DNA of 52,403 bases from the IMG/VR virus record IMGVR_UViG_3300032782_000001, positions 1 through 52,403 of that record; one strand, written 5' to 3'. Below the pieces are notes generated by a model. It was not told the DNA's origin. It did no database searches and saw only the letters and a program-made list of their open reading frames with translations. Source of the DNA: a virus. How positions within the stretch are numbered: position 1 is the stretch's first letter; each line of letters begins with the position of its first letter. Positions 1 to 52,403 of this stretch are shown here, piece after piece. The position numbers were made by a program, and so were the translations under genes.

Positions 1-117
1 CAACACCTTGAAACCTTCTCCGAGCTCCGTCCCTCCGTCTTCGGCCATCGCGCTCATCGCATCCGCAACGGCGTCCGCAACTTCGAAATTTTGCAAACGT
101 CCAGCAGATCGGCCCAT
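1..117 (-). CDS. hypothetical protein, N-terminal part only (gene runs off window)
   Basis: ATG near 117 preceded by GGAGGCGACGACC within the conserved upstream cassette; coordinates approximate. Confidence 0.35.
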   Translation of the reverse strand, partial: MGRSAGRLQNFEVADAVADAMSAMAEDGGTELGEGFKVL

Positions 118-165
118 GGTCGTCGCCTCCGTCCGCCAATACGACGGACGGAGGCGAATTTCCGA
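118..165 (-). promoter_or_regulatory. conserved upstream cassette, palindromic variant
   Basis: minus-strand reading GGAAATTCGCCTCCGTCCGTCGTATTGGCGGACGGAGGCGACGACC-ATG; 13-bp inverted repeat pairs the SD with an upstream CCTCC arm. Confidence 0.5.
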
Positions 166-402
166 TCACCCGTCGTCTTGCGCGTCCGCGGTCGCCTCTT
201 CTTCCGTGTCGAAGGGACCGTTCGGCGTCCCGTCAGGCACGCACCCGGGGAAGCAGGCCCACCAGTACCAGCCTGCAGCGAGCTTCTCGCCGTCTTCGGC
301 CTCCAGCTCACCTTCCGGGGCGTAGAAGACCTCGGCGTTCGGCAGAGCCGTCTCTTCGGTCTCACGGCTCTTGTCGGTGTAAATCTGCGGCATTGTCGTC
401 AC
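166..402 (-). CDS. small acidic hypothetical protein (78 aa)
   Basis: ORF track; GGAGGTGACGACA-ATG RBS directly upstream. Confidence 0.6.
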   Translation of the reverse strand: MTTMPQIYTDKSRETEETALPNAEVFYAPEGELEAEDGEKLAAGWYWWACFPGCVPDGTPNGPFDTEEEATADAQDDG

Positions 403-443
403 CTCCGATCTAGAGTACGACCGGAGGTGACGAACTTACGGCC
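403..443 (-). promoter_or_regulatory. conserved upstream cassette, palindromic variant
   Basis: GTCGTCACCTCCG..GAGTACGAC..CGGAGGTGACGAAC inverted repeat around a CGTAC/CGTAT core; CGTAAGTTCG box on the distal side. Confidence 0.55.
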
Positions 444-704
444 TTACGGCACCTGCCAAGTCCCGTCGCCTTCGTAGTAGAAGACAGACGCGCCGCTCGG
501 CAGCTCGACGAACGGGCAGTAACCGCCGCGGTCTGACCCTTCTGGGTGTTCGTCCACGTAGCCCTTGCACCCTTCCGGCAAGGGTACGTCCTGGTCTTCG
601 ACCCAGCCCTCCCCGCGGGCCACTTCCTTCGTCAAAGTCACCACGCCCTTGTGGACAGACGGGGTGCAGCCTTCGAGGTACTTGAGAAGCTCAGTCCTGT
701 TCAC
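444..704 (-). CDS. hypothetical protein (86 aa)
   Basis: ORF track; GTG start 5 nt after GGAGGTGA. Confidence 0.6.
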   Translation of the reverse strand: MNRTELLKYLEGCTPSVHKGVVTLTKEVARGEGWVEDQDVPLPEGCKGYVDEHPEGSDRGGYCPFVELPSGASVFYYEGDGTWQVP

Positions 705-750
705 GTCGTCACCTCCGCACCTGAGTACGCGCGGAGGTGACGAACTTGCC
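705..750 (-). promoter_or_regulatory. conserved upstream cassette, palindromic variant
   Basis: CGTCGTCACCTCCGCACCTGAGTACGCGCGGAGGTGACGAACTTGCCC. Confidence 0.5.
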
Positions 751-757
751 CTTTGTT

Positions 758-1012
758 TTACTTGGACTGGACAACCGTCACTTGGAACTCCGATCCGTCC
801 GTGAGACGGAGGACGAATCCGGCGTTGTTCGTGAGGACCATGGCCTCCTCGAAGGAGCGAAGGTCTGCACCGACCAGCACAGCCCCATCGTCCAAGCCGG
901 ACTCCACCTCGGTCGAAAGACCGATGGTCTCCTGAAGCAGAGTCGCCATTTCCATCTCGTCCATCGTAGCGATGACCTCACCGATCCGGGCCGTGTGTAC
1001 GCTCTTCGCCAT
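758..1012 (-). CDS. hypothetical protein (84 aa)
   Basis: ORF track 758..1072 trimmed to Met21, which follows GGAGGTGACGACG; the longer N-terminus is a read-through of the cassette. Confidence 0.6.
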   Translation of the reverse strand: MAKSVHTARIGEVIATMDEMEMATLLQETIGLSTEVESGLDDGAVLVGADLRSFEEAMVLTNNAGFVLRLTDGSEFQVTVVQSK

Positions 1013-1450
1013 CGTCGTCACCTCCGACTCTGGATACGACGATGGCCGGCGGATTTTCGCTCCGCCGGCCATCGAGACTGCACACCCGCGCTTGCCGGTT
1101 CTCCGGCTCTCAGCAAAGTTTGGAGGCGGCCACCAGCCGCCCGCTTTGACCCTTCCTCATCGGCCTCCTCACTTTCTGCGCCAGACCTCCGGTCTGGGAG
1201 AGCGTTGACCTCACCTATCCACGCCGTGCGAGTTGTCTCTTAACTGGGGGCCGGAGAACGGCAGCTTCGATCTCCCACCGCTAGCTGACGATCTTACCCC
1301 ACCCGGCGGCCGCAAGCCGCGCGATATAACGCAATCGGACTGCCTTTCCTTCGTAGGAGGTTGGTTTCTAGGACCTGTATGCCGCCGCGCGGTGGCCGGC
1401 CACCGCGCTCTCCCCGCTTGCGATCTCCGGTACGCCGCGCGTCGCCGAAC

Positions 1451-1585
1451 TTACGACCGGAGCAACGAGCCGATCGCCTCGCGCGTCTCCAGACAGATCG
1501 CCAGCTGCGCCTCGGTGATCTTGCCCTCGTCGTACCACGCGAGGATCTTCTTCACGCTGCTGAACCGCACGCTCTTCTTCGCCAT
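1451..1585 (-). CDS. small hypothetical protein (44 aa, MAKKSVRFSSVKKILAWYDEGKITEAQLAICLE...)
   Basis: hand-translated; GGAGGTGAGACCG-ATG RBS; below the ORF-track size cut-off; coordinates approximate. Confidence 0.4.
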   Translation of the reverse strand: MAKKSVRFSSVKKILAWYDEGKITEAQLAICLETREAIGSLLRS

Positions 1586-1640
1586 CGGTCTCACCTCCAC
1601 AACCGAATACGACGCGGATCGCCAGACTTACGACCGCGCC
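1586..1640 (-). promoter_or_regulatory. conserved upstream cassette
   Basis: minus reading GTCGTAAGTCTGGCGATCCGCGTCGTATTCGGTTGTGGAGGTGAGACCG-ATG. Confidence 0.5.
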
Positions 1641-1643
1641 CAC

Positions 1644-1684
1644 AATTCCCCTTTAAAATTGAACTGGGAATTTTAAAGGGGAAT
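1644..1684. promoter_or_regulatory. 16-bp inverted repeat (AATTCCCCTTTAAAATT / AATTTTAAAGGGGAAT) between divergent cassettes; operator-like
   Basis: near-perfect palindrome with 8-nt centre, lying exactly between the minus-strand cassette (1586-1640) and the plus-strand cassette (1690-1749). Confidence 0.45.
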
Positions 1685-1689
1685 CCCTC

Positions 1690-1749
1690 GCCCAGCGGGC
1701 GCCGCAAATCCGACAGGGCCCGTCGTATCCAGGGACGGAGGTGATGACG
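1690..1749 (+). promoter_or_regulatory. conserved upstream cassette
   Basis: GCCGCAAATCCGACAGGGCCCGTCGTATCCAGGGACGGAGGTGATGACG-ATG. Confidence 0.5.
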
Positions 1750-2115
1750 ATGACGACGAACAACGCAGCGAGCTACCCGTTCCTCAGCAAGGCCCAGATC
1801 AAGGATCGCCTGGCCCAAGACCCGGACTTCGTCCGGGAGTGCGCCCTGATCATGCAGGATCGCCAGACGGCCTACGAGCAGGCCACCCTCACCACGAAGG
1901 ACCGCAACCGCAAGGGCTGGATGAGCAGCCACGCCGTCAACGGCGGCAAGCTCACCGCCAAGCTCCGCCAGGGAGAGGCCCTCGAAGCCGAGGAGTGGCT
2001 CAAGCTCCAGGAGATGGTCTCGCACTACGGCAAGCAGCTCGCGAGCCACTTCCGGGAGGCGGCCATCGAAGCCAACCCGACCCTCAAGGCCGCGGCCGCG
2101 ATCTTCGGCGTCTGA
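1750..2115 (+). CDS. hypothetical protein (about 122 aa)
   Basis: ORF track 1741..2115; start ambiguous among three in-frame ATGs within or after GGAGGTGATGACGATG, and 1750 gives canonical spacing. Confidence 0.55.
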   Translation: MTTNNAASYPFLSKAQIKDRLAQDPDFVRECALIMQDRQTAYEQATLTTKDRNRKGWMSSHAVNGGKLTAKLRQGEALEAEEWLKLQEMVSHYGKQLASHFREAAIEANPTLKAAAAIFGV

Positions 2116-2123
2116 TCCAACCA

Positions 2124-2153
2124 GGCCCCGCCCGGGTTCTTCCGGGCGGGGCC
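2124..2153 (+). terminator. GC-rich perfect 12-bp hairpin (GGCCCCGCCCGG..CCGGGCGGGGCC)
   Basis: directly after the 2115 stop; no clear U-tract. Confidence 0.45.
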
Positions 2154-2164
2154 TGCCCGTCAAA

Positions 2165-2214
2165 GCGGCCGCAAATCTGATGCGGCCGCGCGTATTGACA
2201 TTCGGAGGGTAACG
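2165..2214 (+). promoter_or_regulatory. conserved upstream cassette
   Basis: CCGCAAATCTGATGCGGCCGCGCGTATTGACATTCGGAGGGTAACG-ATG. Confidence 0.5.
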
Positions 2215-2463
2215 ATGATCGACACGAGCTGCACGCTCACCGTGGGCGACTTGCTGGAAGCATTGAAGGCCGGTCGCGTGACCCCGGACACCTGCCTGGG
2301 ATACGCCGTTCGAGGGTTCCCGTCCGATGGCGTGGAGTCCATCTCTGCCATCAGCTTCCACAAATACGAGGACGGGACCCGGGTCCTCATCTTCTTGAAC
2401 GACGTTAACTCCCCACAAGTCGCTCGCGACGTCGTACCGCTGGAAGCCGAAGATTTGACCTGA
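2215..2463 (+). CDS. hypothetical protein (82 aa)
   Basis: ORF track; cassette upstream; hairpin AAGGCCGG..CCGGCCTT downstream at 2469-2501. Confidence 0.55.
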   Translation: MIDTSCTLTVGDLLEALKAGRVTPDTCLGYAVRGFPSDGVESISAISFHKYEDGTRVLIFLNDVNSPQVARDVVPLEAEDLT

Positions 2464-2509
2464 CCCCTAAGGCCGGGCTCGCGAAAGCGGGTTCCGGCCT
2501 TCGTCGTTC

Positions 2510-2731
2510 TTACTCTGATGGGATGTTAAATCCCTTGGGGTGACCTTCAGGAATATCTGCCAAGATATCTTTTGAAAGATCCCCTTTAAAAGCCAATCCA
2601 ATACACCCCTTTGAACAATAGTCCTTACGGATCGCCTTCAAAGACGAGTCCCCCTCTACTTTAAGGACTAGCCAGTTAGAAGGGATGGACTGCCCGACAA
2701 CCGATTTTCCGCAAGTATTACAAACCCACAT
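2510..2731 (-). CDS. Cys-rich small protein (CxxC...CxxxC), AT-rich island
   Basis: ORF track 2510..2785 trimmed to Met19; the track N-terminus translates the 2739-2777 hairpin. Confidence 0.4.
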   Translation of the reverse strand: MWVCNTCGKSVVGQSIPSNWLVLKVEGDSSLKAIRKDYCSKGCIGLAFKGDLSKDILADIPEGHPKGFNIPSE

Positions 2732-2738
2732 GAAGAAC

Positions 2739-2777
2739 AATACTTGGCAGGGGATCGTCGATCCCCTGCCAAGTATT
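2739..2777. repeat. perfect 19-bp inverted repeat AATACTTGGCAGGGGATCG/CGATCCCCTGCCAAGTATT (TGGCAGGGG hairpin family)
   Basis: read directly; same stem motif as 31395-31430 and 44086-44112. Confidence 0.7.
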
Positions 2778-2816
2778 TGTTTCAACCAGGGAATTTGCCC
2801 GTGTCGGGCCGAGCTT

Positions 2817-3272
2817 TCAAGATGGGACGACGAAATTTCCGCTTGAAAGAGCTGCCTGAAGGGACTTCATCATCACTTCCGGCGGGACGACACGCACGTC
2901 TCCCTCGACATCCGCGGCCATCCCAACCAGATCTTCCCAAGTGGCCGGAGGCGTCTCACCCTCCTCCAAATCCCACCCGACTTGGTCCCAAACCCCCTCC
3001 ATGTCGTCGTAAAGACCCATGGAGCCCCTGGTCCCACCCCCATGGATTTTCTCGTCAGCCGCTTCCACCGCGGCAGCCATCTCCGGAGTCCCTCCACCCG
3101 GAACTTTGAAAGCCTGCCATCCCCACGGCCCACTAACCGCCACATACGCGTCGCTCATAGCCGCCAGTACGCGGCGCAGCGCCGCACTTACGCGGACGCG
3201 ACTCGGTTTTTGACTGCGGTCAATTTTATCCGCAATTTGGCGCAAAGAAGCAGCAACCCGAGAAGGCGTCAT
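2817..3272 (-). CDS. hypothetical protein, paralog of 14874..15284 (shared N-terminal 40 aa PSRVAASLRxIADKIDRSxxPSRVRVS)
   Basis: ORF track trimmed to Met6 by comparison with the paralog; the shared 5' region contains an in-frame copy of the cassette at about 3150-3205. Confidence 0.6.
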   Translation of the reverse strand: MTPSRVAASLRQIADKIDRSQKPSRVRVSAALRRVLAAMSDAYVAVSGPWGWQAFKVPGGGTPEMAAAVEAADEKIHGGGTRGSMGLYDDMEGVWDQVGWDLEEGETPPATWEDLVGMAADVEGDVRVVPPEVMMKSLQAALSSGNFVVPS

Positions 3273-3414
3273 GCTTCTCTCCGTCAAAGGAGTTTTAGAA
3301 TCACGTCGCCACTTGCGTCAGCGGACCAAATTTTTGCCCCGCTTGCGTACGCGCGCGCAGGTATGGCAGGTATTTCTGCGATCCCTGCCAGGGATCGAGC
3401 CGATCCTTCTAGTT

Positions 3415-3585
3415 AGGTTCGCCTTTTTGGCGTTTCTTTACTGAAGAGCCAAGTCATTCCGAGCACGGTGGTCACCAACCCCACCAAGAAGTAAGGCGGC
3501 GGGTATTCGTAGAGAAGCGCACCCAGCAAAGTAAAGCTGAGTCCGGAGATCACCAGGGCGACGGGAAAAAGGCGAGGCTTCACGA
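3415..3585 (-). CDS. possible small 2-TM membrane protein (57 aa, GTG start)
   Basis: hand-translated; no SD; sits right after a terminator-like hairpin (3598-3646) followed by TTTTT; weak. Confidence 0.2.
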
Positions 3586-3659
3586 GTAAAAACCGGACCC
3601 TGGAGCCGCATGGTCGCCGGTTGGAGGTGACGACGGTCGGCTCCAGGGTCCCAAGGTGT

Positions 3660-3845
3660 TCAGTCGATGCGCCGCGCCTCCAAGCCCTTCTTCGTCGGAC
3701 GAAGGGTTCCGTCCACCTCGACGATGAAACCCTTCTTGACGAGGGCGAATCGCCGTCGACCGTCGATGGCGTGGGCCGGACACGGCTCCTTCACGTCGTC
3801 GCAATAGACAATTGAGAGCAGGGCCATCCAGGTTTCGAAAGTCAC
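3660..3845 (-). CDS. hypothetical protein (61 aa)
   Basis: ORF track; AAGGAGGAATCGCC-GTG start overlapping the upstream stop (GTGA). Confidence 0.5.
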   Translation of the reverse strand: MTFETWMALLSIVYCDDVKEPCPAHAIDGRRRFALVKKGFIVEVDGTLRPTKKGLEARRID

Positions 3846-4201
3846 GGCGATTCCTCCTTCTTAGAACGCTCTGCGTCAAGGACCTTCTTGGCCCGGACGA
3901 ACAACTCCCGCCAGTAGACGTGGCTGAAGTAAACGGAGATAGACGAGTTCTTCCCCGGATTGAGGCCCCGGAGGCACTCGAGCAAGTCAGCATCCGAAAG
4001 CCCGTTCGCCGTGGCGAACGCTGCCTCGTACTGCGCTTGAGGAACGAGATTGAAGAGCTGCTCCACGAGCGGAACCTTCTCAGGTAGGTCCGGCGGACCG
4101 TCGCTCGGAGCCGGCGCGTTGTCCTTCACCAGCTTGGCAATGGCCTGAAGCTGGGCCTTTGCCTCCTCGAGCTTGTGCTCAACTTTCTCGTCGGATCCCA
4201 T
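3842..4201 (-). CDS. hypothetical protein (119 aa)
   Basis: ORF track; GGAGGTTTTGATTAA-ATG. Confidence 0.6.
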   Translation of the reverse strand: MGSDEKVEHKLEEAKAQLQAIAKLVKDNAPAPSDGPPDLPEKVPLVEQLFNLVPQAQYEAAFATANGLSDADLLECLRGLNPGKNSSISVYFSHVYWRELFVRAKKVLDAERSKKEESP

Positions 4202-4245
4202 TTAATCAAAACCTCCGACCGATCTTACGTTGAAAAGCAGAAGGT

Positions 4246-4473
4246 TTACGACGTTTCGTAGACCTTCAAACTCTCCCACGCCGGGATAGCAAACTGCTCG
4301 TCGTAGTCCCGCTCCGTGTCGTTCATGTCCTGCCGCCAGTCGATCTCGTGCTGATAGCAGGACTTGCAAACGATGGCATTGGAATCGCCACCCGTCGGCA
4401 GAAGCCGGACTTCACCTTCGACGCAGATCCCGAGCTGCTTGTCACAGCGAGGATTGTTGTAATGAGTCGCCAA
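4246..4473 (-). CDS. Cys-rich small protein (75 aa, TTG start)
   Basis: ORF track 4246..4650 trimmed to Leu60 (TTG), which follows GGAGGTGACGAAC; the residues upstream (PEVTNL) are the cassette read-through. Confidence 0.5.
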   Translation of the reverse strand: MATHYNNPRCDKQLGICVEGEVRLLPTGGDSNAIVCKSCYQHEIDWRQDMNDTERDYDEQFAIPAWESLKVYETS

Positions 4474-4520
4474 GTTCGTCACCTCCGGATCCAAATACGA
4501 CCGGAGGTGACGAACTTGCG
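4474..4520 (-). promoter_or_regulatory. conserved upstream cassette, palindromic variant (17-bp arms AAGTTCGTCACCTCCGG / CCGGAGGTGACGAACTT)
   Basis: read directly; central TCGTATTTGGAT. Confidence 0.55.
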
Positions 4521-4528
4521 CCGTCGCG

Positions 4529-4999
4529 TCAGTCCAGACGATCGTCCTGACCACAACGAGGGTCGCACTGGCCCGGAGGCGCCCCGCACTCCTCGCAATC
4601 GTCCGAGTGGTCTTCCGGGTCGGAATTGTCATCGCAGATGGGAGTCCCACCCAAGGCTTCGAGAACCGCCGTCACCGTCTTGCAAACGGACGTCTCGGCC
4701 GTCCGAGGAGAACAGAGGGTCTCGCAAATTTTCCAAGACCGGACGTATTGCCAACCGTCGACGTAAGGAAGGGACAATCCCTCCCAACGGTCGTGACGCC
4801 AAGGGATCTCCCCGTGGTTCTCCTTGTCGATGTGCTTCGCCAACAGGTCGCAGACGACCCGGGCAAGCTCCTCCGAAGCACACAGGACCAAATGGTCCGT
4901 GTCCGGAGCCTCCCCGTCGTAATCGCCGTAGATCGCCCAGCAAGGCACGGCCAGAATCGGCTTGGCCAACTCGTAGATCTTCTCGAGGTCCTCAGTCAC
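4529..4999 (-). CDS. hypothetical protein, Cys/Asp-rich C-terminus (156 aa)
   Basis: ORF track; GTG start after GGAGGTGACGAC; cassette at 5000-5050. Confidence 0.6.
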   Translation of the reverse strand: MTEDLEKIYELAKPILAVPCWAIYGDYDGEAPDTDHLVLCASEELARVVCDLLAKHIDKENHGEIPWRHDRWEGLSLPYVDGWQYVRSWKICETLCSPRTAETSVCKTVTAVLEALGGTPICDDNSDPEDHSDDCEECGAPPGQCDPRCGQDDRLD

Positions 5000-5062
5000 G
5001 TCGTCACCTCCGCGATCGGATACGACGCGGCCCGGCGGATTTCTGCGATCGCGCCGAGTTCT

Positions 5063-5359
5063 TCAAAAACTCCCGGCGGTTGAGCTGCGGTCGAACGACA
5101 GGATCATGTCGTTCCCGAAGAGTTTCTCGGCCACCTTCCGGTTCTCCGTCGGAGTTCCTTCTTCCAAGGGATGGACTTTGGAAGCCGGCACCCGGACGTT
5201 CTCGTACATGGAGTGCCACTTCACGACGTACGTGACCCTTCCAATCCCCGGCTTCCGATTCGGGTCGAGCTCGTTGGAGACCACCTCGCCTTCCACGAGC
5301 CGTCCCTTGAGGACGAAACCGACCTTCGAACCCTTCGGAAGAACCTTGTAACCACTCAT
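5063..5359 (-). CDS. hypothetical protein (98 aa)
   Basis: ORF track; AGGAGGTGATGGCCGG-ATG; cassette at 5360-5410. Confidence 0.6.
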   Translation of the reverse strand: MSGYKVLPKGSKVGFVLKGRLVEGEVVSNELDPNRKPGIGRVTYVVKWHSMYENVRVPASKVHPLEEGTPTENRKVAEKLFGNDMILSFDRSSTAGSF

Positions 5360-5437
5360 CCGGCCATCACCTCCTGCCCCCGATACGCCGCGGAACCGCC
5401 AGATTTGCGCCCCGGCTTCAAAGGGGACCTTTAAAGA

Positions 5438-5638
5438 CTAACTCTTCATGACTTCAAGGATGATTTTCTCTTCGCAAGGGACCCACTCCGGAACGGGTCC
5501 AGTACCTTGGACTGGCACGTGGAGATTCCAAGGAGGCTTCCTGGAAGACCAGTGGACTCCTCCGCATTTGGAACACCTCCATTTTAGAGCTCCTTCGGGT
5601 TCTTCCTGGACCCAGACGTGCCCCGAATGTCTTCCCAT
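5438..5638 (-). CDS. small Cys-rich protein, tail ...ILEVMKS (V-[MH]-x-S tail family)
   Basis: ORF track. Confidence 0.5.
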   Translation of the reverse strand: MGRHSGHVWVQEEPEGALKWRCSKCGGVHWSSRKPPWNLHVPVQGTGPVPEWVPCEEKIILEVMKS

Positions 5639-5654
5639 AAGCTAAAACGTAAAT

Positions 5655-5692
5655 TCGAACCGGTCAGACGTATCCGGAATCAACAAACATAA
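5655..5692 (+). promoter_or_regulatory. orphan plus-orientation copy of the cassette boxes (CGTAAATTCG..GACGTATCCGG) without SD
   Basis: read directly; followed by G-rich degenerate repeats (GGAAGTTCCGG-like) antisense to the minus ORF 5716..6276. Confidence 0.35.
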
Positions 5693-5715
5693 ATGTACCG
5701 GAAGACGGGATCATT

Positions 5716-6276
5716 TCAACGAACGTCCGGTATTTCGGGGGGTTTGGAAGTTCCGGGTGATTGGGAGTTGGAGGTCCGGAAGTTCGGGGATTTGGAAGTT
5801 TCGGGAGGTTGGGGATGTTCCGTCGGCTCGTCGGGGTATGGGGCTGGTTCAGGCGTCGATTTCGGTCTTTGCCTCCAGCTCCTCCCAGTCTTCTGGCATG
5901 TGATCACCAGGTTTTGAAAATCCCGTTGTTTTCTCGGGATGGTCGGTGGCAGTCTTGCGGGTGTCCGGCGGCTCATTGGTTCTTGAGGGAGTATGATGGG
6001 TGTTTGGTACCTGTCTGTTCCCGGCATTTCAGTCTTTGGATCCTGCATGGCTGGCATTCCGTCTCTTGGGACGAAGCCCTTGTAGCCCAAGTCATGTTCT
6101 CTTGAGTCTGGCCCTGGAACGGGTCCTTCTTGCGTTCCGTTGCCCCTTCCTTCGTCTCGAACCAGTCTGACGGTCCTCTTGGGCCCTAGAACCTCCCCGA
6201 CGCCACGGAAAAACCGCTCCCTTTCGCGGGCGCCCGCGCAGGTGTGCCATATATTGGCCGAACTCCTGTCATACAT
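5716..6276 (-). CDS. hypothetical protein with Pro/Ser-rich low-complexity C-terminus
   Basis: ORF track; no SD or cassette; competing plus ORF 5693..5917. Confidence 0.3.
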   Translation of the reverse strand: MYDRSSANIWHTCAGARERERFFRGVGEVLGPKRTVRLVRDEGRGNGTQEGPVPGPDSREHDLGYKGFVPRDGMPAMQDPKTEMPGTDRYQTPIILPQEPMSRRTPARLPPTIPRKQRDFQNLVITCQKTGRSWRQRPKSTPEPAPYPDEPTEHPQPPETSKSPNFRTSNSQSPGTSKPPEIPDVR

Positions 6277-6432
6277 TTTCCTACATAATGAACAGGGATT
6301 CTGTTTTATGGTCTGTCGGGTCTATGTTAAGGCGTGTGGCCCTAGGGGTGTTGTTTTGAAATTTCCTTGTTGGACCGCCAAACTGGATTCCAACTTGTTA
6401 AAGGTGATCTTCCCCCTAGTCACCTTTCATTC

Positions 6433-6693
6433 TCAGCTCGACATGATGTTCCATACGACGAATTCGTTGAAGGAGATTTCACGGATGTCGGGTGGAAGAA
6501 TGGTTCCGTCGTCCATTCTTTTGTAGGTTTTGGAGACTCGTTGCCATTCTTCGGCGCAGGTTGGGCAGCAGCTGAAGGTGTTTTTGGTGGTCAGGCCTTG
6601 GAAGTAGACGGAGGTTGGGTTGGGGCAGGGTCCTTTGAAGGACAGGCAGGATTCTGGGTCCCAGGCGAAGTCTTTGGGGTTTCGGACGGTCAT
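6433..6693 (-). CDS. Cys-rich small protein, tail ...NEFVVWNIMSS (tail family)
   Basis: ORF track; ATGA overlap with upstream gene. Confidence 0.55.
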   Translation of the reverse strand: MTVRNPKDFAWDPESCLSFKGPCPNPTSVYFQGLTTKNTFSCCPTCAEEWQRVSKTYKRMDDGTILPPDIREISFNEFVVWNIMSS

Positions 6694-6947
6694 GCGTCCA
6701 TCACTTGGGCGACGAGGAATTCTGCTTCTGAGAGTTCTTCCACTTTAACCCATTGGCCAAGGAATTTCAGATATCGCGGTTTATCGGCGTGGGGGCTGAG
6801 GAATTGGAGTTTTCCGTGGGTGGGGCATCGGGCGAAGGTTCGGATGGTTCGTCCGAACAATGTACCTCGGAAGAATTTTGTGGCGGGTTCGCCGCATTCT
6901 TTTTCCGGGTCTAGCGGGTTTTCTGCGTAGTCGCAGGAGTTCTTCAC
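6690..6947 (-). CDS. Cys-rich small protein, tail ...EAEFLVAQVMDA (tail family)
   Basis: ORF track; GTGA overlap with upstream gene. Confidence 0.55.
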   Translation of the reverse strand: MKNSCDYAENPLDPEKECGEPATKFFRGTLFGRTIRTFARCPTHGKLQFLSPHADKPRYLKFLGQWVKVEELSEAEFLVAQVMDA

Positions 6948-7159
6948 GAGTCCATCACCTGTCGGCAGATGAATTCTTCTCGGGAGATTTCAATCGGCTC
7001 CATCGGAGCCCCGCGGATTTCCATCGGAAGCAGTCCGTTTAGGCAACATTGGTTACAAGTTCCCCATACGAACATTTTTCCTTCTTGGCGTTCGTACTGG
7101 AAGAATCGAGAGGCTTCGTTCTGGCAGTCGTCTATGCAGGGGATGGGTTCCGTTTTCAC
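6944..7159 (-). CDS. Cys-rich small protein, tail ...REEFICRQVMDS (tail family)
   Basis: ORF track. Confidence 0.55.
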   Translation of the reverse strand: MKTEPIPCIDDCQNEASRFFQYERQEGKMFVWGTCNQCCLNGLLPMEIRGAPMEPIEISREEFICRQVMDS

Positions 7160-7932
7160 GAGTCCATCACTTGGGCGACCAGGTACTCTTCCAGGGAGAT
7201 TTCCTGGATGTCATGTCCTGAATCTCGGGCGTGGTATCCGCATCGGGCCACGTTCAGGCGGGCGATCCTTCCTGAGAATTCGAATTCATCTCGGAAGAAT
7301 CGGACGGCCGGGTTTTGGCATTGTCCGGGGTCCAGTTTTTCCCAGTCGCATGGAATTCGGGGGTTTTCCGCGTCCCAGAGTTTTTGAAGCCTCTCCATTT
7401 CTTTCTGGAGGAGTGCTTGTCCGTCGAGTCCGTAGATCTGGTTGTCGAATTCGATGATTTTTTTCCGGTGTTCGGAGGGTCGGCTTGGGAGGCCCAGCGG
7501 GTTGACCATGAGCCAGTGCAGTTCTTTCGGAATCCGGTTTCCGGGGGAGGTGTCCAGGATGACCGGTTGTGGTCCTTCTCCGTCTTTCGGGTCTCCGTAT
7601 TCTTGACCGTCGTAGACGACCACGGGGAATGCGCCTTGGAGGTTGGGGAAGTGTGGGGAGTATTGGAAGATGTCAATTCGTCCGCATTGGAGCGCCATCC
7701 ATCGGCAGATGGTCCAGATGTATTCCCTTTCCAGGGAGCTACAGTTGTAGTCGAAGCCGATCCTGCACGGTCCGTCGTCGTAGGATAGGCTTTCGTTCGT
7801 CGGCAGTCCGTCTTCCAGTGGACCTCGGTAGTAGACTGGTTGGTCTGCCGGTTTTCCCAGGAGTTCGGGGAATTTCCGCAGGTTCTTTTCCAGGAAGGCG
7901 AGCATTCGCTTTTTGGCGATTTCGCTAGCCAT
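7156..7932 (-). CDS. hypothetical protein (258 aa), tail ...LEEYLVAQVMDS (tail family)
   Basis: ORF track 7156..7956 trimmed to Met9. Confidence 0.55.
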   Translation of the reverse strand: MASEIAKKRMLAFLEKNLRKFPELLGKPADQPVYYRGPLEDGLPTNESLSYDDGPCRIGFDYNCSSLEREYIWTICRWMALQCGRIDIFQYSPHFPNLQGAFPVVVYDGQEYGDPKDGEGPQPVILDTSPGNRIPKELHWLMVNPLGLPSRPSEHRKKIIEFDNQIYGLDGQALLQKEMERLQKLWDAENPRIPCDWEKLDPGQCQNPAVRFFRDEFEFSGRIARLNVARCGYHARDSGHDIQEISLEEYLVAQVMDS

Positions 7933-7959
7933 TGGCGCAGTAATGCTGTAGCCCACCGT

Positions 7960-8163
7960 TTAGCTCTCCATGACTTGTCGGACGACGAATTCTTCCAGGG
8001 TAACAAGTTTAGATTCCCATCCCTGGATGGAGTGAACTCGACATCTTGAAATGAATAGACGGGATGCTTTGAAGTAGTAGAAGTAAATGGATCTTTTACC
8101 GCACCTCGGTTCCTCGACAAGCCGGTCGGCTCCAGCATCGCACGGAATGAATTCGTCTCTCAT
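7960..8163 (-). CDS. Cys-rich small protein, tail ...LEEFVVRQVMES (tail family)
   Basis: ORF track 7960..8457 trimmed to Met99, which forms an ATGA overlap with the upstream stop; the track N-terminus is junk-like. Confidence 0.5.
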   Translation of the reverse strand: MRDEFIPCDAGADRLVEEPRCGKRSIYFYYFKASRLFISRCRVHSIQGWESKLVTLEEFVVRQVMES

Positions 8164-8348
8164 GATTCCATGACTTGTCGGATGACGAATTCTTCTCGTG
8201 AAATTTCTTTCGTATATTTTTCTCGCCGGCAGGTCGGGCAGTGTGAAGCGCAGCGTCCTTTCAATTTCCGGAATTTGGAGATTTGGAAGAATCGGATAGC
8301 TGGCAGTCCGCAGACGTATCCCGGTTGTGTGTAGTCGCAGGTGATCAC
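8160..8348 (-). CDS. Cys-rich small protein, tail ...REEFVIRQVMES (tail family)
   Basis: ORF track 8160..8753 trimmed to the GTG that overlaps the stop of 8345..8650 (GTGA). Confidence 0.5.
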   Translation of the reverse strand: MITCDYTQPGYVCGLPAIRFFQISKFRKLKGRCASHCPTCRREKYTKEISREEFVIRQVMES

Positions 8349-8650
8349 GGGTTTTCCGGCAGGAATTGCACGTCCACCAGGATGTCCGGGTCCACCCGAG
8401 CGTAGTACCCGTATTCGGCTTTGTCCAACCGATCGTCTCGAATCCCGATATCGCCAAAGCGGCTCACCGACGCGATCAGCACTTTGGAGCCGGCTTTCGC
8501 CATCCGCGTCGTCGTGTGTTCTTCCACCGGATGGGATCCATCCCAGATATGCATTTGGCAGTCCACCAGGAGGGTCGCGGTGGCGAAGTAGCCTTTGACT
8601 TCGAAAGTCGCCTTTCGCCGATACATCTCTTCCAAGATCTTCGCGTCCAT
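8345..8650 (-). CDS. hypothetical protein (101 aa), non-family gene inside the tandem array
   Basis: ORF track; cassette at 8651-8698 (GAAATCCG..GACGTATTGCG..GGAGGCGACG-ATG). Confidence 0.55.
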   Translation of the reverse strand: MDAKILEEMYRRKATFEVKGYFATATLLVDCQMHIWDGSHPVEEHTTTRMAKAGSKVLIASVSRFGDIGIRDDRLDKAEYGYYARVDPDILVDVQFLPENP

Positions 8651-8698
8651 CGTCGCCTCCAGATCGCAATACGTCTCGACCTTTCGGATTTCCGTCGA

Positions 8699-8947
8699 TC
8701 AGGAATCCATGACTTCGTGGATTACAAATTCTTCCAGGGTCACCTCGGTCCATCCGCTAACGCCATGTTCATCACATCTGGCGTTGCAGCCCGATCGGAA
8801 GACGTAAAACCTCGTCGCGTCTCGTCCGCACGTCTTATTCACGAGCCACGGATAAGACGTGCGGACGAGACGCGACGAGGTTTTACGTCTTCCGCACGTC
8901 TTATCCGTGGCTCGTGAATAGTGGTCACAAGGGATGAGCCTTGTCAC
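8699..8947 (-). CDS. Cys-rich protein, tail ...LEEFVIHEVMDS (tail family), carrying an in-frame palindromic insertion
   Basis: ORF track 8699..9409 trimmed to the GTG that overlaps the stop of 8944..9291; CDS contains the nested inverted repeat 8801-8917. Confidence 0.45.
   Translation of the reverse strand: MTRLIPCDHYSRATDKTCGRRKTSSRLVRTSYPWLVNKTCGRDATRFYVFRSGCNARCDEHGVSGWTEVTLEEFVIHEVMDS
8801..8917. repeat. nested inverted repeat: 38-bp perfect arms (8801-8838 / 8852-8889) around a 13-nt spacer, then a second copy of the arm end plus the inverted spacer (8892-8917)
   Basis: read directly: GACGTAAAACCTCGTCGCGTCTCGTCCGCACGTCTTAT-TCACGAGCCACGG-ATAAGACGTGCGGACGAGACGCGACGAGGTTTTACGTC-TT-CCGCACGTCTTAT-CCGTGGCTCGTGA. 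Confidence 0.75.
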
Positions 8948-9291
8948 TCCTGGTTGTACGGGTCCACTCGACATTCCAGCCTCGTCCACACGTCTTGGAA
9001 CCAGGTTTCCATCTTCTCGACCGAATCTCCCTCCCTCAACGATCGGGAGATGTCGAAAAAGTCGTCTTGGTTCCTTCGATAGAACCGGGCTTCGGCAGAG
9101 AAGGCGGTGTCTCCGCCGTAAGGCCGATGATCCCACCAATACACGTGAATGCAGTACAACTTCTTGACGTAGGTCGTGTCTTGGTCGAGGAAACTTCCTC
9201 GGATCCATTTGGACCACAAGCCGTCCGCCTTGTGAGGCTTGGATTCCCGGTACCCGGCTTTTTCGAGATCTGCTTCGGTGATCATCGTCAA
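8944..9291 (-). CDS. hypothetical protein (115 aa)
   Basis: ORF track; overlaps upstream gene stop. Confidence 0.6.
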   Translation of the reverse strand: MTMITEADLEKAGYRESKPHKADGLWSKWIRGSFLDQDTTYVKKLYCIHVYWWDHRPYGGDTAFSAEARFYRRNQDDFFDISRSLREGDSVEKMETWFQDVWTRLECRVDPYNQE

Positions 9292-9950
9292 ACCTCCACC
9301 ACTTGATATCCGATCTCGCGCGGTTGCCTTTCCTCGTCCAGATAAGCTGAATTGCAGAACTCCATCTCTTGGATGGTTTGGCGACCGAATCCGCCGTGCA
9401 CGTGTCCACTGAGCACGGCTTTCACTCGATGATCCGACTCGTAGAACAGGAAGTTGTACAGGTGAATGTTCCCCCTTTGCAGATCCAGGATCATGCTGGG
9501 CGGACAGTGGGCGAGCAACACGTCCGCCATTTTCAGCTCATCTTGGATCCAACGGAACTCTTGCCACATGTCTTGTGACCGACGTTCCCAGTTCCACTCC
9601 CCTTGAAGGTACGGGATGAAAGGGATCCCGTAGAACGTTCGGTCTTCCCACGTGATCAACTTCTTCGTCACGTTGACGGCGCGGATCCCGCCGGCTTTCA
9701 ACAGATCCTCGACGCGTTCCGGTTCCAGAAAGTCGTGATTTCCCGCCACGAACAGGAACGGCCGGTCTCCAAGCCATTCCTTCAATTTCTTCATCCTCCT
9801 CCGGAGCCAGTCCTCTTGGAACTTGGGCTCGACGGACCAGTCTCCACGCGTCTCGTTCGGCATGAAATCCCCCGAATGGACGACAGGCGCATCCAAATCC
9901 GGCAAATCCGGGAGCCTCCCATGCGTGTCAGAAACGTGGATGAGTTTCAT
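9288..9950 (-). CDS. calcineurin-like metallophosphoesterase
   Basis: motifs IHVSDTHG (DxH), GDF, GNHD, GHVH; ORF track trimmed to Met5 after GGTGAG RBS. Confidence 0.8.
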   Translation of the reverse strand: MKLIHVSDTHGRLPDLPDLDAPVVHSGDFMPNETRGDWSVEPKFQEDWLRRRMKKLKEWLGDRPFLFVAGNHDFLEPERVEDLLKAGGIRAVNVTKKLITWEDRTFYGIPFIPYLQGEWNWERRSQDMWQEFRWIQDELKMADVLLAHCPPSMILDLQRGNIHLYNFLFYESDHRVKAVLSGHVHGGFGRQTIQEMEFCNSAYLDEERQPREIGYQVVEV

Positions 9951-10000
9951 CTCACCAACCAATACGGCTCGACCCGTCGAATTTACGCCGACATCACTTC
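9951..10000 (-). promoter_or_regulatory. conserved upstream cassette
   Basis: minus reading GGCGTAAATTCGACGGGTCGAGCCGTATTGGTTGGTGAG-ATG; its TAA doubles as the stop codon of 9983..10237. Confidence 0.5.
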
Positions 10001-10237
10001 CCAGACGAGGAATTCTTCTTCAGTTATCCGGATCCATTTGTCTCCCAGGAACCCTGGTTTAAATCTGAGTGAATACTGATGTAGATTGCAAACAGCTGCG
10101 GCCCGATTCCCCGTAGGGCTCAATAGGAAGAAGTGTCTTGCAGGCCCGTTCGGCATCGACCCTTCTTCGCGTCTCTGCGCTTCGCACATCTCGCATTTTC
10201 GGACGCCACTTGTAAAATCTTCCATGTCGTCTGACAA
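9983..10237 (-). CDS. Cys-rich small protein, tail ...EEEFLVWEVMSA (tail family)
   Basis: ORF track. Confidence 0.55.
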   Translation of the reverse strand: MSDDMEDFTSGVRKCEMCEAQRREEGSMPNGPARHFFLLSPTGNRAAAVCNLHQYSLRFKPGFLGDKWIRITEEEFLVWEVMSA

Positions 10238-10442
10238 TCGGAAAGTTTGTCAGTCTAAACAACCACCCTGCAATGATCCGGCGGTCTTTGTCTATCACTA
10301 CTGGGATCCGCCTCCAGACCATCCCGGCTTGTCTCACCTGCCAAAAGACGACGAGGCCGCATTATGCGCGCGGTTACTGCAATCCCTGCTACCAGCGCGC
10401 CAAGCGGCCTTCAAGAGCTAAGTCGGCTTTCCGTGAGGAATT

Positions 10443-10724
10443 TCAAACCCACTCGAAGCCGAGACAGGAAAGGACGCTGGAAAGCCAGTCTCCGATGAGC
10501 TCCGGGTCCTGATCGGTGTCTCCCTCGAGGAGCTCGCCGTACTCCTTGTTGGCCTTTTGGATCTCCTCCCAGAGCTCGAACTTGTTGAGGGCGTCCGTGC
10601 CGATGCGCTTGTCGTTTCCGAAGTGGAACTTCCCGCCTCGGAGTTCTCCTTCCGCTTCCAGCTCATCCCAAGCCGCGTCGTACTGCTCGAACGTGGGGAG
10701 CTCGCCGTAGGTCATCGAGATCAT
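10443..10724 (-). CDS. acidic hypothetical protein (93 aa)
   Basis: ORF track 10443..10970 trimmed to Met83 after GGAGGTGACGCG; cassette at 10725-10790. Confidence 0.6.
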   Translation of the reverse strand: MISMTYGELPTFEQYDAAWDELEAEGELRGGKFHFGNDKRIGTDALNKFELWEEIQKANKEYGELLEGDTDQDPELIGDWLSSVLSCLGFEWV

Positions 10725-10915
10725 CGCGTCACCTCCGCGATCGGATACGCCGTGACTCGTTGGATTTACGATCGCGTTGTACGGTTCCCTAAGTGATCGT
10801 CCTTGACGATATTCCGACTTGCACTGCGGACCTCGGCGGTCTTTGGGATGATGAACCTCTTTGCAAGAATCCGGTCCGGTGGGTATTAGTGACACCCAAC
10901 GCTTGCCGACACTCC

Positions 10916-11032
10916 ATGGATGATTTTCCAGAGGGAGTTTGTGATGAGCATAAGATGCATCTGCGCCCAAGAGATGATCAAGTCATCCTGAGCGTAGAAG
11001 AATTCATCTGCTACGACGTCTCTACCTCTTGA
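10916..11032 (+). pseudogene. possible degenerate, inverted tail-family member (...SVEEFICYDVSTS)
   Basis: plus-strand ORF amid minus genes, no RBS, imperfect tail. Confidence 0.25.
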
Positions 11033-11035
11033 AAT

Positions 11036-11230
11036 TTATTCGCCGTGACGCGTGCTTTTCAGCTCCTGCATCTCGACATTGAGCGCCTTGAGTTCCTTGT
11101 AGAACCCGAGCTTCTTGGCGAGTGCTGCGATCTTCTTGAGATCCGATCGCTTCACGACCACGTGAGCTCGCATCCACTTCCGAGCGTCTTCTTCTCGGAA
11201 GATATCCTCGGTGTTGTTGATGTAGATCAT
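11036..11230 (-). CDS. hypothetical protein (65 aa)
   Basis: ORF track trimmed to Met8 after GGAGGG. Confidence 0.5.
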   Translation of the reverse strand: MIYINNTEDIFREEDARKWMRAHVVVKRSDLKKIAALAKKLGFYKELKALNVEMQELKSTRHGE

Positions 11231-11295
11231 TCGCCCTCCATCAACGTACACTTCTTTCCGGCTGAACCCTTGTAGGCGTGAAGGGAGTCGAACCC

Positions 11296-11514
11296 TTAAG
11301 ACATCATTACTTCATGGACGATGAACTCTGCTCGAGTGAGTTCCTGGACGAATCCCTTCTTGATTTCTTCCAAGAAAGTCGGATCCTCCGCGACGCATCG
11401 TTTGCAGCGGATAATGGGTCGCTTGCTGATGGTTCCTACAAAGAACCGGACGTCCTTGCTCATGCACATCGTGGTTTCCCACCCGAAGGGTACTTGGTTC
11501 TGGCAATAATCCAT
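11296..11514 (-). CDS. Cys-rich small protein, tail ...RAEFIVHEVMMS (tail family)
   Basis: ORF track 11296..11568 trimmed to Met19; cassette at 11515-11570. Confidence 0.55.
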   Translation of the reverse strand: MDYCQNQVPFGWETTMCMSKDVRFFVGTISKRPIIRCKRCVAEDPTFLEEIKKGFVQELTRAEFIVHEVMMS

Positions 11515-11590
11515 ACTAGTCCCGGAAACCAGCCAATACGACGACCGGCGAATTTGCGCTATTGCCAAGTATGGCTGAGGACAGTTTACA

Positions 11591-11667
11591 GGTGGACCGG
11601 AAGGGATTCGAACCCTCAGTTAGGAAGTTTTTAAAACCTCTGTGTCTGCCTTTTCCACCACCGGTCC
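11591..11667 (-). tRNA. tRNA-like gene, anticodon UAA (Leu-type anticodon but short variable arm)
   Basis: 7/7-bp acceptor GGACCGG/CCGGTCC, T-arm GAGGG-TTCGAAT-CCCTT, anticodon arm GAGGT-TTTAAAA-ACTTC, 3-bp D-stem, 77 nt ending ACC; coordinates approximate. Confidence 0.55.
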
Positions 11668-11687
11668 GGATTGGTTCCTTCTTCGGT

Positions 11688-11855
11688 TCAGTTTTCTTTG
11701 AGCCAATTACGATGACTGGCTGCTCGGAGTTTTTCCAGTTTTCGCAGTTCTTTTAATTCTCGTAGCCATTTTGCTAGTTGCTTATGATCTCTTCCGCAAG
11801 GAGTGTCCTCGGAGGATTTTTCTTCCGCATGTTTAATAGCTTCTTCGAGTCTCAT
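11688..11855 (-). CDS. small AT-rich basic protein (55 aa) upstream of the tRNA
   Basis: hand-translated; no SD; coordinates approximate. Confidence 0.3.
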   Translation of the reverse strand: MRLEEAIKHAEEKSSEDTPCGRDHKQLAKWLRELKELRKLEKLRAASHRNWLKEN

Positions 11856-11867
11856 CCAGTGTATCCT

Positions 11868-12098
11868 TTACGCTTCCGGCAGCTTCACATGGATCCAGCC
11901 GAGAGACTTCGAGTTGTTGAGGCTCGGCTTCCTCTCACCTTCTCGAGCTGGCTGAGTATCCCCGGCCTTACGTTCCAGAACATCGAAGTTCGTGGCAGCC
12001 GTGTTCTTCTGACGAATCTCGTTGAAGGCCATCTGAGCGGCCTCTTCCGGCGAATTGGCCTCGAAGTCCATGTCCCAGCGCACGCGGTAATTCTTCAT
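11868..12098 (-). CDS. hypothetical protein (77 aa)
   Basis: ORF track trimmed to Met34 after AAGGAGAAGCG; ATGA overlap with upstream gene. Confidence 0.55.
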   Translation of the reverse strand: MKNYRVRWDMDFEANSPEEAAQMAFNEIRQKNTAATNFDVLERKAGDTQPAREGERKPSLNNSKSLGWIHVKLPEA

Positions 12099-12469
12099 CG
12101 CTTCTCCTTCGGAGCCTTCTTTGCTGGACGAACACTCGCCTTGTTGAACCTTCCTGAGACGAGGCTGATGACGCCAAGGAGCGTGGCCTCCCCACAAAGG
12201 ATGGAGCCTTCCGCAGCGTCGTAGAGGTAAATGCCCTCGAAAGGGTGACTCACCAACCCGAGGTAATCCTCTTCGTATTCCTGGACGACCTTCCGGTCCT
12301 TCCAGAACTGTTGGGCGCGTTTGGTGGCGAGTTGGATGTCGGAGTATGCTCCGAGGATGACATCCGTTGTCTCGTCATCTTGGACGATGACGTCCGGATC
12401 TCCTTCACCGTCTTGGTCCGTCACCACGTCGTAGTTGTTCCAAACGGTTCCCAGGATCACAACTGCCAT
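12095..12469 (-). CDS. acidic hypothetical protein (124 aa)
   Basis: ORF track trimmed to Met4 after GGAGGTGACGACG; cassette at 12470-12525. Confidence 0.6.
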   Translation of the reverse strand: MAVVILGTVWNNYDVVTDQDGEGDPDVIVQDDETTDVILGAYSDIQLATKRAQQFWKDRKVVQEYEEDYLGLVSHPFEGIYLYDAAEGSILCGEATLLGVISLVSGRFNKASVRPAKKAPKEKR

Positions 12470-12520
12470 CGTCGTCACCTCCAGATCAGGATACGACGTG
12501 ATCCGCCGAATTTGCGCTGG

Positions 12521-12709
12521 TCAGGCCGACATCACTTCGTACACGAGCCACGAGTTTCTCTCTTCGGGGGACATGGACTGAATAACTTCATCCAAGTTTG
12601 CCTGAAGCCTTTGCCGAAAGACTTCACGTTTCTCTTCGGACCTGGTGTCGTTCGTCAGCACATCTTGCAGTTGAGCGCTGATCCAGAACGCATCTTGAAC
12701 TTTGCTCAT
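12521..12709 (-). CDS. small protein, tail ...SWLVYEVMSA (tail family)
   Basis: ORF track; ATGA overlap. Confidence 0.5.
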   Translation of the reverse strand: MSKVQDAFWISAQLQDVLTNDTRSEEKREVFRQRLQANLDEVIQSMSPEERNSWLVYEVMSA

Positions 12710-13029
12710 GATGCATGGACCGCCAAGATGGTCATCTGACGCTTCACACGTTCTTTGATTTCCTCGAGGGGTCCGAAGAAGATGCGAAACCCGACGCCAT
12801 CCTTCGTGTACCAGATCTCACGACCATTGGCCTCTTGGGCGATGTTCATCCCGATCTGGATGTACTCGTGGGGCTCCAAATCCTGCCCCACATAATCGAA
12901 ATCCGTGAGTCCACCCTCGGTGAAATCCCCATTATCCAACGGGAAGATCTCGGCGTCGTTCTCTCGAGCGACAATGAACTCGGCGACAAGCGCCTGGAGT
13001 TCCTCATCCTCCTTGAATTTCAGCTCCAT
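12706..13029 (-). CDS. hypothetical protein (107 aa)
   Basis: ORF track 12706..13182 trimmed to Met52 after GGAGGATGGCTC. Confidence 0.55.
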   Translation of the reverse strand: MELKFKEDEELQALVAEFIVARENDAEIFPLDNGDFTEGGLTDFDYVGQDLEPHEYIQIGMNIAQEANGREIWYTKDGVGFRIFFGPLEEIKERVKRQMTILAVHAS

Positions 13030-13229
13030 GAGCCATCCTCCAGCTTCTTCAGCTCCACGAGCGCCTTGGCATATGCCTCTTCGATCATCGACCGACGAGC
13101 CAATGCGAGGTGAGCTTTTTCGTGGTCGACGACTGCCTTCCGCTCGGACGCCGTGAGCTTCCGGATCATGCCGGGGTCCCAACAGACAGAACAGGTTCCA
13201 GCCTTGTAAACCATCTTAGGTTCGGCCAT
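13020..13229 (-). CDS. hypothetical protein (69 aa, CxxC)
   Basis: ORF track trimmed to Met4 after GGAGGTGACGATA; cassette at 13230-13280. Confidence 0.55.
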   Translation of the reverse strand: MAEPKMVYKAGTCSVCWDPGMIRKLTASERKAVVDHEKAHLALARRSMIEEAYAKALVELKKLEDGSWS

Positions 13230-13277
13230 TATCGTCACCTCCAGATCTGAGTACGTCGGCGACCGGCGAATTTACGA

Positions 13278-13841
13278 TCACGCCTCCATCACGTCGAACA
13301 CATAACATAACTGAAGGGCTTTTTCCTTGGAAATTTCCTCGAATTTCTTGACCTCTTTGGCAAGTATGCAGACTTCACAAAGTCCAAATGGAGGTTCTCC
13401 CTGGAAGAACTTCTTAGCCGGCTTCCGCTCGGCGGTTTTCCCGAGGTCTCTACCTTTGGAATCGTATTTTGAATGCATGTTCCTGCAAAACATCAGCATC
13501 CCGGAAGGAGGAAGTGGAGTTGATGATAAGAAGGCTTCTTGTTCGGGTAGTCCTGTGAGGTCGGATTTATTTATCGCTCCCGCTCCAAGCGCTCTTACCT
13601 GGTCGAGGACGTGCATGACCGATTGGTACTTGGTGAGACGCAGATCCTGAATGATTTCTGTACTGAGACCACTTTTGAGTAGCCTTTGAACCGAGCCCAC
13701 AGGCACGTGTTCCATCATGGAGCACACTTGCACATAACGCTCCGTGGCGTACCGCTTGTAGCCCTTTTCGTAAAGCCCTTTCGCCTCCAGCATGGCTTGA
13801 CGAATTTTGTCCATCAAAGCATTCAACGATATGTCGTCCAT
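13278..13841 (-). CDS. hypothetical protein (187 aa), tail ...LCYVFDVMEA (tail family)
   Basis: ORF track; stop lies inside the downstream gene's cassette. Confidence 0.6.
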   Translation of the reverse strand: MDDISLNALMDKIRQAMLEAKGLYEKGYKRYATERYVQVCSMMEHVPVGSVQRLLKSGLSTEIIQDLRLTKYQSVMHVLDQVRALGAGAINKSDLTGLPEQEAFLSSTPLPPSGMLMFCRNMHSKYDSKGRDLGKTAERKPAKKFFQGEPPFGLCEVCILAKEVKKFEEISKEKALQLCYVFDVMEA

Positions 13842-13849
13842 GATTCGAC

Positions 13850-14170
13850 CTAGCTATACATGACCGTCCAGACAGTCCACTCTTCGTCCGAAAGCTTGCG
13901 GATTTTCCCATGGAAGATGGTGTCTTCTCCCATAAAGCCCTTGTTCATGCACGACTTGCAGACGAGGAACATGGTGGCCCGGATCTTATCCAGCTTATCC
14001 AGACTCCCTACATTGGAATGCTGTTGAAGGTATTCTTCGGCGAAGACGAAAGCTGCAATGGGCTTCCCTGACTGAGTCCCCATGTGATTGGAACATGATG
14101 GGTCGCAGCAACGACCAGCTGTACCCCTCTTGGCCCTGGCCAGAAGCACCATCAGCTCTCGGTCGTTCAT
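13850..14170 (-). CDS. Cys-rich protein (106 aa), tail ...EEWTVWTVMYS (tail family)
   Basis: ORF track trimmed to Met10 after GGGAG. Confidence 0.5.
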   Translation of the reverse strand: MNDRELMVLLARAKRGTAGRCCDPSCSNHMGTQSGKPIAAFVFAEEYLQQHSNVGSLDKLDKIRATMFLVCKSCMNKGFMGEDTIFHGKIRKLSDEEWTVWTVMYS

Positions 14171-14172
14171 AT

Positions 14173-14325
14173 CTACTCCCAGTTCTCGACTTTCCAAGCG
14201 GACTGGCGCTCCTTGGCGCGTCGATCCGCTCGATGACGCATCTTCGCAGCCTTGCAGTTAAGAATGGCCGTAAGGCATTCGATGGAACGGGGCTTTTTAG
14301 GCTGCCGAGCCTTGCGAATCTTCAT
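14173..14325 (-). CDS. small very basic protein (50 aa, MKIRKARQPKKPRSIECL...)
   Basis: hand-translated; GGAGGTGACGACG-ATG; cassette at 14326-14380; not in ORF track (under 60 aa). Confidence 0.4.
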   Translation of the reverse strand: MKIRKARQPKKPRSIECLTAILNCKAAKMRHRADRRAKERQSAWKVENWE

Positions 14326-14372
14326 CGTCGTCACCTCCAGGCGAAAATACGCCGGGGGCTGACGGACTTCCG

Positions 14373-14787
14373 CTATGCGACTTGCACCTGCTGGACAATC
14401 CTCTTAGCGAGGTATACGTTGCATTCCGCGATGAAGGCATCGTTGATGGCGTAATATCGATTGTCGAGATCATCGGTATCCTCACCAGACACCGCGTCCG
14501 GGTCGAATTTCATCGCCAGTTGGACGAGCCGCAGAACTTTCGCGGACAGGTCCGTGTTCATCTGATTCAGGGCGAACTTCAGGAACGGAAACCCGACGTC
14601 GTAGCGGTTGCCGAGCCACTGGGAGAAGCCCCCCGTTTTGAACCTGATGGTTCAATTGCCCGAGAACGGCGGCGTCCCTTTGCAGAGGCTCGAGACTCAT
14701 GAGGAAGGTCTCCGTCGACCAATCACTGTGGTCTCGCCACAGGTCGTATGCCTCGTTCATGAGCCTCTGGTGCACGGAATCCGGCAT
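14373..14787 (-). pseudogene. single gene split into two ORFs by a +1 frameshift at a C6/G6 homopolymer (14637-14642)
   Basis: ORFs 14482..14787 and 14373..14561 read sensibly only when joined (...LNHQVQNGG / TGGFSQWLGNRYDVGFPFLKFALNQMNTDL...); run of six G on the coding strand at the junction. Confidence 0.5.
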
Positions 14788-14873
14788 ATGTCGCCTCCGG
14801 CACCGAATACGACGCGGCCCGGCGGACTTACGACCGGCCGGGCCCTAGACTTTCAAGCGTAATTGCTTTAACG

Positions 14874-15284
14874 TCAGCTTACGCCGAGGAAATCGGCGAC
14901 GGCATCCATTACGATCTGCTGGATCCCTTCGGGATCTTGCGTAATATCGAAACCCGGTTTCCCCTCAATGCTCCCGTTCTTCCAATCCCAACCGCCGACG
15001 TTGCCCGCATCGTCCAGCATCAAAATCATGACGCCAGCAACAGGGTTCCCATCGACCAGTCCTTGAAACTTGGCTGCAGGTTCATTTGGTTTCTTTGTAA
15101 CTTCCGTCATCTCTAGACGGTATCCGCCAGGCTGCATCGGATCGCCGGATTCCGCCTCGCCTTCGTTCATACTCGCGAGTACGACGCGGATCGCCGAACT
15201 TACGCGGACGCGACTCGGATTGGAAGATCGGTCAATTTTATCGGCGATCTCTCGCAAGGAGGCGGCAACCCGAGAAGGTATCAT
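14874..15284 (-). CDS. hypothetical protein, paralog of 2817..3272 (shared N-terminal 40 aa)
   Basis: ORF track; about 130-nt identity block with 3145-3290 including an in-frame cassette copy at 15165-15225. Confidence 0.6.
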   Translation of the reverse strand: MIPSRVAASLREIADKIDRSSNPSRVRVSSAIRVVLASMNEGEAESGDPMQPGGYRLEMTEVTKKPNEPAAKFQGLVDGNPVAGVMILMLDDAGNVGGWDWKNGSIEGKPGFDITQDPEGIQQIVMDAVADFLGVS

Positions 15285-15311
15285 GCCTCAATCCCTCAAA
15301 AGAGGGCTAGT

Positions 15312-15509
15312 TCAGTGAGGCCAGAGCGGAACCGAGAAGTATGCTTCAGGCGGAATACCAGGAACCGTTGCGGGGATGGGATCCACAATCGTGTTCGTGG
15401 GCTTCGGCACGTATTTGACGGGGTTATTGGTGGGTACGTATGAAGCCGGGTCAACCTTCGTCGACTGGGCCGTGAGCTGTCCGAGATCGGTGTATGCGAC
15501 GGTTGCCAT
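15312..15509 (-). CDS. Pro/Thr/Val-rich small protein (65 aa)
   Basis: ORF track; weak RBS. Confidence 0.35.
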   Translation of the reverse strand: MATVAYTDLGQLTAQSTKVDPASYVPTNNPVKYVPKPTNTIVDPIPATVPGIPPEAYFSVPLWPH

Positions 15510-15524
15510 ACAACCTTATCGCAA

Positions 15525-15749
15525 TTAAAGACCTTGCGATGCAACGAAAGACTCTTGGACGTCTTCCTTCCGAAGGACCATTCCACCCCCGTTCCAGCCG
15601 AGACTGTATGGGTGGTCTTCATGCCACTTCGTCCATCTTCCTTCACCTCCGTGAGGTGGGTGCTCTGTGATGGATAGTTTGAGAGTTAGTGGCAGTTCCA
15701 ACTCGGGAGAAAGCTTGGAAAGCACTTCCATGAGTTCACATACTTTCAT
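15525..15749 (-). CDS. hypothetical protein (75 aa)
   Basis: ORF track 15525..15803 trimmed to Met19; the longer N-terminus translates the 15769-15790 hairpin arm. Confidence 0.5.
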   Translation of the reverse strand: MKVCELMEVLSKLSPELELPLTLKLSITEHPPHGGEGRWTKWHEDHPYSLGWNGGGMVLRKEDVQESFVASQGL

Positions 15750-15768
15750 GGGTTCTCCACAGAATAAG

Positions 15769-15843
15769 AAGGCGCCTCGAGAAAGGGACCGTTCCTGAAC
15801 CATTTCTCAGATCCAGCTCCGGGTCCCTTTCTCGAGGCGCCTT
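15769..15843. repeat. 22-bp perfect inverted repeat (AAGGCGCCTCGAGAAAGGGACC / GGTCCCTTTCTCGAGGCGCCTT) with 31-nt spacer
   Basis: read directly; intergenic between two minus-strand genes. Confidence 0.7.
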
Positions 15844-15849
15844 CCTCCG

Positions 15850-16017
15850 TCAGTCCTTGTAACCGGTCGATACCTTCGGAATCGTTTCATCTCCGATGCG
15901 GAGCAGCTTCTTCGAGATGCGGCGGAACTCCTTGTGAGCCCGGCGCTTGTGCTCCCCCTTGGTTGCAGAGGATGCACGCTTGCACTGACGACAATTGCAC
16001 GAGTAGTAGACCTTCAT
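15850..16017 (-). CDS. basic zinc-ribbon protein (55 aa; MKVYYSCNCRQCKRASSATKGEHKRRAHKEF...)
   Basis: hand-translated in a frame different from track ORF 15887..16081; GAAGGAGGTTCTCG-ATG; coordinates approximate. Confidence 0.5.
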   Translation of the reverse strand: MKVYYSCNCRQCKRASSATKGEHKRRAHKEFRRISKKLLRIGDETIPKVSTGYKD

Positions 16018-16148
16018 CGAGAACCTCCTTCAATTCATCGCCAGCCTCCTTTCCGTGAGCTAGTTTAGCACTGTGTTTCACAGGTCAGCTCACTTCCACC
16101 TGTTTAGATCATTGTACTAGGCGTGGGCACTGATCTATTACCTGGGAA

Positions 16149-16358
16149 TCATCGTTTGGTCGTTCCAGTCGAGGACTCTAGATGAGCCCTAATAGCCGCA
16201 GCCCAATCCCGGAGTGCTGACGTATGAACGACTGAGAGATGCCCGGTGGCCGTATAAATGAGGTGGTTCTGTCCTTGTGGTAGAACCCAGCCGCCGCCAT
16301 CTCCGGTTTTGGCAGCTTCTTCGATACACTCGAGAACCTCATCTAACGGTCGGGTCAT
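16149..16358 (-). CDS. hypothetical protein (69 aa)
   Basis: ORF track; start 3 nt after upstream stop. Confidence 0.5.
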   Translation of the reverse strand: MTRPLDEVLECIEEAAKTGDGGGWVLPQGQNHLIYTATGHLSVVHTSALRDWAAAIRAHLESSTGTTKR

Positions 16359-16359
16359 T

Positions 16360-16611
16360 TCAATCGTCCCAACCTTCCGGCATCTTCTCTGAGACGTCCA
16401 GTCCTGCTTTCTCGAGGCTATCCTCGATGGACTGGTAGATTTCGTTGGCCGTCAACAAGGCCTTCCCCTCTCGAATCGAGAGAACGACATCTTCGAGGAG
16501 CGCGCGGACCTCCGCTTCGGAGAGATCCGCGATCGTCTTCTGGGCGACCGACTGCTTCTGAGCGGCTTTCTTCTGAGCGGCTTTCTTCTGAGCGGCTTTC
16601 TTGGTTGCCAT
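16360..16611 (-). CDS. small protein with N-terminal KKAAQ x3 basic repeats (possible DNA-binding)
   Basis: ORF track trimmed to Met9 after GAGGAGAGAACA; 15-nt tandem repeat x3 at 16553-16600. Confidence 0.55.
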   Translation of the reverse strand: MATKKAAQKKAAQKKAAQKQSVAQKTIADLSEAEVRALLEDVVLSIREGKALLTANEIYQSIEDSLEKAGLDVSEKMPEGWDD

Positions 16612-16621
16612 TGTTCTCTCC

Positions 16622-16957
16622 TCAGTCGAACACACCGCGCTGGCAAGCCTCCTCGAGGCTGTAATCTTCCTCGTCTTCCTCGTCTTCCTCGTCCTCGTCG
16701 CTCTCGTAGGCGACTTGCGGAAAGTACACGATGACGTCGCGACCCATCGAATCGCTGTGGGCTCCTTGCAATTCCTCCGCGATCGTCTGCATGTCGCACG
16801 AGACGTCGGCGGCAGCCTGGAAAAGTGCCCCGTAGATCTCGGTGATGCTGGACCCCTCGATGCCGAGGCAATCCTTACCGAACATGAACCGGCCGGAATA
16901 CGACCGGACGTGGAGCTCCGCGGCCTCGGCCAAATCTTGCAATGCGCTCTTCGTCAT
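16622..16957 (-). CDS. hypothetical protein with polyacidic C-terminus (ESDEDEEDEEDEED)
   Basis: ORF track 16622..17236 trimmed to Met94 after GGAGGTGACGAA; TCTTCCTCG x3 tandem repeat on plus strand; palindromic cassette at 16958-17010. Confidence 0.55.
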   Translation of the reverse strand: MTKSALQDLAEAAELHVRSYSGRFMFGKDCLGIEGSSITEIYGALFQAAADVSCDMQTIAEELQGAHSDSMGRDVIVYFPQVAYESDEDEEDEEDEEDYSLEEACQRGVFD

Positions 16958-17016
16958 TTCGTCACCTCCACGGTTCGATACGCGCGGAGGTGACGAATTT
17001 GCGCCGGCCGATCGAC

Positions 17017-17472
17017 TTATTCCTTCCGGATGCTCTGGATCATCTCCTTGGCATGCCGGTCGGCGTAGTTCGCGATGTGTCGCTGAATGTTGTCGAGGTC
17101 CCGGAAAGCCCGGTCCACCCGAGTGGCCAGGAAATCCTTCGTGGACTCCTTGGACTTGAAATCGATCTGGAGATCCTTTTTGATCGCCTCCATTCGATTG
17201 AGCGCGTCGACCAACATCTTCAGGCGCGCGTTGCAAACCTCATCGACCTTGGCGACCTGGCCGTTGAGCTCATCGATCCTCTCGGCCAACTTGATCACAT
17301 CGGGCTTCTGACGGGGTCGCTTGACGAGATACGCCCCGTGGAATCCGAACGGGCCCACGGAGGTCCGGTCGTCGACGAACTCCCATCCGTCAGACGTGTG
17401 CTTCTCGAGTTCGCTCCCGCGAACTTCCTTGAAAACGAAGCCTTCTCCGCTGGTCGCATTCGTGTCGGTCAT
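17017..17472 (-). CDS. hypothetical protein (151 aa, coiled-coil-like C-terminus)
   Basis: ORF track; GGAGGCGTT-ATG; cassette at 17473-17525. Confidence 0.65.
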   Translation of the reverse strand: MTDTNATSGEGFVFKEVRGSELEKHTSDGWEFVDDRTSVGPFGFHGAYLVKRPRQKPDVIKLAERIDELNGQVAKVDEVCNARLKMLVDALNRMEAIKKDLQIDFKSKESTKDFLATRVDRAFRDLDNIQRHIANYADRHAKEMIQSIRKE

Positions 17473-17529
17473 AACGCCTCCGACCTCCGATACGGCGCGA
17501 GCCGCCGAACTTGCGCCCGGCGGCTCGTA

Positions 17530-17644
17530 TTGAAGTGCAATAGTCTGGACCAGGTGATTGACTCCTGGATAGGAGCCGCGAAGATGGCCGAAATGGAGGT
17601 GACGACTTCTTCGAAGTCACCTGGTCCAGACTATTGCACTTCAA
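17530..17644. repeat. 28-bp perfect inverted repeat (TTGAAGTGCAATAGTCTGGACCAGGTGA / TCACCTGGTCCAGACTATTGCACTTCAA) flanking a 59-bp spacer
   Basis: read directly; lies between the 3' end of the lipoprotein gene and the cassette of 17017..17472. Confidence 0.75.
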
Positions 17645-17797
17645 CCTGATGGAGTGGAAGCGGCACCCGATGCGCCAGACCCCGCCGAAAGGCGAGTTCC
17701 CCTGCCAGGGCGGACGGTTTCAGGGAATTCGGTGGCAGCCTCTTGTCCCTTTGTCGCCCCTTACTATGGTCTGCTATCAGGCGCCGCTTTCACTCCA

Positions 17798-18214
17798 CTA
17801 GGGCTTCCTCCACTTTCCCTCGTACTCATCCCAAACCGCAATTTGCGCGCGAGGTTCGCAGAACTTTGCCTCCCTCACCGTAGCAAAAAAGATAAGCGCT
17901 GCAAAATCATCTCCTTCAGGAGTCCAAGTTCCCGTGGCGACTGGGCCCAACTGCCTGAGGAGCTTGCCATCGGCAGAATACACCGAACCGCGCGCCATGA
18001 CTCTCGCTGAATCACAGTCAACAGGCGGCTCGGCTCGCACGGACTCGGGCCGGTCGGCGCGCGCCAAGGGCCGCGACGGGGCGAGGAAGGGCCGCGACGG
18101 GGCGAGGAAGGGCCGCGACGGGCCGACCGATGCGCGCTCCACACAGCCGATGAGCACTACGCCGATCACGACGAGTACAGCACTTCGACCAGATTGGCTC
18201 CACACCTGGGACAT
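17798..18214 (-). CDS. predicted secreted lipoprotein (signal peptide with LIGC lipobox) with SRPFLAP x3 linker
   Basis: ORF track; GAGGAAGAAGGAAA-ATG; 21-nt tandem repeat at about 18065-18125. Confidence 0.55.
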   Translation of the reverse strand: MSQVWSQSGRSAVLVVIGVVLIGCVERASVGPSRPFLAPSRPFLAPSRPLARADRPESVRAEPPVDCDSARVMARGSVYSADGKLLRQLGPVATGTWTPEGDDFAALIFFATVREAKFCEPRAQIAVWDEYEGKWRKP

Positions 18215-18465
18215 TTTCCTTCTTCCTCTACCTTCTCATCACAAAATTTCTCATGCCATCCACAGTGGAACCCCTGTGCGATCAGTATATGAACACAAGG
18301 ACCTGGCTCTTCTCGGAAGGCAGCACAATTGCATGCATACCCGAACGGGATTCCCAATCTCGGGTCTGTAGGAGTGATGAGTTGGACCTTATAGGTCCTC
18401 CCTTCATCCTCCACGTCCTGTGACCACTTGGTCCAAGTTTCACAGGCTTTAACCAGCTGCCTCAC
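18166..18465 (-). CDS. Cys-rich protein (99 aa; CNC...C..HC..C..CPRCG)
   Basis: ORF track; GTG start with no SD; 49-nt overlap with the lipoprotein gene start; AT-rich palindrome CTTGTAAAATTTACAAG upstream at 18487-18503. Confidence 0.35.
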   Translation of the reverse strand: MRQLVKACETWTKWSQDVEDEGRTYKVQLITPTDPRLGIPFGYACNCAAFREEPGPCVHILIAQGFHCGWHEKFCDEKVEEEGKCPRCGANLVEVLYSS

Positions 18466-18514
18466 GTGAAAGTTTACATGGAATCTTGTAAAATTTACAA
18501 GATTTTACGCGTGT

Positions 18515-18814
18515 TCAGCGATATGGACTGTCGGCCTTCCTGTCGGGGAGTTCACGAATGGCTTGGACGACGAATCGATACTTGCCCTGGAAAATCAGGA
18601 TGGTCTGGTCATCTCCGTGCCACGTGAAATAAGTGAAATCCGTGTCCTTGTTCGCCCCGAGCTCCGCTCCCAGCTTGAAGAAGACAGCATCCCTTTTGCC
18701 GGCTCCAAGGTCTTGAGGTTGGATGACCCGGGTTGCTGCCTTGAAGAGCGCGTCGGCGTCCTTGGAGTATGCGATCTCTTCGAGGAAGGTGGAATATTCG
18801 AGCTTCGCATTCAT
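18515..18814 (-). CDS. hypothetical protein (99 aa)
   Basis: ORF track trimmed to Met26. Confidence 0.45.
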   Translation of the reverse strand: MNAKLEYSTFLEEIAYSKDADALFKAATRVIQPQDLGAGKRDAVFFKLGAELGANKDTDFTYFTWHGDDQTILIFQGKYRFVVQAIRELPDRKADSPYR

Positions 18815-18822
18815 GGATCGGA

Positions 18823-19212
18823 CTACGCCGAGCGGCGGCGAATTTGATCCGTCTCTATCCAACTTTGTTCTGGCGTGCAACGAATCCACGAACGATAGAA
18901 TTCATCGCTTTCCACCAGGAGTTTATCTCCAGCACACTCAATTTCAATCAGACCGAGGAGCCCATAGAGACCTTCATGGATGCTCAGGAAGCCGCCTTTA
19001 GGCCTGGCTGCCAAGATTTCCGTGATGTGAGACACGGTTCCCGGTGCCAAAAACTTAATGACAGCCGGATTCTTCCAGGATCCTTCGATCTCTTTGCGAG
19101 AAAGGGGCCTCACCCGAATCCAAGAGTCACCTATCTCGGTGCGCTTTCTCCGGCGATTATGTTCCAGAACGAAATTTCCGACTTCTTCCGAGAAGTCCCA
19201 TTCTTCCTTCAT
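18823..19212 (-). CDS. hypothetical protein (129 aa)
   Basis: ORF track. Confidence 0.55.
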   Translation of the reverse strand: MKEEWDFSEEVGNFVLEHNRRRKRTEIGDSWIRVRPLSRKEIEGSWKNPAVIKFLAPGTVSHITEILAARPKGGFLSIHEGLYGLLGLIEIECAGDKLLVESDEFYRSWIRCTPEQSWIETDQIRRRSA

Positions 19213-19224
19213 AAGAAACGTTAC

Positions 19225-19428
19225 TCAGGACTCCATAGTATCTACGACGATTTCCAAGTTCCTGGCGATCTGTAGCGCTTCGCTGTCAGTGTCGCACCTG
19301 ACAACTACTTCACCTCCCCATGGTGAATCACTCATACTCTGGACCTTCATAGGAATGAACTGCGGCTTCCCAGATCCAGGTATCCTTACGACTGCGTAGA
19401 ATCCTACTTCTTGATCGGAATTTTTCAA
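19225..19428 (-). CDS. small protein, tail ...EIVVDTMES (tail family)
   Basis: ORF track; TTGA stop-start overlap. Confidence 0.45.
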   Translation of the reverse strand: MKNSDQEVGFYAVVRIPGSGKPQFIPMKVQSMSDSPWGGEVVVRCDTDSEALQIARNLEIVVDTMES

Positions 19429-19628
19429 GATTCCATGACCAAGAAGACCAAGAATTCTTCCTTGGTCATCTTTAGAGAGACGCTCTGACGATAAAGAGGA
19501 ATTCCCATCCCCTCATGTTCAGAACACCGGCTTTGAAAAGGGAACCCGGCAACGCCGCGGTAGAAGTGGGTCCCATCACGTCCGCATATGACGCATTGGC
19601 ACATTTCTTCATCAGTTAGTGTGCTCAT
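19425..19628 (-). CDS. Cys-rich small protein, tail ...KEEFLVFLVMES (tail family)
   Basis: ORF track; ATGA overlap. Confidence 0.55.
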   Translation of the reverse strand: MSTLTDEEMCQCVICGRDGTHFYRGVAGFPFQSRCSEHEGMGIPLYRQSVSLKMTKEEFLVFLVMES

Positions 19629-20038
19629 GACTCCATGACTCCGCGCACCAGCTTTAGAGCTTTCCTCTTCTGCTTGATGGCTTTATCGTGCTTTTCGAAC
19701 CAATCGGTTCCCTTAATGATGAACCCGATTTCAGAATGCACTGCAGTCCAGAATTTCTCCCAGTCTACATGCCCATCCAACATTTTGTAGATATGGGCTG
19801 TGGCGCGATCTTCCAAGATATCTTCGAGAAACTTGTCTTTAGCCCAGGTTCCTTCCCCTACGAGGGTCAAGAACTCTTGGCCAATCGTGTGGGGGTTCTG
19901 ATTCAGGAACGCGCACGGATCGAGCGAAGGCAGTGTCTTGAGCACGAAATCTTTGGCCCAGAGAGCGAACCACCAGTCGATGAGACTGATGAAGACAGCT
20001 TCCGATCCGGAGATGATTCCCGAATGGATAGACCTCAT
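19625..20038 (-). CDS. hypothetical protein (137 aa), tail ...KLVRGVMES (tail family)
   Basis: ORF track trimmed to Met6 after GGAGGCAATA; cassette boxes at 20039-20085. Confidence 0.55.
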   Translation of the reverse strand: MRSIHSGIISGSEAVFISLIDWWFALWAKDFVLKTLPSLDPCAFLNQNPHTIGQEFLTLVGEGTWAKDKFLEDILEDRATAHIYKMLDGHVDWEKFWTAVHSEIGFIIKGTDWFEKHDKAIKQKRKALKLVRGVMES

Positions 20039-20102
20039 TATTGCCTCCATCATCCAATACGCGCGACCGGACCAAACTTGCCCGGCGACGCCATATTGTC
20101 GC

Positions 20103-20291
20103 CTACGACTCCATGACCTCGTAGATGAGGCACATGGCGATGAACTCTTCTTGAGAAATGCGTAGATCCATCAAGTCAGGATCGTTATCGATTCGGTTCC
20201 CGAAACAGTCAGCACACCATGCAAACGGCTTCCCGTCGAAGACGAATTCTTCCGCTTCGCGGAGACATTGCCTACAAGGAATAGTGTTCAC
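20103..20291 (-). CDS. Cys-rich small protein, tail ...CLIYEVMES (tail family)
   Basis: ORF track; GTG start 9 nt after the upstream TGA. Confidence 0.5.
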   Translation of the reverse strand: MNTIPCRQCLREAEEFVFDGKPFAWCADCFGNRIDNDPDLMDLRISQEEFIAMCLIYEVMES

Positions 20292-20300
20292 GATTTCTAA

Positions 20301-20846
20301 TCAAGATTCGTGGACTTCACGCACGGGATCTTGCTTGTAGATGACCTCGGCCCACCCCTCACCGAGGTAGATCTGACCGTGACCGTCTTCTTCCGTTCCC
20401 TCGCAGAGGGGACACGGGAGGTGTTCGTCCGCGTCCTCACACCCCTCCCAAGAACAAGCAGTCTCGCCAGAACTTGTGAAGTGTGCCACGCGATACCACT
20501 TCCCGTCCTCGTCTTCGATGACTTCAGGTGGAAGACCCCAAGAGCAATCTTGGACGATGGTCCGATATGACACATCGTAGAAATCCGGATAATCCCGCTT
20601 GGCGAGATAATCCGGGATTCCTTCGAACCAGAAAATGTACTGAGCCTGTCCACTCACCGTGTGATTGTTCGGGTCTGACGGGGTGCTGGTCTCGATGACC
20701 ACCCAAGGCTCGTCTTCGAGCTCTCCGCCCGTCAGACCGAAGACTTGCTCCACCCGCTCACGCTCAATGGCTGCGTCTTGGGCCTGGCGCTTACGCTCCA
20801 GTTCCGCCTCGTGATCCTCCACAGCCTTCAAATCCAGCTGCTCCAT
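20301..20846 (-). CDS. acidic, Cys-rich hypothetical protein (181 aa), tail ...DPVREVHES (tail family, His variant)
   Basis: ORF track trimmed to Met4 after GGAGGTGACGACG; cassette at 20847-20890. Confidence 0.6.
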   Translation of the reverse strand: MEQLDLKAVEDHEAELERKRQAQDAAIERERVEQVFGLTGGELEDEPWVVIETSTPSDPNNHTVSGQAQYIFWFEGIPDYLAKRDYPDFYDVSYRTIVQDCSWGLPPEVIEDEDGKWYRVAHFTSSGETACSWEGCEDADEHLPCPLCEGTEEDGHGQIYLGEGWAEVIYKQDPVREVHES

Positions 20847-20888
20847 CGTCGTCACCTCCGCGATTGAATACGACGCCGACTGCTGAAT

Positions 20889-21161
20889 TTACGTCGCGAG
20901 CGCTCCGGCTGCCCAGTGGAGCGTATCTCGAAGCTTTTCGGCTTCCTCCTCGTCTTGCCTATTGTATCCCCACTTGTAAAGCTGACTGTCAATGGCCGCC
21001 GCGAGAGTACCAGCCTTGTCACCTGCTTCATCGAGAAGCTGCTGGAGCCCGGGGCCGGGCGGCAAGACCTCGCGATCCTGAAGCTCCTCCCAAGCCTTTT
21101 GGATGATCTCCTTGAGTTGTCCGTCCGAGAGACTTTCGTAATTGGGTTGACTGGCGTCCAT
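20889..21161 (-). CDS. hypothetical protein (90 aa)
   Basis: ORF track trimmed to Met4; cassette at 21162-21205. Confidence 0.55.
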   Translation of the reverse strand: MDASQPNYESLSDGQLKEIIQKAWEELQDREVLPPGPGLQQLLDEAGDKAGTLAAAIDSQLYKWGYNRQDEEEAEKLRDTLHWAAGALAT

Positions 21162-21203
21162 ATACTGCACCTCCGCGATCGAATACGACGCGGATGTGCG
21201 AAT

Positions 21204-21416
21204 TTACGCCGCTGCCGTGTCCAAGGTTGCAGCTTCTTCTTTTAGAAGCGATGCGGCTTTTTCTGCTATGGTGGCAAGTAAAAGCATTTGCTCGGACGAA
21301 ATTCTCTCAAACCCCTGATTCGAAATTTCGTCTATGTCCCGATCAGGTACTAGCTTCAATACATGACCGGCCAAAAGCATGATCCTGACAAGACACACTT
21401 TGGAATCAATGGTCAT
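21204..21416 (-). CDS. hypothetical protein (70 aa)
   Basis: ORF track; AGGAGGGGGAGTC-ATG. Confidence 0.55.
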   Translation of the reverse strand: MTIDSKVCLVRIMLLAGHVLKLVPDRDIDEISNQGFERISSEQMLLLATIAEKAASLLKEEAATLDTAAA

Positions 21417-21427
21417 GACTCCCCCTC

Positions 21428-21584
21428 CTAAATTACTTCAATATTCGCCATCATCGTCGAGGACGACTACCTCTCCGGGCCCCAATTTCTGATTCGGCGA
21501 GTATTGATTCACGGCGGGTTCGTGAACAATAGGTGACGAATCAGCGTCAACGGGGTCTGAGATTTCCGAATGTGTGGTCTCCAT
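21428..21584 (-). CDS. possible small acidic protein (51 aa) at the edge of the divergence region
   Basis: hand-translated; no SD; coordinates approximate. Confidence 0.25.
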
Positions 21585-21759
21585 GAACTTACATCTCATT
21601 GAGAATTCACCAACGCCTTGCGCCGAGACTTAGGGAGAAGTATACTTTAGTAAAGGGACGAAACCACCGGCGGGAATCGGCATCCAATCAGACATCATCT
21701 GTAGGCAGACGATGAAAGTTTCGCGGTCCGGAACGTACCAGATCCTGGAGGGCGTGCGT

Positions 21760-22140
21760 ATGCGCCAGGAGATGAGAACGAAGCCGTCCGTGGAGGCCGG
21801 CATCAAGTCCGATTCCACGGACGGTCGAGCGCGTGTTGTCGACTACCAGCCGGGCAATGGTACGAGGTATGTCCTCGTTTTGACGAGCCTTTCAGGTCAT
21901 CCGAGCCAAGAGAAAGTTCTGACTCGAGAAGATCAGTGTGCTCTCGTCTGGGTTCAAAATTTCAAGCGTGGATGGATCGCTGGATTCGGCGGTACGAATC
22001 TCGTTCATTATTCTGACATCCAGAAGCATCTAGGTTGCTCCATCATGGATGCCGTCTCTTTGGCGGAAATTATTGGATTCCTTCTCAATCGACCGTGCGT
22101 TTCGGTAGATGATTTTCTCCGCGAAAAGAACGCCGTTTAG
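21760..22140 (+). CDS. hypothetical protein (126 aa)
   Basis: ORF track 21712..22140 trimmed to Met17 after GGAGGGCGTGCGT. Confidence 0.5.
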   Translation: MRQEMRTKPSVEAGIKSDSTDGRARVVDYQPGNGTRYVLVLTSLSGHPSQEKVLTREDQCALVWVQNFKRGWIAGFGGTNLVHYSDIQKHLGCSIMDAVSLAEIIGFLLNRPCVSVDDFLREKNAV

Positions 22141-22215
22141 GGTGGCATACCCCGTTCTAATCCCTGCCAGGGATTATGTAACCTGGTCCTAAGCTCCTTT
22201 TGAAATGCTTAGGGC

Positions 22216-22281
22216 ATGGCAGCTCAGACTGTTGCAATCACTTTCGGCACCACAGGACTCGGTCCGTATTGCAGGCCGTAA
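22216..22281 (+). pseudogene. 22-codon duplicate of the 5' end of gene 22426..22830 together with its leader (MAAQTVAITFGTTGLGPYCRP*)
   Basis: about 50-nt repeat CTCCTTTTG.GAAT..T.GGG..TATGGC.GCTCA.AC at 22186-22235 and 22395-22445; coordinates approximate. Confidence 0.4.
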
Positions 22282-22425
22282 ACATCGTTATGGGCTTAAC
22301 ATCCAAAGTGGAACAGAGTTTTATAAATATTTGAAACGAGAAAATTTCCCTGGAATCTTCCGGGTTCTTTGTTTTAATCATAACTGCGGCAAGCTTCACT
22401 AAACTCCTTTTGGGAATTTGGGTGT

Positions 22426-22830
22426 ATGGCCGCTCAAACGGTATCGATCTCGGTCGGATGTCAGTGGACGCCGCCTTTCGCGGTGCTCAACTCGGGCAAC
22501 AGCTCTTTCAACCTGAGCGCCCAGTACAACGCCCAAAATGTCGGGCAGATCGACATTCCTGGAGCAACGACTACGCCGACGGTCTTCCCGATTCCCTTTG
22601 GGACCGTGGCGAGTTGCAAGATGCTCATCATCAAGAACTGCATGTCGAGTGATATCGGCGTCCGATTCAATGGAGCAGTCGCAAATGAGTTCCAGGTGGC
22701 GCCTGGAGGTATGGTGATGGTTTCGATGCCGCAAGCACCTGTCACCAATCCTGTGACTTCAATTTCTGTCGTGACGACGTCCGTCCCCGGAGCGACCGAA
22801 TATGTCAGCTTCTGGGTTTTTGGCGACTGA
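22426..22830 (+). CDS. hypothetical Thr/Val/Pro-rich protein (134 aa), possibly structural or secreted
   Basis: ORF track; followed by a 9-bp hairpin AAGTGGCAG..CTGCCACTT at 22843-22871. Confidence 0.6.
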   Translation: MAAQTVSISVGCQWTPPFAVLNSGNSSFNLSAQYNAQNVGQIDIPGATTTPTVFPIPFGTVASCKMLIIKNCMSSDIGVRFNGAVANEFQVAPGGMVMVSMPQAPVTNPVTSISVVTTSVPGATEYVSFWVFGD

Positions 22831-22844
22831 AGTAAAGTGGCAGA

Positions 22845-23090
22845 GTGAAAGATCCTGCCACTTGTAACCATTTCTTTGAATGGGAGTTCAACCCTCCTCC
22901 GAGGTCAACTCTCACGCGGAAGGAAATCCGCGACTTGGTTCGTTCGGAAGAGGCTTTGAAAGCCTATTGCGAAAAGGACGCTGCGGAGTTTAAAGCCCGG
23001 GGTCCAGCTGATCCGAAGGAATTCGGTCGGATTCTTTGCAGGTGGTGTCGGAAAGAACGTCAAGACTCCGATTTCCAACGGTTAGCGTAA
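22845..23090 (+). CDS. hypothetical protein (81 aa); start uncertain because the first codons lie in the terminator hairpin
   Basis: ORF track. Confidence 0.3.
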   Translation: MKDPATCNHFFEWEFNPPPRSTLTRKEIRDLVRSEEALKAYCEKDAAEFKARGPADPKEFGRILCRWCRKERQDSDFQRLA

Positions 23091-23131
23091 ATTCGGCACT
23101 CCACCGCGTACTCGCGGTCCGGAGGTGACGA
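23062..23131 (+). promoter_or_regulatory. conserved upstream cassette
   Basis: CGTAAATTCGGCACTCCACCGCGTACTCGCGGTCCGGAGGTGACGA-ATG. Confidence 0.5.
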
Positions 23132-23731
23132 ATGTCACTTTCATGTGTGATAACTGTCAAAGGCCACGGACGAGATAAGCCTCAGCTGGGCTCGTTGAAG
23201 AACGACCAGACACGGGTTGTAAAGGACTTCATCAAGGGTGTCGATTCTTACTATCGGACCGTATTCAATCACGTCCAATCGTGCCCCAAATGCGACCCTC
23301 AAGAAGTCCTTGAGGCTTATCTCACGGATCGGAATCGTCCCAAGTTCGGCGGCCTGACTTCAGCGGGCTTGGCGAAACTTGCCCTGCGTTACGAGAAGAA
23401 TTTCGGCAACCGAGTGTCTCAAAAGACTGTGCGGGAATTCCTCTGGCGCGTCGGATCAGTTGACCGTTTGACAGAATTTGCATCCCGGCTCGAGCCAGAG
23501 GAAGTGGTCTCCGGCGTTTACCTCATGTTCCAGCGCTGGGTGAGTGAACCTAGCTCATTTAATGAGACTTGGGTTAACTCTTGTGTGGAGGCTTCCAAGA
23601 ATTTCCAGTGCCCCTACGCGCACATCTTCGAAAGTGTGTTCATTCTCAGGAAGAACGGGGTAACCGTGCTTCCACCCGAACGGGACGAGCTCATCAAGCT
23701 CGCGACCGTCGCTTTCGTCATGGACTGCTAG
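23132..23731 (+). CDS. hypothetical protein (199 aa), tail ...VAFVMDC
   Basis: ORF track. Confidence 0.6.
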   Translation: MSLSCVITVKGHGRDKPQLGSLKNDQTRVVKDFIKGVDSYYRTVFNHVQSCPKCDPQEVLEAYLTDRNRPKFGGLTSAGLAKLALRYEKNFGNRVSQKTVREFLWRVGSVDRLTEFASRLEPEEVVSGVYLMFQRWVSEPSSFNETWVNSCVEASKNFQCPYAHIFESVFILRKNGVTVLPPERDELIKLATVAFVMDC

Positions 23732-24174
23732 TGGAGGGGGACTTCAGTCAGCTCTGACATCTGGAGACGCATCCGTTCTACGTGATCTGAAAATGCGAGG
23801 TAATCACCTCGAGAAGCTGCCCAGCAAGCAGCTTCTCCCCAAAAAGCGCATGCCTCAAGAGCGAGGCGCCAATGGCGAGATGCTCGAGGTGCTTCATGGA
23901 CACGAATCCTTTGAAGAATTCTACATGCTGCTGCGAGGGTCCGTCGACATTCTACGGGGCCAAGTGATCGAAGATGGCCACTCATTTCAGGGAGACCAGC
24001 CGCATCAGTCATACACGGCATGAGTTGACGGACAACCGAATCAGCTTCAGGCAAGAGCTCCATGCTTTGGGAAGCACGCGGGTACAAAGACTTCATTCCA
24101 ACAAGTTACAACAGAGCCGCGAGCTCCGCAAATTCGACAGATCGGCACGTATGCAATTGTCAGGAGGTGCCGAC

Positions 24175-24801
24175 ATGTCGGACAACAAGAAGGGTTCGAG
24201 TTACGAGAGGATTTACCAAGCACTGCTGGACACGACGGAGGGCAAGGGGATCCAGGCGCGGGTGAAGCAGGCCATCGAGAACGTTCGGGTCACGGGCTAC
24301 CAGTTCAAGCTCAACAGCTCGGACGACGGACGGCCCGTCGCCGTGCCGCATTTCACGACGAACTGGGCGAAGGAACGGTCCTTCACGAAGAACAACATCT
24401 ACTGCAGCGTCTACGATCTCTTCACTACCGAAGAGTTCAATGCCATCGTGGAGGCCCACTTCGAGAAGGATGTGAAGACGTTCTTCTGCCGCAAGGACAC
24501 CGTGCTCAAGGGTTGCCGTGACGAGCGTGGCCGCAAGCACATCTCGTCGTTCGCTGCCTGGGCAGGGACTCAGATCGAAAATCTGACCGCCGACATCCGG
24601 GACGCAGCCGTCATCCGCCTCGAAAGTCAAGCTACGGAGCTTGCGTCCACCGCGGATTTCTTGCAGGACAGGCACAACGCGCTCCTGCGGTTCTGCCACG
24701 ACGAGGTGGTTCAGGTCATGTCGCGCTACGCGTTTCTCGGGACGGACGTCCTGAAGGGCGCACTCAAGGAGTTCTGCGTGGCAGATGTGATGGAGGCGTG
24801 A
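24175..24801 (+). CDS. hypothetical protein (208 aa), tail ...EFCVADVMEA (tail family)
   Basis: ORF track 23974..24801 trimmed to Met68 after AGGAGGTGCCGAC; cassette at 24125-24174. Confidence 0.6.
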   Translation: MSDNKKGSSYERIYQALLDTTEGKGIQARVKQAIENVRVTGYQFKLNSSDDGRPVAVPHFTTNWAKERSFTKNNIYCSVYDLFTTEEFNAIVEAHFEKDVKTFFCRKDTVLKGCRDERGRKHISSFAAWAGTQIENLTADIRDAAVIRLESQATELASTADFLQDRHNALLRFCHDEVVQVMSRYAFLGTDVLKGALKEFCVADVMEA

Positions 24802-24802
24802 C

Positions 24803-25360
24803 ATGACACGGGAAGACGTCTTGATGAGTCTATCGGTCAAGGCTCTCCTGGCCGTCAACCCGAACTTGAGGAATTCTGACACCTGGAAGGAGGACGTACG
24901 CAAAACCATTCGGTACGTCCTCCAATGCCAGGTGTCAGGGTCCCATTTCAGCGACACTGTGCCTCCCCTCCCTGTTGTCGTGCTCAAGAGCGGCAAAGGA
25001 GACAAGAAGTGCCATGTCGTTCCAGGCTCGGCAGTGAAAGCCATTATCCACGGAGGCACATTCTTCGAACCGGTAGGCCCTATCCGTGATGCCTGTCTGG
25101 AGGCGCTGTATAAAGTCTTGGAACCGGACGGGAAACGTGTAGAAACGATGGTGGTGGAGGCCGCTCAAAAACTACTGAACGACCCGGTACGGGTTCAAAA
25201 GAAAAAGGACCAGATCGCCAGCCAGAGGGCCGCTTACAAGGCCAAAAAGACCGAGCAGCTCCGCGGCGCGTTTCGCGACTACTTGAAAGATGGATGGACG
25301 GAGGAGGAAATCCTCCGAATCCTGCATGAAGCACAAGTGGCGGAGGTCATGGATTCTTGA
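24803..25360 (+). CDS. hypothetical protein (185 aa), tail ...EAQVAEVMDS (tail family)
   Basis: ORF track; start 1 nt after upstream TGA. Confidence 0.6.
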   Translation: MTREDVLMSLSVKALLAVNPNLRNSDTWKEDVRKTIRYVLQCQVSGSHFSDTVPPLPVVVLKSGKGDKKCHVVPGSAVKAIIHGGTFFEPVGPIRDACLEALYKVLEPDGKRVETMVVEAAQKLLNDPVRVQKKKDQIASQRAAYKAKKTEQLRGAFRDYLKDGWTEEEILRILHEAQVAEVMDS

Positions 25361-25414
25361 AGGACTTCTGGAGGCTCGTCCTCGCCATCGTCCGTTCGAA
25401 GGTGTCATGGAAGC

Positions 25415-25597
25415 ATGATTCATTGTTTTGAAGGCTGTGACAAACCAGTCATTGCTGGATATTCCGCTCAGGTTAACGATAGCCAGAGGCGCTTCCAATT
25501 TGTGTGTGAAGACCACGAAAAGCGATTCTTTCCGTGGGATGGTTGGATAAAACTGACCGATGAAGAGCTATTGGTTTACGAAGTCATGACATCATGA
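25415..25597 (+). CDS. Cys-rich small protein, tail ...DEELLVYEVMTS (tail family)
   Basis: ORF track. Confidence 0.55.
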   Translation: MIHCFEGCDKPVIAGYSAQVNDSQRRFQFVCEDHEKRFFPWDGWIKLTDEELLVYEVMTS

Positions 25598-25794
25598 CCA
25601 CCGTTATTCATTGCGAATACATGGAACCCGGAAAGTGTAAGCGACAGGCTAGAGTCGCTTATTGGGTTCCTTCTAGCAATGAAGTCTGGTTCAGGTGTAA
25701 TCGACACAAGCTCCATGTTCGGACTACGGAGACTTTATGGGCACGAAAAATTCCAATTTCGGAAGGAATTGTTCTTTCTGTCATGGAGTCGTGA
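25594..25794 (+). CDS. Cys-rich small protein, tail ...EGIVLSVMES (tail family)
   Basis: ORF track; ATGA overlap. Confidence 0.55.
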   Translation: MTTVIHCEYMEPGKCKRQARVAYWVPSSNEVWFRCNRHKLHVRTTETLWARKIPISEGIVLSVMES

Positions 25795-25891
25795 TCGACT
25801 GTAAAGTGCTCGGCCCCAACTTCAAAAGCAGTGCGGCGCGCAGCCGCAAATTCGCCGCTGCTCCGCGTATCGGGCAGTGGAGGTGACGCGA

Positions 25892-27001
25892 ATGCTCACG
25901 AACATCAACGAGATCGATCAAGAGACGCTCATGCGGGTTCTCCGCTTCACGATCAAGTCGGGGGGCAATCTCATGACCTTCGGGCCGGCCGGCATCGGCA
26001 AGACCGAGATGGCCATGCAGGCCTGCAAGGAGGAGGGTTACAGGTTCGTCTATCTGAACCTGTCCGTCCTCGAGGCTCCGGACATGGTGGGCCTGCCGCA
26101 GGTCCAGGATGGCAAGACGAGCTATGCTCCGCCGGAGACCATCCCGCTGCGCGACGACAACCAGAAGAAGGTGGTGCTGCTCGTGGATGAGGTCGACAAG
26201 GCCAAGCCCGAGCTGCAGAACCCCTGCCTCGAGCTCTTCCAGTTCCGCGCCATGAACGGTCGCGAGATGAACATCCACAGCGTCATCGCGACGGGCAACC
26301 TGCCCGACGAGGGCGCCTTCTCGCAGCCCGTCAGCCACGCGCTCACGAACCGGTGCCTCGTGTTCAGGGTCACTCACGCCTTCGATCCGTGGCTGCAGTG
26401 GGCGACCGGCCCCGCGGCGGTCCATCCTCTCATCGTGGGCTTCCTCAGCAAGAACCCGGAGTACCTGCTCATGCCGGATGCCTCGGGTGACACCACGGCT
26501 TACTGCCATCCGAGCCCTCGCCAGTGGACCCTCGCCGCGAAGGACCTGGAGCACACGTCGACGGCGGACCACATCGACTTCCAGACGCTCCTCATCGCGG
26601 GTCGCGTCGGGACGGCGGCCGCCGTCAAGTTCCGGGTCTGGCTGGAGCACTACCGCCACGTCGAGCCCCTCATCGAGGCGCTCGTCAAGAAGGGCGAGCA
26701 CCCGGACATCAAGAACATGGCGATCGACCGCCAGTTCGTTTGTGCCCTGAGCGCCGTGGGTGCCATCGCAGCCGAATGCCGCAAGACGCTCGCCCCTGGC
26801 AAGGACAAGGAAGAGCAGAAGAAGAAGACCCACAAGTACACGGAGAACGTCTTCACGTGGCTCGGGAAGCTCCCCTCGGAGTTCGTCATCGGGGCCGTCA
26901 AGACGGTCCTCAACATGAAGATGATCCAGGACTACGACCTCACGAAGATCGCTCCGTTCATGCAGGAGTACATGAAGGTCAGGCAGGCCTTCAAGGACTG
27001 A
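25892..27001 (+). CDS. MoxR/AAA_5-type AAA+ ATPase
   Basis: Walker A GPAGIGKT, Walker B VVLLVDEVDKA; ORF track trimmed to Met6 after GGAGGTGACGCGA; cassette at 25840-25891; 11-bp perfect hairpin CCGAGTCTGCG..CGCAGACTCGG at 27027-27083. Confidence 0.8.
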   Translation: MLTNINEIDQETLMRVLRFTIKSGGNLMTFGPAGIGKTEMAMQACKEEGYRFVYLNLSVLEAPDMVGLPQVQDGKTSYAPPETIPLRDDNQKKVVLLVDEVDKAKPELQNPCLELFQFRAMNGREMNIHSVIATGNLPDEGAFSQPVSHALTNRCLVFRVTHAFDPWLQWATGPAAVHPLIVGFLSKNPEYLLMPDASGDTTAYCHPSPRQWTLAAKDLEHTSTADHIDFQTLLIAGRVGTAAAVKFRVWLEHYRHVEPLIEALVKKGEHPDIKNMAIDRQFVCALSAVGAIAAECRKTLAPGKDKEEQKKKTHKYTENVFTWLGKLPSEFVIGAVKTVLNMKMIQDYDLTKIAPFMQEYMKVRQAFKD

Positions 27002-27154
27002 TCTAGTATTCTCATAATCTTGACAAACCGAGTCTGCGTTAAGTTGATCTTATGGAAACAGAAGATCCTTCGCAGACTCGGATCGACGTCTAATTTCAGG
27101 AAGGGCAATCAAGGACTGGCACGGAATACTCCAGGTAAGATGAGATGTAATTGA

Positions 27155-27379
27155 ATGCCTCATGCCTGGATGAAGTATGAATCTGCAAACGCATACCGTC
27201 CTTACGGAGAAATGACTGGCACATACTTCCGTTTTGTATGTGCAAATTGTGGCCAAACCAAGATGCGAACAGATTCTCCCGAGTCTGATGAACGTCTTTG
27301 GACCAGCCCTTCTTGGTCCCCAAATGCCGTCCTGATGTCTTGCGAAGAAATCGTAGTTCTTGCAGTCATGGACTCTTGA
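27155..27379 (+). CDS. Cys-rich small protein, tail ...CEEIVVLAVMDS (tail family)
   Basis: ORF track. Confidence 0.5.
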   Translation: MPHAWMKYESANAYRPYGEMTGTYFRFVCANCGQTKMRTDSPESDERLWTSPSWSPNAVLMSCEEIVVLAVMDS

Positions 27380-27465
27380 ATGGCAGACATTCAAGCCGTC
27401 AAGGATTGACTTAAATTCTGAGAGTCTCCACGTATGTAGGTTCCAGGCCTTAGGAGGGCCATCTA

Positions 27466-28428
27466 ATGACCAAGGCAGCCGCTAAGCAGTCCGTTGTCAC
27501 CAGCCTCAATCAACTCGAGCATCTCTTGAGGTCTCAGGAGACTTCCACTCCCATCACGGACGTAGCACTCTCGGCTGCCGCTGCCAGGGAGATCATCGAG
27601 AAGTGGGGCAAGGGAAACAGGCCTGTCTCGGATGTGACGGTCCAAAAATATAAGGGGGATATGGAGAACAACCGCTGGCGTTCCCATTCCCCCATCGGGT
27701 TCGGTGTGTTTCCGGACAAGATTCAGATTGGCGATGGGCAGCACAGGCTCATCGCACAGGACAAATCCTCCACCACGCAGGTCTACAGCGTTCAAGCATT
27801 CTCGGATAGTGACGAGTTCGAGGTCTTCGTCAAGACGGTGGACTCTGGGAAGCCCCGGAAGTTGTCGGATCTCTTCAGCATCCTCGAGACCTTCCCCCCG
27901 AATCAGTCCGCTCGGGCCCAGGCCATCACCAATTTCATGATGAAGTTTAGTGACATCAAGCTCACTACCGAATCTCAGCAGGACAAGGTGGACTATGCCA
28001 CTAGTCACCTCAAAGCCATCAGGTTCGCTTCCAGCCTGAACTCGAAGGAGTTCCAATCTCACGTCGCCGCGGCAATCGCCATCGCTCACAAGAAGCATCA
28101 GCGTGTTGTCGAAGCATTCGTGGATGCTGTTCACTCTGGTGTCGGCCTTGCAGCTGGTTCTCCAGCTCTCGTATTCAAGAATGCACTCAATGATTTGAAT
28201 TGTATCGCGCTGACCAACAAGAAGGAGGTCAAGCCTCGAGATCGTGCAATGGCAGTGACTTTGCGGGTGATTTACGACCACGCTCGCAACAAGAAGACTT
28301 CACACGTCAAAAAAACTCGCACGGACTCGAAGTACCTCCATGAGGTGATTACGTATTTCATCTCTTCGGATGTCGCTGACCAGTATCTGGCTCGGCATGC
28401 CAAAGAGGACACTTCTCACACTCCGTGA
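27466..28428 (+). CDS. ParB/Srx-fold protein with DGQHR motif (DndB-like family)
   Basis: IQIGDGQHRLIA motif; AGGAGGG RBS. Confidence 0.65.
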   Translation: MTKAAAKQSVVTSLNQLEHLLRSQETSTPITDVALSAAAAREIIEKWGKGNRPVSDVTVQKYKGDMENNRWRSHSPIGFGVFPDKIQIGDGQHRLIAQDKSSTTQVYSVQAFSDSDEFEVFVKTVDSGKPRKLSDLFSILETFPPNQSARAQAITNFMMKFSDIKLTTESQQDKVDYATSHLKAIRFASSLNSKEFQSHVAAAIAIAHKKHQRVVEAFVDAVHSGVGLAAGSPALVFKNALNDLNCIALTNKKEVKPRDRAMAVTLRVIYDHARNKKTSHVKKTRTDSKYLHEVITYFISSDVADQYLARHAKEDTSHTP

Positions 28429-28435
28429 GGTATTG

Positions 28436-29365
28436 ATGGACATCAGGCATGTTCCGATTGAGGTCGACGACATCGTCGTCGACCATGACGTCATGATCCG
28501 GGATCGTTTGGATGAATCCTGGGTAAGGGAGCTCGCTGCCCTTTACGAAGATCGTCATCAGATCGATCCGATTCTTCTCATGAAAGACAAAGACGGAATC
28601 ATCCGCTTGGTGCACGGATTCTATCGGGTGGCCGCGCTGAAAATGTGCGGCCATTCCGGTACAACTGCAGAGATCCGCGAAGGTTCAAAGGATCAAGCCA
28701 TTCTTGCTGCATGCAGGGTGGACCATCATGGGTTGAGGAGGACTATTCAAGAGCAAAAGAAGGCAGTATTTCGGGTGAAAGAATCAGCCGAAATGAAGAA
28801 TTCAAGTAATAGGGCCATCGGAATTTATTGTGGTATTCCGGAGTGGGCCGTCGTCAAAATTCTTTTGGGCGAGGAACCTATCCTTGGTCCCAGGGTTTGC
28901 CATGTTTCAGTTCCTGGCGAACTCCCTTTGAAGAAGAACTTGACTGCCCTCTACGCGAAAATCGACTCGGCTCTCCGAGCTAATCCGAGCATGAATAGCA
29001 CGGAAATCAGCAAACTCTTGAAGTGCAACAGGGCGCTCGTTGCGAAGAGGCGGATTGAGATCGGAGTTCCTCAGGCTAACTTTCCGGGAAAGGCAAAACC
29101 TGAAGCTCGAGCCAGTATCATTGAATTACTGAAAAATAACCCCAAAAGGACTCTGGCTTCTATTGCTGAAGAGGTGGGAGTAGCCCCGTCCACTGTCAGT
29201 GGGATTAGGGACAAGCTACTAAAGGAGAAGAAGGAACAAGACGAGAAAAAGAAGGAACAAGCCCCGGCTCCCTCTGATGAAATGCCTTCGGCTCCCTTCA
29301 GGAAGGGAGCCCAACCCGATCCTCGCCTTACGTTCCAACAGTATAAGGTACGTTCAGGATCTTGA
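28436..29365 (+). CDS. ParB-like N-terminal domain protein with C-terminal HTH
   Basis: ILLMKDKDGIIRLVHGFYRVAALK (ParB GxxR box), HTH-like TLASIAEEVGVAPSTVSGIR; ORF track 28370 trimmed to Met23 after TGAGGTATTG; 15-bp hairpin downstream at about 29478-29513. Confidence 0.65.
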   Translation: MDIRHVPIEVDDIVVDHDVMIRDRLDESWVRELAALYEDRHQIDPILLMKDKDGIIRLVHGFYRVAALKMCGHSGTTAEIREGSKDQAILAACRVDHHGLRRTIQEQKKAVFRVKESAEMKNSSNRAIGIYCGIPEWAVVKILLGEEPILGPRVCHVSVPGELPLKKNLTALYAKIDSALRANPSMNSTEISKLLKCNRALVAKRRIEIGVPQANFPGKAKPEARASIIELLKNNPKRTLASIAEEVGVAPSTVSGIRDKLLKEKKEQDEKKKEQAPAPSDEMPSAPFRKGAQPDPRLTFQQYKVRSGS

Positions 29366-29578
29366 TTCAAGACTGGTTGCAAATCAATGTATATCCGAAG
29401 TTACCGTCGATGGACGGTTCAAGGACTGACGATCCCCTGAGGATCGCAAAGGAGTGGCGTTCGCACGTCACCTCCGCTCGCCTCGGAAGGTCTGGAATGG
29501 GCCAGATCTTCCGAGGCTGAGCCTTGTCGTGTAAGATCGTTCCGATTATGCACAGGAGATTGTCTCCTCGGTGATGCC

Positions 29579-29833
29579 TTGAAGGTCTTTAGGGAGAAGG
29601 ACCCGAAATCGGTCCAATGTCACCACGTCTACACCACCTTTGAAGTGGTACGGGAACAAGGACGATGTAAATATAAGGCATCCCGGTTCTTCATGTTGAT
29701 AGCGCTGGGGGCGTACTACGGATTTTGTAGGAAACATTGGAATGATGGTGAGAGATTGAATTCACCAGGAGAAACTCGGGCCACGGAGATCACCCGAGAC
29801 CAATACGTCGTCCATGAAATCATGGACTCTTGA
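29579..29833 (+). CDS. Cys-rich small protein, tail ...RDQYVVHEIMDS (tail family)
   Basis: ORF track; start uncertain (TTG). Confidence 0.45.
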   Translation: MKVFREKDPKSVQCHHVYTTFEVVREQGRCKYKASRFFMLIALGAYYGFCRKHWNDGERLNSPGETRATEITRDQYVVHEIMDS

Positions 29834-29899
29834 AAGGCAATTTGGCGTCGATCCGCAAATTCAGCGATCCGACGCGTATCGATCTGTGGAGGTGACGAA

Positions 29900-31387
29900 A
29901 TGCAGATGTCCGATGTCTCCAGGCTGAAAGACCCGAAGCGGGTCTGCACGAAGGAGGACGGGTCTTACGACCACGCCCGTCTCGCCCTCTTGCAAAAGAA
30001 GGTTTCCGACTGCATGACGAAGATGTTCCGCAAGCCCGAGGGCGGCGGAAACCCCTTCCTCTACGCCCTCACCCTGCCCAAGCCGCACGAGCTCGCCATC
30101 GAGCTCCCCGGGCCCAATGGGAAGGACTTCCACACGGCTGCCACCGACGGCAAGAAGTTCTGGTGGCACCCGGACTTCCTCGAGAAGCTGGACTCGGAAG
30201 AGGTGCCCACGGTCATGGAGCACGAGGGTTATCACGTGATCCTCTTCCATCCGCAACGTGGCGTGGGGACCAACCCCCGCATCTTCAACTGGGCGATCGA
30301 CTACGTTGTCAACGCCATCATCGAGACCAATCACAAGCAGCTCAACCGCAAGGGCAAGCTTTGGGGCGGGAACCTCGGCGAGCCGCTCTCGTTCGCGGAT
30401 CTTCTCTCGTACATCGATGGAAATTCGGAGCTCCCGAAGGACAAGAATTCCATCTTCGTGGACGTCTCGCTTCACGGACGGAGTCCGGAGTCGATCTACG
30501 AAGAGATCATGGATCATTGGGACAAGAGTCCGCGCAAGTGCTCTCTCTGTACGTGCCTGTCCATCGATCCGAAGACTGGCAAGCCCATCCACGCCCTTCA
30601 CGGCAAGAGCCCAGTGCCGCCGGAGAAACCGCACGACCCCCACTGCGACGGGACCTGCTGTCCCAAGTGTGGCGTCAAGTCGGACCCGCTCGGGTCGATG
30701 GACGCTCACATCCCGGGCGCCCTGACGAAAGATGAGGTCATGGCGGATATCATGCGCGCCAGGGACCAGTCGACGGCCATGAGGGGCACCGTTCCCTCCG
30801 AAGTGGAAGATGCGCTCAAAGAGCTGATGAAGCCTACGCTGAAGTTCACGGACATCGTCAAGTCCTGCTTCATGCGCAAGATCCAGGATGCTGGGATGAA
30901 GAACGACTGGAAGCGCTGCCGACGCCGGTGGTTGGCCTCCAATCCCAAGCAGTATCTCCCGAGGCGCCACACTCATCGGCCCCGGTGGCTTGCGATGGTG
31001 GACACCAGCGGCTCCATGCAGGACGATGATCTCCTCTACGGAATCTCTCAGCTCAAGGTTCTGGGAGACAACACGGAAGGTTACGTCATCCCCTGCGACG
31101 CATCTCCGAAATGGGATGCCATGCAGAAGATCGACAAGGCCACGGACCTGCAGAGGACCAAGATCGTCGGGCGCGGAGGAACGGTCTTCGATCAGTTCTT
31201 CCAGGACTTCCCGAAGAAGATCGGGACGGACTTCGACGTGGTGGTCATCATCACGGACGGAGACTGCGGGACGATCCCCCTGCACCTCAAGCCGCCGTGC
31301 GATGTCGTCTGGGTCATCACCCGGACCATGAAGGAGTATAAGCCCAGCTTCGGACGCGTGGCCCCGCTCCGCCCCTCTCGGATGTGA
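29900..31387 (+). CDS. VWA-domain protein with N-terminal HExxH metallopeptidase-like module (DUF2201-like partner of MoxR ATPases)
   Basis: HEGYHV motif, MIDAS DTSGSM; GGAGGTGACGAA-ATG; cassette at 29850-29899. Confidence 0.75.
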   Translation: MQMSDVSRLKDPKRVCTKEDGSYDHARLALLQKKVSDCMTKMFRKPEGGGNPFLYALTLPKPHELAIELPGPNGKDFHTAATDGKKFWWHPDFLEKLDSEEVPTVMEHEGYHVILFHPQRGVGTNPRIFNWAIDYVVNAIIETNHKQLNRKGKLWGGNLGEPLSFADLLSYIDGNSELPKDKNSIFVDVSLHGRSPESIYEEIMDHWDKSPRKCSLCTCLSIDPKTGKPIHALHGKSPVPPEKPHDPHCDGTCCPKCGVKSDPLGSMDAHIPGALTKDEVMADIMRARDQSTAMRGTVPSEVEDALKELMKPTLKFTDIVKSCFMRKIQDAGMKNDWKRCRRRWLASNPKQYLPRRHTHRPRWLAMVDTSGSMQDDDLLYGISQLKVLGDNTEGYVIPCDASPKWDAMQKIDKATDLQRTKIVGRGGTVFDQFFQDFPKKIGTDFDVVVIITDGDCGTIPLHLKPPCDVVWVITRTMKEYKPSFGRVAPLRPSRM

Positions 31388-31394
31388 TTTGCTG

Positions 31395-31430
31395 ATATAT
31401 GGCAGGGGTCGTTACGACCCCTGCCATATA
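31395..31430. repeat. TGGCAGGGG hairpin family member (ATATATGGCAGGGGTCG-TTA-CGACCCCTGCCATATA)
   Basis: read directly; intergenic, followed by GGGGAGGT-ATG of the next gene. Confidence 0.7.
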
Positions 31431-31444
31431 CTGGGGAGGTAACC

Positions 31445-31741
31445 ATGGACGACGAAGAGGACTACAACTCGCAGCCTCCGCGTAATTTCCGTCAGCGTCT
31501 ATCGATGAAGATCGGTGCCTGGTCAGATGGGATGGACGGGATTCGGACTCGAATCTATCATTTCGAGTCTGGCTGTTTTCATAGACTGCCTTTGCCATCC
31601 AGGGCTGTAAGGTGGTTTCAGAACCTTCTCGTCCGAATTTCATTTGCAGTAGATGACATCTGCCCGGAGTGCCAATGTTCTCCGGGTCATTCACGCGAAT
31701 GTTCGAAATACTGCCCTGTCAAGTACGTGATGGAATCTTGA
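31445..31741 (+). CDS. Cys-rich protein (98 aa), tail ...CPVKYVMES (tail family)
   Basis: ORF track. Confidence 0.55.
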   Translation: MDDEEDYNSQPPRNFRQRLSMKIGAWSDGMDGIRTRIYHFESGCFHRLPLPSRAVRWFQNLLVRISFAVDDICPECQCSPGHSRECSKYCPVKYVMES

Positions 31742-31743
31742 AC

Positions 31744-32070
31744 ATGAACCTTGCAGGATCTCCCAAGCTTGTCGCCAGCCAGCTGCGCAAATTCTTATCG
31801 TCGGCGCGTATCGTTGCGTCGGAAGTTACTGATCCTGTAATCTGGGAGGCGGTCTGTAAGGACCCGAGCTTTTCGGGTCTCATTGAGACGGGTGCAGTAG
31901 CAAGTGCTTACCGGGCTCGGACCCAATTTCTTGGTAGGGACCGGAGGGATTTAACGGTTTACGTCTTCGTCAACTCTCTTACCTTGGATATTGTCGTCCA
32001 TTTCCGGACGAAAAATGCCATGCAAACCATCGTCAACAATGCGGTTATCCAATCCGTAATGGAATCCTGA
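31744..32070 (+). CDS. hypothetical protein (108 aa), tail ...NAVIQSVMES (tail family)
   Basis: ORF track 31669 trimmed to Met26, 3 nt after the upstream stop. Confidence 0.5.
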   Translation: MNLAGSPKLVASQLRKFLSSARIVASEVTDPVIWEAVCKDPSFSGLIETGAVASAYRARTQFLGRDRRDLTVYVFVNSLTLDIVVHFRTKNAMQTIVNNAVIQSVMES

Positions 32071-32072
32071 AC

Positions 32073-32426
32073 ATGACCATGAATCAAAGGGACTTCGCGA
32101 ATTCTGATCAACCCCAAGAGCCCCGGCTCCGTACCAGGGAGTACCAGCCCCGGGACCCCAACCGTCCTCAGGACGATCGTCCTCGTCCTCCTCGCAGGGA
32201 CAGCCAGATCATCCTCACCGCCCGCGCCATCGACACGCAAAACGGCGAGGCCATGGTGTTCGAGTTCAAGGTCTGGATGTTCAAGGTCTGCTGCATCGTG
32301 AACTTCCCTCGATACGAGGACGAGAAGACCGCTCCTGTGTACGTCCGGCTGAAGCCTCTTCATCGAATCGAAGCCGATGATGTGGTTCAGCCTTCGGACG
32401 AGTTCCACCTCGCTGAAAATGGCTGA
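32073..32426 (+). CDS. Pro/Arg-rich hypothetical protein (117 aa)
   Basis: ORF track. Confidence 0.5.
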   Translation: MTMNQRDFANSDQPQEPRLRTREYQPRDPNRPQDDRPRPPRRDSQIILTARAIDTQNGEAMVFEFKVWMFKVCCIVNFPRYEDEKTAPVYVRLKPLHRIEADDVVQPSDEFHLAENG

Positions 32427-32958
32427 ACCCTCTTGTTCCATCCATCCCGACGAGAAAAACTTCTACCTCTATGAGGGGAAGAAACCTCGTTGCAAGTCTT
32501 GCGTTCGGGATGGACTCAAGAGGTCTCGTCTAAAGAGGAAGCAAGCCGCCGCGTCCGCGGGGGTCTCGGCGGCGCCGGCATCGGCCGACGCCCCGGCCCC
32601 CGTGGCGCGGGCGCCACGCGCGGAGAAGCCCAAGCCCGCGCCCGCGCGGCCCCATCCGGCGGCCCCGCGGGCGCGCGGCTCGGTCCAATATCAAACCAAG
32701 GACCGGAACGCTCCTAACTATTGGAGCGTCACTTGGGGTAGACCTCCTGGAGGATGGCAGGGTCCTCCTTCTACGTCTCCGGACGCGTGGGGTCCATTCA
32801 AAGGGATGACGGACGACGAGATCCGTTATCGGAAGACCCTGCGCGGCCAGCCTTATCTGGCTCGGGGGTCAGCGTGGGTGTCTAAGGATGAATGGGACGC
32901 CCACGACAAATGGCTTGAGGAGTACAAAGTCAACCTTGCCAATAAGCACAATCGGTGA
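32419..32958 (+). CDS. zinc-ribbon protein with an 85% GC Ala/Pro-rich linker (179 aa)
   Basis: ORF track 32377 trimmed to Met15, which overlaps the upstream stop; CSIHPDEKN...CKSC. Confidence 0.5.
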   Translation: MAEPSCSIHPDEKNFYLYEGKKPRCKSCVRDGLKRSRLKRKQAAASAGVSAAPASADAPAPVARAPRAEKPKPAPARPHPAAPRARGSVQYQTKDRNAPNYWSVTWGRPPGGWQGPPSTSPDAWGPFKGMTDDEIRYRKTLRGQPYLARGSAWVSKDEWDAHDKWLEEYKVNLANKHNR

Positions 32959-33017
32959 GGTTGTAAAGCCGACAGAAATCGCCGGGCTCGGCGCGTATCA
33001 GACAGTGGAGGTGACAC

Positions 33018-33374
33018 ATGGCTCGTACGCATTCCGATCAGGCGAAGATGGCGGTGGTTCTCGACGTGATGGAGGTGTCGGATGCCTTGAAGGGCAAGTC
33101 CTTCTCCATCACCGGCCATCTCGGTCGTCCGCGCCCCGAAATCGTGGAGATCATCACGAGGGCGGGCGGTCGTTTCGAGGAGAGGCCCAAGAACCTCTGG
33201 GGTAAGGATGCCTATCTGGTCACCAACGCCGACTGGACGAAGAATTCCATCAAGGGGAAGGTCTCGTCCAAGTTCGATGAGGCCAGGCGCAACGGCATCA
33301 AGATCATCTCGGAGGACGAGCTCTACAAGATGATCATCGACAACGACCCCAACATGAAGGACGAAGCATCGTGA
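33018..33374 (+). CDS. stand-alone BRCT-domain protein
   Basis: GKSFSITGHLGRPRPEIVEIITRAGGRFEERPK...AYLVTNAD...FDEARRNGIKIISEDELYKMI matches the LigA-type BRCT pattern; GGAGGTGACAC-ATG; cassette at 32970-33017. Confidence 0.65.
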   Translation: MARTHSDQAKMAVVLDVMEVSDALKGKSFSITGHLGRPRPEIVEIITRAGGRFEERPKNLWGKDAYLVTNADWTKNSIKGKVSSKFDEARRNGIKIISEDELYKMIIDNDPNMKDEAS

Positions 33375-33745
33375 GACAATCCGATGCCGTCGCAGCAACT
33401 GTTTGCTGCTCGGTCGCCATCGGTTTCTTAGCGGGCACGTTCATCAATCTGGCAGGGAAGACCGACCGCGGCGATTTGCCTCCAGTGGCTTCGCACTTCG
33501 AAGTGCGAATCCATGTGGTCGTGGAGACTAATACCCACTACAAGAAACTGTGGGAGGAGGCTATGCGTGTCGTAGACGACTGCGTTGCTACTCCTCCGAA
33601 GAACAACCCGGTGAAGCTAGTTCTCATGGGAGACGGCGTACCGGAGAATCCTTGCGATAACGGGCGTCTTTACGGACGTCGGGACGGCAAGAAGGGCAGT
33701 TCTCTCTACATCTGCGAAGAAGGGAATTGGAGGCCAGTCAAATAA
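33371..33745 (+). CDS. small membrane-anchored protein (N-terminal TM helix)
   Basis: ORF track; GTGA overlap; perfect 10-bp palindrome AACTTGCATT-GTGAA-AATGCAAGTT downstream at about 33905-33930. Confidence 0.5.
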   Translation: MRQSDAVAATVCCSVAIGFLAGTFINLAGKTDRGDLPPVASHFEVRIHVVVETNTHYKKLWEEAMRVVDDCVATPPKNNPVKLVLMGDGVPENPCDNGRLYGRRDGKKGSSLYICEEGNWRPVK

Positions 33746-34015
33746 GCCTCAACTGACTTCCGCGAGGAGGACCGCGAGAACCCTCAACACCGCGAGGTTT
33801 GAGACTTAGAACCGGGTCAAGTCAAGAATACCGAACAACATCTACAGAGCATCGTAGGGGTCCGGTAAGTTGTTACGGCCAGCTAATTGTTGATGGCGGC
33901 CCGGTTAACTTGCATTGTGAAATGCAAGTTCCCTGTGACCTAATAAATAGTCCCAGGCGCCCGGCGTGACGTAAGTCCGCCGGGCTCGCGCGTATTCGGA
34001 TCCGGAGGTGACGTG

Positions 34016-34318
34016 ATGCGAGACACGACGCGAAGCTTCTTGATCATTGCGAAATGCGGGCGCTTCTATGCCTGGGACTACGGGTCCGGAAATACGCCCG
34101 AAGAAGCTGGAAAGGAATTCATCGGCATCCTCGAATGTGGGGGCGACATCTGGGAGACCGAAGACGGAAATCTTCCGGAATCTCTCATCAATGAGTTCTA
34201 CGAGATCATTGCTGAGGTAGACGTCACCAACCTCAGCCACGAGTCTATCGTGACTATGGCCGAATTTCTCAAGAAGATGTCTGACCTGAGCGTGGTCGAA
34301 CAGGTGATGGTGGCCTGA
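34016..34318 (+). CDS. acidic small protein, tail ...SVVEQVMVA (tail family)
   Basis: ORF track; cassette at 33968-34015. Confidence 0.55.
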   Translation: MRDTTRSFLIIAKCGRFYAWDYGSGNTPEEAGKEFIGILECGGDIWETEDGNLPESLINEFYEIIAEVDVTNLSHESIVTMAEFLKKMSDLSVVEQVMVA

Positions 34319-34368
34319 TCGACGTAAATTCAACAGGCTCGTGCGTATTGACACTCGGAGGTGATGCG

Positions 34369-34809
34369 ATGGCGCAGCGGAGCTTCGTGGATTTCCGTCT
34401 CGGACTGTCCGGTCAAGCTTGGGCAGTGCTCCATTTGTTGGATGGGGAACCGAGCTTTGCTCCATTCAACCTGACCACCCACGAGTACGAGCTCGAAATC
34501 AAGACTTCGGCCTTCTACAACGGTCGGGAACGCGGATTTGTGTTGGATGTTCAACACAGCTTCCTCGACAATCGGGATCACCTCTACGTGGTGTGCGCAA
34601 ACCAGCGTAGCTCGGACAGTCTCGTCATCTACAAGTGGACGGGTCCTCTACGCATGAACCCTCCCACTGTTGCCGACCTGACGGAACAGGTTTACAACGT
34701 TTTCTTGAACTCGCCCGAGGAAGCTGCTAAGCGCATTCGGGAGATCATCGGCGACTACTTGGACCGAGAATCGAAAGAAAAGACCGTCGCATCCGTCATG
34801 GAATCGTGA
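34369..34809 (+). CDS. hypothetical protein (146 aa), tail ...KTVASVMES (tail family)
   Basis: ORF track 34348 trimmed to Met8 after GGAGGTGATGCG; cassette at 34320-34368. Confidence 0.6.
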   Translation: MAQRSFVDFRLGLSGQAWAVLHLLDGEPSFAPFNLTTHEYELEIKTSAFYNGRERGFVLDVQHSFLDNRDHLYVVCANQRSSDSLVIYKWTGPLRMNPPTVADLTEQVYNVFLNSPEEAAKRIREIIGDYLDRESKEKTVASVMES

Positions 34810-34810
34810 A

Positions 34811-35245
34811 ATGGTCTCCGAAAAGAACAGGTGGACTCTCGATTGGGTCCGTGAGAGAGTGCGACAGAAACACCATCGCATCCTTACAAAGTATCTTTTG
34901 CGTCGCGACCAGGCTGTAGCAGACGATCACCTTGCAGCAGGATGGTCGACCGATCGCATCGTGCGAGAGGGATTCGACGTAAAAGAAGGACAGACAGCAG
35001 TGCCGCAAGCGGCAATCAAGTGCTTGAGGAATTGTTCTGACCTTGATCCTCGCGTCGTACGAGACGTTGTCTTGCAAAGCAAAGATTTCAAACAGCATTT
35101 GGCGTTTGAGGCCGCGCTGAAGAAACTGTTGTTGCCCACTACCATCGACACACGAGGCTATTCACCCGAACGTGTCTCTCTTTTGAGGGAAACATGGATC
35201 GAGATTCGGAATCGGAACACGATTCTTGAAGTCATGGAATCATGA
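34811..35245 (+). CDS. hypothetical protein (144 aa), tail ...RNTILEVMES (tail family)
   Basis: ORF track. Confidence 0.55.
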   Translation: MVSEKNRWTLDWVRERVRQKHHRILTKYLLRRDQAVADDHLAAGWSTDRIVREGFDVKEGQTAVPQAAIKCLRNCSDLDPRVVRDVVLQSKDFKQHLAFEAALKKLLLPTTIDTRGYSPERVSLLRETWIEIRNRNTILEVMES

Positions 35246-35294
35246 CCGGCGTAAATTCGATCGATTGCGACGTATTGGATCGTGGAGGTGACGA

Positions 35295-36020
35295 ATGGAC
35301 CCCGATGCGGAACGTAAGTATTCGTTCGTCGTAGACAGTGACTCGTCTGAGGAAGGAGCGCGCGATGCGCTTCTGAGTCTACGTCGTACGATTAAGCTCG
35401 GCAAGCTCGCTGAGCGCGCCCTGCTCAACATCAAGACTCACGGTCACCATAATGGCCGCGTCCTTGTCATGTCCGGCAAGCCCGGCTATGGGTCGGATAT
35501 CTCGGAGTACAGGTTCCCTCAATATATCAAACCGACGCGTGAAACGGTCCCCGGATACGGTCAATACGAAGTTATCCTCGGCAATCTTCATAACGGCATC
35601 CATGGCGATGCTGTTACGAAGGAAGTTCTCGTCATTCTGAAATGCCAGGGGTGGAGTGCAGGATCATGGGATCCGGTTCACCTCAAAGTCGGAAACGCTC
35701 GCGTCAAGACTTCTGACGAAGTGGTCTTTGTCCATGACCGAACGTGGGGACCCGACCTCCCAAACAACAGGACCATCTCCAAGCTCTACACGCGAGCCAC
35801 AACCGAGAAGGCTTTGGAAGCATACAAGGAGATCGCCGTAACTTTGGCTTGCAATATCATTCGCTTCAATCAAAATGACATCAGGAACCAATCCGTTCCT
35901 CAGGTCATCTTCGACACCCGGAAAATTCTCAGCCAGTGGCTCATCGAAGATGGTTTCATCGAGGAGTTCTGTCAACGCCTCCGCCGCACGGCACATGTGG
36001 CAATGGTAATGGATTCATGA
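35295..36020 (+). CDS. hypothetical protein (241 aa), tail ...AHVAMVMDS (tail family)
   Basis: ORF track; GGAGGTGACGA-ATG; cassette at 35247-35294. Confidence 0.6.
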   Translation: MDPDAERKYSFVVDSDSSEEGARDALLSLRRTIKLGKLAERALLNIKTHGHHNGRVLVMSGKPGYGSDISEYRFPQYIKPTRETVPGYGQYEVILGNLHNGIHGDAVTKEVLVILKCQGWSAGSWDPVHLKVGNARVKTSDEVVFVHDRTWGPDLPNNRTISKLYTRATTEKALEAYKEIAVTLACNIIRFNQNDIRNQSVPQVIFDTRKILSQWLIEDGFIEEFCQRLRRTAHVAMVMDS

Positions 36021-36310
36021 AACCGATACACAAACTCCACGGTCCTCGCCTAGAACGTCGTCAAGCCGAGAATCGGAAGTCGCTTCACAAGTTTCTGTCC
36101 AAACAACATCGGCCGATCCGTCGATATTTGACGGATGTATCCCCGGAACTTCTCTTCAAGGTCATCCGGTTCTTTGCATTGCATCCGGACCTGGCTTCTT
36201 CTTTCTCCGATTTCGTGAAGGAGGAGAAGCAACTCGTTAAAGATCTGGACGTGGAAGACGTAAAACACGTCCAGATGCTCATCATCGTGGAAGAAGTTCA
36301 GGAGTCCTGA
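36017..36310 (+). CDS. hypothetical protein (97 aa), tail ...IIVEEVQES
   Basis: ORF track 35936 trimmed to Met28 (ATGA overlap). Confidence 0.5.
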   Translation: MKPIHKLHGPRLERRQAENRKSLHKFLSKQHRPIRRYLTDVSPELLFKVIRFFALHPDLASSFSDFVKEEKQLVKDLDVEDVKHVQMLIIVEEVQES

Positions 36311-36311
36311 A

Positions 36312-36599
36312 ATGTCAGACGTCCCGAAACCAATCCGAAATGCGTGGAAGCGGATCAAGCAGGCTTGGGAATCCAGCCGCATCCACAGGCAAAGTCAACC
36401 GGGCGTCTGGACAATCTTCCATGTCGGAAAGAGGACTTATCGTTGTACGCAAACTGGCCTGAATACCATCGAGATCCAGTTTTTCGACAGCGGTGCCTTC
36501 AAGCAAGAAGTAGCCGGTCGTCTTCCGGAGAAGATCGATCTGCACGGCCTCCAGAAGGCTTTGGACCTTCTGGAGGTCGAACGTGTGATGACTGCCTAA
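36312..36599 (+). CDS. hypothetical protein (95 aa), tail ...LLEVERVMTA
   Basis: ORF track. Confidence 0.5.
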   Translation: MSDVPKPIRNAWKRIKQAWESSRIHRQSQPGVWTIFHVGKRTYRCTQTGLNTIEIQFFDSGAFKQEVAGRLPEKIDLHGLQKALDLLEVERVMTA

Positions 36600-36862
36600 G
36601 CAGCGTGCGCTTCCAGCCCGATGGCCTTCTTCATCGCCTTGGTCATCCAAGGAGCAGAGGCCAGATATGCCTGGAGTGCTTCGTTACTCGGCAGGTCCTT
36701 CACCTTACCTTCGCCCTTGATGATAGAGAGCACGATGCTATGAATCCTAGCATCATGTCCAGGTGCGAACCTGGAGCTCGTCTGCGCCTTGCAGCCACAG
36801 AGACAATGCTTGGAAGTCGCCTTGGTCGCAGTGACCTTGGTCGCAGTCTTCTTGGTCTTCAT
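36596..36862 (-). CDS. basic Cys/His protein (88 aa; MKTKKTATKVTATKATSKHCLCGC...), possible DNA-binding
   Basis: ORF track trimmed to Met18 after GGGAGGAAATACCCAT; convergent with upstream plus genes. Confidence 0.45.
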   Translation of the reverse strand: MKTKKTATKVTATKATSKHCLCGCKAQTSSRFAPGHDARIHSIVLSIIKGEGKVKDLPSNEALQAYLASAPWMTKAMKKAIGLEAHAA

Positions 36863-36943
36863 ATGGGTATTTCCTCCCTTGAGGAAACTAAACCCATCTT
36901 GGAATTCGCACAAGTTCGGAGAATCCCGAACCCGACGTCGGAC

Positions 36944-37336
36944 TCACCCGAGGTCGTCCATGTCGGGCGGACCCGCCGGTGCTGGGTGTGTGCCGGCGTC
37001 GGCGGGCTCGGGCGCGGGCTCGGCGCCCAGCTCCTCCTCACCTCGCGCCTCCTCGATCGACCCCGCCAGCTCCGCCGCCTCTTCGGCAAGCTTCTCAAGC
37101 GCTGCCTTTCCGAAAATGACTTTGAAAGCTTCGGCGTCCACTTCTTGAGCCGTGTCAACCCGAGTCACCTTTTGGACGTCGAAGGTCTCCACTGAACATT
37201 CTACTTCGTATTCTACGGCCTCTCCCGATCCATCAGCTAGGACAGCCATAACCTTCACCTCGGAAGGTGCGCCAGTCTCAGCCGCACGACGCGACTTGGC
37301 GGCGAGGATGTCCCTAGCGATCTTCAGGAAATTCAT
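36944..37336 (-). CDS. hypothetical protein with acidic Pro/Ala-rich C-terminus (130 aa)
   Basis: ORF track. Confidence 0.5.
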   Translation of the reverse strand: MNFLKIARDILAAKSRRAAETGAPSEVKVMAVLADGSGEAVEYEVECSVETFDVQKVTRVDTAQEVDAEAFKVIFGKAALEKLAEEAAELAGSIEEARGEEELGAEPAPEPADAGTHPAPAGPPDMDDLG

Positions 37337-37409
37337 ACTCCTTGAAGGTTACCAAAGTCTTAGACTGGCTTCAAGGATTCCCTGTATTTGCTATCCCAGG
37401 CGTGAGGTT

Positions 37410-37661
37410 TCATGATTCCATGACCTCTTGAACGACGGCCTCTTCCAGTGACATGACGACGTAAGTCCTCGGGAAGATGAAGTCCCCGGCGCACAATCGA
37501 CACACGGGATATGCCTTCTTTTGGGATGCGTTGAATAACGCGGAATGAACTTGTCTTGGACAATCGAATCCGAACCGGACCTCAGTATAACTGATCGAAT
37601 TGAATTCGCGGACTTCATGAAGGCTCGGGTGAGCGCATTTCATGTGGTCTTGAATGGACAT
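37410..37661 (-). CDS. Cys-rich small protein, tail ...LEEAVVQEVMES (tail family)
   Basis: ORF track trimmed to Met30, 4 nt after the upstream TGA. Confidence 0.5.
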   Translation of the reverse strand: MSIQDHMKCAHPSLHEVREFNSISYTEVRFGFDCPRQVHSALFNASQKKAYPVCRLCAGDFIFPRTYVVMSLEEAVVQEVMES

Positions 37662-37665
37662 GGAG

Positions 37666-37935
37666 TCATGACTCCATGACTTCTCGGACGAGAGCTTCCT
37701 CCGGATCCATTGGGGTAAATAGACTACCGAGAATAGCAGACTTGTCACATTGGAAACAGAGGAAATATGCCTTCTTTTCTTCTTCGTGGTATACGGCTGA
37801 GAACACAGGGTTGTAGCAACCGGAAAGCATCCTGATCCTGTTATGGATCACGGTTGGTTGACAACACTTCAGATGGTGAAGCCGACGCTTCTGAATCCTG
37901 ACGCACTCCTTTTCAGACTTTCCTACGAGTTCCAT
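37666..37935 (-). CDS. Cys-rich small protein, tail ...PEEALVREVMES (tail family)
   Basis: ORF track 37666..38244 trimmed to Met104; the track N-terminus is junk-like. Confidence 0.5.
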   Translation of the reverse strand: MELVGKSEKECVRIQKRRLHHLKCCQPTVIHNRIRMLSGCYNPVFSAVYHEEEKKAYFLCFQCDKSAILGSLFTPMDPEEALVREVMES

Positions 37936-37972
37936 CTGAGTGGTTGCCTCCGTAGATGACAATCTCAAATAA

Positions 37973-38443
37973 CTAGGATTCGTGGACGTCCCGACATTTA
38001 TTGAGTTGACACTCCGTCCCATGTCCTGGGTTGGCATGACGGTTCTTGTTCTCAGCGTGTCGCCCACACCGAGGGCAAATACCGCTTTTGTTGATGCCCC
38101 TCTTCCCGAACCGACGGTAACTCGTCGACGGAACATTCGGCCTCGTTGCAGGTGGAGGGGACTGCCGGCGAATGATATAGGTCGTTCCAACCAATCGGAG
38201 GTGCTCGTAATGCACCAATTCTTCGATGGTGGCTTCAGCGTCATTCATGCTTGCCGTTGGCCAAGCTTGCTGGAGAATGAAGAACACTTGCTCCGTGGAG
38301 ATCTTCTCGATGTGACTCCATCGCGAATCCCCGAATGTGGAGAATCCAAGACCCTTGGGTCGAGCGTGCTTGCCGAATGGATCGACCGTGCACATGATGA
38401 GAGCCGGCATGTCCGTTCGATGCGACTCCTTTCGAAATTCCAT
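37973..38443 (-). CDS. zinc-ribbon protein (CX2CX18CX4C), tail ...KCRDVHES; tandem paralog of 38445..38945
   Basis: shared C-terminus GICPRCG..NKNRHAN.GHGTEC.LN; ORF track. Confidence 0.55.
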   Translation of the reverse strand: MEFRKESHRTDMPALIMCTVDPFGKHARPKGLGFSTFGDSRWSHIEKISTEQVFFILQQAWPTASMNDAEATIEELVHYEHLRLVGTTYIIRRQSPPPATRPNVPSTSYRRFGKRGINKSGICPRCGRHAENKNRHANPGHGTECQLNKCRDVHES

Positions 38444-38444
38444 A

Positions 38445-38945
38445 CTAGCTCTCCATCACCTGCCTAACGCGATTCAATTTGCACTCCGTCCCATGCCCCG
38501 AATTTGCATGACGGTTCTTGTTTTTGGAATATTCACCGCATCGGGGACAAATTCCGGCGTGCGGATTTTGACTGTTGTATCGAGATGGGATCAACGGAGT
38601 TTCTGGGAGATCCGGGAGACTGAAGGCCCGGAAACTGTCTTCTCGAAGGAACCCCTCTGCAAGAAGGATTTCGACGGTGGACTGGACTTCCTCTTGGGAG
38701 ATCTTCTCCCATTTCTCTTCCAAAACCTTGGTGATTTCGGCGAGAGTGACCTTCGAAAGCCGAGCTCGTCGCATCCTTTCATCTTCACGCCTGAGATTTT
38801 CTTCCCAGGGCAGGCGCATTTTGTTTGTCTCTCGATACCTGGCACGACGCTGCGCCGCGGTCGGCCGGAAGGTTACACGAACGTGCTCCGGCATGTCAAA
38901 CTGATGCTGAAGTTTGCGAAAAGCCACAACATCCTCACAATACAC
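38445..38945 (-). CDS. zinc-ribbon protein, tail ...NRVRQVMES; tandem paralog of 37973..38443
   Basis: ORF track; GTG start right after the hairpin CCCGGA..TCCGGG at about 38950-38971. Confidence 0.5.
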   Translation of the reverse strand: MYCEDVVAFRKLQHQFDMPEHVRVTFRPTAAQRRARYRETNKMRLPWEENLRREDERMRRARLSKVTLAEITKVLEEKWEKISQEEVQSTVEILLAEGFLREDSFRAFSLPDLPETPLIPSRYNSQNPHAGICPRCGEYSKNKNRHANSGHGTECKLNRVRQVMES

Positions 38946-38988
38946 GAGAGCCCGGAAGATTTGGCCTCCGGGCTCTCGGGAAGTGGAA

Positions 38989-40059
38989 CTACTTGGTGGA
39001 CTTCACGGTCACCCGGACGCAACCCTTCGGCGTCTTGGCGAAATAGTCCTTGTAGTGCCGAAGGAGCAGGTTCCAAATGATCCGCTTGTGCGTCTCTTGC
39101 TCGCCGGTCGTCGGGTCACGACCCATCAGAGGGCGCTGCTCCTCCCGCACCTCACTCCCGATGTCCACCCGGACAATCTTGTGGAGGGGAACGACCGTCG
39201 CGCGCAGCGGCTTGCTGAAGAAGGCACCCTGGAGGTACTTCAGGGAGTTCGTGAACTGCCACTTCCAATCGGCCTTCTTGCACCAGATCTCGACCGAGCC
39301 GGGGTATTTCTCCGACTCCTTGATCTCGACGACGCAGAGGCTCTCGCGCAGGAGGGAGGCCAGCATCCTGTAGCCGAGGCTCTCGATGGCGTCGGTGCAC
39401 GCCTTGTGGACCTCGCTCTTGCGATTGAGGCTGCAGACGCGGACCAGACCGTTGACCATGCCCCGAATGCCCTGCGGCTTGTAATTCTGGACCAGGAACT
39501 CCACGAGTTCCGGGTACTCCGCCAGATCGATCATGGCCTGCATCTCGTCGCCGTCCTTCGGCTCCTCGAAGTAGCCCTTCTTGCTGCAGATCGGCCCGAG
39601 ACCGCGCTCCACGGACTCGGAGTCCGTCAGCTTCAGCGCGCAGTGGGCGCAATGCGTGCACACGCCCTCGAGGATGAGCTGCCCATGGCGCTGCTTCTGC
39701 TTCAGGACGCCGCCGACGATGCCGTTCTGGGGCAGGTTCAACTGCGCCATCTGCGAGACCAGGACGGGCTTGGGGCCGCTTTCGGGCGCGGGCTCCTCCT
39801 TCGCGGGGTTGCCATCGTTCGACTCGGACGGGTACTCGTCCCGAGCCGAATCCGGCTCGGAATCCATCTCGGCCTGGTAAGCCGCTCGCTCTTGCTCGGC
39901 CTCCTGGCGACCGAATTCGTTCTTCATCGCGATCCAATCTTGCGCTGCTTGATCCATCGTGTCACCTCCATCGTCCGATACGCCGGGAGGCGCCGAATTT
40001 GCGGCTCGCCTGTCGGCTTCTTCTTCAATGCGAAGGAGGAATTCCTTGAGTTTGCTCAT
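38989..40059 (-). CDS. hypothetical Cys/His-containing protein; two candidate starts (40059 coupled by ATGA overlap, or 39957 after the in-frame cassette)
   Basis: ORF track; the cassette (GCAAATTCG..CGTATCGG..GGAGGTGACACG-ATG) lies in-frame at 39958-40015 and encodes ...AANSAPPGVSDDGGDT-M. Confidence 0.55.
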   Translation of the reverse strand: MSKLKEFLLRIEEEADRRAANSAPPGVSDDGGDTMDQAAQDWIAMKNEFGRQEAEQERAAYQAEMDSEPDSARDEYPSESNDGNPAKEEPAPESGPKPVLVSQMAQLNLPQNGIVGGVLKQKQRHGQLILEGVCTHCAHCALKLTDSESVERGLGPICSKKGYFEEPKDGDEMQAMIDLAEYPELVEFLVQNYKPQGIRGMVNGLVRVCSLNRKSEVHKACTDAIESLGYRMLASLLRESLCVVEIKESEKYPGSVEIWCKKADWKWQFTNSLKYLQGAFFSKPLRATVVPLHKIVRVDIGSEVREEQRPLMGRDPTTGEQETHKRIIWNLLLRHYKDYFAKTPKGCVRVTVKSTK

Positions 40060-40745
40060 GACGACATCACTACTTCCGTAAGGGCTTCACGTAGGATGGT
40101 GACCATCTCATCGAAGTCACCTCCGTGTTGGAATGCGTGAATTGCGCCTTCCTTCAAGACGCTGTATGCACGTTTGGTCTGATGCTTGGAGAATTTCTTG
40201 TTCAGGCCGCCGTTTTGAATGAATTGGAATGCTTCGGATACGGCAGCATCAATTGCGTTTGGCTTTCCTGCAAGTAGAACTTCCAGATCCATCAGGAAAC
40301 GAACTTCCCAAGAGACATGGTGAATGTACACAGTCAAACCTAACTTGGATTCAACATGATTTTTCTCAACTGCTGCAGTCTTTAGGAATTGAGCAATCAA
40401 GTCATTCTTTTGGAAGAAGCTCTTAGCGAATGACTTCATGGCCTCTTCTTTCATGAGGCCAATAGTCCGGGGCTCACGTCGGCCTTCGTACGGACAGAAA
40501 TGAAGTGTGTACTTGACGTCCCCTACTTTCACCTGTACGTCTGCTTTATTTCCTGTAGGATTGGGACGCGCTCGACCAGGAACCGCTTTCATGAGTGCAG
40601 TCGCAGCCGATTGCACGGAATCTGCCCAAAGAGGCTTCCTAAAGACGGATTGGATGACAAACTCCGCCGCCCGTTCATAATCAGAAGCCGGCGGGGAGGT
40701 ATGTTGGTAAGTCCGGAGATAACAAGCAGGTTTCGTGCTGTTCAT
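40056..40745 (-). CDS. hypothetical protein (229 aa), tail ...LTEVVMSS (tail family)
   Basis: ORF track; GGAGGGTAAGGA-ATG; cassette at 40746-40805 is about 94% identical over about 50 nt to the one at 39958-40015. Confidence 0.6.
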   Translation of the reverse strand: MNSTKPACYLRTYQHTSPPASDYERAAEFVIQSVFRKPLWADSVQSAATALMKAVPGRARPNPTGNKADVQVKVGDVKYTLHFCPYEGRREPRTIGLMKEEAMKSFAKSFFQKNDLIAQFLKTAAVEKNHVESKLGLTVYIHHVSWEVRFLMDLEVLLAGKPNAIDAAVSEAFQFIQNGGLNKKFSKHQTKRAYSVLKEGAIHAFQHGGDFDEMVTILREALTEVVMSS

Positions 40746-40892
40746 TCCTTACCCTCCATCCGGTCTATACGCCGGGAGGCGCCGGATTTGCGGCTCGCCT
40801 GTTGGACTCTTCAATTCGAATTCTTTGAATTTCCCCAAAGCGGTGTACGCTGGGATTAGCTCATCTGCGAAAATTTCAAGTCAAAGGCGATC

Positions 40893-41723
40893 ATGGCGAA
40901 GATTGACGACATTTTGAAAGAAATTCAAAAAAATTTCGATAAAAGTATTTTTGGACCCCCTGAACCTGGATCGCTCCGACTGGGAAGGAAACCAATGGTT
41001 TCTACCTACGAAGCCATGCAACCATTGGTTCAAGTTCGGTCTAACTGGGATGCCTTTGTCAGTTTTATTCGGAAAGCAGAAGTAGTCGTCAGGGCACCCA
41101 AGTTTCTCAGGAAATCTAAAGGTATTTATTATGGCCACATCAACGTTGGAACCGGACGAGGGATTTTTCCTCAAGTGTTCTTGAAAGTCGGGACTAATGA
41201 AATCCAAGTCCCAACTCCAACTAGCCTTGACACATCCTTGATGCGTTCCGATAAATTGGTTGTCTACCAACTACCGGGGATTGGATGGCTTCATGGATGC
41301 AAGCTCCAGTTGGGTCACATTCCGGAAGGTGTCAGCGGCGACCATAAACAGAAGATTTGCGAACTTCTCGTTGAAGATTGTGGGGAGGAGAAATATGCGT
41401 CCTTGAAGGCGCGGATTCAGTTCGAATGGGATGCGGTTCAAAAGAATGCCGATGAGCTAATGAAGGCCCACCTTTCAGGCAGTCAGTCTCATAAAGAACG
41501 GGATAGCTTCGTAACGAAGCTATCCAACCTTTTAGCAAAAAGTCCAGATCTAATTGAAGTCGACCCTGACGTTGTATTGACCATCTTCCAAATGGATCCG
41601 AAGGAATTGGAAAAGATGATCGGATTTATGAAGCGGAATGTGGCAGATATTGACGTGATCGTAGAAGAGGATGTGAAGAAAGCCCAAGACTTGGCGAAAG
41701 TGCAATCTGTCATGGAGAGTTGA
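40893..41723 (+). CDS. hypothetical protein (276 aa), AT-richer gene, tail ...KVQSVMES (tail family)
   Basis: ORF track; no cassette; palindromic AATTCGAATT in the divergent intergenic region. Confidence 0.55.
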   Translation: MAKIDDILKEIQKNFDKSIFGPPEPGSLRLGRKPMVSTYEAMQPLVQVRSNWDAFVSFIRKAEVVVRAPKFLRKSKGIYYGHINVGTGRGIFPQVFLKVGTNEIQVPTPTSLDTSLMRSDKLVVYQLPGIGWLHGCKLQLGHIPEGVSGDHKQKICELLVEDCGEEKYASLKARIQFEWDAVQKNADELMKAHLSGSQSHKERDSFVTKLSNLLAKSPDLIEVDPDVVLTIFQMDPKELEKMIGFMKRNVADIDVIVEEDVKKAQDLAKVQSVMES

Positions 41724-41788
41724 AGATAATATGACAACACGGCGCAAATTCATCTGATCACGGCGTATCGGCCGGTGGAGGTGACGCC

Positions 41789-42097
41789 ATGATGAATTCC
41801 GAGCAGATGGTGAACACGTTGAAGAACGTCCCTGAGGGAGCGCTCCTCTTCGTCAGTTACATCGCCGGCCGTGAGCCCACCGAGCGCGCCATCCAGGAGG
41901 CGAAGCCTCACACGGAGAACCCTGCGCGCAGTCGACGCCACTTCGTCGGCACCCTTTCGCGCGTCTGGACTGCCCGCAACGGTGACCCCATTCTCACTAT
42001 TCACGCACACAACCGCAACACGGGCGACAAAGCCGGGGGTTACCGGTCTTTCAATCCGAGCCTCGGTCAACTGCTCGCCGTGCAGGTTCTCTCATGA
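41789..42097 (+). CDS. hypothetical protein (102 aa)
   Basis: ORF track; GGAGGTGACGCC-ATG; cassette at 41738-41788. Confidence 0.6.
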   Translation: MMNSEQMVNTLKNVPEGALLFVSYIAGREPTERAIQEAKPHTENPARSRRHFVGTLSRVWTARNGDPILTIHAHNRNTGDKAGGYRSFNPSLGQLLAVQVLS

Positions 42098-42480
42098 AAT
42101 TCATCCGCCAACAGGTCAGTGATAAGGGAATCGTTACGGACTTCTACTGGAAGACGTGGCGGCATCACAAGATCATCGTGGCATTCGAGTATGAGCTCTC
42201 ATGCGATGCCCACTGGGATGGCGACGAACCTATTCCTGATCATTACGAGTGCTACGATATCCTCGTGAAGGCCAGGTTCCAAGGTCACGAAGGAACTGCC
42301 AGTCTCTGCAATAGTTGGATTGATCCACGCACGGAAGGTCGGCGCGGCTCCAACTATCTCTATACTGTGGCCTGCGACCTCCTGGAGGAAGCTATCCACG
42401 AAATGGGAAAAAAGCTCATCCAGAGCGGTCACGTCTGCAAGAACAAACTCTGCATCGTCGAGTCCGTTCACGAATCTTAA
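42094..42480 (+). CDS. Cys-rich hypothetical protein (128 aa), tail ...CIVESVHES
   Basis: ORF track; ATGA overlap; 7-bp hairpin downstream. Confidence 0.55.
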   Translation: MKFIRQQVSDKGIVTDFYWKTWRHHKIIVAFEYELSCDAHWDGDEPIPDHYECYDILVKARFQGHEGTASLCNSWIDPRTEGRRGSNYLYTVACDLLEEAIHEMGKKLIQSGHVCKNKLCIVESVHES

Positions 42481-42627
42481 TAGGACCCGGCCAGTAGAGT
42501 CCTTCATGGGACTCTGGACGATCTATTGTCATACTGTATGTCGGGTTGACAAAACAAACTTTGGCGAAGAGGTGGAAGAACCACGTCAACGCAGCCAAGT
42601 TGTCCAAAGGACGATGGCATTTCCCGA

Positions 42628-42852
42628 ATGCCATTCGAAAATATGGAGATGTGGCGTTCTCGCATGAAGTGCTGCTTCACGCTTTGTCCCCGAGATGCTT
42701 GTCTGGTCTTTCATGACTCAAATCATGAGTGGCCTATGTGCAAAGAGCACGAGGAAGAAGGAGAAAAGGACCTGAAAGCTCAATTTGAGGACAATCCTAT
42801 TCAGGTTATTTCCGGTCCTGAATTTCTTGTTTGGGAAGTCATGGAGTCATGA
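42628..42852 (+). CDS. Cys-rich small protein, tail ...PEFLVWEVMES (tail family)
   Basis: ORF track. Confidence 0.55.
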   Translation: MPFENMEMWRSRMKCCFTLCPRDACLVFHDSNHEWPMCKEHEEEGEKDLKAQFEDNPIQVISGPEFLVWEVMES

Positions 42853-42853
42853 A

Positions 42854-43063
42854 GTGAAATGCGGATTCGGAACCGAGAAGGACCCGGAATTCTCTTGCCC
42901 AAAAGCAGCCACTGTCGGGTTGCAATCTCGAACGCATAGAAATCACATTTTTATTCGTTGCAAAGAGCACTCCCTGGAACTTATCCTTCGGGGATTGTAC
43001 GACGTCATCGACCTGGAAGATGCCGAAAATTTCACTGTCGTCTATGAGATCATGAAGTCCTGA
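42854..43063 (+). CDS. Cys-rich small protein (GTG start), tail ...FTVVYEIMKS (tail family)
   Basis: ORF track 42785 trimmed to the GTG just after the upstream stop. Confidence 0.45.
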   Translation: MKCGFGTEKDPEFSCPKAATVGLQSRTHRNHIFIRCKEHSLELILRGLYDVIDLEDAENFTVVYEIMKS

Positions 43064-43139
43064 TCTGTTGTAAATTCTGCAAGGCCCGTCGGATCCGCAA
43101 ATTCGGCGGGCCGCGACGTATCTGGATCTGGAGGTGACT

Positions 43140-44084
43140 GTGCGCGATCTATCGAGGCTCAGGTATTTGCTTAGGTGGGCCCAACTCAATAAGACCTTCG
43201 AAAGGGTCCCGGCCAGTGGAATCCATGTTCCGCTTCGCGACAGTGTGACCCGGTATCAAATCCCAGTGGCCGGGGCCGAATTCCGTCGTGTGAACAATCC
43301 GCACGGGAATCCCGTCGCCAAGCTCCTCGTGGGCTCTCAGGAGATCCAGATCGGAGCCGAGGGATTGGACGACGCCGAGAAGCTGGAAATTGCCCTGGAA
43401 ACTCTCTTCCAGGAGAGGCCGCCAGTGTGGGAATCTCCAGATCTTTCGGACGCCATTCAGCAGGCGTTGTCCCACGCTCGACGAGATGACGTCAAATCCC
43501 GTTTCAATAAGGTCGTCACCGGTCCCATGGACACCGATGAATATACCCATTGGATGAATTTCACCCTTGGTTTGGCTGAGGGGGAGTGTTCGAAAGAATC
43601 TCGAACGGAAATGGTCCTGGGCCATTACATCACCACGACTTATATCTTCAAAGGAACGGAAGCTCAAGCCATTTCCAGCTTGGAAGGACTCCGCGACGTC
43701 AAGCGAATGCCGACTCCGCGTCGTGTGCTCGTCAAAATGGTGCATCTCCGGATGTCGAAGATGCGCAAGGAAGTGGAAGAAGAGAACAATCGTCGGAGGA
43801 AGCAAAGGGCCGAAGACGCATTGCAAGCCAGCCTTCCTCCCAATGATCCGAACAAGCAGAAGAATTACCACCCTAGTGGTAAACCCGACGTCATTATTGG
43901 AGATCTGGATAACCGCGCCAATTGCAAGATGTCAGCATCCAAAGCCAACTATGACGCTGGGTACTGGACCATCCGGCGGGAAGCTGAAAACCTGATGAAA
44001 TGTCTGCAGCGAGAAGACATTGACGATAGCATTATTCACGATGCTTGGAAATTGTATCTCGTCGGCGATGTGATGCAATCATAA
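43140..44084 (+). CDS. hypothetical protein (about 314 aa), tail ...LVGDVMQS (tail family)
   Basis: ORF track; cassette at 43085-43139; start GTG ambiguous (43134 or 43140). Confidence 0.6.
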   Translation: MRDLSRLRYLLRWAQLNKTFERVPASGIHVPLRDSVTRYQIPVAGAEFRRVNNPHGNPVAKLLVGSQEIQIGAEGLDDAEKLEIALETLFQERPPVWESPDLSDAIQQALSHARRDDVKSRFNKVVTGPMDTDEYTHWMNFTLGLAEGECSKESRTEMVLGHYITTTYIFKGTEAQAISSLEGLRDVKRMPTPRRVLVKMVHLRMSKMRKEVEEENNRRRKQRAEDALQASLPPNDPNKQKNYHPSGKPDVIIGDLDNRANCKMSASKANYDAGYWTIRREAENLMKCLQREDIDDSIIHDAWKLYLVGDVMQS

Positions 44085-44085
44085 C

Positions 44086-44112
44086 TGGCAGGGGTTTACT
44101 AAACCCCTGCCA
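44086..44112. repeat. TGGCAGGGG hairpin family member (TGGCAGGGGTTTA-C-TAAACCCCTGCCA)
   Basis: read directly; intergenic. Confidence 0.7.
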
Positions 44113-44128
44113 CATATCTGGAGAAATT

Positions 44129-44581
44129 ATGTACGGGAGTGGCTCTTCCAATGAGCAGATGAATACGTTGCTGGCCGAGCGCATCTTCAAGTGGTTGCTC
44201 GACCGTGGTGATTTCATTGAATGGCTGGACCGCCAGCTCATGGACCAAGGATTGGAACTCTTCGCTCAATTGGACTCTCTCACCGCCATGGATGTTGGCC
44301 GAGTCCTTCTCGGCATGCCCGAATGGATTAAAACGAGGTACCGGACCGTTGGAGGTGGTGGCTCCGACGTCCCAACTTTCTTCACGGAGCGCGTGAAGGA
44401 AGAAGTGGCGAAAGATTCCTTCCTCGAGTCATGTGTTGGTAAGTCCGTCCCTGTGACCGCCGCCTGTTTGTCGATGGTCGGTGAGGCTGTCAAACGGACG
44501 AGGTTCTACACGGAGAATGCAACCGAGATGCGACGTCGGATCCGCCATACTAAGGTTGTCCGCCACGTCATGGACTCATGA
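44129..44581 (+). CDS. hypothetical protein (150 aa), tail ...KVVRHVMDS (tail family)
   Basis: ORF track 44045 trimmed to Met29 after TGGAGAAATT. Confidence 0.55.
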   Translation: MYGSGSSNEQMNTLLAERIFKWLLDRGDFIEWLDRQLMDQGLELFAQLDSLTAMDVGRVLLGMPEWIKTRYRTVGGGGSDVPTFFTERVKEEVAKDSFLESCVGKSVPVTAACLSMVGEAVKRTRFYTENATEMRRRIRHTKVVRHVMDS

Positions 44582-44919
44582 GCGTACTTTCCCTCGTGAG
44601 CAATCCATTCCAAAGCCTCGACGAGGCCTGTACGCGAGTTCTTGAACACCTATTTCCGGAGAACAACCGGACTGAAATCGTCATGGACTTATCCTATGAT
44701 GAGCAGGAACTCCTCAAGAGTGGCTGGGTCCGAGGTCTCAACGATTGGTGGCGTCATCCTGATGCTCCACTGGATGAGAGCATGAGTCTCTTCTTTGCGA
44801 AGAAGGTGCAAAGGAAGATCGCTCAGTACGACATGCGGAAAGACCAGGAATGGCGGAAAGACTACACGTCCTACCGCATGGCCGTGTCTTCAGTCCACTT
44901 CGACACCTTTACTGACTAA
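44578..44919 (+). CDS. hypothetical protein (113 aa)
   Basis: ORF track; ATGA overlap. Confidence 0.55.
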   Translation: MSVLSLVSNPFQSLDEACTRVLEHLFPENNRTEIVMDLSYDEQELLKSGWVRGLNDWWRHPDAPLDESMSLFFAKKVQRKIAQYDMRKDQEWRKDYTSYRMAVSSVHFDTFTD

Positions 44920-45016
44920 ACACCCCGCTTTCAAACAGACCGAAAGGCCCCGATAGAGCATGCCGTGGCGGCGTAAATTCCCATCGATCGGCCGTACCGA
45001 TCGGTGGAGGTGACAC

Positions 45017-46285
45017 GTGTCCGATCTCATCGAAGGTCAGATCCAATACGTCCAAGGGAGTGGGAAGAAGCCTTATGAGCTCCAGCTCAAAGGCGGCGTC
45101 TACAGCTGCTCTTGCATGGCTTGGCGCAACCAGAGCATCCCCATCAACAAGAGGACGTGCAAGCATCTCAAAATGGTGCGCGGAGACGCCGCCGAACAAG
45201 TGCGCGTCTCCGGAACTTTCCATCAAGCCGGCGTCACGTCGGGCCGCATTCAAACGGCAGTTCCCAACCAGACCAAGCCGCCACGCACCGACCCTGATTA
45301 TGAATTCACGCCGCAAGAAGACGGCCGCATCCCGATCATGACGTCGGACGAGTACGTGGCGGCGCAGCGACAGGCATTGACCCTTCTTGCAGAAGGGTCC
45401 TTTCGGGACAAGGAGTCCGTTCTCGCAGACGCCGAGCTGAAGGCCGGTCGCAAGCTTCGCCCCGACGAGAAGACCAAGCTCTTCGGGCCGCCCGTGCTCC
45501 TCGCGCATCCGTTCGAGGACGCCGAGGGCGTGGACCCGACGGGCTGGTGGATGTCCGAGAAGCTGGATGGGGTGCGCGCTTACTGGGACGGCAAGCAGTT
45601 CCTCTCGCGCCAGGGCAATGTCTTCCACGCGCCAGATTGGTTCAAGGCGGGTCTGCCGGACCATCCGCTCGATGGCGAACTCTGGACGGACCGTCGATCC
45701 TTCCAGCAGACCATCAGCATCGTCAAGTCGATTGATGCGGGTGAGAGGTGGAAGGCCATCAAGTACATGGTCTTCGATCTCCCGCACCTGACCACGCATT
45801 TCGAGCACCGGTACGAGCAGCTCGACAATCTCATGCTCGCCTCCACGAGCAAAGTGCTCAAGATGGTACAGCAGCGCTCATGCACGAGTCTGAACGACCT
45901 CAAGCAGGAACTCGAAAGGGTCGTCAAGCTTGGAGCCGAAGGGCTCATGATCCGCAAGCCCAAAAGCATGTACGAAGCGGGCCGAAGTTGGTCCATCCTG
46001 AAGGTGAAGCCATGGCGTGATTCCGAAGCCACCGTCGTTGGCTATGAGGCCGGAAAGGGTCGTCACAAGGGCAGGACGGGCGGGCTTATCGTCCGGCTCG
46101 ATGTCCCCTTCACCGACCCTCGTCTGAAGCGCGGCGCTGAATTCAATATCGGCACGGGCCTCTCGGACGAAGACCGCCGCAACCCTCCGGCCATTGGGAA
46201 GGTAGTCACGTTCCGCTACATGGACACCACCGATGCGGGGGTCCCGAAGGGCGCCAGCTTCGTCTCAGTGCGGGATTACGAATGA
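45017..46285 (+). CDS. ATP-dependent DNA ligase with N-terminal SWIM-type zinc finger
   Basis: SWIM-like CSCMAWRNQ...CKHL; ligase motif I EKLDGVRAY, motif III LDGELW, motif V EGLMIRKP..ILKVK; GGAGGTGACAC-GTG; cassette at 44955-45016. Confidence 0.8.
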   Translation: MSDLIEGQIQYVQGSGKKPYELQLKGGVYSCSCMAWRNQSIPINKRTCKHLKMVRGDAAEQVRVSGTFHQAGVTSGRIQTAVPNQTKPPRTDPDYEFTPQEDGRIPIMTSDEYVAAQRQALTLLAEGSFRDKESVLADAELKAGRKLRPDEKTKLFGPPVLLAHPFEDAEGVDPTGWWMSEKLDGVRAYWDGKQFLSRQGNVFHAPDWFKAGLPDHPLDGELWTDRRSFQQTISIVKSIDAGERWKAIKYMVFDLPHLTTHFEHRYEQLDNLMLASTSKVLKMVQQRSCTSLNDLKQELERVVKLGAEGLMIRKPKSMYEAGRSWSILKVKPWRDSEATVVGYEAGKGRHKGRTGGLIVRLDVPFTDPRLKRGAEFNIGTGLSDEDRRNPPAIGKVVTFRYMDTTDAGVPKGASFVSVRDYE

Positions 46286-46512
46286 CTATGGGCAGTCAAA
46301 AAGCCCCTACCGTGAAATCGACTATTAGGTCCTCTCCACGAGGAGGGAATCAGAACAAGACCAGCACGTTCGTCAACGAACCGGCTGTGGAGATCACCTT
46401 GGCGAATTACCGGCATTCTCAGGTGCTATCCATCAAACAGGCGGAAGTTCTCGCCAAGAAACTCATGAAACTCGTCAACGAACACAAGGTCCGGGAGGTC
46501 ATGGAATCATGA
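46282..46512 (+). CDS. hypothetical protein (76 aa), tail ...HKVREVMES (tail family)
   Basis: ORF track; ATGA overlap. Confidence 0.5.
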   Translation: MTMGSQKAPTVKSTIRSSPRGGNQNKTSTFVNEPAVEITLANYRHSQVLSIKQAEVLAKKLMKLVNEHKVREVMES

Positions 46513-46664
46513 GGCGCGAAGAAGACTGTTACCACGACTGGGAGCTCACCTACGCCGACGGCCCGCTCGATACTTCCGACTGGAAGTGCAAATGCTGTGG
46601 GAAGCATGTCGTCGGACAACGAGGGCAAGAGCCTCCTCCTGCCCGCGACAACGAGGAGTCATGA
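46509..46664 (+). CDS. small Cys-rich protein (51 aa; ...WKCKCCGKH...)
   Basis: hand-translated; ATGA overlaps at both ends; below ORF-track size cut-off. Confidence 0.4.
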   Translation: MRREEDCYHDWELTYADGPLDTSDWKCKCCGKHVVGQRGQEPPPARDNEES

Positions 46665-46897
46665 AAGCGATTGCTCCCGAGAGCCTCACGGAGTCTCTCA
46701 ACGAGATCATCTCTACATGCATTCACGGACCTGGAGGTGACCCTGACCGTTGCCATATGAGGGCCGCCGCTAAAGCATTCGTCCTCCTGCGGCGCATGGG
46801 ACTCCCCATCCATGGGGAGGAGGATTATGAAGATCAGCTGAGGAAGTGCAATGCCTCGGAAGTTGACTTCCTGGCAGAAGAAGGGCTCCCCGAATGA
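46661..46897 (+). CDS. hypothetical protein (78 aa)
   Basis: ORF track 46586 trimmed to Met26 (ATGA overlap). Confidence 0.5.
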   Translation: MKAIAPESLTESLNEIISTCIHGPGGDPDRCHMRAAAKAFVLLRRMGLPIHGEEDYEDQLRKCNASEVDFLAEEGLPE

Positions 46898-47328
46898 AAT
46901 TCTTCGTTCCTGCCTGCGGAGATCGCATCATCCTCATGAAGCCATGGACCTTCCCTCTCTATCTGGAGAAGCGGAACATGCAATTCGCCAAAGTCCGCGG
47001 CTTGGTGGACGCCAAGGCGGATAATTGGATGGGCGTCAGGGAAGGTGATCGTTGGACTGGCAAGTACAAATCTGTAAGCATCACGCTCGGAGCCGGCACG
47101 ATCATCGAGTGTGATCGCATTTATATCCGCACTTTCAACAAGTCCCGGATCCATCTGGAAGAGGATTACGACAGCATTACCTGGAAAGTGACTAATAACG
47201 GGAAAGCCGTTCGACATGGTCGTTTCTGGGTGAAACTCCCAGATTGCTACAATATTGAATTCGAGCTCCAGGTAGACTCTCTCTATCGAGATCGGGTCAA
47301 GGTTGTCAAGGAGGTTATGGAATCGTGA
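46894..47328 (+). CDS. hypothetical protein (144 aa), tail ...VKVVKEVMES (tail family)
   Basis: ORF track. Confidence 0.55.
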   Translation: MKFFVPACGDRIILMKPWTFPLYLEKRNMQFAKVRGLVDAKADNWMGVREGDRWTGKYKSVSITLGAGTIIECDRIYIRTFNKSRIHLEEDYDSITWKVTNNGKAVRHGRFWVKLPDCYNIEFELQVDSLYRDRVKVVKEVMES

Positions 47329-47603
47329 AGCTGTTTCTCCCAACGGGTCGGAGATGCAACTTCAAGGTAGCTCGTGATTCCTCCAATCCACCTTCGAAAC
47401 ATGACGTAAAACTTTGCGGTGAACCAACCATTGCGTATTGGTTAACTAAACCAGATGTTATACCGTTTGACGAACATCATCAATTGGTTAAACGGTGTGA
47501 GGAGCATACTCCTAATACTCGCCATTGGATGAGCTCTCGAGGAGAGTGGTGGTCCGAGATTTCTGAACAAGAACTGATCGTATTGGAGGTGATGGAATCA
47601 TGA
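47325..47603 (+). CDS. Cys-containing small protein, tail ...QELIVLEVMES (tail family)
   Basis: ORF track; GTGA overlap. Confidence 0.5.
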   Translation: MKLFLPTGRRCNFKVARDSSNPPSKHDVKLCGEPTIAYWLTKPDVIPFDEHHQLVKRCEEHTPNTRHWMSSRGEWWSEISEQELIVLEVMES

Positions 47604-47830
47604 TCAAAGGCAGCCAAATCAATACCGCGTCTCAAGTCGCCCGAGATCTGGAAGAGATCAAGATGAAGATCCGTGATCTCCAGAAGAAACTCGGTTCTGC
47701 GCAGTTGAACGACGACGCGTCGAAGCTTGGCGGTCTTGCCGAGCACTGTTGGGAAATTTCTCATGGTCTCGAACGCAAGGCTCTTGAATCGTTCTTGGCA
47801 GCTCGTCGTGGAGAGGAGCTGCCGCAATGA
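47600..47830 (+). CDS. hypothetical protein (76 aa)
   Basis: ORF track; ATGA overlap. Confidence 0.5.
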   Translation: MIKGSQINTASQVARDLEEIKMKIRDLQKKLGSAQLNDDASKLGGLAEHCWEISHGLERKALESFLAARRGEELPQ

Positions 47831-48009
47831 CCAGGAGCCGTCTAGATGATGCTAATGCCTCAAGGCAACGAATGAGTGATGCTGCCAAGAAGGCATTTCT
47901 CGCACGCTTCCGGAAAGAGTGTGTTCGAGGTCTCCGAGGTGGAGTGACCTCAGAAGAGCTGCAACAAGCTCTCGACATGGCCCTTGTCCAAGACGTCCAC
48001 GAATCATGA
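47827..48009 (+). CDS. small basic protein, tail ...LVQDVHES (tail family, His variant)
   Basis: ORF track. Confidence 0.5.
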   Translation: MTRSRLDDANASRQRMSDAAKKAFLARFRKECVRGLRGGVTSEELQQALDMALVQDVHES

Positions 48010-48242
48010 GCGATTCCGATAATGTCCACTACGTCTATCGACTGGAGGATGTGTATTATTCAGATCGGATCTTTCATCCTGAGATTCTCGTAGAGAGGAA
48101 GGACGGTCTTTACGTCTACAATGGTGACACCTGCATCCAATCCCACTTCTTGGCTGAACTCTGCGGTCGAGATCTGACTTGCCGAGAAGCCAACATAATG
48201 AAATCTCGACTCCAACAGGTTGCTGACGTTCAGGATGCCTGA
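48006..48242 (+). CDS. hypothetical protein (78 aa)
   Basis: ORF track 47919 trimmed to Met30 (ATGA overlap). Confidence 0.5.
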   Translation: MSDSDNVHYVYRLEDVYYSDRIFHPEILVERKDGLYVYNGDTCIQSHFLAELCGRDLTCREANIMKSRLQQVADVQDA

Positions 48243-48326
48243 TGTATGGCATGGATCAGCTTTATCCTTGTCATATATTTTGTAAAGCTATGTCATAGAT
48301 CTTGGAAATTATGAGATTCTGAACCC

Positions 48327-48557
48327 ATGTCGAATTCCAAAAAATCTCACCCATTTTACGTCGCTCGGAGAGCGTACATATATGAGCCAGGGAAACGCTC
48401 TCTACCTGAATATCTCGTAATTCATACCTCTCAGGAATATTGCATCGGGTGTTTCACGCGATCAGGTTATGAAATTGTCAGCGTGAAGCTCGGAATGCGA
48501 CACGCAAAAAGATTAGCTGGCAAGCTAAACGACGTTCGGAAAATCATGGATTCCTGA
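48327..48557 (+). CDS. small protein, tail ...NDVRKIMDS (tail family), AT-rich
   Basis: ORF track; AT-rich leader with TGTCATA direct repeats. Confidence 0.5.
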   Translation: MSNSKKSHPFYVARRAYIYEPGKRSLPEYLVIHTSQEYCIGCFTRSGYEIVSVKLGMRHAKRLAGKLNDVRKIMDS

Positions 48558-48977
48558 ATGGATGATCTGGAGATTCAATCAAGAATAACTTCTCTTCAAG
48601 AATCCAAGCGGATCACATCTGCGGTGGAGGCCATATTGAATGAGGTAAATCTTGGAGAGATATTCCAGTTTATCCAATTGGGAGTCATGGAATCTGTCGA
48701 TCAAGGGCCGCTTTTAACTGCCATCTGGTCTGTGCCTAATGCGGATGACTTGAGCACGACAATGAAATTCCGGGCTGTCACTGAAATTATGGTCAAACCG
48801 GAAGACTCGGATTTCGTTCCAACAATCCATAAAACGTGTCGAGCCTTAGTGTTTCATGTATTGGCTCATGAACTACATGAATTTTATCAGTACCAAGGGA
48901 AAAGAGTATTTGAGCCTCATCCCACAGGCAACGTGAGCCCATTCATCATCCGATGGATGATGATACCTATACCATGA
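48558..48977 (+). CDS. hypothetical protein (139 aa)
   Basis: ORF track. Confidence 0.5.
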   Translation: MDDLEIQSRITSLQESKRITSAVEAILNEVNLGEIFQFIQLGVMESVDQGPLLTAIWSVPNADDLSTTMKFRAVTEIMVKPEDSDFVPTIHKTCRALVFHVLAHELHEFYQYQGKRVFEPHPTGNVSPFIIRWMMIPIP

Positions 48978-49029
48978 AGTAGCAGGAATTCTTACGATTC
49001 TGACGTACAGATATGTGGAGGCAATTCGA

Positions 49030-49725
49030 ATGAAGGACAACGAGGAACGGAGCACGCACGAGAGTTACGGGATGGTGAGCTTCAGCCGGCGCACCGGGAA
49101 CCCGGGACGCTTGTTTGGTTCTCCACTCAATCAGCACGAAAGTTACGTTTGCCTCTCCATCCGCAAGTCGGAACTCATCCGAGATGGCCTCCATGATAGG
49201 ACATACGGCTCGATTCGGGGTGACCTCATTGAGGTGGACATGTCGGCAGCGCAGTTTGCCGAACTTCTGACGACCATGAACGTTGGCATGGGAGTCCCAT
49301 GCACGATTTCCAGTTTCAACGGGCGTCAAATGGAAAGGCCCCCGGAGATCGAGCATGAAGTGGAGAAGGTTCGCACGACCTTCAAGAAGGAACTTTCCAA
49401 TCTTGTCGCAGAGACCAAGAAGAACACCAAAGAAATTTGGGACCTTTTGGACACGAAAGGTTCTCTCTCGAAGGCTGACCGCGAGAAGATCAAAGCTCAT
49501 TTGAGTCACATCAGTATGGAGCTGGAAGCCAACATGCCTTACACGTTGGATATGTTCCGAGAAGCGACCGAAAAGGTCGTCGTTCACGCGAAAGCTGAAG
49601 TGGACGCGTTTGTGACGGCAAACGTCGTCCAAACCGGTCTTCGGACCCTCATCGAACAATCCCAGAAATCTCAGACTCCAGCACTGCCTGCACCGGAGGA
49701 CGATGAGACGGCCGGAGACCGTTGA
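49030..49725 (+). CDS. hypothetical protein (231 aa)
   Basis: ORF track 49015 trimmed to Met6 after TGGAGGCAATTCGA. Confidence 0.55.
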   Translation: MKDNEERSTHESYGMVSFSRRTGNPGRLFGSPLNQHESYVCLSIRKSELIRDGLHDRTYGSIRGDLIEVDMSAAQFAELLTTMNVGMGVPCTISSFNGRQMERPPEIEHEVEKVRTTFKKELSNLVAETKKNTKEIWDLLDTKGSLSKADREKIKAHLSHISMELEANMPYTLDMFREATEKVVVHAKAEVDAFVTANVVQTGLRTLIEQSQKSQTPALPAPEDDETAGDR

Positions 49726-49755
49726 GATCTAATCTTCCCAACGTACGTTCGGTTC

Positions 49756-49884
49756 ATGGCTAAAAAATCTAAGCCTTGTTGCCCCAAGTGCAAGTCGAAG
49801 GACTTGAAGGTATATCAAGTCGTCCACAACGTCCCGCACTATCGCTGCCAGGGATGCAACTGGGAAGGCCGACCGAAGAAGTAA
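49756..49884 (+). CDS. 4-Cys zinc-ribbon mini-protein (42 aa; CPKC...CQGC)
   Basis: hand-translated; below ORF-track size cut-off; no SD. Confidence 0.4.
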   Translation: MAKKSKPCCPKCKSKDLKVYQVVHNVPHYRCQGCNWEGRPKK

Positions 49885-49916
49885 ATGGGAGACAAGATAA
49901 TAGTCTTGTCTCCCAT
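49885..49916. terminator. bidirectional rho-independent-type terminator (12-bp stem ATGGGAGACAAG..CTTGTCTCCCAT, T-rich tail)
   Basis: read directly; sits between convergent genes 49756..49884 (+) and 49951..50169 (-). Confidence 0.6.
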
Positions 49917-49950
49917 TTCCGTATTTGTATGCATTTGTGTTTGTTCGGCC

Positions 49951-50169
49951 CTAACGAACGTGAACAGGTCCAATGACTGGGCCTCCCCCAATCCCTCCAA
50001 GGATTGAGACGAGCCATATAATCAAAAAAATCGCGCAGATAACCAGAACCGCGATCCGTGCAAAATTCTTGATAGCCGGATCGATGGGCAGGAGAGATAC
50101 TACGTAGAGCAAAAGCCCTACGATAATCGCAATCACGATGGCGTAGATTAGCAACGCAACAAGCGACAT
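49951..50169 (-). CDS. small hydrophobic membrane protein (2 TM, 72 aa)
   Basis: ORF track; AGGAGGTTGAGTT-ATG. Confidence 0.55.
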   Translation of the reverse strand: MSLVALLIYAIVIAIIVGLLLYVVSLLPIDPAIKNFARIAVLVICAIFLIIWLVSILGGIGGGPVIGPVHVR

Positions 50170-50217
50170 AACTCAACCTCCTAGGGAACGGGGCTGTTAG
50201 TGTGGCGCTTGTGTTGG

Positions 50218-50448
50218 CTAGGCTGCCACGGGTGGGACGATCTTGTATTCCCGCTCGGGATGAACGATTTTGAGTTCGTCCACTTTGGCAGTGGCTTCTT
50301 CAGCAGTCGCGAACTCTCCCTTCAACGTCTTGTACTCAGACTGGCCTGCGGTGTTGTCACGCCATTGGATGACGAACAGGAGCCGATGTTTCCCGGATTC
50401 GGGGGCATTCGTATCTTCTACGTTGGACTGGGTGTTGTGCTTTGCCAT
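50218..50448 (-). CDS. hypothetical protein (76 aa)
   Basis: ORF track; AT-rich upstream region with perfect 15-bp palindrome AACCTGATACAGGTT at about 50508-50522. Confidence 0.5.
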   Translation of the reverse strand: MAKHNTQSNVEDTNAPESGKHRLLFVIQWRDNTAGQSEYKTLKGEFATAEEATAKVDELKIVHPEREYKIVPPVAA

Positions 50449-50733
50449 AAGAATACTTTTAGCAATATTTGTTCCATATTGGTGAATTCATTCTAACGGT
50501 TAAGTGTGCCAACCTGTATCAGGTTGAATATGACTAATAATAATGTATATCATGATTCTTCCAAGAACACTCGTTCCGACCGATGGAAATTCTGGTGTCA
50601 GCAGGGTACCGATTTTAGGAACAGACCTCAGGAATCCTGGTAGGTTACGCTAAATGGCACCTCTCCGAGGTACTATTTAATAGCCCCGGTTCTTGAGAAG
50701 GTCCGGCTTTTTAGGATCGGGGCTGTTAAATAC

Positions 50734-51120
50734 ATGTCGGACTGTCCCAAAGACTTGGTGTTTCCGTTCCATTATGAGAGCGGTGGAATTTCTTGGCACT
50801 TGGAACGGCCCCTCCGTGAAGGTGGTCGGTTTTCAACATCGGTCAACGGGATAACATCTGAATTCTGGCTGACGGGATCTGAACGTTGGTCCGGCCGACG
50901 CCGGATTCTTCCTGGTTTAATCCGTCGTTTTGTTCGAAAATGCCGGAAACTTCGGCCTGGTCACATATGGTCAGTCCAGTCTCTAGATTTCGGGACTTGG
51001 GGAGTCTCGTGTGTCCATTGTGGACTCAATCAACATTGGGTTCCAAGATTCCGTGATGTCCCTGATCTCGGTACCCTGAATTGCAGAATGCGTCAGGTAT
51101 CTCAAGTGATGGAGAGTTGA
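50734..51120 (+). CDS. Cys-containing protein (128 aa), tail ...RMRQVSQVMES (tail family)
   Basis: ORF track. Confidence 0.5.
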   Translation: MSDCPKDLVFPFHYESGGISWHLERPLREGGRFSTSVNGITSEFWLTGSERWSGRRRILPGLIRRFVRKCRKLRPGHIWSVQSLDFGTWGVSCVHCGLNQHWVPRFRDVPDLGTLNCRMRQVSQVMES

Positions 51121-51130
51121 CGGAGGGCTA

Positions 51131-51415
51131 ATGACCTCTGTAATCGGAATCGAACAAGTTATTGCTTGCCTCTGTCAAAGGAAAATTTCTTTGGTCGATG
51201 AAATTCATCAGCGGGACGAAGCCGATATGGCTCTGGCGGATCTCTTCGGGGGATCCGAAATCATGTTGGACCTTTCTAAAGAATTCCGATCAGATGGTGC
51301 CTGGTTGATTGTCACCTGGTGGTTAGAAACTGAAATGGAACAATCTCAATTTGAGGTTCCTGTGGAAATGCTTTGTCCTGGAAACGAATCTGTTTTGATT
51401 GTTATGCTTTCTTAA
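51131..51415 (+). CDS. acidic hypothetical protein (94 aa)
   Basis: ORF track; ACGGAGGGCTA-ATG. Confidence 0.55.
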   Translation: MTSVIGIEQVIACLCQRKISLVDEIHQRDEADMALADLFGGSEIMLDLSKEFRSDGAWLIVTWWLETEMEQSQFEVPVEMLCPGNESVLIVMLS

Positions 51416-51496
51416 ATATATGGCATATATTAAAACGACCCTTCTGCCATATATTCACGGTATGCCACATATTTAAACGATCCCTGCCATGCGTCC

Positions 51497-51925
51497 ATGC
51501 GATTTCAGTTCTTGAGCGTAAGATCTGACGTGGGGCAATATCGTATTGACCCGTCTCTCTTACCGGATTTGAGTGAGTTTGATACTACTAAGCCCGAACT
51601 TCAAACCCCTGCTCTTCCATCAGAGCACGTTTCGATCGTCTCAGACGGTATATTAGGTGAAGAATTCGGTGGTTGTTGGACGGTCGTTGACCGAGGGGAG
51701 CGGAGACCTCCAGGACAAAAACGATATGGGGTTGTGTCGTTTGATCATCAGCCGGCTAGGGTAATCATTCGCCCAGATCCATGGCGAGCAAAGAACGGAG
51801 CCAAGATCACTGTCGATCCCTCATCTCCTCCTGTTATTCTTTCTGAAGGAGGCCCTATGACGTATGAAGAAGCGTGCGAATCTGCTCGCCGCATGAATGA
51901 GATTTTGGAAGTTCACGAGTCTTAA
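51497..51925 (+). CDS. hypothetical protein (142 aa), tail ...NEILEVHES (tail family, His variant)
   Basis: ORF track; preceded by degenerate TGCCAT repeats at 51420-51490. Confidence 0.5.
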   Translation: MRFQFLSVRSDVGQYRIDPSLLPDLSEFDTTKPELQTPALPSEHVSIVSDGILGEEFGGCWTVVDRGERRPPGQKRYGVVSFDHQPARVIIRPDPWRAKNGAKITVDPSSPPVILSEGGPMTYEEACESARRMNEILEVHES

Positions 51926-52134
51926 TGCAATTTGAACGCTTCTGTACTCATTATTCCACTAATGACGCCCGGGCTCCTTGCGGTTCTCTAGCGATTTGGG
52001 CTTATGTGAATATGGATGCACCACACCCTTTACGAACTGTCAGTTTCCGCTGTGGTCTACATCTTGTGGATAATACGTTTTTCAGAAAACTTTCCATGGA
52101 AGAATGGCTGATTTTGGAAGTCCACGAATCCTGA
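51925..52134 (+). CDS. Cys-rich small protein, tail ...EEWLILEVHES (tail family)
   Basis: ORF track; TAATG overlap. Confidence 0.5.
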   Translation: MQFERFCTHYSTNDARAPCGSLAIWAYVNMDAPHPLRTVSFRCGLHLVDNTFFRKLSMEEWLILEVHES

Positions 52135-52400
52135 TGGGCCGATATAACCTTCGCAGCTTTTCTCCGGACGTTCCTGCTTGCTGCGGGGCTCCAGATGACG
52201 ATCCTTGCGGAGAACCATCTTCCGCATTCTTTATTCAAGAAGTTCCTTTAAGGAGTTTTTCTCCTAGGACCACTGCATGGTTCGGTGTATGCGCCGTTTG
52301 TTCATTCAAATGGCGACGCCTGATCGAGAATGAGAAAAAGCTTCGAATTAAAGAAATTTCCTACGAAGAATATATTGTCTACGAGGTCATGGCGTCATGA
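52134..52400 (+). CDS. Cys-rich small protein, tail ...EEYIVYEVMAS (tail family)
   Basis: ORF track 52104 trimmed to Met11 (TGATG overlap); the next gene begins with an ATGA at 52397. Confidence 0.5.
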   Translation: MGRYNLRSFSPDVPACCGAPDDDPCGEPSSAFFIQEVPLRSFSPRTTAWFGVCAVCSFKWRRLIENEKKLRIKEISYEEYIVYEVMAS

Positions 52401-52403
52401 AAT

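Follow-up and report, generated by a model that had tools for sequence, protein, structure and literature searches.

A shared C-terminal peptide on about half of the genes

The original prediction held that roughly half of the proteins encoded at this locus end in one peptide, which raises the question of whether this ending is real and what it might serve. The window, the whole 52,403-nt stretch of DNA analysed, is part of a 436,316-bp contig of an uncultured phage. Translation in six frames gave 567 ORFs of 35 aa or longer; 38 of these ended in [VIL][MH][ED][SA], and a looser version of the tail ([VI][MHQ]x[SAC] or M[ED]S) formed the C-terminus of the 59 listed below (coordinates, strand, description, C-terminal residues).

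5438..5638, -, tail ORF, zinc-ribbon-like, IILEVMKS; uncalled in Logan annotation
5815..6105, +, tail ORF, LVAQVMFS
6433..6693, -, zinc ribbon + tail, VVWNIMSS
6690..6947, -, zinc ribbon + tail, LVAQVMDA
6944..7159, -, zinc ribbon + tail, ICRQVMDS
7156..7956, -, 266-aa protein, C-terminal zinc ribbon + tail, LVAQVMDS
7960..8163, -, zinc ribbon + tail (P0013, 67 aa), VVRQVMES
8160..8348, -, zinc ribbon + tail, VIRQVMES; absent from public gene call
8699..9409, -, zinc ribbon + tail, VIHEVMDS; start uncertain, longest ORF
9983..10156, -, zinc ribbon + tail (P0003, 57 aa), LVWEVMSA
11296..11514, -, zinc ribbon + tail, IVHEVMMS
12521..12709, -, tail ORF, LVYEVMSA
12706..13029, -, tail ORF, TILAVHAS
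13278..13841, -, tail ORF, YVFDVMEA
13850..14170, -, tail ORF, TVWTVMYS
14373..14561, -, degenerate or doubtful tail, IVQQVQVA
19225..19428, -, tail ORF, IVVDTMES; start uncertain
19425..19628, -, zinc ribbon + tail (P0002), LVFLVMES
19625..20038, -, tail ORF, LVRGVMES; orthologue in 393-kb phage (27% identity) ends KVRKVMES
20103..20291, -, zinc ribbon + tail, LIYEVMES
20301..20846, -, tail ORF, PVREVHES
23132..23731, +, degenerate tail, TVAFVMDC; orthologues end RVSSVMNS, AVADVQIS, QVAEVTLS
24175..24801, +, tail ORF, CVADVMEA
24803..25360, +, tail ORF, QVAEVMDS
25290..25418, +, doubtful 42-aa ORF, PFEGVMEA
25415..25597, +, zinc ribbon + tail (P0005), LVYEVMTS
25594..25794, +, zinc ribbon + tail, IVLSVMES
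27155..27379, +, zinc-ribbon-like + tail, VVLAVMDS
29579..29833, +, zinc ribbon + tail, VVHEIMDS
31445..31741, +, tail ORF, PVKYVMES
31744..32070, +, tail ORF, VIQSVMES
34016..34318, +, tail ORF, VVEQVMVA
34369..34809, +, tail ORF, TVASVMES
34811..35245, +, tail ORF, TILEVMES
35295..36020, +, tail ORF, 241 aa, HVAMVMDS; orthologue in 193-kb phage ends KIHQVMTS
36017..36310, +, tail ORF, IVEEVQES
36312..36599, +, tail ORF, EVERVMTA
37410..37661, -, zinc ribbon + tail (P0007), VVQEVMES
37666..37935, -, zinc ribbon + tail (P0009), LVREVMES
37973..38443, -, tail ORF, KCRDVHES; paralogue of 38445..38927
38445..38927, -, tail ORF, RVRQVMES
40056..40745, -, tail ORF, 229 aa, LTEVVMSS
40893..41723, +, tail ORF, 276 aa, KVQSVMES
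42094..42480, +, tail ORF, IVESVHES
42628..42852, +, zinc ribbon + tail, LVWEVMES; start at 42736 in public call
42854..43063, +, zinc ribbon + tail, VVYEIMKS
43140..44084, +, largest tail protein, 314 aa, LVGDVMQS; weak relative in 377-kb phage ends SVKVVMTA
44129..44581, +, tail ORF, VVRHVMDS
46282..46512, +, tail ORF, KVREVMES
46894..47328, +, SH3-like protein with appended helix, YRDRVKVVKEVMES; tail-less homologues in XaC1, LR745206.1
47325..47603, +, zinc ribbon + tail (P0001), IVLEVMES
47827..48009, +, tail ORF, LVQDVHES
48006..48242, +, tail ORF, QVADVQDA
48327..48557, +, tail ORF, DVRKIMDS; family A-x-x-L-N-x-V-x-x-[VI]-M
50734..51120, +, tail ORF, QVSQVMES
51131..51415, +, tail ORF, SVLIVMLS
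51497..51925, +, tail ORF, EILEVHES
51925..52134, +, zinc ribbon + tail (P0006), LILEVHES
52104..52400, +, zinc ribbon + tail, IVYEVMAS

The 59 endings took the form [VI]-x-x-[VI]-[MHQ]-x-[SA]-stop, built on the seven-residue peptide V-x-x-V-M-E-S, with an invariant core of V/I(-7), V/I(-4), M/H/Q(-3) and S/A(-1); position -3 was always followed by two residues, and position -2 was E/D in only 42. Across 50,596 residues, the 4-mer [VI][MH][ED]S stood at ORF ends 34 times but at internal positions only 4 times. Chance would thus yield about 0.045 terminal matches, and the 7-mer was found 32 times at the terminus versus once internally. Loci of tail-less phages (~1 Mb, 10,430 ORFs) contained no strict match and 7 loose ones. 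With 59 of about 124 genes tailed (~48%) in our own gene model of the window, the shared peptide proved real and stronger than first claimed, and every example locus originally named recurs in the list. Public Logan contigs of this phage, on which genes had been called independently, agree with our stop codons for most tail ORFs; the Logan annotation has no calls for a few small ones (5438-5638, 8160-8348, 25594-25794, 27155-27379 and 29579-29833), and one or two entries are doubtful, namely 25290-25418 (uncalled, overlapping the preceding gene) and 14373-14561 (ending QVQVA). About 23 further tail ORFs lie in the 10 kb that follow the window, and 212 distinct tagged proteins were counted over all loci retrieved. 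We could not find an earlier description of this peptide.

Selection on the peptide

Conservation of the tail could reflect a nucleotide cassette for translational coupling, against which the original prediction had argued. Third codon positions in the tail carried 0.05-0.4 bits, compared with 1-1.9 bits at the first two positions, tail V, E and D codon usage equalled that of the gene bodies, and both TCN and AGY serine codons occurred (AGY in 7 of 48). A four-nucleotide overlap followed 8 of 44 tail genes and 9 of 63 other genes, and so was no more frequent after the former; the stops were mixed (44 TGA, 8 TAA and 7 TAG; n = 59). The same peptide was also found in related phages spanning a GC content of 0.38 to 0.67. 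These data show that selection acts on the peptide and not on a coupling cassette.

Structure of the tail and nature of its carriers

The tail is the last two turns of a C-terminal helix of roughly 12 residues. The AF2 model of the 7960..8163 protein has three strands and a C-terminal helix (residues 56-66), and that of the SH3-like 46894..47328 protein a beta-barrel and a separate helix (131-143). Both models position the terminal helix confidently, so it may be packed against its own protein and not be free to dock; a cis-acting or oligomerisation helix is the reading that we consider least probable. The SH3-like protein is conserved in the clade, with 148 homologues, nearly all ending in a V/I-[MHQL]-x-x tail. 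Its homologues in tail-less phages either stop before the terminal helix (XaC1_167) or continue differently at the C-terminus (LR745206.1, L283 and L289), and its modelled terminal helix thus appears as an appended tag.

The tagged proteins are small, soluble, fast-evolving and mostly orphans; for the 43140..44084 protein, a database of 5.8 billion proteins returned only itself. None of the 59 had a TM-like segment, their median pI was 6.5, and no protease site accompanies the tail. Their N-terminal parts had been described as unrelated, which is only partly true because of a large family of zinc-ribbon paralogues: about 25 tail ORFs share a Cys-rich domain of ~60 aa whose end is the tail helix, and the C-terminal zinc-ribbon family among tagged proteins comprises at least 420 clusters. 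Zinc ribbons, ankyrin repeats and the SH3-like barrel, the modules found in carriers, are protein-binding. This architecture, a variable binder with a constant C-terminal element, suits an adaptor handle as well as it suits a sorting label, and we regard such a handle as possible but doubtful.

Recognisable enzymes, among them the ligase, the AAA ATPase, the VWA-peptidase, the phosphoesterase and the homing endonucleases, were all untagged; the domains concerned were ligase, AAA_5, DUF2201, Metallophos, BRCT, adenylosuccinate lyase, LAGLIDADG, GIY-YIG and HNH. The tail was never present on enzymes of DNA and nucleotide metabolism. The untagged ligase and the tail operons share the same promoter-like element, so nothing sets the tagged genes apart as a temporal class.

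Genome-specific dialects and a putative common receptor

The tail is the defining trait of an uncultured phage clade with genomes of roughly 130-445 kb. Between phages that share 43-52% ligase identity, orthologues do not change their status, whether tagged or untagged, and clade orthologues at 26-57% identity retain the tail. Relatives carrying the same genes without the tail would have told against the original prediction; within the clade the tail was kept, which favours that prediction, and outside it the same domain occurred without the terminal helix in tail-less genomes, as an appended tag predicts.

Each genome has its own dialect, M-rich or H/Q-rich: the share of tails with M at position -3 was 87% for the 436-kb phage, 100% for the 427-kb phage, 43% for the 377-kb phage and only 8% for the 363-kb phage (Fisher p = 1e-7). 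Tails encoded near a conserved orthologue with M had an M fraction of 0.83, against 0.35 near an orthologue with H or Q, and a tailed orthologue co-occurred with a tail-rich neighbourhood (7/0 versus 1/5, p = 0.005). Such dialects point to one co-evolving reader. Because the spacing of the tail from the free C-terminal carboxyl never varies and the consensus drifts in concert within a genome, we consider it quite likely that a single putative receptor reads the C-termini of all tagged proteins and, as it co-evolves with the phage, is probably phage-encoded. No receptor was identified in this analysis; the MoxR-like ATPase and the VWA/HExxH protein, proposed earlier, gained no specific support, and VWA homologues occur in 129 ordinary phage records with no sign of tails. 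The tail might also be a degron, which seems unlikely to us.

A possible sorting label and its proposed analogues

The tail is best read as a protein-level recognition signal, an address label or handle. It has the form hydrophobic(-8)-[VI](-7)-x-x-[VI](-4)-[MHQ](-3)-[ED](-2)-[SA](-1)-COOH and has been added to roughly half of the proteins that these phages encode. To our knowledge, a strict terminal motif that recurs on over 100 unrelated proteins of a single proteome almost always serves in sorting or translocation, as in signal peptides, PTS1, the T9SS CTD, RxLR, PEXEL and Dot/Icm. This precedent, the cargo-loading peptides of encapsulins and the lack of TM-like segments in all 59 proteins lead us to propose, tentatively, a C-terminal sorting or cargo-loading signal, which would collect accessory (effector-type) phage proteins in a single place. 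The inside of the procapsid is the most concrete candidate for that place, and the proteins would be co-injected from it; alternatively, they may gather in some other intracellular structure that the phage builds. Against packaging, the tagged species (59 in the window and the ~23 in the following 10 kb) exceed any known virion proteome, so that each protein could be present in only a few copies per particle. The lack of a protease site at the tail and of a separate temporal class of tagged genes also counts against this reading. The ~62 kb of this genome that were covered showed no structural gene, nor did the related loci read.

Two known systems are proposed as functional analogues of the tail. 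One is the capsid-targeting sequence of T4, although the T4 internal proteins are basic and the tagged proteins are not, which also argues against packaging. The other is the encapsulin system, whose HK97-fold shells are bound by C-terminal cargo-loading peptides (PMC7355545).

Extent and Register of the C-Terminal Tail

Six-frame translation of the window gave 567 ORFs of at least 35 aa, 38 of which ended in [VIL][MH][ED][SA], and a relaxed form of the tail, [VI][MHQ]x[SAC], brought the total to 59 ORFs (the last 14 residues of one tail protein read REEFVIRQVMES). The tetrapeptide [VI][MH][ED]S was terminal in 34 ORFs and internal at 4 sites across 50,596 residues, with approximately 0.045 terminal occurrences expected by chance, and the 7-mer [VI]xx[VI][MH][ED]S was found 32 times at the ends and once in the interior of window ORFs. 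When residues were counted back from the C-terminus, with -1 as the last residue before the stop, position -3 was always exactly two residues from the end. As a control, loci of tail-less phages (approximately 1 Mb, 10,430 ORFs) contained no strict match and 7 loose ones, a false-positive rate of 0.07% per ORF for the loose regular expression. A codon-bias gene model predicted approximately 124 genes in the window, with uncertain starts for several small ORFs, and about half of these genes (59) were tagged, that is, tail-bearing. Independent gene calls in public assemblies of the same phage agreed on the stop codons of most tail ORFs, and all of the genes listed as examples in the original prediction were among the 59. 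Across all fetched loci, 212 distinct tail ORFs were collected.

The tails begin at position 5438, and small genes without tails occupy the first 5.4 kb of the window and the DNA further to the left, so that the tail region has a sharp left boundary near 5438. To the right of the window, approximately 23 more tail ORFs were found in the next 10 kb, where nearly every gene carries one. The left end of the window (positions 1-5437, with positions 1-1748 of the fetched locus L089) has a GC content of 0.58-0.63, compared with approximately 0.53. In the public gene calls on Logan contigs, the tail ORFs at 8160-8348 (-), 25594-25794 (+), 27155-27379 (+), 29579-29833 (+), and 5438-5638 (-) were missed or replaced by another frame. 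The tail could be used as a gene-finding signal in the clade, by which we mean the uncultured phages of approximately 130-445 kb that bear it. A tRNA-Leu gene (anticodon TAA), found by ARAGORN and Rfam, lies among the tail genes at 11591-11667 (-).

Conservation at the Peptide Level

Among the 59 tails, V or I was present at -7 in 55 and at -4 in 58; position -3 was M in 49, H in 7, and Q in 3; position -2 was E in 30 and D in 12, and position -1 was S in 48 and A in 10. The original prediction had argued that selection acts on the peptide itself, and the codon data bear this out: first and second codon positions of the tail carried 1-1.9 bits of information and third positions 0.05-0.4 bits, the synonymous codons of V, E, and D were used in tails just as in gene bodies, and the same peptide closes genes of related phages whose GC contents span 0.38-0.67. 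The last Ser was encoded by AGY in 7 of 48 genes, CAY His variants and I-for-V replacements also occurred, and all three stop codons were in use (TGA 44, TAA 8, and TAG 7).

A conserved element in the nucleotides themselves, whether a coupling cassette (a Shine-Dalgarno sequence with ATGA), an RNA-processing or RNA-binding site, a recombination site, or an artefact of gene calling or recoding, has in our judgment a probability close to nil. Such an element would account for the over-use of TCA as the last Ser codon (16 observed, 3.8 expected), which yields ATGA overlaps and was the sole nucleotide-level signal, for the GAGGT that appears when -5 is Glu, and for the tight gene packing common in arrays. 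However, the conservation had three-base periodicity with free wobble, Ser being written as both AGY and TCN, the stops were confirmed by the independent gene calls, and 4-nt overlaps were no commoner after tail genes (8/44) than after other genes (9/63). The earlier option of a translational-coupling cassette was therefore abandoned; only the TCA bias reflects coupling. The RNA-motif and recombination-site readings are, together with it, effectively refuted by the free wobble, the mixed stops, the overlap counts, and the GC range.

Proteins That Carry the Tail

A zinc-ribbon family with the consensus C..C.xxAxxF[FY]...RCxxH...E-I-[ST]-x-E-E-[FY]-[LIV]-V-x-[EQ]-V-M-[ED]-S comprised approximately 25 window ORFs (7960-8163 and approximately 24 paralogues) and the further members P0010-P0151. 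The claim that the N-terminal parts of tail proteins are unrelated does not hold for these paralogues, but it stands insofar as the tail also ends unrelated families and folds. When a profile of the family was searched against 1.84 billion cluster representatives from public metagenomes (clusters at 50% identity), at least 420 clusters matched at E <= 1e-3, and the domain reached the last residue, or came within approximately two residues of it, in 149 of 150 among the matches listed. In an AF2 model (pLDDT 88), a member of 67 residues is predicted to form three strands and a C-terminal helix at residues 56-66; the AF2 models were read through their confidence values and secondary structure. 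Neither Pfam nor PHROGs has a model for the domain of zinc ribbon and C-terminal helix, no similar structure was found in the PDB or BFVD, and the family is undescribed.

The tail also ends an SH3-like protein of the window and ankyrin-repeat proteins of the 377-kb phage (IMGVR_UViG_3300036987_000310), whose fetched locus is L148:

46894-47328: SH3-like protein conserved in the clade, 144 aa, 148 homologues
L148 2404-2877: ankyrin-repeat paralogue
L148 3797-4483: ankyrin-repeat paralogue
L148 14110-14751: ankyrin-repeat paralogue
L148 14761-15132: ankyrin-repeat paralogue
L148 15142-15603: ankyrin-repeat paralogue

Nearly all of the SH3-like homologues end in ...YRDRVKxVKxVMES or close variants (VMES 33, VHES 8, VMET 7, VHDL 6, and others), and AF2 (pLDDT 87) predicts an SH3/Tudor-like barrel and, C-terminal to it, a separate helix at residues 131-143. 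The five ankyrin paralogues (Pfam Ank, E = 8e-41) end with a helical linker (...FNLKK.V..FATKEQ.EQAK) and the tail VQKVM[SGN][AT]. Many of the other carriers are orphans, 40-316 aa in length, among which sub-families can be recognized by signatures upstream of -8 (e.g., A..LN.V..VMES and CDE..V..VMES). A second pre-tail signature, [ST]-C-D-E-x-x-V-x-x-[VI]-[MH]-E-S, was seen in a small Cys-containing family of the 393- and 445-kb phages (loci L003, L095, and L154; e.g., L003 5062-5283 and 12652-12849).

None of the 59 tagged window proteins had a TM-like segment, and their median pI was 6.5. Pfam and PHROGs gave no match for 20 tail proteins, Pfam matched only Ank, and neither F-box nor PRANC, among 100 tagged clade proteins, a profile of the last 20 residues had no match among PDB sequences, and the sole homologue of a 314-aa tail protein was itself. 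Recognizable enzyme domains were never tagged, here or in relatives; these were ligase, ATPase, VWA-peptidase, phosphoesterase, adenylosuccinate lyase, and LAGLIDADG, GIY-YIG, and HNH endonucleases.

The Phage and Its Clade

The window proteins lie on a 436,316-bp contig in JGI, ENA, and Logan (SRR8881007), and the sequence read comprised approximately 64 kb of this genome and scattered loci of relatives. The untagged genes that matched phage families encode an AAA_5 ATPase (PHROG 1297), a DUF2201 VWA-metallopeptidase (PHROG 1314), an ATP-dependent DNA ligase, Metallophos, BRCT, and DUF6011 proteins, and a ParB-like HTH protein; the nearest relatives of the window ligase are ligases of huge uncultured phages. 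The search of relatives and metagenomes that had been proposed earlier recovered the same tail on other contigs. A scan of IMG/VR with degenerate tail-coding patterns yielded only a handful of tail-rich contigs, mostly large (427, 393, 377, 363, 240, 193, 133, and 63 kb), and metagenomes and ENA provided more, including a phage on a 445-kb contig present in many samples. The GenBank phage collection contained no member of the clade: megablast of 12 kb against GenBank phages gave no match, only the distant, tail-less XaC1 and LR745206.1 were retrieved, and LR745208.1, whose ligase is 43% identical, had no tails in 41 kb. The MAG bins of two clade contigs, L145 (DATBQC010000625.1) and L146 (JBAZJM010000002.1), bear the labels Methylobacter sp. 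and Lentisphaeria bacterium, which either hint at hosts or reflect mis-binning. Neither the approximately 64 kb of this genome nor the fetched loci of relatives showed any structural genes, and no capsid-like Pfam or PHROG match was obtained among the window proteins scanned. One of 100 tagged proteins from clade loci had a weak match (E = 1e-4) to PHROG 2522, "major head protein"; it was not among the ten largest non-window members.

The original prediction had named related genomes with the same genes but no tail as evidence against a shared signal; within the clade, orthologues kept their tag status. The product of 19625-20038 ends in LVRGVMES and its 27%-identical orthologue in KVRKVMES, four more tagged families retain tail-like ends in other phages, and the ligase, BRCT, DUF2201, DUF6011, 41789, and 49030 families remain untagged. 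Outside the clade, the SH3-like domain occurs without the helix. Its homologue in Xanthomonas phage XaC1, gp167, ends in ...FWVKLHDFNTIICDVI, with tails in 0 of 72 neighbouring CDS; in LR745206.1 (635 kb), unrelated sequence follows the domain, and tails were found in 0 of 148 ORFs of the locus; and the homologues in the fetched loci L283, L289, and L152 end differently, again with no tails in the loci. A tail on the SH3-like orthologue co-occurred with a tail-rich neighbourhood (7/0 vs. 1/5, p = 0.005), a statistic drawn from few genomes with a loose regular expression and a crude orthologue detection that missed many loci.

These data bear on the possibility that the helix has no receptor in trans, packs as a structural cap or an oligomerization element against its own domain or against further tagged proteins, and is shared by descent or by repeated exchange of 3'-ends among paralogues. 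The high pLDDT of the predicted helix in both AF2 models would fit such a role, as would the approximately 25 window ORFs that are true paralogues with the helix as part of the domain, and the several sub-families that are alike beyond the last 7 residues (EISxEEF..., A..LN.V..., and CDE..V...). However, proteins of unrelated folds (zinc ribbon, SH3-like barrel, ankyrin repeats, and helical proteins) share these last 7 residues, the SH3-like domain dispenses with the helix in tail-less phages, and an element for cis-packing or coiled-coil formation needs neither an exact carboxyl register nor the genome-wide switch from M to H or Q described below. Recent 3'-end exchange is excluded because the synonymous sites are randomized. 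We consider a role in cis quite improbable and rank it fourth.

Genome Dialects and the Putative Reader

The tail differed in composition from genome to genome. M at -3 made up 87% in the 436-kb phage of the window and 100% in the 427-kb phage, in which -4 was I in 56%; it made up 43% in the 377-kb phage, where -1 was mostly A, T, or G, and the 363-kb phage had M in 8% and H or Q in 92% (Fisher p = 1e-7 against the 436-kb phage, with few genomes and a loose regular expression). Neighbours had M in 83% where the conserved orthologue has M and in 35% where it has H or Q. Since M and H are three nucleotide changes apart, these dialects suggest a concerted, selected drift of many ligands, and their simplest cause is a single receptor with a pocket that differs between phages. 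One phage-specific pocket would explain the drift, and the receptor is therefore probably encoded by the phage or else tied to the host lineage. From the dialects and the exact register with the carboxyl end, we infer that one common reader recognizes the free end of the C-terminal helix.

Ten further untagged neighbours in the window had no Pfam match, and thus no PDZ, TPR, or Clp-like candidate reader was found there. The candidates put forward earlier were a MoxR-like ATPase and a VWA-HExxH protein, the genes of which lie at the following positions:

25892-27001 (+): AAA_5 (MoxR-like) ATPase
29900-31387 (+): DUF2201_N/DUF2201 (metallopeptidase and VWA) protein

Homologues are present in the relatives' loci L154, L097, and L222, and synteny of the two genes is kept inside tail-rich regions in several relatives. 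A role of either protein as the specific reader is unsupported, because these families are common in ordinary phages; the VWA protein has homologues in 129 records of ordinary phages, where the annotation often wrongly reads HNH endonuclease.

The dialects would also fit a hub that co-evolves with its ligands. Small binders would each grip a different host or defence protein, and the constant C-terminal helix would dock all of them on a common hub enzyme (e.g., an AAA+ protease of the host or the phage, or a modifying enzyme). The five tailed ankyrin-repeat paralogues, the zinc-ribbon family with its helix at the extreme C-terminus, the hypervariable orphan N-terminal parts joined to a constant tail, the exact register, and the presence of AAA_5 ATPase and VWA/metallopeptidase genes inside the tail-rich region, here and in relatives, are all consistent with such docking. 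However, Pfam detected no F-box, PRANC, or other known hub-binding domain in the tagged proteins, the element of 7-12 residues is far below the known hub-binding boxes in size, more than 100 competitors at one docking site would dilute each adaptor, and the AAA/VWA pair is not a clade-specific feature. The acidic -2 is also unlike the known ClpX-tethering peptide. Docking on a hub is ranked second, and we regard it as somewhat doubtful.

Promoter-Like Cassettes

An intergenic cassette of the form [CG][GT]AAAT[TC]C, N9-14, CGTA[TC][TC], N4-12, GGAGG[TC]G, with the start codon 3-5 nt further on, was found at ten positions:

23087-23127 (+): promoter-like cassette
34324-34363 (+): promoter-like cassette
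35251-35290 (+): promoter-like cassette
44973-45012 (+): promoter-like cassette
21168-21207 (-): promoter-like cassette
20853-20892 (-): promoter-like cassette
13236-13275 (-): promoter-like cassette
10730-10769 (-): promoter-like cassette
8654-8693 (-): promoter-like cassette
124-163 (-): promoter-like cassette

GTAAATTC alone occurred 10 times, against 1.03 expected. The cassette lies upstream of tail-gene operons and of the untagged ligase alike, and it is likely to mark transcription units that are specific to the phage and have a strong Shine-Dalgarno sequence. With this shared element, there was no sign that tagged and untagged genes form different temporal classes.

The lack of such a split speaks against a C-degron, by which a protease would read the free C-terminus of early accessory proteins and make their action transient. 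In other respects the tail recalls a degron: its exact register, small last residue, and hydrophobic -3 and -4 follow the general logic of ssrA-type tags, its carriers are of the accessory type only and never enzymes, the number of substrates would be unlimited, and genes for an AAA+ ATPase and for a protein with a metallopeptidase domain lie nearby. However, the tail ends a helix that AF2 confidently predicts, not a disordered segment. Known bacterial C-terminal degrons are LAA-like and non-polar, the opposite of an acidic -2 and a polar -1, and ssrA-DD variants are stable; we also know of no natural degron that is a strict motif on half a proteome. A C-degron is ranked third and appears unlikely.

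A Possible Role in Sorting or Cargo Loading

We tentatively rank first the possibility that the tail is a sorting or cargo-loading signal. A strict terminal motif that recurs on over 100 unrelated members of a single proteome nearly always serves in sorting or translocation. Among phages, small and diverse defence proteins with nothing but a conserved terminal peptide in common are known only from the T4 capsid-targeting sequence (CTS) (PMC3012670, PMC5694885), and in encapsulins, C-terminal peptides direct cargo to HK97-fold shells (PMC7355545). Against a sorting role, the tagged species are far more numerous than those of any known virion proteome, the tagged proteins are not basic, no structural genes appeared in the sequence read, and tagged operons have their promoter-like element in common with the untagged ligase. 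A signal for import into a phage nucleus was rejected, because the enzymes that, by analogy, would need import (ligase, BRCT, and ParB-like HTH proteins) are the untagged ones.

If the tail does act in sorting, this phage lineage would have its own proteome-wide system, in which V-x-x-V-M-E-S-COOH would be a PTS1-like label on hundreds of effector-type proteins. A phage-encoded receptor would read the C-terminal label and deliver the tagged proteins to a phage-built destination, which may be the capsid lumen, for co-injection, or an intracellular compartment. A phage-encoded sorting system with label, receptor, and phage-built destination would be without precedent, and we put it forward with equal caution.

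Should the tail be a sorting, loading, or docking signal, sequence alone would divide the dark matter of huge phages into tagged genes, which form an accessory or effector repertoire, and untagged genes of the housekeeping kind, a split covering hundreds of orphan genes that are annotated in no database, and it would bear on how large phages organize and deliver their many small host-takeover and anti-defence proteins. A single receptor would be predicted, searchable by co-variation because the M-type and H/Q-type genomes provide a built-in specificity switch. The tail would further offer a portable tag of 7-12 residues for directing proteins to a destination. If it serves in sorting, the tail and its cargo receptor would be the first linear signal and receptor of this type to be defined in a bacterial virus.

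Comparison with Known Systems

Literature searches for such a motif in phages returned no description, and, Ank repeats apart, Pfam, PHROGs, and PDB sequences had no match to the carriers or the tail, in agreement with the initial remark that it is not a described signal. Like the tail, the Dot/Icm (E-block), RxLR, PEXEL, and PTS1 (SKL-COOH) signals mark hundreds of unrelated, fast-evolving proteins with a short terminal motif for one machine. PTS1 is read in exact C-terminal register, and Dot/Icm signals are C-terminal, Glu-rich, and hydrophobic at -3/-4. Unlike the tail, however, these signals serve membrane translocation in cells and have different motifs, and no secretion or import machinery was identifiable in the sequence read.

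The ssrA tag and other C-degrons resemble the tail in three respects: recognition takes place at the very C-terminus with its free carboxylate, the final residue is small, and position -3 is hydrophobic. However, ssrA is non-polar (...YALAA), added by tmRNA, and inactivated by an acidic -2, whereas the tail is genomically encoded, helical, and acidic, and its last three residues are not non-polar (-2 E/D in 42/59, -1 Ser in 48/59). Poxvirus ankyrin/PRANC (F-box-like) proteins and the ClpX-binding peptide of SspB likewise combine a variable binder with a constant C-terminal element that brings many paralogues to one hub, and a variable module with a constant C-terminal element was also found here, in the ankyrin repeats, the zinc ribbon, and the SH3-like barrel. 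In contrast to the tail, PRANC is a domain of approximately 40-50 aa that binds Skp1, and the SspB peptide, which tethers SspB to ClpX, is basic and hydrophobic (LRVVK); no homology of the tail to F-box/PRANC or the ClpX-binding peptide was detected by Pfam in 100 tagged proteins or by the last-20-residue profile among PDB sequences.

The T4 CTS, with the sequence ...QEFIAE, has an acidic and hydrophobic flavour similar to that of ...EEF[LIV]VxEVMES. It acts as an address label on internal proteins (PMC3012670, PMC5694885) and, in IPI-III and Alt, is the sole shared part of unrelated, fast-evolving, small phage accessory or anti-defence proteins, just as the tail is a terminal peptide on unrelated small phage proteins (59 window ORFs, 212 in clade loci). 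However, the CTS occupies the N-terminus, spans 10-20 residues, and is cleaved off by the prohead protease behind the Glu of an (L/I)xE motif, whereas the tail is C-terminal (32 terminal vs. 1 internal), in exact carboxyl register, and without an adjacent cleavage motif; no common cleavage motif was found upstream of the tail outside the zinc-ribbon family. The CTS marks about a dozen proteins at most, which occur inside virions, whereas the tail marks approximately half of the genes.

Encapsulin cargo-loading peptides (PMC7355545) and the capsid-targeting tails of HK97-type proteases and scaffolds are also short C-terminal peptides on unrelated cargo that dock on the inner face of an HK97-fold shell. 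The C-terminal position is shared, but those peptides are extended, Gly/Ser/Leu-rich (e.g., ...LTVGSLRR), and not strictly in carboxyl register, are encoded beside the gene for the shell, and label between one and a few cargo proteins, whereas the tail is a helical V-x-x-V-M-E-S and no HK97-fold shell gene was seen near the tails. Every known family compared departs from the tail in at least one testable defining feature. The tail behaves like a terminal recognition signal, an element of a known kind. Its motif, its carriers, its scale of approximately half of the genes, and its clade are undescribed, judging from Pfam, PHROGs, PDB sequences, and the literature searched.

What the first reader, a model, noticed from the sequence alone, without database searches (positions are those of the whole stretch)
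6433..8947. Tandem array of seven tail-family paralogs chained by ATGA/GTGA overlaps, interrupted by one unrelated gene
Genes 8699-8947, 8160-8348, 7960-8163, 7156-7932, 6944-7159, 6690-6947 and 6433-6693 are all Cys-rich with EEF-[LIV]V-x-QVM[ED]S ends. The unrelated gene 8345-8650 sits inside the array with its own cassette.

This looks like a cassette-style diversification locus. The conserved 3' ends (GAAGAATTC...GTSATGGANTCNTGA) could also act as recombination junctions for shuffling N-terminal modules.
Basis: seen in the sequence. Interest (0 to 1): 0.6.

Follow-up and report, generated by a model that had tools for sequence, protein, structure and literature searches.

The report
Shared C-terminal tag across huge-phage proteins
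The seven-gene array is real, but its shared tail is a seven-residue C-terminal tag carried by over half the unknown-function proteins of a clade of huge (190-445 kb) phages, most likely a docking or address label read by one common partner, which I could not find described for phages.

Summary
Seven minus-strand ORFs at 6433-8947 are small Cys-rich paralogs ending in EIS-x-EEF-x-V-x-QVM[ED]S. Most are chained by ATGA/GTGA overlaps, and one unrelated gene (8345-8650) sits inside the array.

The array is a local sample of something larger. About 53 of about 90 genes between 5.4 and 52.4 kb end in V-x-x-V-[M/H/Q]-[E/D]-[S/A]-stop, on both strands. About 28 of them are unrelated to the Cys-rich family. 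Another 24 lie in the 9.5 kb past the window end.

Codon use in the tail follows the genome's synonymous usage, and all six Ser codons occur. The motif is almost only terminal (30 terminal, 4 internal). Selection therefore acts on the peptide, not on the DNA.

The element is a huge phage of about 436 kb. At least six other metagenomic phage contigs carry the same tag, with lineage-specific variants. Related phages LR745208 and Xanthomonas XaC1 lack it. Enzymes with Pfam hits lack it, and none of the tagged proteins scanned matched Pfam.

Best reading: a protein-level docking or address tag read by one common partner. The recombination-junction idea is not supported. Rapid tandem expansion of the paralog family is supported.

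The parts
8699..8947 (-). Array member 1, Cys-rich paralog ending TLEEFVIHEVMDS. It carries an in-frame 66-nt foldback insertion. The shortest plausible form is 8699-8842 (47 aa).
8345..8650 (-). Unrelated 101-aa gene inside the array. No tail, no Cys pattern, own GGAGG ribosome-binding site.
8160..8348 (-). Array member 2, ending ISREEFVIRQVMES. Its GTG start overlaps the stop of 8345-8650.
7960..8163 (-). Array member 3, ending TLEEFVVRQVMES. Ser is encoded by AGC and the stop is TAA. This is the protein modelled with AlphaFold2.
7156..7956 (-). Array member 4, 266 aa (or 258 aa from the ATG at 7932). An N-terminal extension precedes the Cys-rich module and the tail ISLEEYLVAQVMDS.
6944..7159 (-). 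Array member 5, ending ISREEFICRQVMDS.
6690..6947 (-). Array member 6, ending LSEAEFLVAQVMDA.
6433..6693 (-). Array member 7, ending ISFNEFVVWNIMSS.
5438..5638 (-). Cys-rich tail protein ending EEKIILEVMKS.
9983..10237 (-). Cys-rich paralog ending ITEEEFLVWEVMSA.
11296..11514 (-). Cys-rich paralog ending LTRAEFIVHEVMMS.
12521..12709 (-). Tail-only protein ending WLVYEVMSA.
12706..13182 (-). Tail-variant protein ending MTILAVHAS.
13278..13841 (-). Tail-only protein ending CYVFDVMEA.
13850..14197 (-). Cys-rich tail protein ending LSDEEWTVWTVMYS.
19225..19428 (-). Tail-variant protein ending LEIVVDTMES.
19425..19628 (-). Cys-rich paralog ending MTKEEFLVFLVMES.
19625..20053 (-). Tail-only protein ending LKLVRGVMES.
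20103..20291 (-). Cys-rich paralog ending CLIYEVMES.
20301..20855 (-). Tail-variant protein ending DPVREVHES.
23974..24801 (+). Tail-only protein, 275 aa, ending FCVADVMEA.
24803..25360 (+). Tail-only protein ending AQVAEVMDS.
25415..25597 (+). Cys-rich paralog ending LTDEELLVYEVMTS.
25594..25794 (+). Cys-rich paralog ending IPISEGIVLSVMES.
27155..27379 (+). Cys-containing tail protein ending SCEEIVVLAVMDS.
29579..29833 (+). Cys-rich paralog ending ITRDQYVVHEIMDS.
31388..31741 (+). Frame ending CPVKYVMES. The start is uncertain and it overlaps the next ORF.
31669..32070 (+). Tail-only protein ending AVIQSVMES.
34013..34318 (+). Tail-only protein ending SVVEQVMVA.
34348..34809 (+). Tail-only protein ending KTVASVMES.
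34811..35245 (+). Tail-only protein ending NTILEVMES.
35295..36020 (+). Tail-only protein, 241 aa, ending AHVAMVMDS.
36017..36310 (+). Tail-variant protein ending LIIVEEVQES.
36312..36599 (+). Tail-only protein ending LEVERVMTA.
37410..37661 (-). Cys-rich paralog, 83 aa as in database protein P0019, ending MSLEEAVVQEVMES.
37666..37935 (-). Cys-rich paralog, 89 aa as in database protein P0005, ending MDPEEALVREVMES.
38445..38945 (-). Tail protein ending LNRVRQVMES. Ser is encoded by AGC.
40056..40745 (-). Tail-only protein, 229 aa, ending ALTEVVMSS.
40893..41723 (+). Tail-only protein, 276 aa, ending AKVQSVMES. Ser is encoded by AGT.
42094..42480 (+). Tail-variant protein ending CIVESVHES.
42628..42852 (+). 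Cys-rich paralog ending ISGPEFLVWEVMES.
42854..43063 (+). Cys-rich paralog, 69 aa as in database protein P0020, ending FTVVYEIMKS.
43134..44084 (+). Tail-only protein, 316 aa, ending LYLVGDVMQS.
44045..44581 (+). Tail-only protein ending TKVVRHVMDS.
46282..46512 (+). Tail-only protein ending HKVREVMES.
46894..47328 (+). Conserved protein with an SH3-like barrel and the tail RDRVKVVKEVMES. At least 148 homologs keep the tail at the exact C-terminus.
47325..47603 (+). Cys-rich paralog ending ISEQELIVLEVMES.
47827..48009 (+). Tail-variant protein ending ALVQDVHES.
48006..48242 (+). Tail-variant protein ending QQVADVQDA.
48327..48557 (+). Member of a second small family (...A..LN.V..[VI]M.S), ending LNDVRKIMDS.
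50734..51120 (+). Cys-containing tail protein ending RQVSQVMES. The start is uncertain.
51497..51925 (+). Tail-variant protein ending MNEILEVHES.
51925..52134 (+). Cys-rich paralog ending LSMEEWLILEVHES.
52104..52400 (+). Cys-rich paralog ending ISYEEYIVYEVMAS. The start is uncertain.

Best explanation
The EEF..V..VMES end is a protein-level C-terminal tag. Its core is a heptapeptide, V(-7)-x-x-V(-4)-[M/H/Q](-3)-[E/D](-2)-[S/A](-1)-COOH, forming the last turns of an acidic amphipathic helix.

In a clade of huge phages (about 190-445 kb) it has been placed on a large share of the phage-specific accessory proteins. These include a massively expanded family of 50-90-aa Cys-rich, zinc-ribbon-like proteins, to which the seven-gene array belongs. 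They also include many unrelated proteins.

I infer that the tag docks all these proteins onto one common reader, encoded by the phage or possibly the host. It would act either as an address label for the tagged protein itself (recruitment, packaging or compartment targeting) or as a tether. In the tether case, a variable N-terminal target-binding module brings its target to a shared machine.

The local array is a product of tandem duplication and divergence of tagged genes.

Shown here: the tag exists, is strictly terminal, is selected as peptide, sits on unrelated folds, is clade-specific and drifts in concert within lineages. Inferred: that a single reader exists, and what the tagging achieves.
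For: 1. Abundance and position.
- 53 tail ORFs lie in 47 kb, on both strands.
- Another 24 lie in the next 9.5 kb of the same phage.
- [VI][MH][ED][SA] is terminal 30 times and internal 4 times in 13,331 residues.

2. Selection acts on the peptide.
- Synonymous codon use at -7, -4 and -2 equals the genome background, and Ser uses TCN and AGY codons.
- Codon identity between tails is near expectation.
- Only 15 of 53 tails overlap the next start.

3. The tag sits on unrelated proteins.
- 25 are Cys-rich and 28 are others, from 47 to 316 aa. Only positions -7, -4, -3, -2 and -1 are shared by both classes.
- None of the 20 tagged proteins scanned had a significant Pfam match; the one listed match scored far below its cut-off.
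- The ligase, MoxR ATPase, DUF2201/VWA protein, phosphoesterase and ParB/HTH protein all lack the tag.

4. Behaviour typical of a short docking motif.
- In the conserved 144-aa family, all 25 displayed rows of the 50-sequence alignment end at the same alignment column with RDRVKxVKxV[MHQL][ED..]x.
- The distant homolog in Xanthomonas phage XaC1 lacks that helix, and XaC1 shows no tag enrichment.

5. Concerted, lineage-specific drift.
- The window has M45/H7/Q3 at -3 and E/D at -2.
- L145 (362 kb) has H8/Q4/M1 at -3.
- L084 keeps VWEVM-x-S with -2 unconstrained.
- Controls give 0-0.7 hits per 10 kb against 6-17 in tag-bearing phages.

6. Breadth. A profile of the paralogs finds 422 hits at E <= 1e-3 among representatives of clusters at 50% identity. 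Nearly all of the 55 I read were 55-90 aa and ended in the tag. Tag-rich loci lie on four IMG/VR contigs of 193-427 kb.
Against: - No reader has been identified, and no interaction was computed or measured.
- In the Cys-rich class, AlphaFold2 predicts the terminal helix with high confidence (last blocks 94 and 86), in one compact unit with three strands. There the helix may be buried rather than free to dock. I did not inspect its contacts.
- All tagged proteins could in principle descend from one ancestor that kept only its last helix.
- Only about 62 kb of a genome of about 436 kb was examined. The share of tagged genes elsewhere, including virion genes, is unknown.
- The literature check was limited to a held open-access library.
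Confidence: 0.55

Rival explanations
1. Common descent without a reader. All tagged proteins are divergent members of one hugely expanded superfamily. Its last helix is a buried structural element kept by fold constraints. N-terminal parts have diverged or been replaced beyond recognition.
For: - Members occur in tandem arrays and the paralog family is clearly expanded.
- The helix is predicted with high confidence in one compact unit with three strands in the Cys-rich class.
- Adjacent array members share more synonymous codons than expected, 67 against 48.
Against: - Class-B proteins have unrelated bodies. One is an SH3-like barrel whose tail helix has pLDDT below 50.
- Only the last 7 positions are shared across classes.
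- A buried helix does not need to end exactly at the same residue before the stop, nor a fixed small last residue.
- The XaC1 homolog has the same body without the helix.
- Genome-wide shifts of the -3 and -2 preference within lineages are hard to explain by independent fold constraints.
Confidence: 0.17
2. The tag is a C-terminal degron. It marks early accessory proteins for timed removal by a host or phage AAA+ protease.
For: - The tag is strictly C-terminal, short, and present on many unrelated small proteins.
- Tagged genes share a promoter class with ligase and phosphoesterase genes. I read this as early or middle expression, which is an inference.
- A MoxR-type AAA+ ATPase and a DUF2201 putative metallopeptidase/VWA protein sit among tagged genes.
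Against: - The terminal residues are acidic then Ser or Ala. From general knowledge, ssrA-type ClpXP degrons need non-polar ends (LAA), and the LDD variant is the standard stable control. The title of PMC10862746 says ssrA-like tags are exceptionally potent C-terminal degrons in E. coli.
- The MoxR/DUF2201 pair matches established PHROG families, so it is unlikely to be specific to tag-bearing phages.
- A degron on a conserved core-like protein in all 50 aligned homologs is possible but not expected.
Confidence: 0.12
3. The tag is a capsid-loading or ejection signal. Tagged proteins would be packed into the very large head and injected with the DNA as a ready-made arsenal.
For: - By analogy with known systems, from general knowledge: T4 capsid targeting sequence, encapsulin cargo-loading peptides on HK97-fold shells, and ejection-protein boluses in giant phages (abstracts of PMC7411985 and PMC10052503).
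- Many small proteins of unknown function carry the tag.
Against: - Tagged genes are interleaved with replication and repair genes and share their promoter motif. That suggests they are not a late structural module.
- The number of tagged proteins (at least 77 in 62 kb) is very high for virion cargo.
- No virion genes were available for comparison.
Confidence: 0.12
4. DNA- or RNA-level element. The conserved 3' ends would be recombination junctions, translational-coupling or ribosome-binding signals, or repeat elements.
For: - TCA is over-used for the last Ser (15 of 44 against 9% genome-wide) because TCATGA creates an overlapping start.
- ATG-GAG contains GGAG.
- Array members share 12-16-nt runs.
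Against: - Wobble positions vary freely, GAA equals GAG, and Asp codons and AGY Ser codons occur.
- VHES and VQES variants lack the ATGGA string.
- Only 15 of 53 tails overlap a downstream start.
- Codon identity between tails is near random.
- The tag is conserved in phages whose proteins are only about 50% identical.
Confidence: 0.03

Closest known systems
C-terminal sorting signals such as peroxisomal PTS1 (-SKL) and ER retrieval -KDEL (general knowledge)
   Same: A few residues at the exact C-terminus, placed on many unrelated proteins, with lineage-specific consensus variation.
   Different: Those are eukaryotic, with known receptors (PEX5, KDEL receptor) and known organelles. Here the motif is different, it sits in a phage proteome, and no receptor or destination is known.
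Hub-tethering tails of adaptor proteins: the SspB C-terminal ClpX-binding peptide, and poxvirus ankyrin/PRANC (F-box-like) families (general knowledge)
   Same: A variable N-terminal module plus a conserved C-terminal docking element. For the poxvirus proteins, large fast-evolving paralog families in a big viral genome.
   Different: No sequence similarity, no evidence of a protease or ligase partner, and the tag here is only about 7-14 residues.
Type IV secretion (Dot/Icm) effector C-terminal signal with its Glu-rich E-block (general knowledge)
   Same: Hundreds of otherwise unrelated proteins share a loosely defined acidic C-terminal signal with a hydrophobic residue near -3.
   Different: That signal is degenerate and is read by a bacterial coupling complex. 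The phage tag is sharply defined and no secretion system is in context.
T4 capsid targeting sequence and encapsulin cargo-loading peptides (general knowledge)
   Same: Short peptide labels that load unrelated proteins into an HK97-fold shell.
   Different: The T4 signal is N-terminal and is cleaved off. The encapsulin peptide has a different consensus. Genomic context here is not structural.
T4 sliding-clamp (gp45)-binding C-terminal tails of gp43, gp33 and gp55 (general knowledge)
   Same: A phage precedent for several unrelated proteins sharing a hydrophobic-acidic C-terminal tail that docks on one hub.
   Different: That involves a handful of proteins, not dozens to hundreds, and a different motif.
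Integron gene cassettes with attC sites
   Same: Arrays of small, diverse, same-strand genes with a recurring element at each 3' end.
   Different: attC is a non-coding DNA recombination site. Here the recurring element is coding and is conserved only as peptide.

Membership tests
   The recurring 3' element lies inside the ORF, and its synonymous sites vary as the genome background does. The only strong inverted repeat found in the one interval searched (8650-9000) is a single foldback at 8796-8920.
Integron-type cassette array | An adjacent integron integrase and attI site. | not tested
   The 30 window proteins scanned against Pfam gave no integrase hit, but no dedicated search was made.
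ssrA-like C-terminal degron (ClpXP C-motif 1) | Non-polar last residues (LAA or VAA type). | tested here: not met
   The last two residues are [E/D] then [S/A] in most tails.
C-terminal sorting or docking short linear motif (PTS1/KDEL-like in logic) | The motif is functional only at the extreme C-terminus. | tested here: met
   30 terminal against 4 internal occurrences. All 25 displayed rows of the 50-homolog alignment end at the same column.
C-terminal sorting or docking short linear motif | Present on proteins of unrelated fold. | tested here: met
   A zinc-ribbon-like class and an SH3-like barrel class both carry it, plus many proteins with no database match.
C-terminal sorting or docking short linear motif | A dedicated receptor binds the peptide. 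| not testable with these tools
   No complex prediction or experiment was available. Concerted lineage drift is indirect support only.
Encapsulin cargo-loading peptide | A C-terminal consensus around GSL, and a neighbouring shell gene. | tested here: not met
   The tail consensus is VxxVM[ED]S. No capsid-like gene appeared among the 30 window proteins scanned.
T4-type capsid targeting sequence | An N-terminal peptide removed by the prohead protease at [LI]-x-E. | tested here: not met
   The tag is C-terminal. V-M-E|S resembles the cleavage consensus only in some lineages, and L084 has a free -2 position.
Zinc-ribbon or treble-clef small proteins (for the Cys-rich paralogs) | Four conserved metal ligands in two knuckles on beta-hairpins. 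| tested here: inconclusive
   C8, C21, C41 and H44 are 90% or more conserved in 61 sequences. The model has three strands plus a helix at pLDDT 86.9. There is no significant Pfam, PHROG, PDB or BFVD match, and metal binding was not tested.

The most novel reading that the evidence does not exclude
A clade of huge phages uses a proteome-scale C-terminal address code, VxxV[M/H]ES-COOH. Dozens to hundreds of fast-evolving accessory proteins would plug into one phage-built machine or compartment.
Probability: 0.4. Interest if true: 0.9.

Novelty: categorically new. Interest (0 to 1): 0.8.

Why it matters
- If one short peptide labels a large share of a huge phage's unknown proteins, it gives a handle on the unannotated genes of giant phages. 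The tagged set can be listed from sequence alone.
The M-to-H switch between lineages is a natural experiment for that search.
- The destination or fate of the whole tagged set can be tested with a single peptide.
- It would show that viruses of bacteria can run their own protein-addressing system.
- The tag could serve as a portable handle for engineering.
- For annotation, it is a cheap signature for real small genes and correct stop codons in this phage clade.

Tried and rejected
1. DNA-level repeat, ribosome-binding or coupling signal: rejected by codon analysis and by the overlap census.
2. Alternative genetic code or read-through of TGA: not supported. All three stops are used (TGA 41, TAA 7, TAG 5 after tails), and the in-frame continuation after the 8160 stop merges into an alternate-frame ORF that the codon-usage gene caller rejected.
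4. Word-indexed protein search with the paralog profile returned only the phage's own proteins. The exhaustive HMMER search was needed to see the family.
5. The GenBank phage collection holds no member of the clade. The closest ligase (LR745208, 43%) and the only homolog of the 144-aa protein (XaC1, 33%) both come from phages without the tag.
6. 79 other ligase-linked IMG/VR loci showed no tag enrichment.
7. Six literature searches for a described phage C-terminal tag found nothing relevant.
8. Other assemblies of the same phage (L002, L003) are 100% identical to the window, so they give no information on copy-number variation.

Full report
**1. The observation**

An alignment of 21 window copies (A1) gives this consensus:

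C-x(n)-C-x3-A-x-x-F...RC-x-x-H...IS-x-EEF-x-V-x-EVM-x-S

- One Cys is invariant. Two more Cys, one Glu, the Met and the last Ser are at least 90% conserved.
- Four intra-array junctions are XTGA overlaps (8163, 7159, 6947, 6693). The junction with the unrelated gene is a fifth (8348).
- The other two junctions are short gaps. One of them has a GGAGG ribosome-binding site.
- ORF 8345-8650 has no tail, no Cys pattern and no Pfam hit.

Similarity goes beyond the tail. With the last 14 residues cut off, all seven members match an HMM built from tail-stripped non-array members at E = 1e-9 to 7e-3. Reversed-sequence controls give E >= 38.

There are two caveats.
- The start of the 266-aa member is ambiguous (GTG 7956 or ATG 7932).
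- ORF 8699-8947 contains an in-frame 66-nt foldback. With one copy of the 66-nt direct repeat removed, my reading of the sequence gives a canonical 60-aa member.

**2. The array is a sample of a window-wide feature**

A six-frame scan of stop-to-stop frames shows that the same ending is everywhere after about 5.4 kb. It follows gene orientation on both strands.

- VMES ends 19 frames of at least 40 aa, VMDS 7 and VHES 6. No other tetrapeptide occurs more than 3 times.
- With a codon-usage gene caller, 53 of about 90 genes between 5.4 and 52.4 kb carry the tail.
- 25 are Cys-rich paralogs (47-266 aa) and 28 are other proteins (60-316 aa).
- The two classes share only positions -7 (V/I), -4 (V/I), -3 (M, then H, then Q), -2 (E/D) and -1 (S/A).
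- The [IL][ST]-x-EE[FY] extension belongs to the Cys-rich class.
- The motif [VI][MH][ED][SA] is terminal 30 times and internal 4 times in 13,331 residues.
- The next 9.5 kb of the same phage, beyond the window end, hold 24 more tail ORFs.

**3. Peptide or DNA?**

- At -7, -4 and -2 the codons used match the genome's synonymous usage. Examples are GTC/GTG/GTT/GTA at 24/16/5/3, and GAA 14 against GAG 14.
- Ser is encoded by all six codons, including seven AGY.
- The one deviation is an excess of TCA (15 of 44 against 9%). It is explained by TCATGA overlaps with the next start.
- Over all tail pairs, identical codons at identical residues number 1851 against 1667 expected.
- The seven array members show 67 against 48 of 115, a modest excess that fits recent tandem duplication.
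- Only 15 of 53 tails overlap a downstream start.
- The H and Q variants remove the ATGGA string altogether.

The conservation is therefore on the protein. A DNA recombination-junction or ribosome-binding role is not supported.

**4. What the element is**

- Window proteins with database matches are an ATP-dependent DNA ligase, a MoxR-type AAA+ ATPase, a DUF2201 putative metallopeptidase/VWA protein, a calcineurin-like phosphoesterase and a ParB/HTH protein. Their PHROG counterparts confirm a phage context. None of them carries the tail.
- None of the 20 tail-bearing proteins scanned has a significant Pfam match.
- The exact 266-aa protein lies on a 337-kb ENA contig, and other window proteins lie on a 436-kb JGI contig.
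- The closest GenBank ligase is in LR745208, a 485-kb uncultured phage. The 41 kb examined there has no tail enrichment.

**5. Relatives**

- Among 80 ligase-linked IMG/VR loci, only one is tail-rich: the closest, a 393-kb contig with 52% ligase identity. It has 24 tail ORFs in 21 kb.
- An exact-pattern scan of IMG/VR found tail-rich loci on contigs of 427, 377, 393 and 193 kb, plus two short contigs.
- A profile of the Cys-rich family found 422 hits (E <= 1e-3) among 1.84 billion cluster representatives. Nearly all of the 55 I read were 55-90 aa and ended in the tag.
- One of these lies on a contig with about 25 tandem copies (L084).
- The 144-aa tail protein 46894-47328 has at least 148 homologs at 45-68% identity, on contigs up to 445 kb.
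- In an alignment of 50 of them, all 25 displayed rows end at the same column with RDRVKxVKxV[MHQL][ED..]x.
- Its only homolog in the GenBank phage set is XaC1_167 of Xanthomonas phage XaC1, at 33% identity. It stops before that helix, and the 40 kb of XaC1 examined shows no tag enrichment.

**6. Lineage-specific consensus**

I used a pattern left free at -3 and -2. Tag-bearing phages give 6-17 hits per 10 kb. Five controls give 0-0.7.

| Phage locus | Position -3 | Position -2 |
|---|---|---|
| Window | M45, H7, Q3 | mostly E/D |
| L145 (362 kb, GC 0.60) | H8, Q4, M1 | mixed |
| L084 | M | any residue |

A shift shared by many unrelated proteins of one genome is what co-evolution with a single reader would produce.

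**7. Structure**

- The paralog 7960-8163, modelled with 61 sequences, gives a compact model of three strands followed by the tail helix (mean pLDDT 86.9). It has no significant match in PDB or BFVD.
- High conservation together with low structural confidence is typical of a motif that folds on binding.
- In the Cys-rich class the helix may instead be part of the fold. This is the main internal tension in the docking model.

**8. Interpretation**

The best-supported reading is a protein-level C-terminal docking or address tag, read by one common partner.

Two forms cannot be separated here.
- The tag may label the tagged protein itself, for recruitment, packaging, compartment targeting or turnover.
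- It may instead tether a variable target-binding module to a shared machine. This is the logic of the SspB ClpX-binding peptide or of poxvirus PRANC/F-box families.

The second form would explain why the tagged set is dominated by fast-duplicating, fast-diverging small proteins, while housekeeping enzymes are untagged.

- An ssrA-like host degron is unlikely because the last residues are acidic and polar.
- A capsid-loading signal is possible. However, tagged genes are interleaved with replication genes and share their promoter motif.
- Common descent of one buried helix remains a rival. It does not explain the fixed terminal position, the XaC1 homolog, or the concerted drift.

**9. Novelty**

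- The paralogs match no Pfam or PHROG family.
- The clade is absent from the GenBank phage set apart from one distant homolog.
- Six full-text searches found no description of a shared C-terminal tag in phage proteomes.
- The logic resembles known terminal sorting and docking signals.
- I did not find a described proteome-scale tag in a virus of bacteria, so I rate the finding as categorically new.
- The function is inferred and the literature check is limited to a held open-access library.

**10. Verdict**

- Observation: confirmed.
The paralogy and the diversification hold. The bounded cassette locus and the recombination junctions do not.
- Interest: 0.8.

Noticed in passing
window 5649, 9979(-), 13268(-), 20885(-), 21200(-), 23087, 34324, 35251, 43070, 44973: A promoter-like composite motif occurs ten times: GC-GTAAATTC-N12-14-CGTA[TC]T-N6-8-GGAGGTGA-N4-6-ATG. 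It is always intergenic and on the gene strand. GTAAATTC alone gives 10 matches against 1.03 expected by shuffling. It precedes both tagged genes and the ligase and phosphoesterase genes, so it is probably a phage-specific promoter with a short leader.
   Followed up: partly
window 8796-8920: A perfect 43-nt inverted repeat (8796-8838 / 8852-8894) overlaps a second one of 33 nt (8836-8868 / 8888-8920). Together they form an in-frame 66-nt foldback inside ORF 8699-8947. Two other assemblies of the same phage (a 337-kb ENA contig and a Logan contig) end inside it, at window positions 8872 and 8825. It is either an assembly artefact or a real hairpin or genome-end structure.
   Followed up: partly
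window 11591-11667 (-): A single tRNA-Leu (anticodon TAA) lies immediately upstream of the tagged gene 11296-11514. Part of a longer stop-to-stop frame overlaps it.
   Followed up: no
window 1-5400: The first 5.4 kb or so has higher G+C (0.58-0.63 against about 0.52-0.55) and no tagged gene. It is 100% identical to the 337-kb contig of the same phage, so it is a different genome module rather than host flank.
   Followed up: partly
window 48327-48557, 51497-51925, 19225-19428; also L094 6982-8721, L099 1730-2053, L145 9369-9747: A second small paralog family carries the tag. It has a strand followed by a longer helix, ...EA...A..LN-x-V-x-x-VM-x-S, and recurs in several tag-bearing phages.
   Followed up: no
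L147 10900-20400 (same phage, just past the window's right end): An even denser run of tagged ORFs: 24 in 9.5 kb, most of them Cys-rich.
   Followed up: yes
window 25877-27001 and 29900-31387; L144 240-1367 and 3657-5147: A MoxR-type AAA+ ATPase and a DUF2201 (putative metallopeptidase)/VWA protein are conserved as a nearby pair in this phage and in a relative with a 59%-identical ortholog. Both are untagged and sit among tagged genes.
   Followed up: no
window 38989-40059 (-); L144 17874-18854: An untagged 356-aa protein has a DUF6011 motif (PF19474). It is conserved in a relative and flanked by tagged genes.
   Followed up: no
window 7254-8138 (-): A 294-aa ORF in an alternate frame overlaps array members. 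It is an in-frame continuation after the TGA of 8160-8348. The codon-usage gene caller rejected it in favour of the overlapping array genes, so it is probably spurious, but it could mislead gene callers.
   Followed up: partly
L143 20001-20327 (Xanthomonas phage XaC1, XaC1_167): The only cultured-phage homolog of the conserved tagged protein 46894-47328 ends at ...RFWVKLHDFNTIICDVI, without the terminal helix and tag. It is a possible experimental entry point for comparing tagged and untagged versions.
   Followed up: partly

What the first reader, a model, noticed from the sequence alone, without database searches (positions are those of the whole stretch)
8801..8917. Nested inverted repeats with a flipped 13-nt spacer lying in-frame inside a tail-family gene
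The structure is A(38)-S(13)-A'(38)-TT-a(13)-S'(13), where the 38-bp arms are perfect reverse complements. The second occurrence of the arm end is followed by the spacer in inverted orientation.

The whole roughly 117-nt structure is translated without stops (ATDKTCGRRKTSSRLVRTSYPWLVNKTCGRDATRFYVF), so this family member is about 25 aa longer than its siblings.

Candidates are a MITE-like insertion, a site-specific invertible segment captured in both orientations, a cruciform or recombination hotspot, or a foldback assembly artefact.
Basis: seen in the sequence. Interest (0 to 1): 0.65.

Follow-up and report, generated by a model that had tools for sequence, protein, structure and literature searches.

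The report
Template-switch hairpin insertion in phage gene
A small phage gene carries a recent 66-base insertion, made entirely of back-to-front copies of its own neighbouring bases, which is the footprint of a DNA polymerase briefly copying the wrong strand; it is real, but it is an ordinary kind of mutation.

Summary
The nested inverted repeats are real. The arms are 43 nt (8796-8838 / 8852-8894, 100% complementary), not 38. The loop is 13 nt, and its reverse complement recurs at 8905-8917.

The structure lies in frame in an 82-aa gene (8699-8947, minus strand). This gene belongs to a large uncharacterised family of small Cys-rich proteins that end in EEFxVxxVMxS.

All 66 extra bases are reverse-complement or direct copies of adjacent sequence. 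A model with two template switches (microhomologies TAT and TCCG) rebuilds the window base for base.

A 97%-identical relative from another assembly lacks exactly these 66 nt and encodes an intact 60-aa protein, so it is a natural empty site. The inverted copies carry the window strain's own SNP alleles.

Two independent de Bruijn assemblies contain both new junctions. The two Logan k=31 contigs end exactly where a perfect 43-nt inverted repeat forces a break (8825, 8865). They show no branch to the uninserted allele.

I therefore reject four readings: an assembly-graph artefact, a MITE, an invertase switch and a known RNA family. It is a recent, lineage-specific template-switch mutation, a miniature DUP-TRP/INV-DUP. 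Its effect on function is uncertain. The interest is modest.

The parts
8699..8947 (-). Host gene, 82 aa. It is a member of the small Cys-rich family that ends in EEFxVxxVMxS. Its GTG start overlaps the stop (GTGA) of the upstream gene.
   Evidence: Translation, family alignments A1 and A7, HMM search finding 332 relatives.
8839..8904 (.). The 66-nt (22-codon) insertion, in one of several equivalent placements. Any 66-nt deletion starting between 8822 and 8839 gives the same 60-aa protein.
   Evidence: The natural allele L007 lacks exactly 66 nt.
8796..8828 (+). Segment a (33 nt). This is original sequence and served as template for the inverted copy a'.
8829..8838 (+). Segment b (CACGTCTTAT), first copy. 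Its last 3 nt (TAT, 8836-8838) are the microhomology of the first switch.
   Evidence: microhomology 1 = TAT.
8839..8851 (+). Hairpin loop S (TCACGAGCCACGG). It is the inverted copy (c') of 8905-8917.
   Evidence: It carries A at 8848, matching the window allele T at 8908 and not the relative's G.
8852..8894 (+). Arm A', made of b' (8852-8861) and a' (8862-8894). It is a perfect inverted copy of 8796-8838. Its last 4 nt (TCCG, 8891-8894) are the microhomology of the return switch.
   Evidence: It carries the window strain's alleles at 8870 and 8879, which mirror SNP sites 8820 and 8811.
8895..8904 (+). Segment b, third copy (direct). It was re-copied after the return switch. With 8888-8894 it forms the 17-nt direct repeat of 8822-8838.
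8905..8920 (+). Segment c (CCGTGGCTCGTGAATA). This is original sequence and served as template for the loop S plus the TAT microhomology.
8944..9291 (-). Upstream gene in the same operon (called as 113 aa). It is used as the anchor to recover the independent contigs and the relative.
8345..8650 (-). Downstream gene in the same operon (101 aa). It is present on the Logan, ENA and JGI contigs.

Best explanation
**What it is.** The structure is the footprint of one recent mutational event in the window strain's lineage. It is a short-range double template switch during DNA synthesis, either replication or recombination-dependent repair.

**How it arose.**
1. The nascent strand copied the gene up to ...CGTCTTAT (8838).
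2. It then detached and re-annealed through 3 nt (TAT/ATA) on the strand of opposite polarity, 16 nt ahead.
3. It copied 59 nt backwards. This produced the loop S and the arm A'.
4. It detached again and returned through 4 nt (TCCG) to the original template, 10 nt behind the point where it had left. It then carried on.

**What it produced.** The result is a-b-c'-b'-a'-b-c, a 66-nt in-frame insertion.

**Shown:**
- the anatomy of the repeats;
- the exact reconstruction of the window from the model;
- the empty-site allele in a relative;
- the presence and dominance of the inserted allele in the reads.

**Inferred:**
- the enzymology (which polymerase, and whether at a fork or during repair);
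- the consequences. The protein probably keeps its Zn-knuckle/beta-hairpin/helix core with an extra floppy 22-aa loop. The mRNA gains a 43-bp perfect stem that could impede translation or attract a dsRNA nuclease. The DNA gains a cruciform-prone palindrome. That palindrome can be lost again, restoring the 60-aa protein, by slippage between the flanking 17-nt direct repeats.
For: - **Reconstruction.** Take the ancestral sequence as the window minus 8839-8904, with switch points 8838 -> 8920 (ancestral coordinate 8854) -> 8796 -> 8829. This reproduces all 52,403 bases exactly, with microhomologies TAT and TCCG.
- **Protein fit.** Removing the 66 nt gives a 60-aa protein that fits the family consensus C-x(n)-C-xxPAxRFF...RCxxH...EEFxVxEVMxS.
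- **Empty site.** ENA contig ERZ27256474:k141_808118 (L007) is 97.3% identical over 778 nt. It has a single gap of exactly 66 nt at this site and an intact 60-aa ORF.
- **Local templating.** Three SNPs separate the two strains inside the templated segments (8811, 8820, 8908). At the mirrored positions 8879, 8870 and 8848, the inverted copies carry the window strain's alleles. All copies are 100% identical, which points to a recent, locally templated event.
- **Independent assemblies.** ENA MEGAHIT contigs k141_4065419 and k141_1250017 contain the loop in the same orientation, and between them both new junctions. Logan k=31 contigs of SRR8881007 end at 8825 and 8865. A k=31 graph simulation predicts exactly these ends for the inserted allele alone. 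A mixture with the uninserted allele would give 8891 instead, and the uninserted allele alone would give no break. The Logan assembly method is taken from PMC12424806.
- **Weak constraint on the gene.** The focal gene has 4 SNPs and 4 amino-acid changes. The neighbouring gene has 10 SNPs and 2 amino-acid changes. Fisher's exact test on these counts gives p about 0.015; that figure is my own hand calculation, not a tool result.
- **Protein model.** AlphaFold2 models the insert as a low-confidence loop (block mean pLDDT 47-48 for residues 11-30, 69 for 31-40; residues 15-25 all below 50). The core has pLDDT of about 90.
Against: - **No reads examined.** Contiguity of the left flank, hairpin and right flank in one molecule rests on two things: the window's own assembly, and the relative showing that the two flanks are neighbours. 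The MEGAHIT assembly did not join across the hairpin. Its contigs stop 21-24 nt into the far arm from either side, and this is unexplained.
- **Unusual event class.** The return point (8829) lies before the departure point (8838). Loytynoja & Goldman did not observe this class among their human/chimp events, and it requires local opening of the new duplex (PMC5453318).
- **Amplification chimera not formally excluded.** An in-vitro polymerase chimera that dominates the library cannot be ruled out without the reads.
- **Minor allele possible.** Graph cleaning could hide a minor uninserted allele.
- **Weak evidence for selection.** Being in frame and stop-free is weak evidence of selection. About 18% of random events of this class in this gene would be so.
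Confidence: 0.8

Rival explanations
1. The inserted allele is a polymerase chimera made in vitro during library preparation or amplification (MDA or PCR template switching), not a sequence present in the phage population.
For: Polymerases make inverted chimeras joined at short microhomologies in vitro (general knowledge). All copies are 100% identical. MEGAHIT failed to assemble through the site.
Against: - An artefact would coexist with the true allele. The Logan high-side contig runs through 8890 to 8865 with no branch at 8891, and the simulation shows that a mixture would break at 8891.
- Logan discards k-mers seen only once and then simplifies the graph (PMC12424806). Both junctions survived this, in two assemblers.
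Confidence: 0.06
2. The structure arose by template switching, as in the best explanation, but it is kept by selection as a new functional element. Possibilities are a regulatory or RNase III-type stem in the operon mRNA, a new protein loop, or an escape from sequence-specific host defence.
For: - The insertion is in frame and stop-free.
- It is the dominant allele in its sample.
- The RNA stem is very stable, at -104.5 kcal/mol.
- The insert lies in the most length-variable loop of the family.
- The gene shows 4 of 4 non-synonymous differences from the relative.
Against: - 18% of random events of this class would be in frame and stop-free.
- There is zero divergence between copies, so there has been no time for selection to be visible.
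- Other family genes show no excess of inverted repeats: 4 of 72 lie in 7.7% of the sequence, and 2 of those 4 are this locus.
- Only one strain carries the insertion.
Confidence: 0.1
3. A small non-autonomous mobile element (MITE, REP or PATE-like palindromic element) inserted into the gene, with a target-site duplication.
For: A 17-nt direct repeat (16/17 identical) flanks 49 nt, which superficially resembles a target-site duplication.
Against: - The 49 nt between the repeats has no terminal inverted repeats of its own. It is entirely the reverse complement of the adjacent host sequence, including strain-specific SNP alleles.
- The 43-mer and the 13-mer occur nowhere else in the 52 kb.
- A 29-mer from the arm has no match in JGI metagenome contigs or GTDB genomes. 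A 33-mer spanning the left flank and the arm start has no match in IMG/VR.
Confidence: 0.01
4. The structure is a site-specific invertible switch caught in both orientations.
For: The 13-nt spacer occurs in both orientations, each next to the same 17-nt sequence.
Against: - Both orientations are in one molecule and are explained by copying.
- Both MEGAHIT contigs and the window show the same single loop orientation between the arms, with no branch at the arm/loop boundary.
- No recombinase domain was found among 30 ORFs tested.
- 13 bp is far below the segment sizes of known invertases (general knowledge).
Confidence: 0.01
5. The window mis-joins two kinds of molecule that each end in the same hairpin, such as fold-back or hairpin-capped ends. 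That would explain why other assemblers break at this site.
For: A k=31 graph cannot tell flank1-hairpin-flank2 from flank1-hairpin-flank1' plus flank2'-hairpin-flank2. MEGAHIT also broke here.
Against: - The relative shows that the two flanks are contiguous within one intact gene.
- The left side reads a-b-c', with no c between b and c', so it is not a simple fold-back.
- A third assembly (the window; JGI contig of 436,316 nt carrying both flanking genes) spans the site.
Confidence: 0.02

Closest known systems
Short-range template-switch mutations: the four-point model of Loytynoja & Goldman 2017 (PMC5453318), which generalises Ripley's quasi-palindrome model
   Same: - A single switch-and-return event.
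[quoted passage not shown]
- It creates a perfect hairpin and an inverted spacer in one step.
- It is detectable by comparison with a close relative that lacks it.
- The inverted spacer implies an inter-strand switch.
   Different: - There was no pre-existing near-perfect inverted repeat. The ancestral sequence has only the 7-nt pair AAGACGT/ACGTCTT.
- The fragment is long (59 nt) and gives a net 66-nt insertion, not a cluster of substitutions.
- The point order is 3-4-1-2: the return point lies 10 nt before the departure point. That paper reports this class as possible but unobserved in human/chimp data.
DUP-TRP/INV-DUP complex rearrangements of human genomic disorders (for example PMC11293582)
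   Same: It has the same architecture: a duplicated segment, then an inverted triplicated segment, then a duplicated segment (a x2, b x3 with the middle copy inverted, c x2). It is also attributed to two template switches.
   Different: - The scale is roughly four to five orders of magnitude smaller (10-33 nt segments against kb-Mb; the latter from general knowledge).
- Both junctions use 3-4 nt of microhomology. In the human cases one junction lies within a pair of inverted low-copy repeats, in segments of about 2.2-5.5 kb at 100% identity.
- The host is a phage genome.
Template switching as a source of coding-sequence change in yeast (PMC8604942)
   Same: A templated inverted copy lies inside an ORF and changes the protein without breaking the reading frame.
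   Different: The yeast cases mostly homogenise existing inverted-repeat arms or invert spacers, giving multinucleotide substitutions. This event adds 22 new residues.
MITEs and REP-like palindromic elements
   Same: A short palindromic insertion flanked by a direct repeat.
   Different: The insertion contains no foreign sequence, has no other copies and has no terminal inverted repeats of its own.

Membership tests
Template-switch mutation (four-point model) | The new sequence is fully explained by one fragment copied in reverse complement from nearby reference sequence, between two collinear fragments. | tested here: met
   the model output equals the window over all 52,403 bases.
Template-switch mutation (four-point model) | A closely related sequence retains the unmutated state. 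| tested here: met
   L007 is 97.3% identical and has one 66-nt gap at the site.
Template-switch mutation (four-point model) | The switch points are ordered so that the return does not require opening the new duplex (point 4 not before point 1), as in all event types observed in human data. | tested here: not met
   The order is 3 (8796) < 4 (8829) < 1 (8838) < 2 (ancestral 8854) in both orientations (PMC5453318).
Classical quasi-palindrome correction (Ripley) | A pre-existing near-perfect inverted repeat is converted into a perfect one. | tested here: not met
   The ancestral and relative sequences have only a 7-nt inverted repeat, AAGACGT/ACGTCTT, at 8799-8805 and 8830-8836.
DUP-TRP/INV-DUP | Architecture of duplication, inverted triplication, duplication. 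| tested here: met
   The order is a b c' b' a' b c, with coordinates as in the parts list.
DUP-TRP/INV-DUP | One junction lies within a pre-existing pair of long inverted repeats. | tested here: not met
   The junction homologies are 3 nt and 4 nt.
MITE / palindromic mobile element | Foreign sequence with its own terminal inverted repeats, present in multiple copies. | tested here: not met
   All inserted bases are local copies. There is no other copy in the window or in three collections.
Site-specific DNA inversion switch | Both orientations of the segment are present in the population. | tested here: inconclusive
   The two MEGAHIT contigs and the window show a single orientation. Reads were not available, so a minor form cannot be excluded.
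Site-specific DNA inversion switch | A dedicated recombinase is encoded nearby. | tested here: not met
   No recombinase, integrase or transposase Pfam domain was found in 30 ORFs tested, including those within about 10 kb. The scan was not exhaustive.
De Bruijn graph fold-back misassembly | The junctions coincide with palindromic or shared (k-1)-mers, and the junction k-mers are absent from the reads. | tested here: not met
   The microhomologies are 3-4 nt. The junction sequences appear in MEGAHIT and Logan contigs, which contain only k-mers seen in reads. The Logan ends at 8825 and 8865 match the simulation.
Known structured RNA (Rfam) | The score reaches the family's gathering threshold. 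| tested here: not met
   Only sub-threshold hits to miRNA-precursor models were found (31.6-55 bits against gathering scores of 70-90). These are generic long-hairpin matches.

The most novel reading that the evidence does not exclude
The hairpin is more than a passing accident. In this reading, huge-phage replication produces return-behind-departure template switches (order 3-4-1-2) that the human surveys did not see. This one has been kept because its 43-bp RNA stem or its new 22-aa loop changes expression or specificity in a fast-evolving multigene family. It would then be a one-step origin of both a structured RNA element and a protein loop, caught at zero divergence with its empty site still in the environment.
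Probability: 0.1. Interest if true: 0.55.

Novelty: new member of a known kind. Interest (0 to 1): 0.3.

Why it matters
- **A clean natural example.** It is an unusually clear case of a short-range template-switch mutation in an uncultivated, probably about 436-kb phage. The product, the exact templates, the microhomologies and the natural empty-site allele are all in hand.
- **A one-step change at three levels.** A single replication error adds 22 residues to a protein. It also creates a stem of about -100 kcal/mol in the mRNA and a cruciform-prone palindrome in the DNA.
- **A practical lesson for metagenomics.** Contigs of two assemblers break at the site. A reader could mistake the locus for an artefact, a MITE or an invertible switch.
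- **No new biology revealed.** It does not reveal a new biological system.

Tried and rejected
**Searches that found nothing**
- blastn of 7000-11000 against INPHARED phages.
- Exact searches in IMG/VR (a 33-mer spanning the left flank and arm start) and in JGI metagenomes and GTDB genomes (a 29-mer from the arm).
- A conserved 31-mer flank in JGI metagenomes.
- The neighbouring phosphoesterase in IMG/VR.
- The 82-aa protein: no word-sharing homologue.
- Exact look-ups of the 82-aa and the reconstructed 60-aa proteins: neither is on record.
- Homologues of the neighbouring 113-aa protein: only itself.
- A paper search for the two accession numbers.

**Hypotheses tested and dropped**
- MITE.
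- Invertase switch.
- Rfam family or intrinsic terminator at the site.
- Graph misassembly.
- Recurrent template switching as a diversifier of the family: other members show no excess of inverted repeats.

**Attempts to characterise the gene family that gave nothing**
- Pfam and PHROGs: no hits.

Full report
**1. The observation**

- The perfect arms are 8796-8838 and 8852-8894. They are 43 nt at 100% complementarity, not 38 nt.
- A 13-nt loop, TCACGAGCCACGG, lies between them at 8839-8851.
- A second inverted repeat pairs 8836-8868 with 8888-8920 (33 nt, one mismatch at 8890). The loop therefore reappears in reverse complement at 8905-8917.
- A 17-nt direct repeat (16/17 identical) lies at 8822-8838 and 8888-8904. 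Its copies are 66 nt apart.

None of this is chance.
- The 43-mer and the 13-mer occur only at these sites in the window. About 0 to 0.04 matches are expected in shuffles.
- The strand folds at -65.6 kcal/mol as DNA (z = -13) and at -104.5 kcal/mol as the minus-strand RNA (z = -15).

**2. The gene**

The structure lies in an 82-aa minus-strand ORF, 8699-8947. Its GTG start overlaps the TGA of the upstream gene (GTGA). It sits in a run of small, tightly packed minus-strand genes from about 9962 down to 6433, several of them joined by 4-nt start/stop overlaps.

The gene belongs to a family.
- At least 18 small ORFs in the window share the pattern C-x(2-20)-C-xxPAxRFF ... RCxxH ... EISxEEFxVxEVMxS-stop.
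- A profile of these 18 finds 332 cluster representatives (E <= 1e-3) among 1.84 billion proteins. The 150 listed are nearly all 52-116 aa long, and their matches run to or within a few residues of the C-terminus.
- The family has no Pfam or PHROG match.
- AlphaFold2 models a beta-hairpin, a third strand and a C-terminal helix (the "tail"). Core pLDDT is about 85-90. No solved fold matches significantly.

The window looks like part of a large phage.
- It encodes a DNA ligase, an AAA ATPase, a DUF2201/VWA protein and a ParB-like protein, all with PHROG hits.
- Several of its proteins, including the two genes that flank the focal gene, are on record on a 436,316-nt JGI/IMG contig.

**3. Anatomy of the insertion**

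Deleting any 66 nt that start between 8822 and 8839 restores a 60-aa protein, VTRLIPCDHYSRATDKTCGRDATRFYVFRSGCNARCDEHGVSGWTEVTLEEFVIHEVMDS. This fits the family consensus.

The extra 66 nt contain no foreign sequence. Name three ancestral segments:
- a = 8796-8828
- b = 8829-8838
- c = 8905-8920

The window then reads a b c' b' a' b c, where a prime marks a reverse complement.

An explicit model uses four steps:
1. Copy the ancestral strand up to 8838.
2. Switch to the complementary strand at the ATA of 8918-8920.
3. Copy back to 8796.
4. Return to 8829.

This model reproduces all 52,403 bases of the window. The junction microhomologies are TAT (3 nt) and TCCG (4 nt). The single "mismatch" at 8890 is simply the return junction. 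It is not divergence between copies.

**4. A natural empty site**

The cluster of the neighbouring 113-aa protein contains a variant from a different ENA analysis, ERZ27256474, contig k141_808118, 778 nt.
- Aligned to window 8539-9382, it is 97.3% identical (757 of 778 positions, 21 SNPs).
- It has one internal gap of exactly 66 nt at the site.
- Its ORF is intact and 60 aa long. It differs at four residues from my reconstruction.

Three of the 21 SNPs fall inside the templated segments, at 8811, 8820 and 8908. At the mirrored positions 8879, 8870 and 8848, the inverted copies in the window carry the complement of the window strain's alleles, not the relative's.

Three lines of evidence therefore agree that this is a recent insertion in the window's lineage, templated locally, and not a deletion in the relative:
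- the allele match in the inverted copies;
- zero divergence among the copies;
- the absence of the insert from all paralogues.

**5. Is it in the reads?**

Three other contigs meet at the site.
- Logan (k = 31) contigs of SRR8881007 end at exactly 8825 and 8865.
- ENA MEGAHIT contigs of ERZ27256589, of 337,333 and 102,037 nt, end at 8872 and 8815. They overlap by 58 nt. Both contain the loop in the same orientation, and between them they contain both new junctions.

De Bruijn contigs contain only k-mers seen in reads. [quoted passage not shown]

A k = 31 graph simulation gives these contig ends:

| Alleles in the reads | Predicted contig ends | Observed? |
|---|---|---|
| Inserted allele alone | 8825 and 8865 | Yes |
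| Inserted plus uninserted | 8825 and 8891 | No |
| Uninserted alone | No break | No |

From this I draw three conclusions.
- The structure is present in the reads.
- It is the dominant allele in that run.
- It cannot be a graph fold-back, because the junction homologies of 3-4 nt are far below any k.

An amplification chimera would have to have replaced the true allele, which is unlikely.

Two caveats apply.
- I had no reads.
- MEGAHIT did not join across the hairpin. Its contigs stop 21-24 nt into the far arm from each side, and I cannot explain this. Degraded reads in a 43-bp stem are the likely cause, but that is inference.

Contiguity across the hairpin in this strain therefore rests on two things: the window's own assembly, and the adjacency of the flanks in the relative.

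**6. Rejected readings**

- **MITE.** There is no foreign sequence, the insert has no terminal repeats of its own, and there is no other copy in the window. A 29-mer from the arm has no match in JGI metagenomes or GTDB genomes, and a 33-mer over the left flank and arm start has none in IMG/VR.
- **Invertible switch.** Both spacer orientations lie in one molecule as copies. The loop has a single orientation in every assembly that spans it (the window and both MEGAHIT contigs). No recombinase domain was found in 30 ORFs tested.
- **Known RNA or terminator.** Rfam gives only sub-threshold miRNA-precursor hits, which any long hairpin would give. No terminator-like site lies here.
- **Recurrent diversification of the family by template switching.** Other family genes show no excess of inverted repeats.

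**7. Consequences (inferred)**

- **Protein.** The insert falls in the most length-variable loop of the family, between the first two Cys residues, and duplicates the KTCGR motif. AlphaFold2 models it as a low-confidence loop (block mean pLDDT 47-48 for residues 11-30, 69 for 31-40). The core keeps pLDDT of about 90.
- **Reading frame.** Being in frame and stop-free is weak evidence for selection. About 18% of simulated events of this class in this gene are so.
- **Constraint on the gene.** The gene appears weakly constrained or fast-evolving. It shows 4 SNPs and 4 amino-acid changes against the relative. The neighbouring gene shows 10 SNPs and 2 amino-acid changes.
- **RNA and DNA, from established knowledge.** A 43-bp perfect RNA stem can hinder ribosomes and is a typical dsRNA-nuclease substrate. 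A 99-bp palindrome with flanking 17-nt direct repeats is prone to deletion by slippage. Such a deletion would restore the 60-aa protein.

**8. Comparison with what is known**

The event fits the generalised four-point template-switch model (PMC5453318). An inverted spacer is the recognised sign of an inter-strand switch. It differs from the classical cases in two ways.
- There was no pre-existing quasi-palindrome, only a 7-nt inverted repeat.
- The point order is 3-4-1-2, with the return 10 nt behind the departure. That paper lists this class as possible but unobserved in human/chimp data, because it needs local opening of the new duplex.

Architecturally it is a miniature DUP-TRP/INV-DUP (PMC11293582), but with microhomology at both junctions.

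**9. Verdict**

The thing is a real, very recent, lineage-specific template-switch insertion, so it is a new member of a known kind of mutation. Confidence is 0.8 and interest is about 0.3.

The more interesting items are incidental. One is the uncharacterised tail-bearing protein family that pervades this roughly 436-kb phage. The other is the strong excess of short perfect inverted repeats with recurrent motifs in the window.

Noticed in passing
window 6433-6693, 6690-6947, 6944-7159, 7156-7956, 7960-8163, 8160-8342, 8699-8947, 9983-10237, 10793-11032, 11296-11514, 13850-14257, 19425-19628, 25415-25597, 27155-27379, 29600-29833, 42622-42852, 42854-43063, 47370-47603, 52164-52400; tail alone also at 12521-12817, 23974-24801, 36264-36599, 43134-44084: About 20 genes in 52 kb end in the same C-terminal tail, ...EISxEE[FY]x[VI]xx[VI]MxS-stop. 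Most are 57-110-aa Cys-rich proteins, and a few are larger proteins with unrelated N-terminal parts. A profile finds 332 cluster representatives in public data. One member lies on a 241,648-nt IMG/VR contig (L008 5264-5488). There is no Pfam, PHROG or PDB fold match. The tail is modelled as an alpha-helix. The function is unknown; a shared C-terminal helix on otherwise diverse proteins hints at a common partner or sorting signal.
   Followed up: partly
whole window: The window's proteins are on record on a 436,316-nt JGI/IMG contig. They are also on two ENA MEGAHIT contigs (337,333 and 102,037 nt) that meet at the hairpin. The window is probably part of a huge phage genome of about 436 kb. This contig did not turn up in the searchable JGI collection.
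   Followed up: partly
window 8815-8872: The two MEGAHIT contigs of ERZ27256589 both stop inside the hairpin, 21 and 24 nt into the far arm, and overlap by 58 nt. MEGAHIT's k=141 exceeds the 99-nt hairpin, so the break is not forced by the graph. The likely cause is read degradation in the stem, but this is not shown.
   Followed up: partly
window 8981-8996: A third copy (15 of 16 identical) of the 16-mer CTCGTCCRCACGTCTT lies in the neighbouring gene, in a different reading frame, in both the window and the relative. About 0.07 matches are expected in the whole window. It is either an older templated event or a DNA-level motif; this is unexplained.
   Followed up: partly
window 2739-2777, 31396-31430, 44086-44112: Three perfect palindromes with a 1-nt centre share the core TGGCAGGGG...CCCCTGCCA. 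Two of them lie directly after the stops of the ORFs 29900-31387 and 43134-44084. They are candidate terminators, processing sites or operator sites.
   Followed up: no
window 396-433, 706-743, 4471-4518, 16958-16997: Four hairpins have arms containing TTCGTCACCTCCG / CGGAGGTGACGAA, that is, a Shine-Dalgarno-like GGAGGTGA paired within a stem. They may be a recurrent regulatory hairpin.
   Followed up: no
whole window: Short perfect inverted repeats are in strong excess. With arms of at least 10 nt and loops of at most 80 nt, there are 44 observed against 4.4 +/- 2.3 in Markov-1 simulations. With arms of at least 12 nt, there are 19 against 0.5.
   Followed up: partly
window 17530-17557 / 17617-17644 and 15768-15790 / 15822-15844: Two further perfect inverted repeats (28 nt with a 59-nt loop, and 23 nt with a 31-nt loop) appear to lie between genes. 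Neither has the nested copy structure of the focal locus.
   Followed up: partly
window 11591-11667 (minus strand): A tRNA-Leu gene (anticodon UAA) lies inside the array of small genes.
   Followed up: no
window 8699-8947 against 8944-9291, compared with L007: Against the 97%-identical relative, the focal gene has 4 SNPs, all non-synonymous. The adjacent 113-aa gene has 10 SNPs and only 2 amino-acid changes. The family member is under relaxed or diversifying selection.
   Followed up: partly
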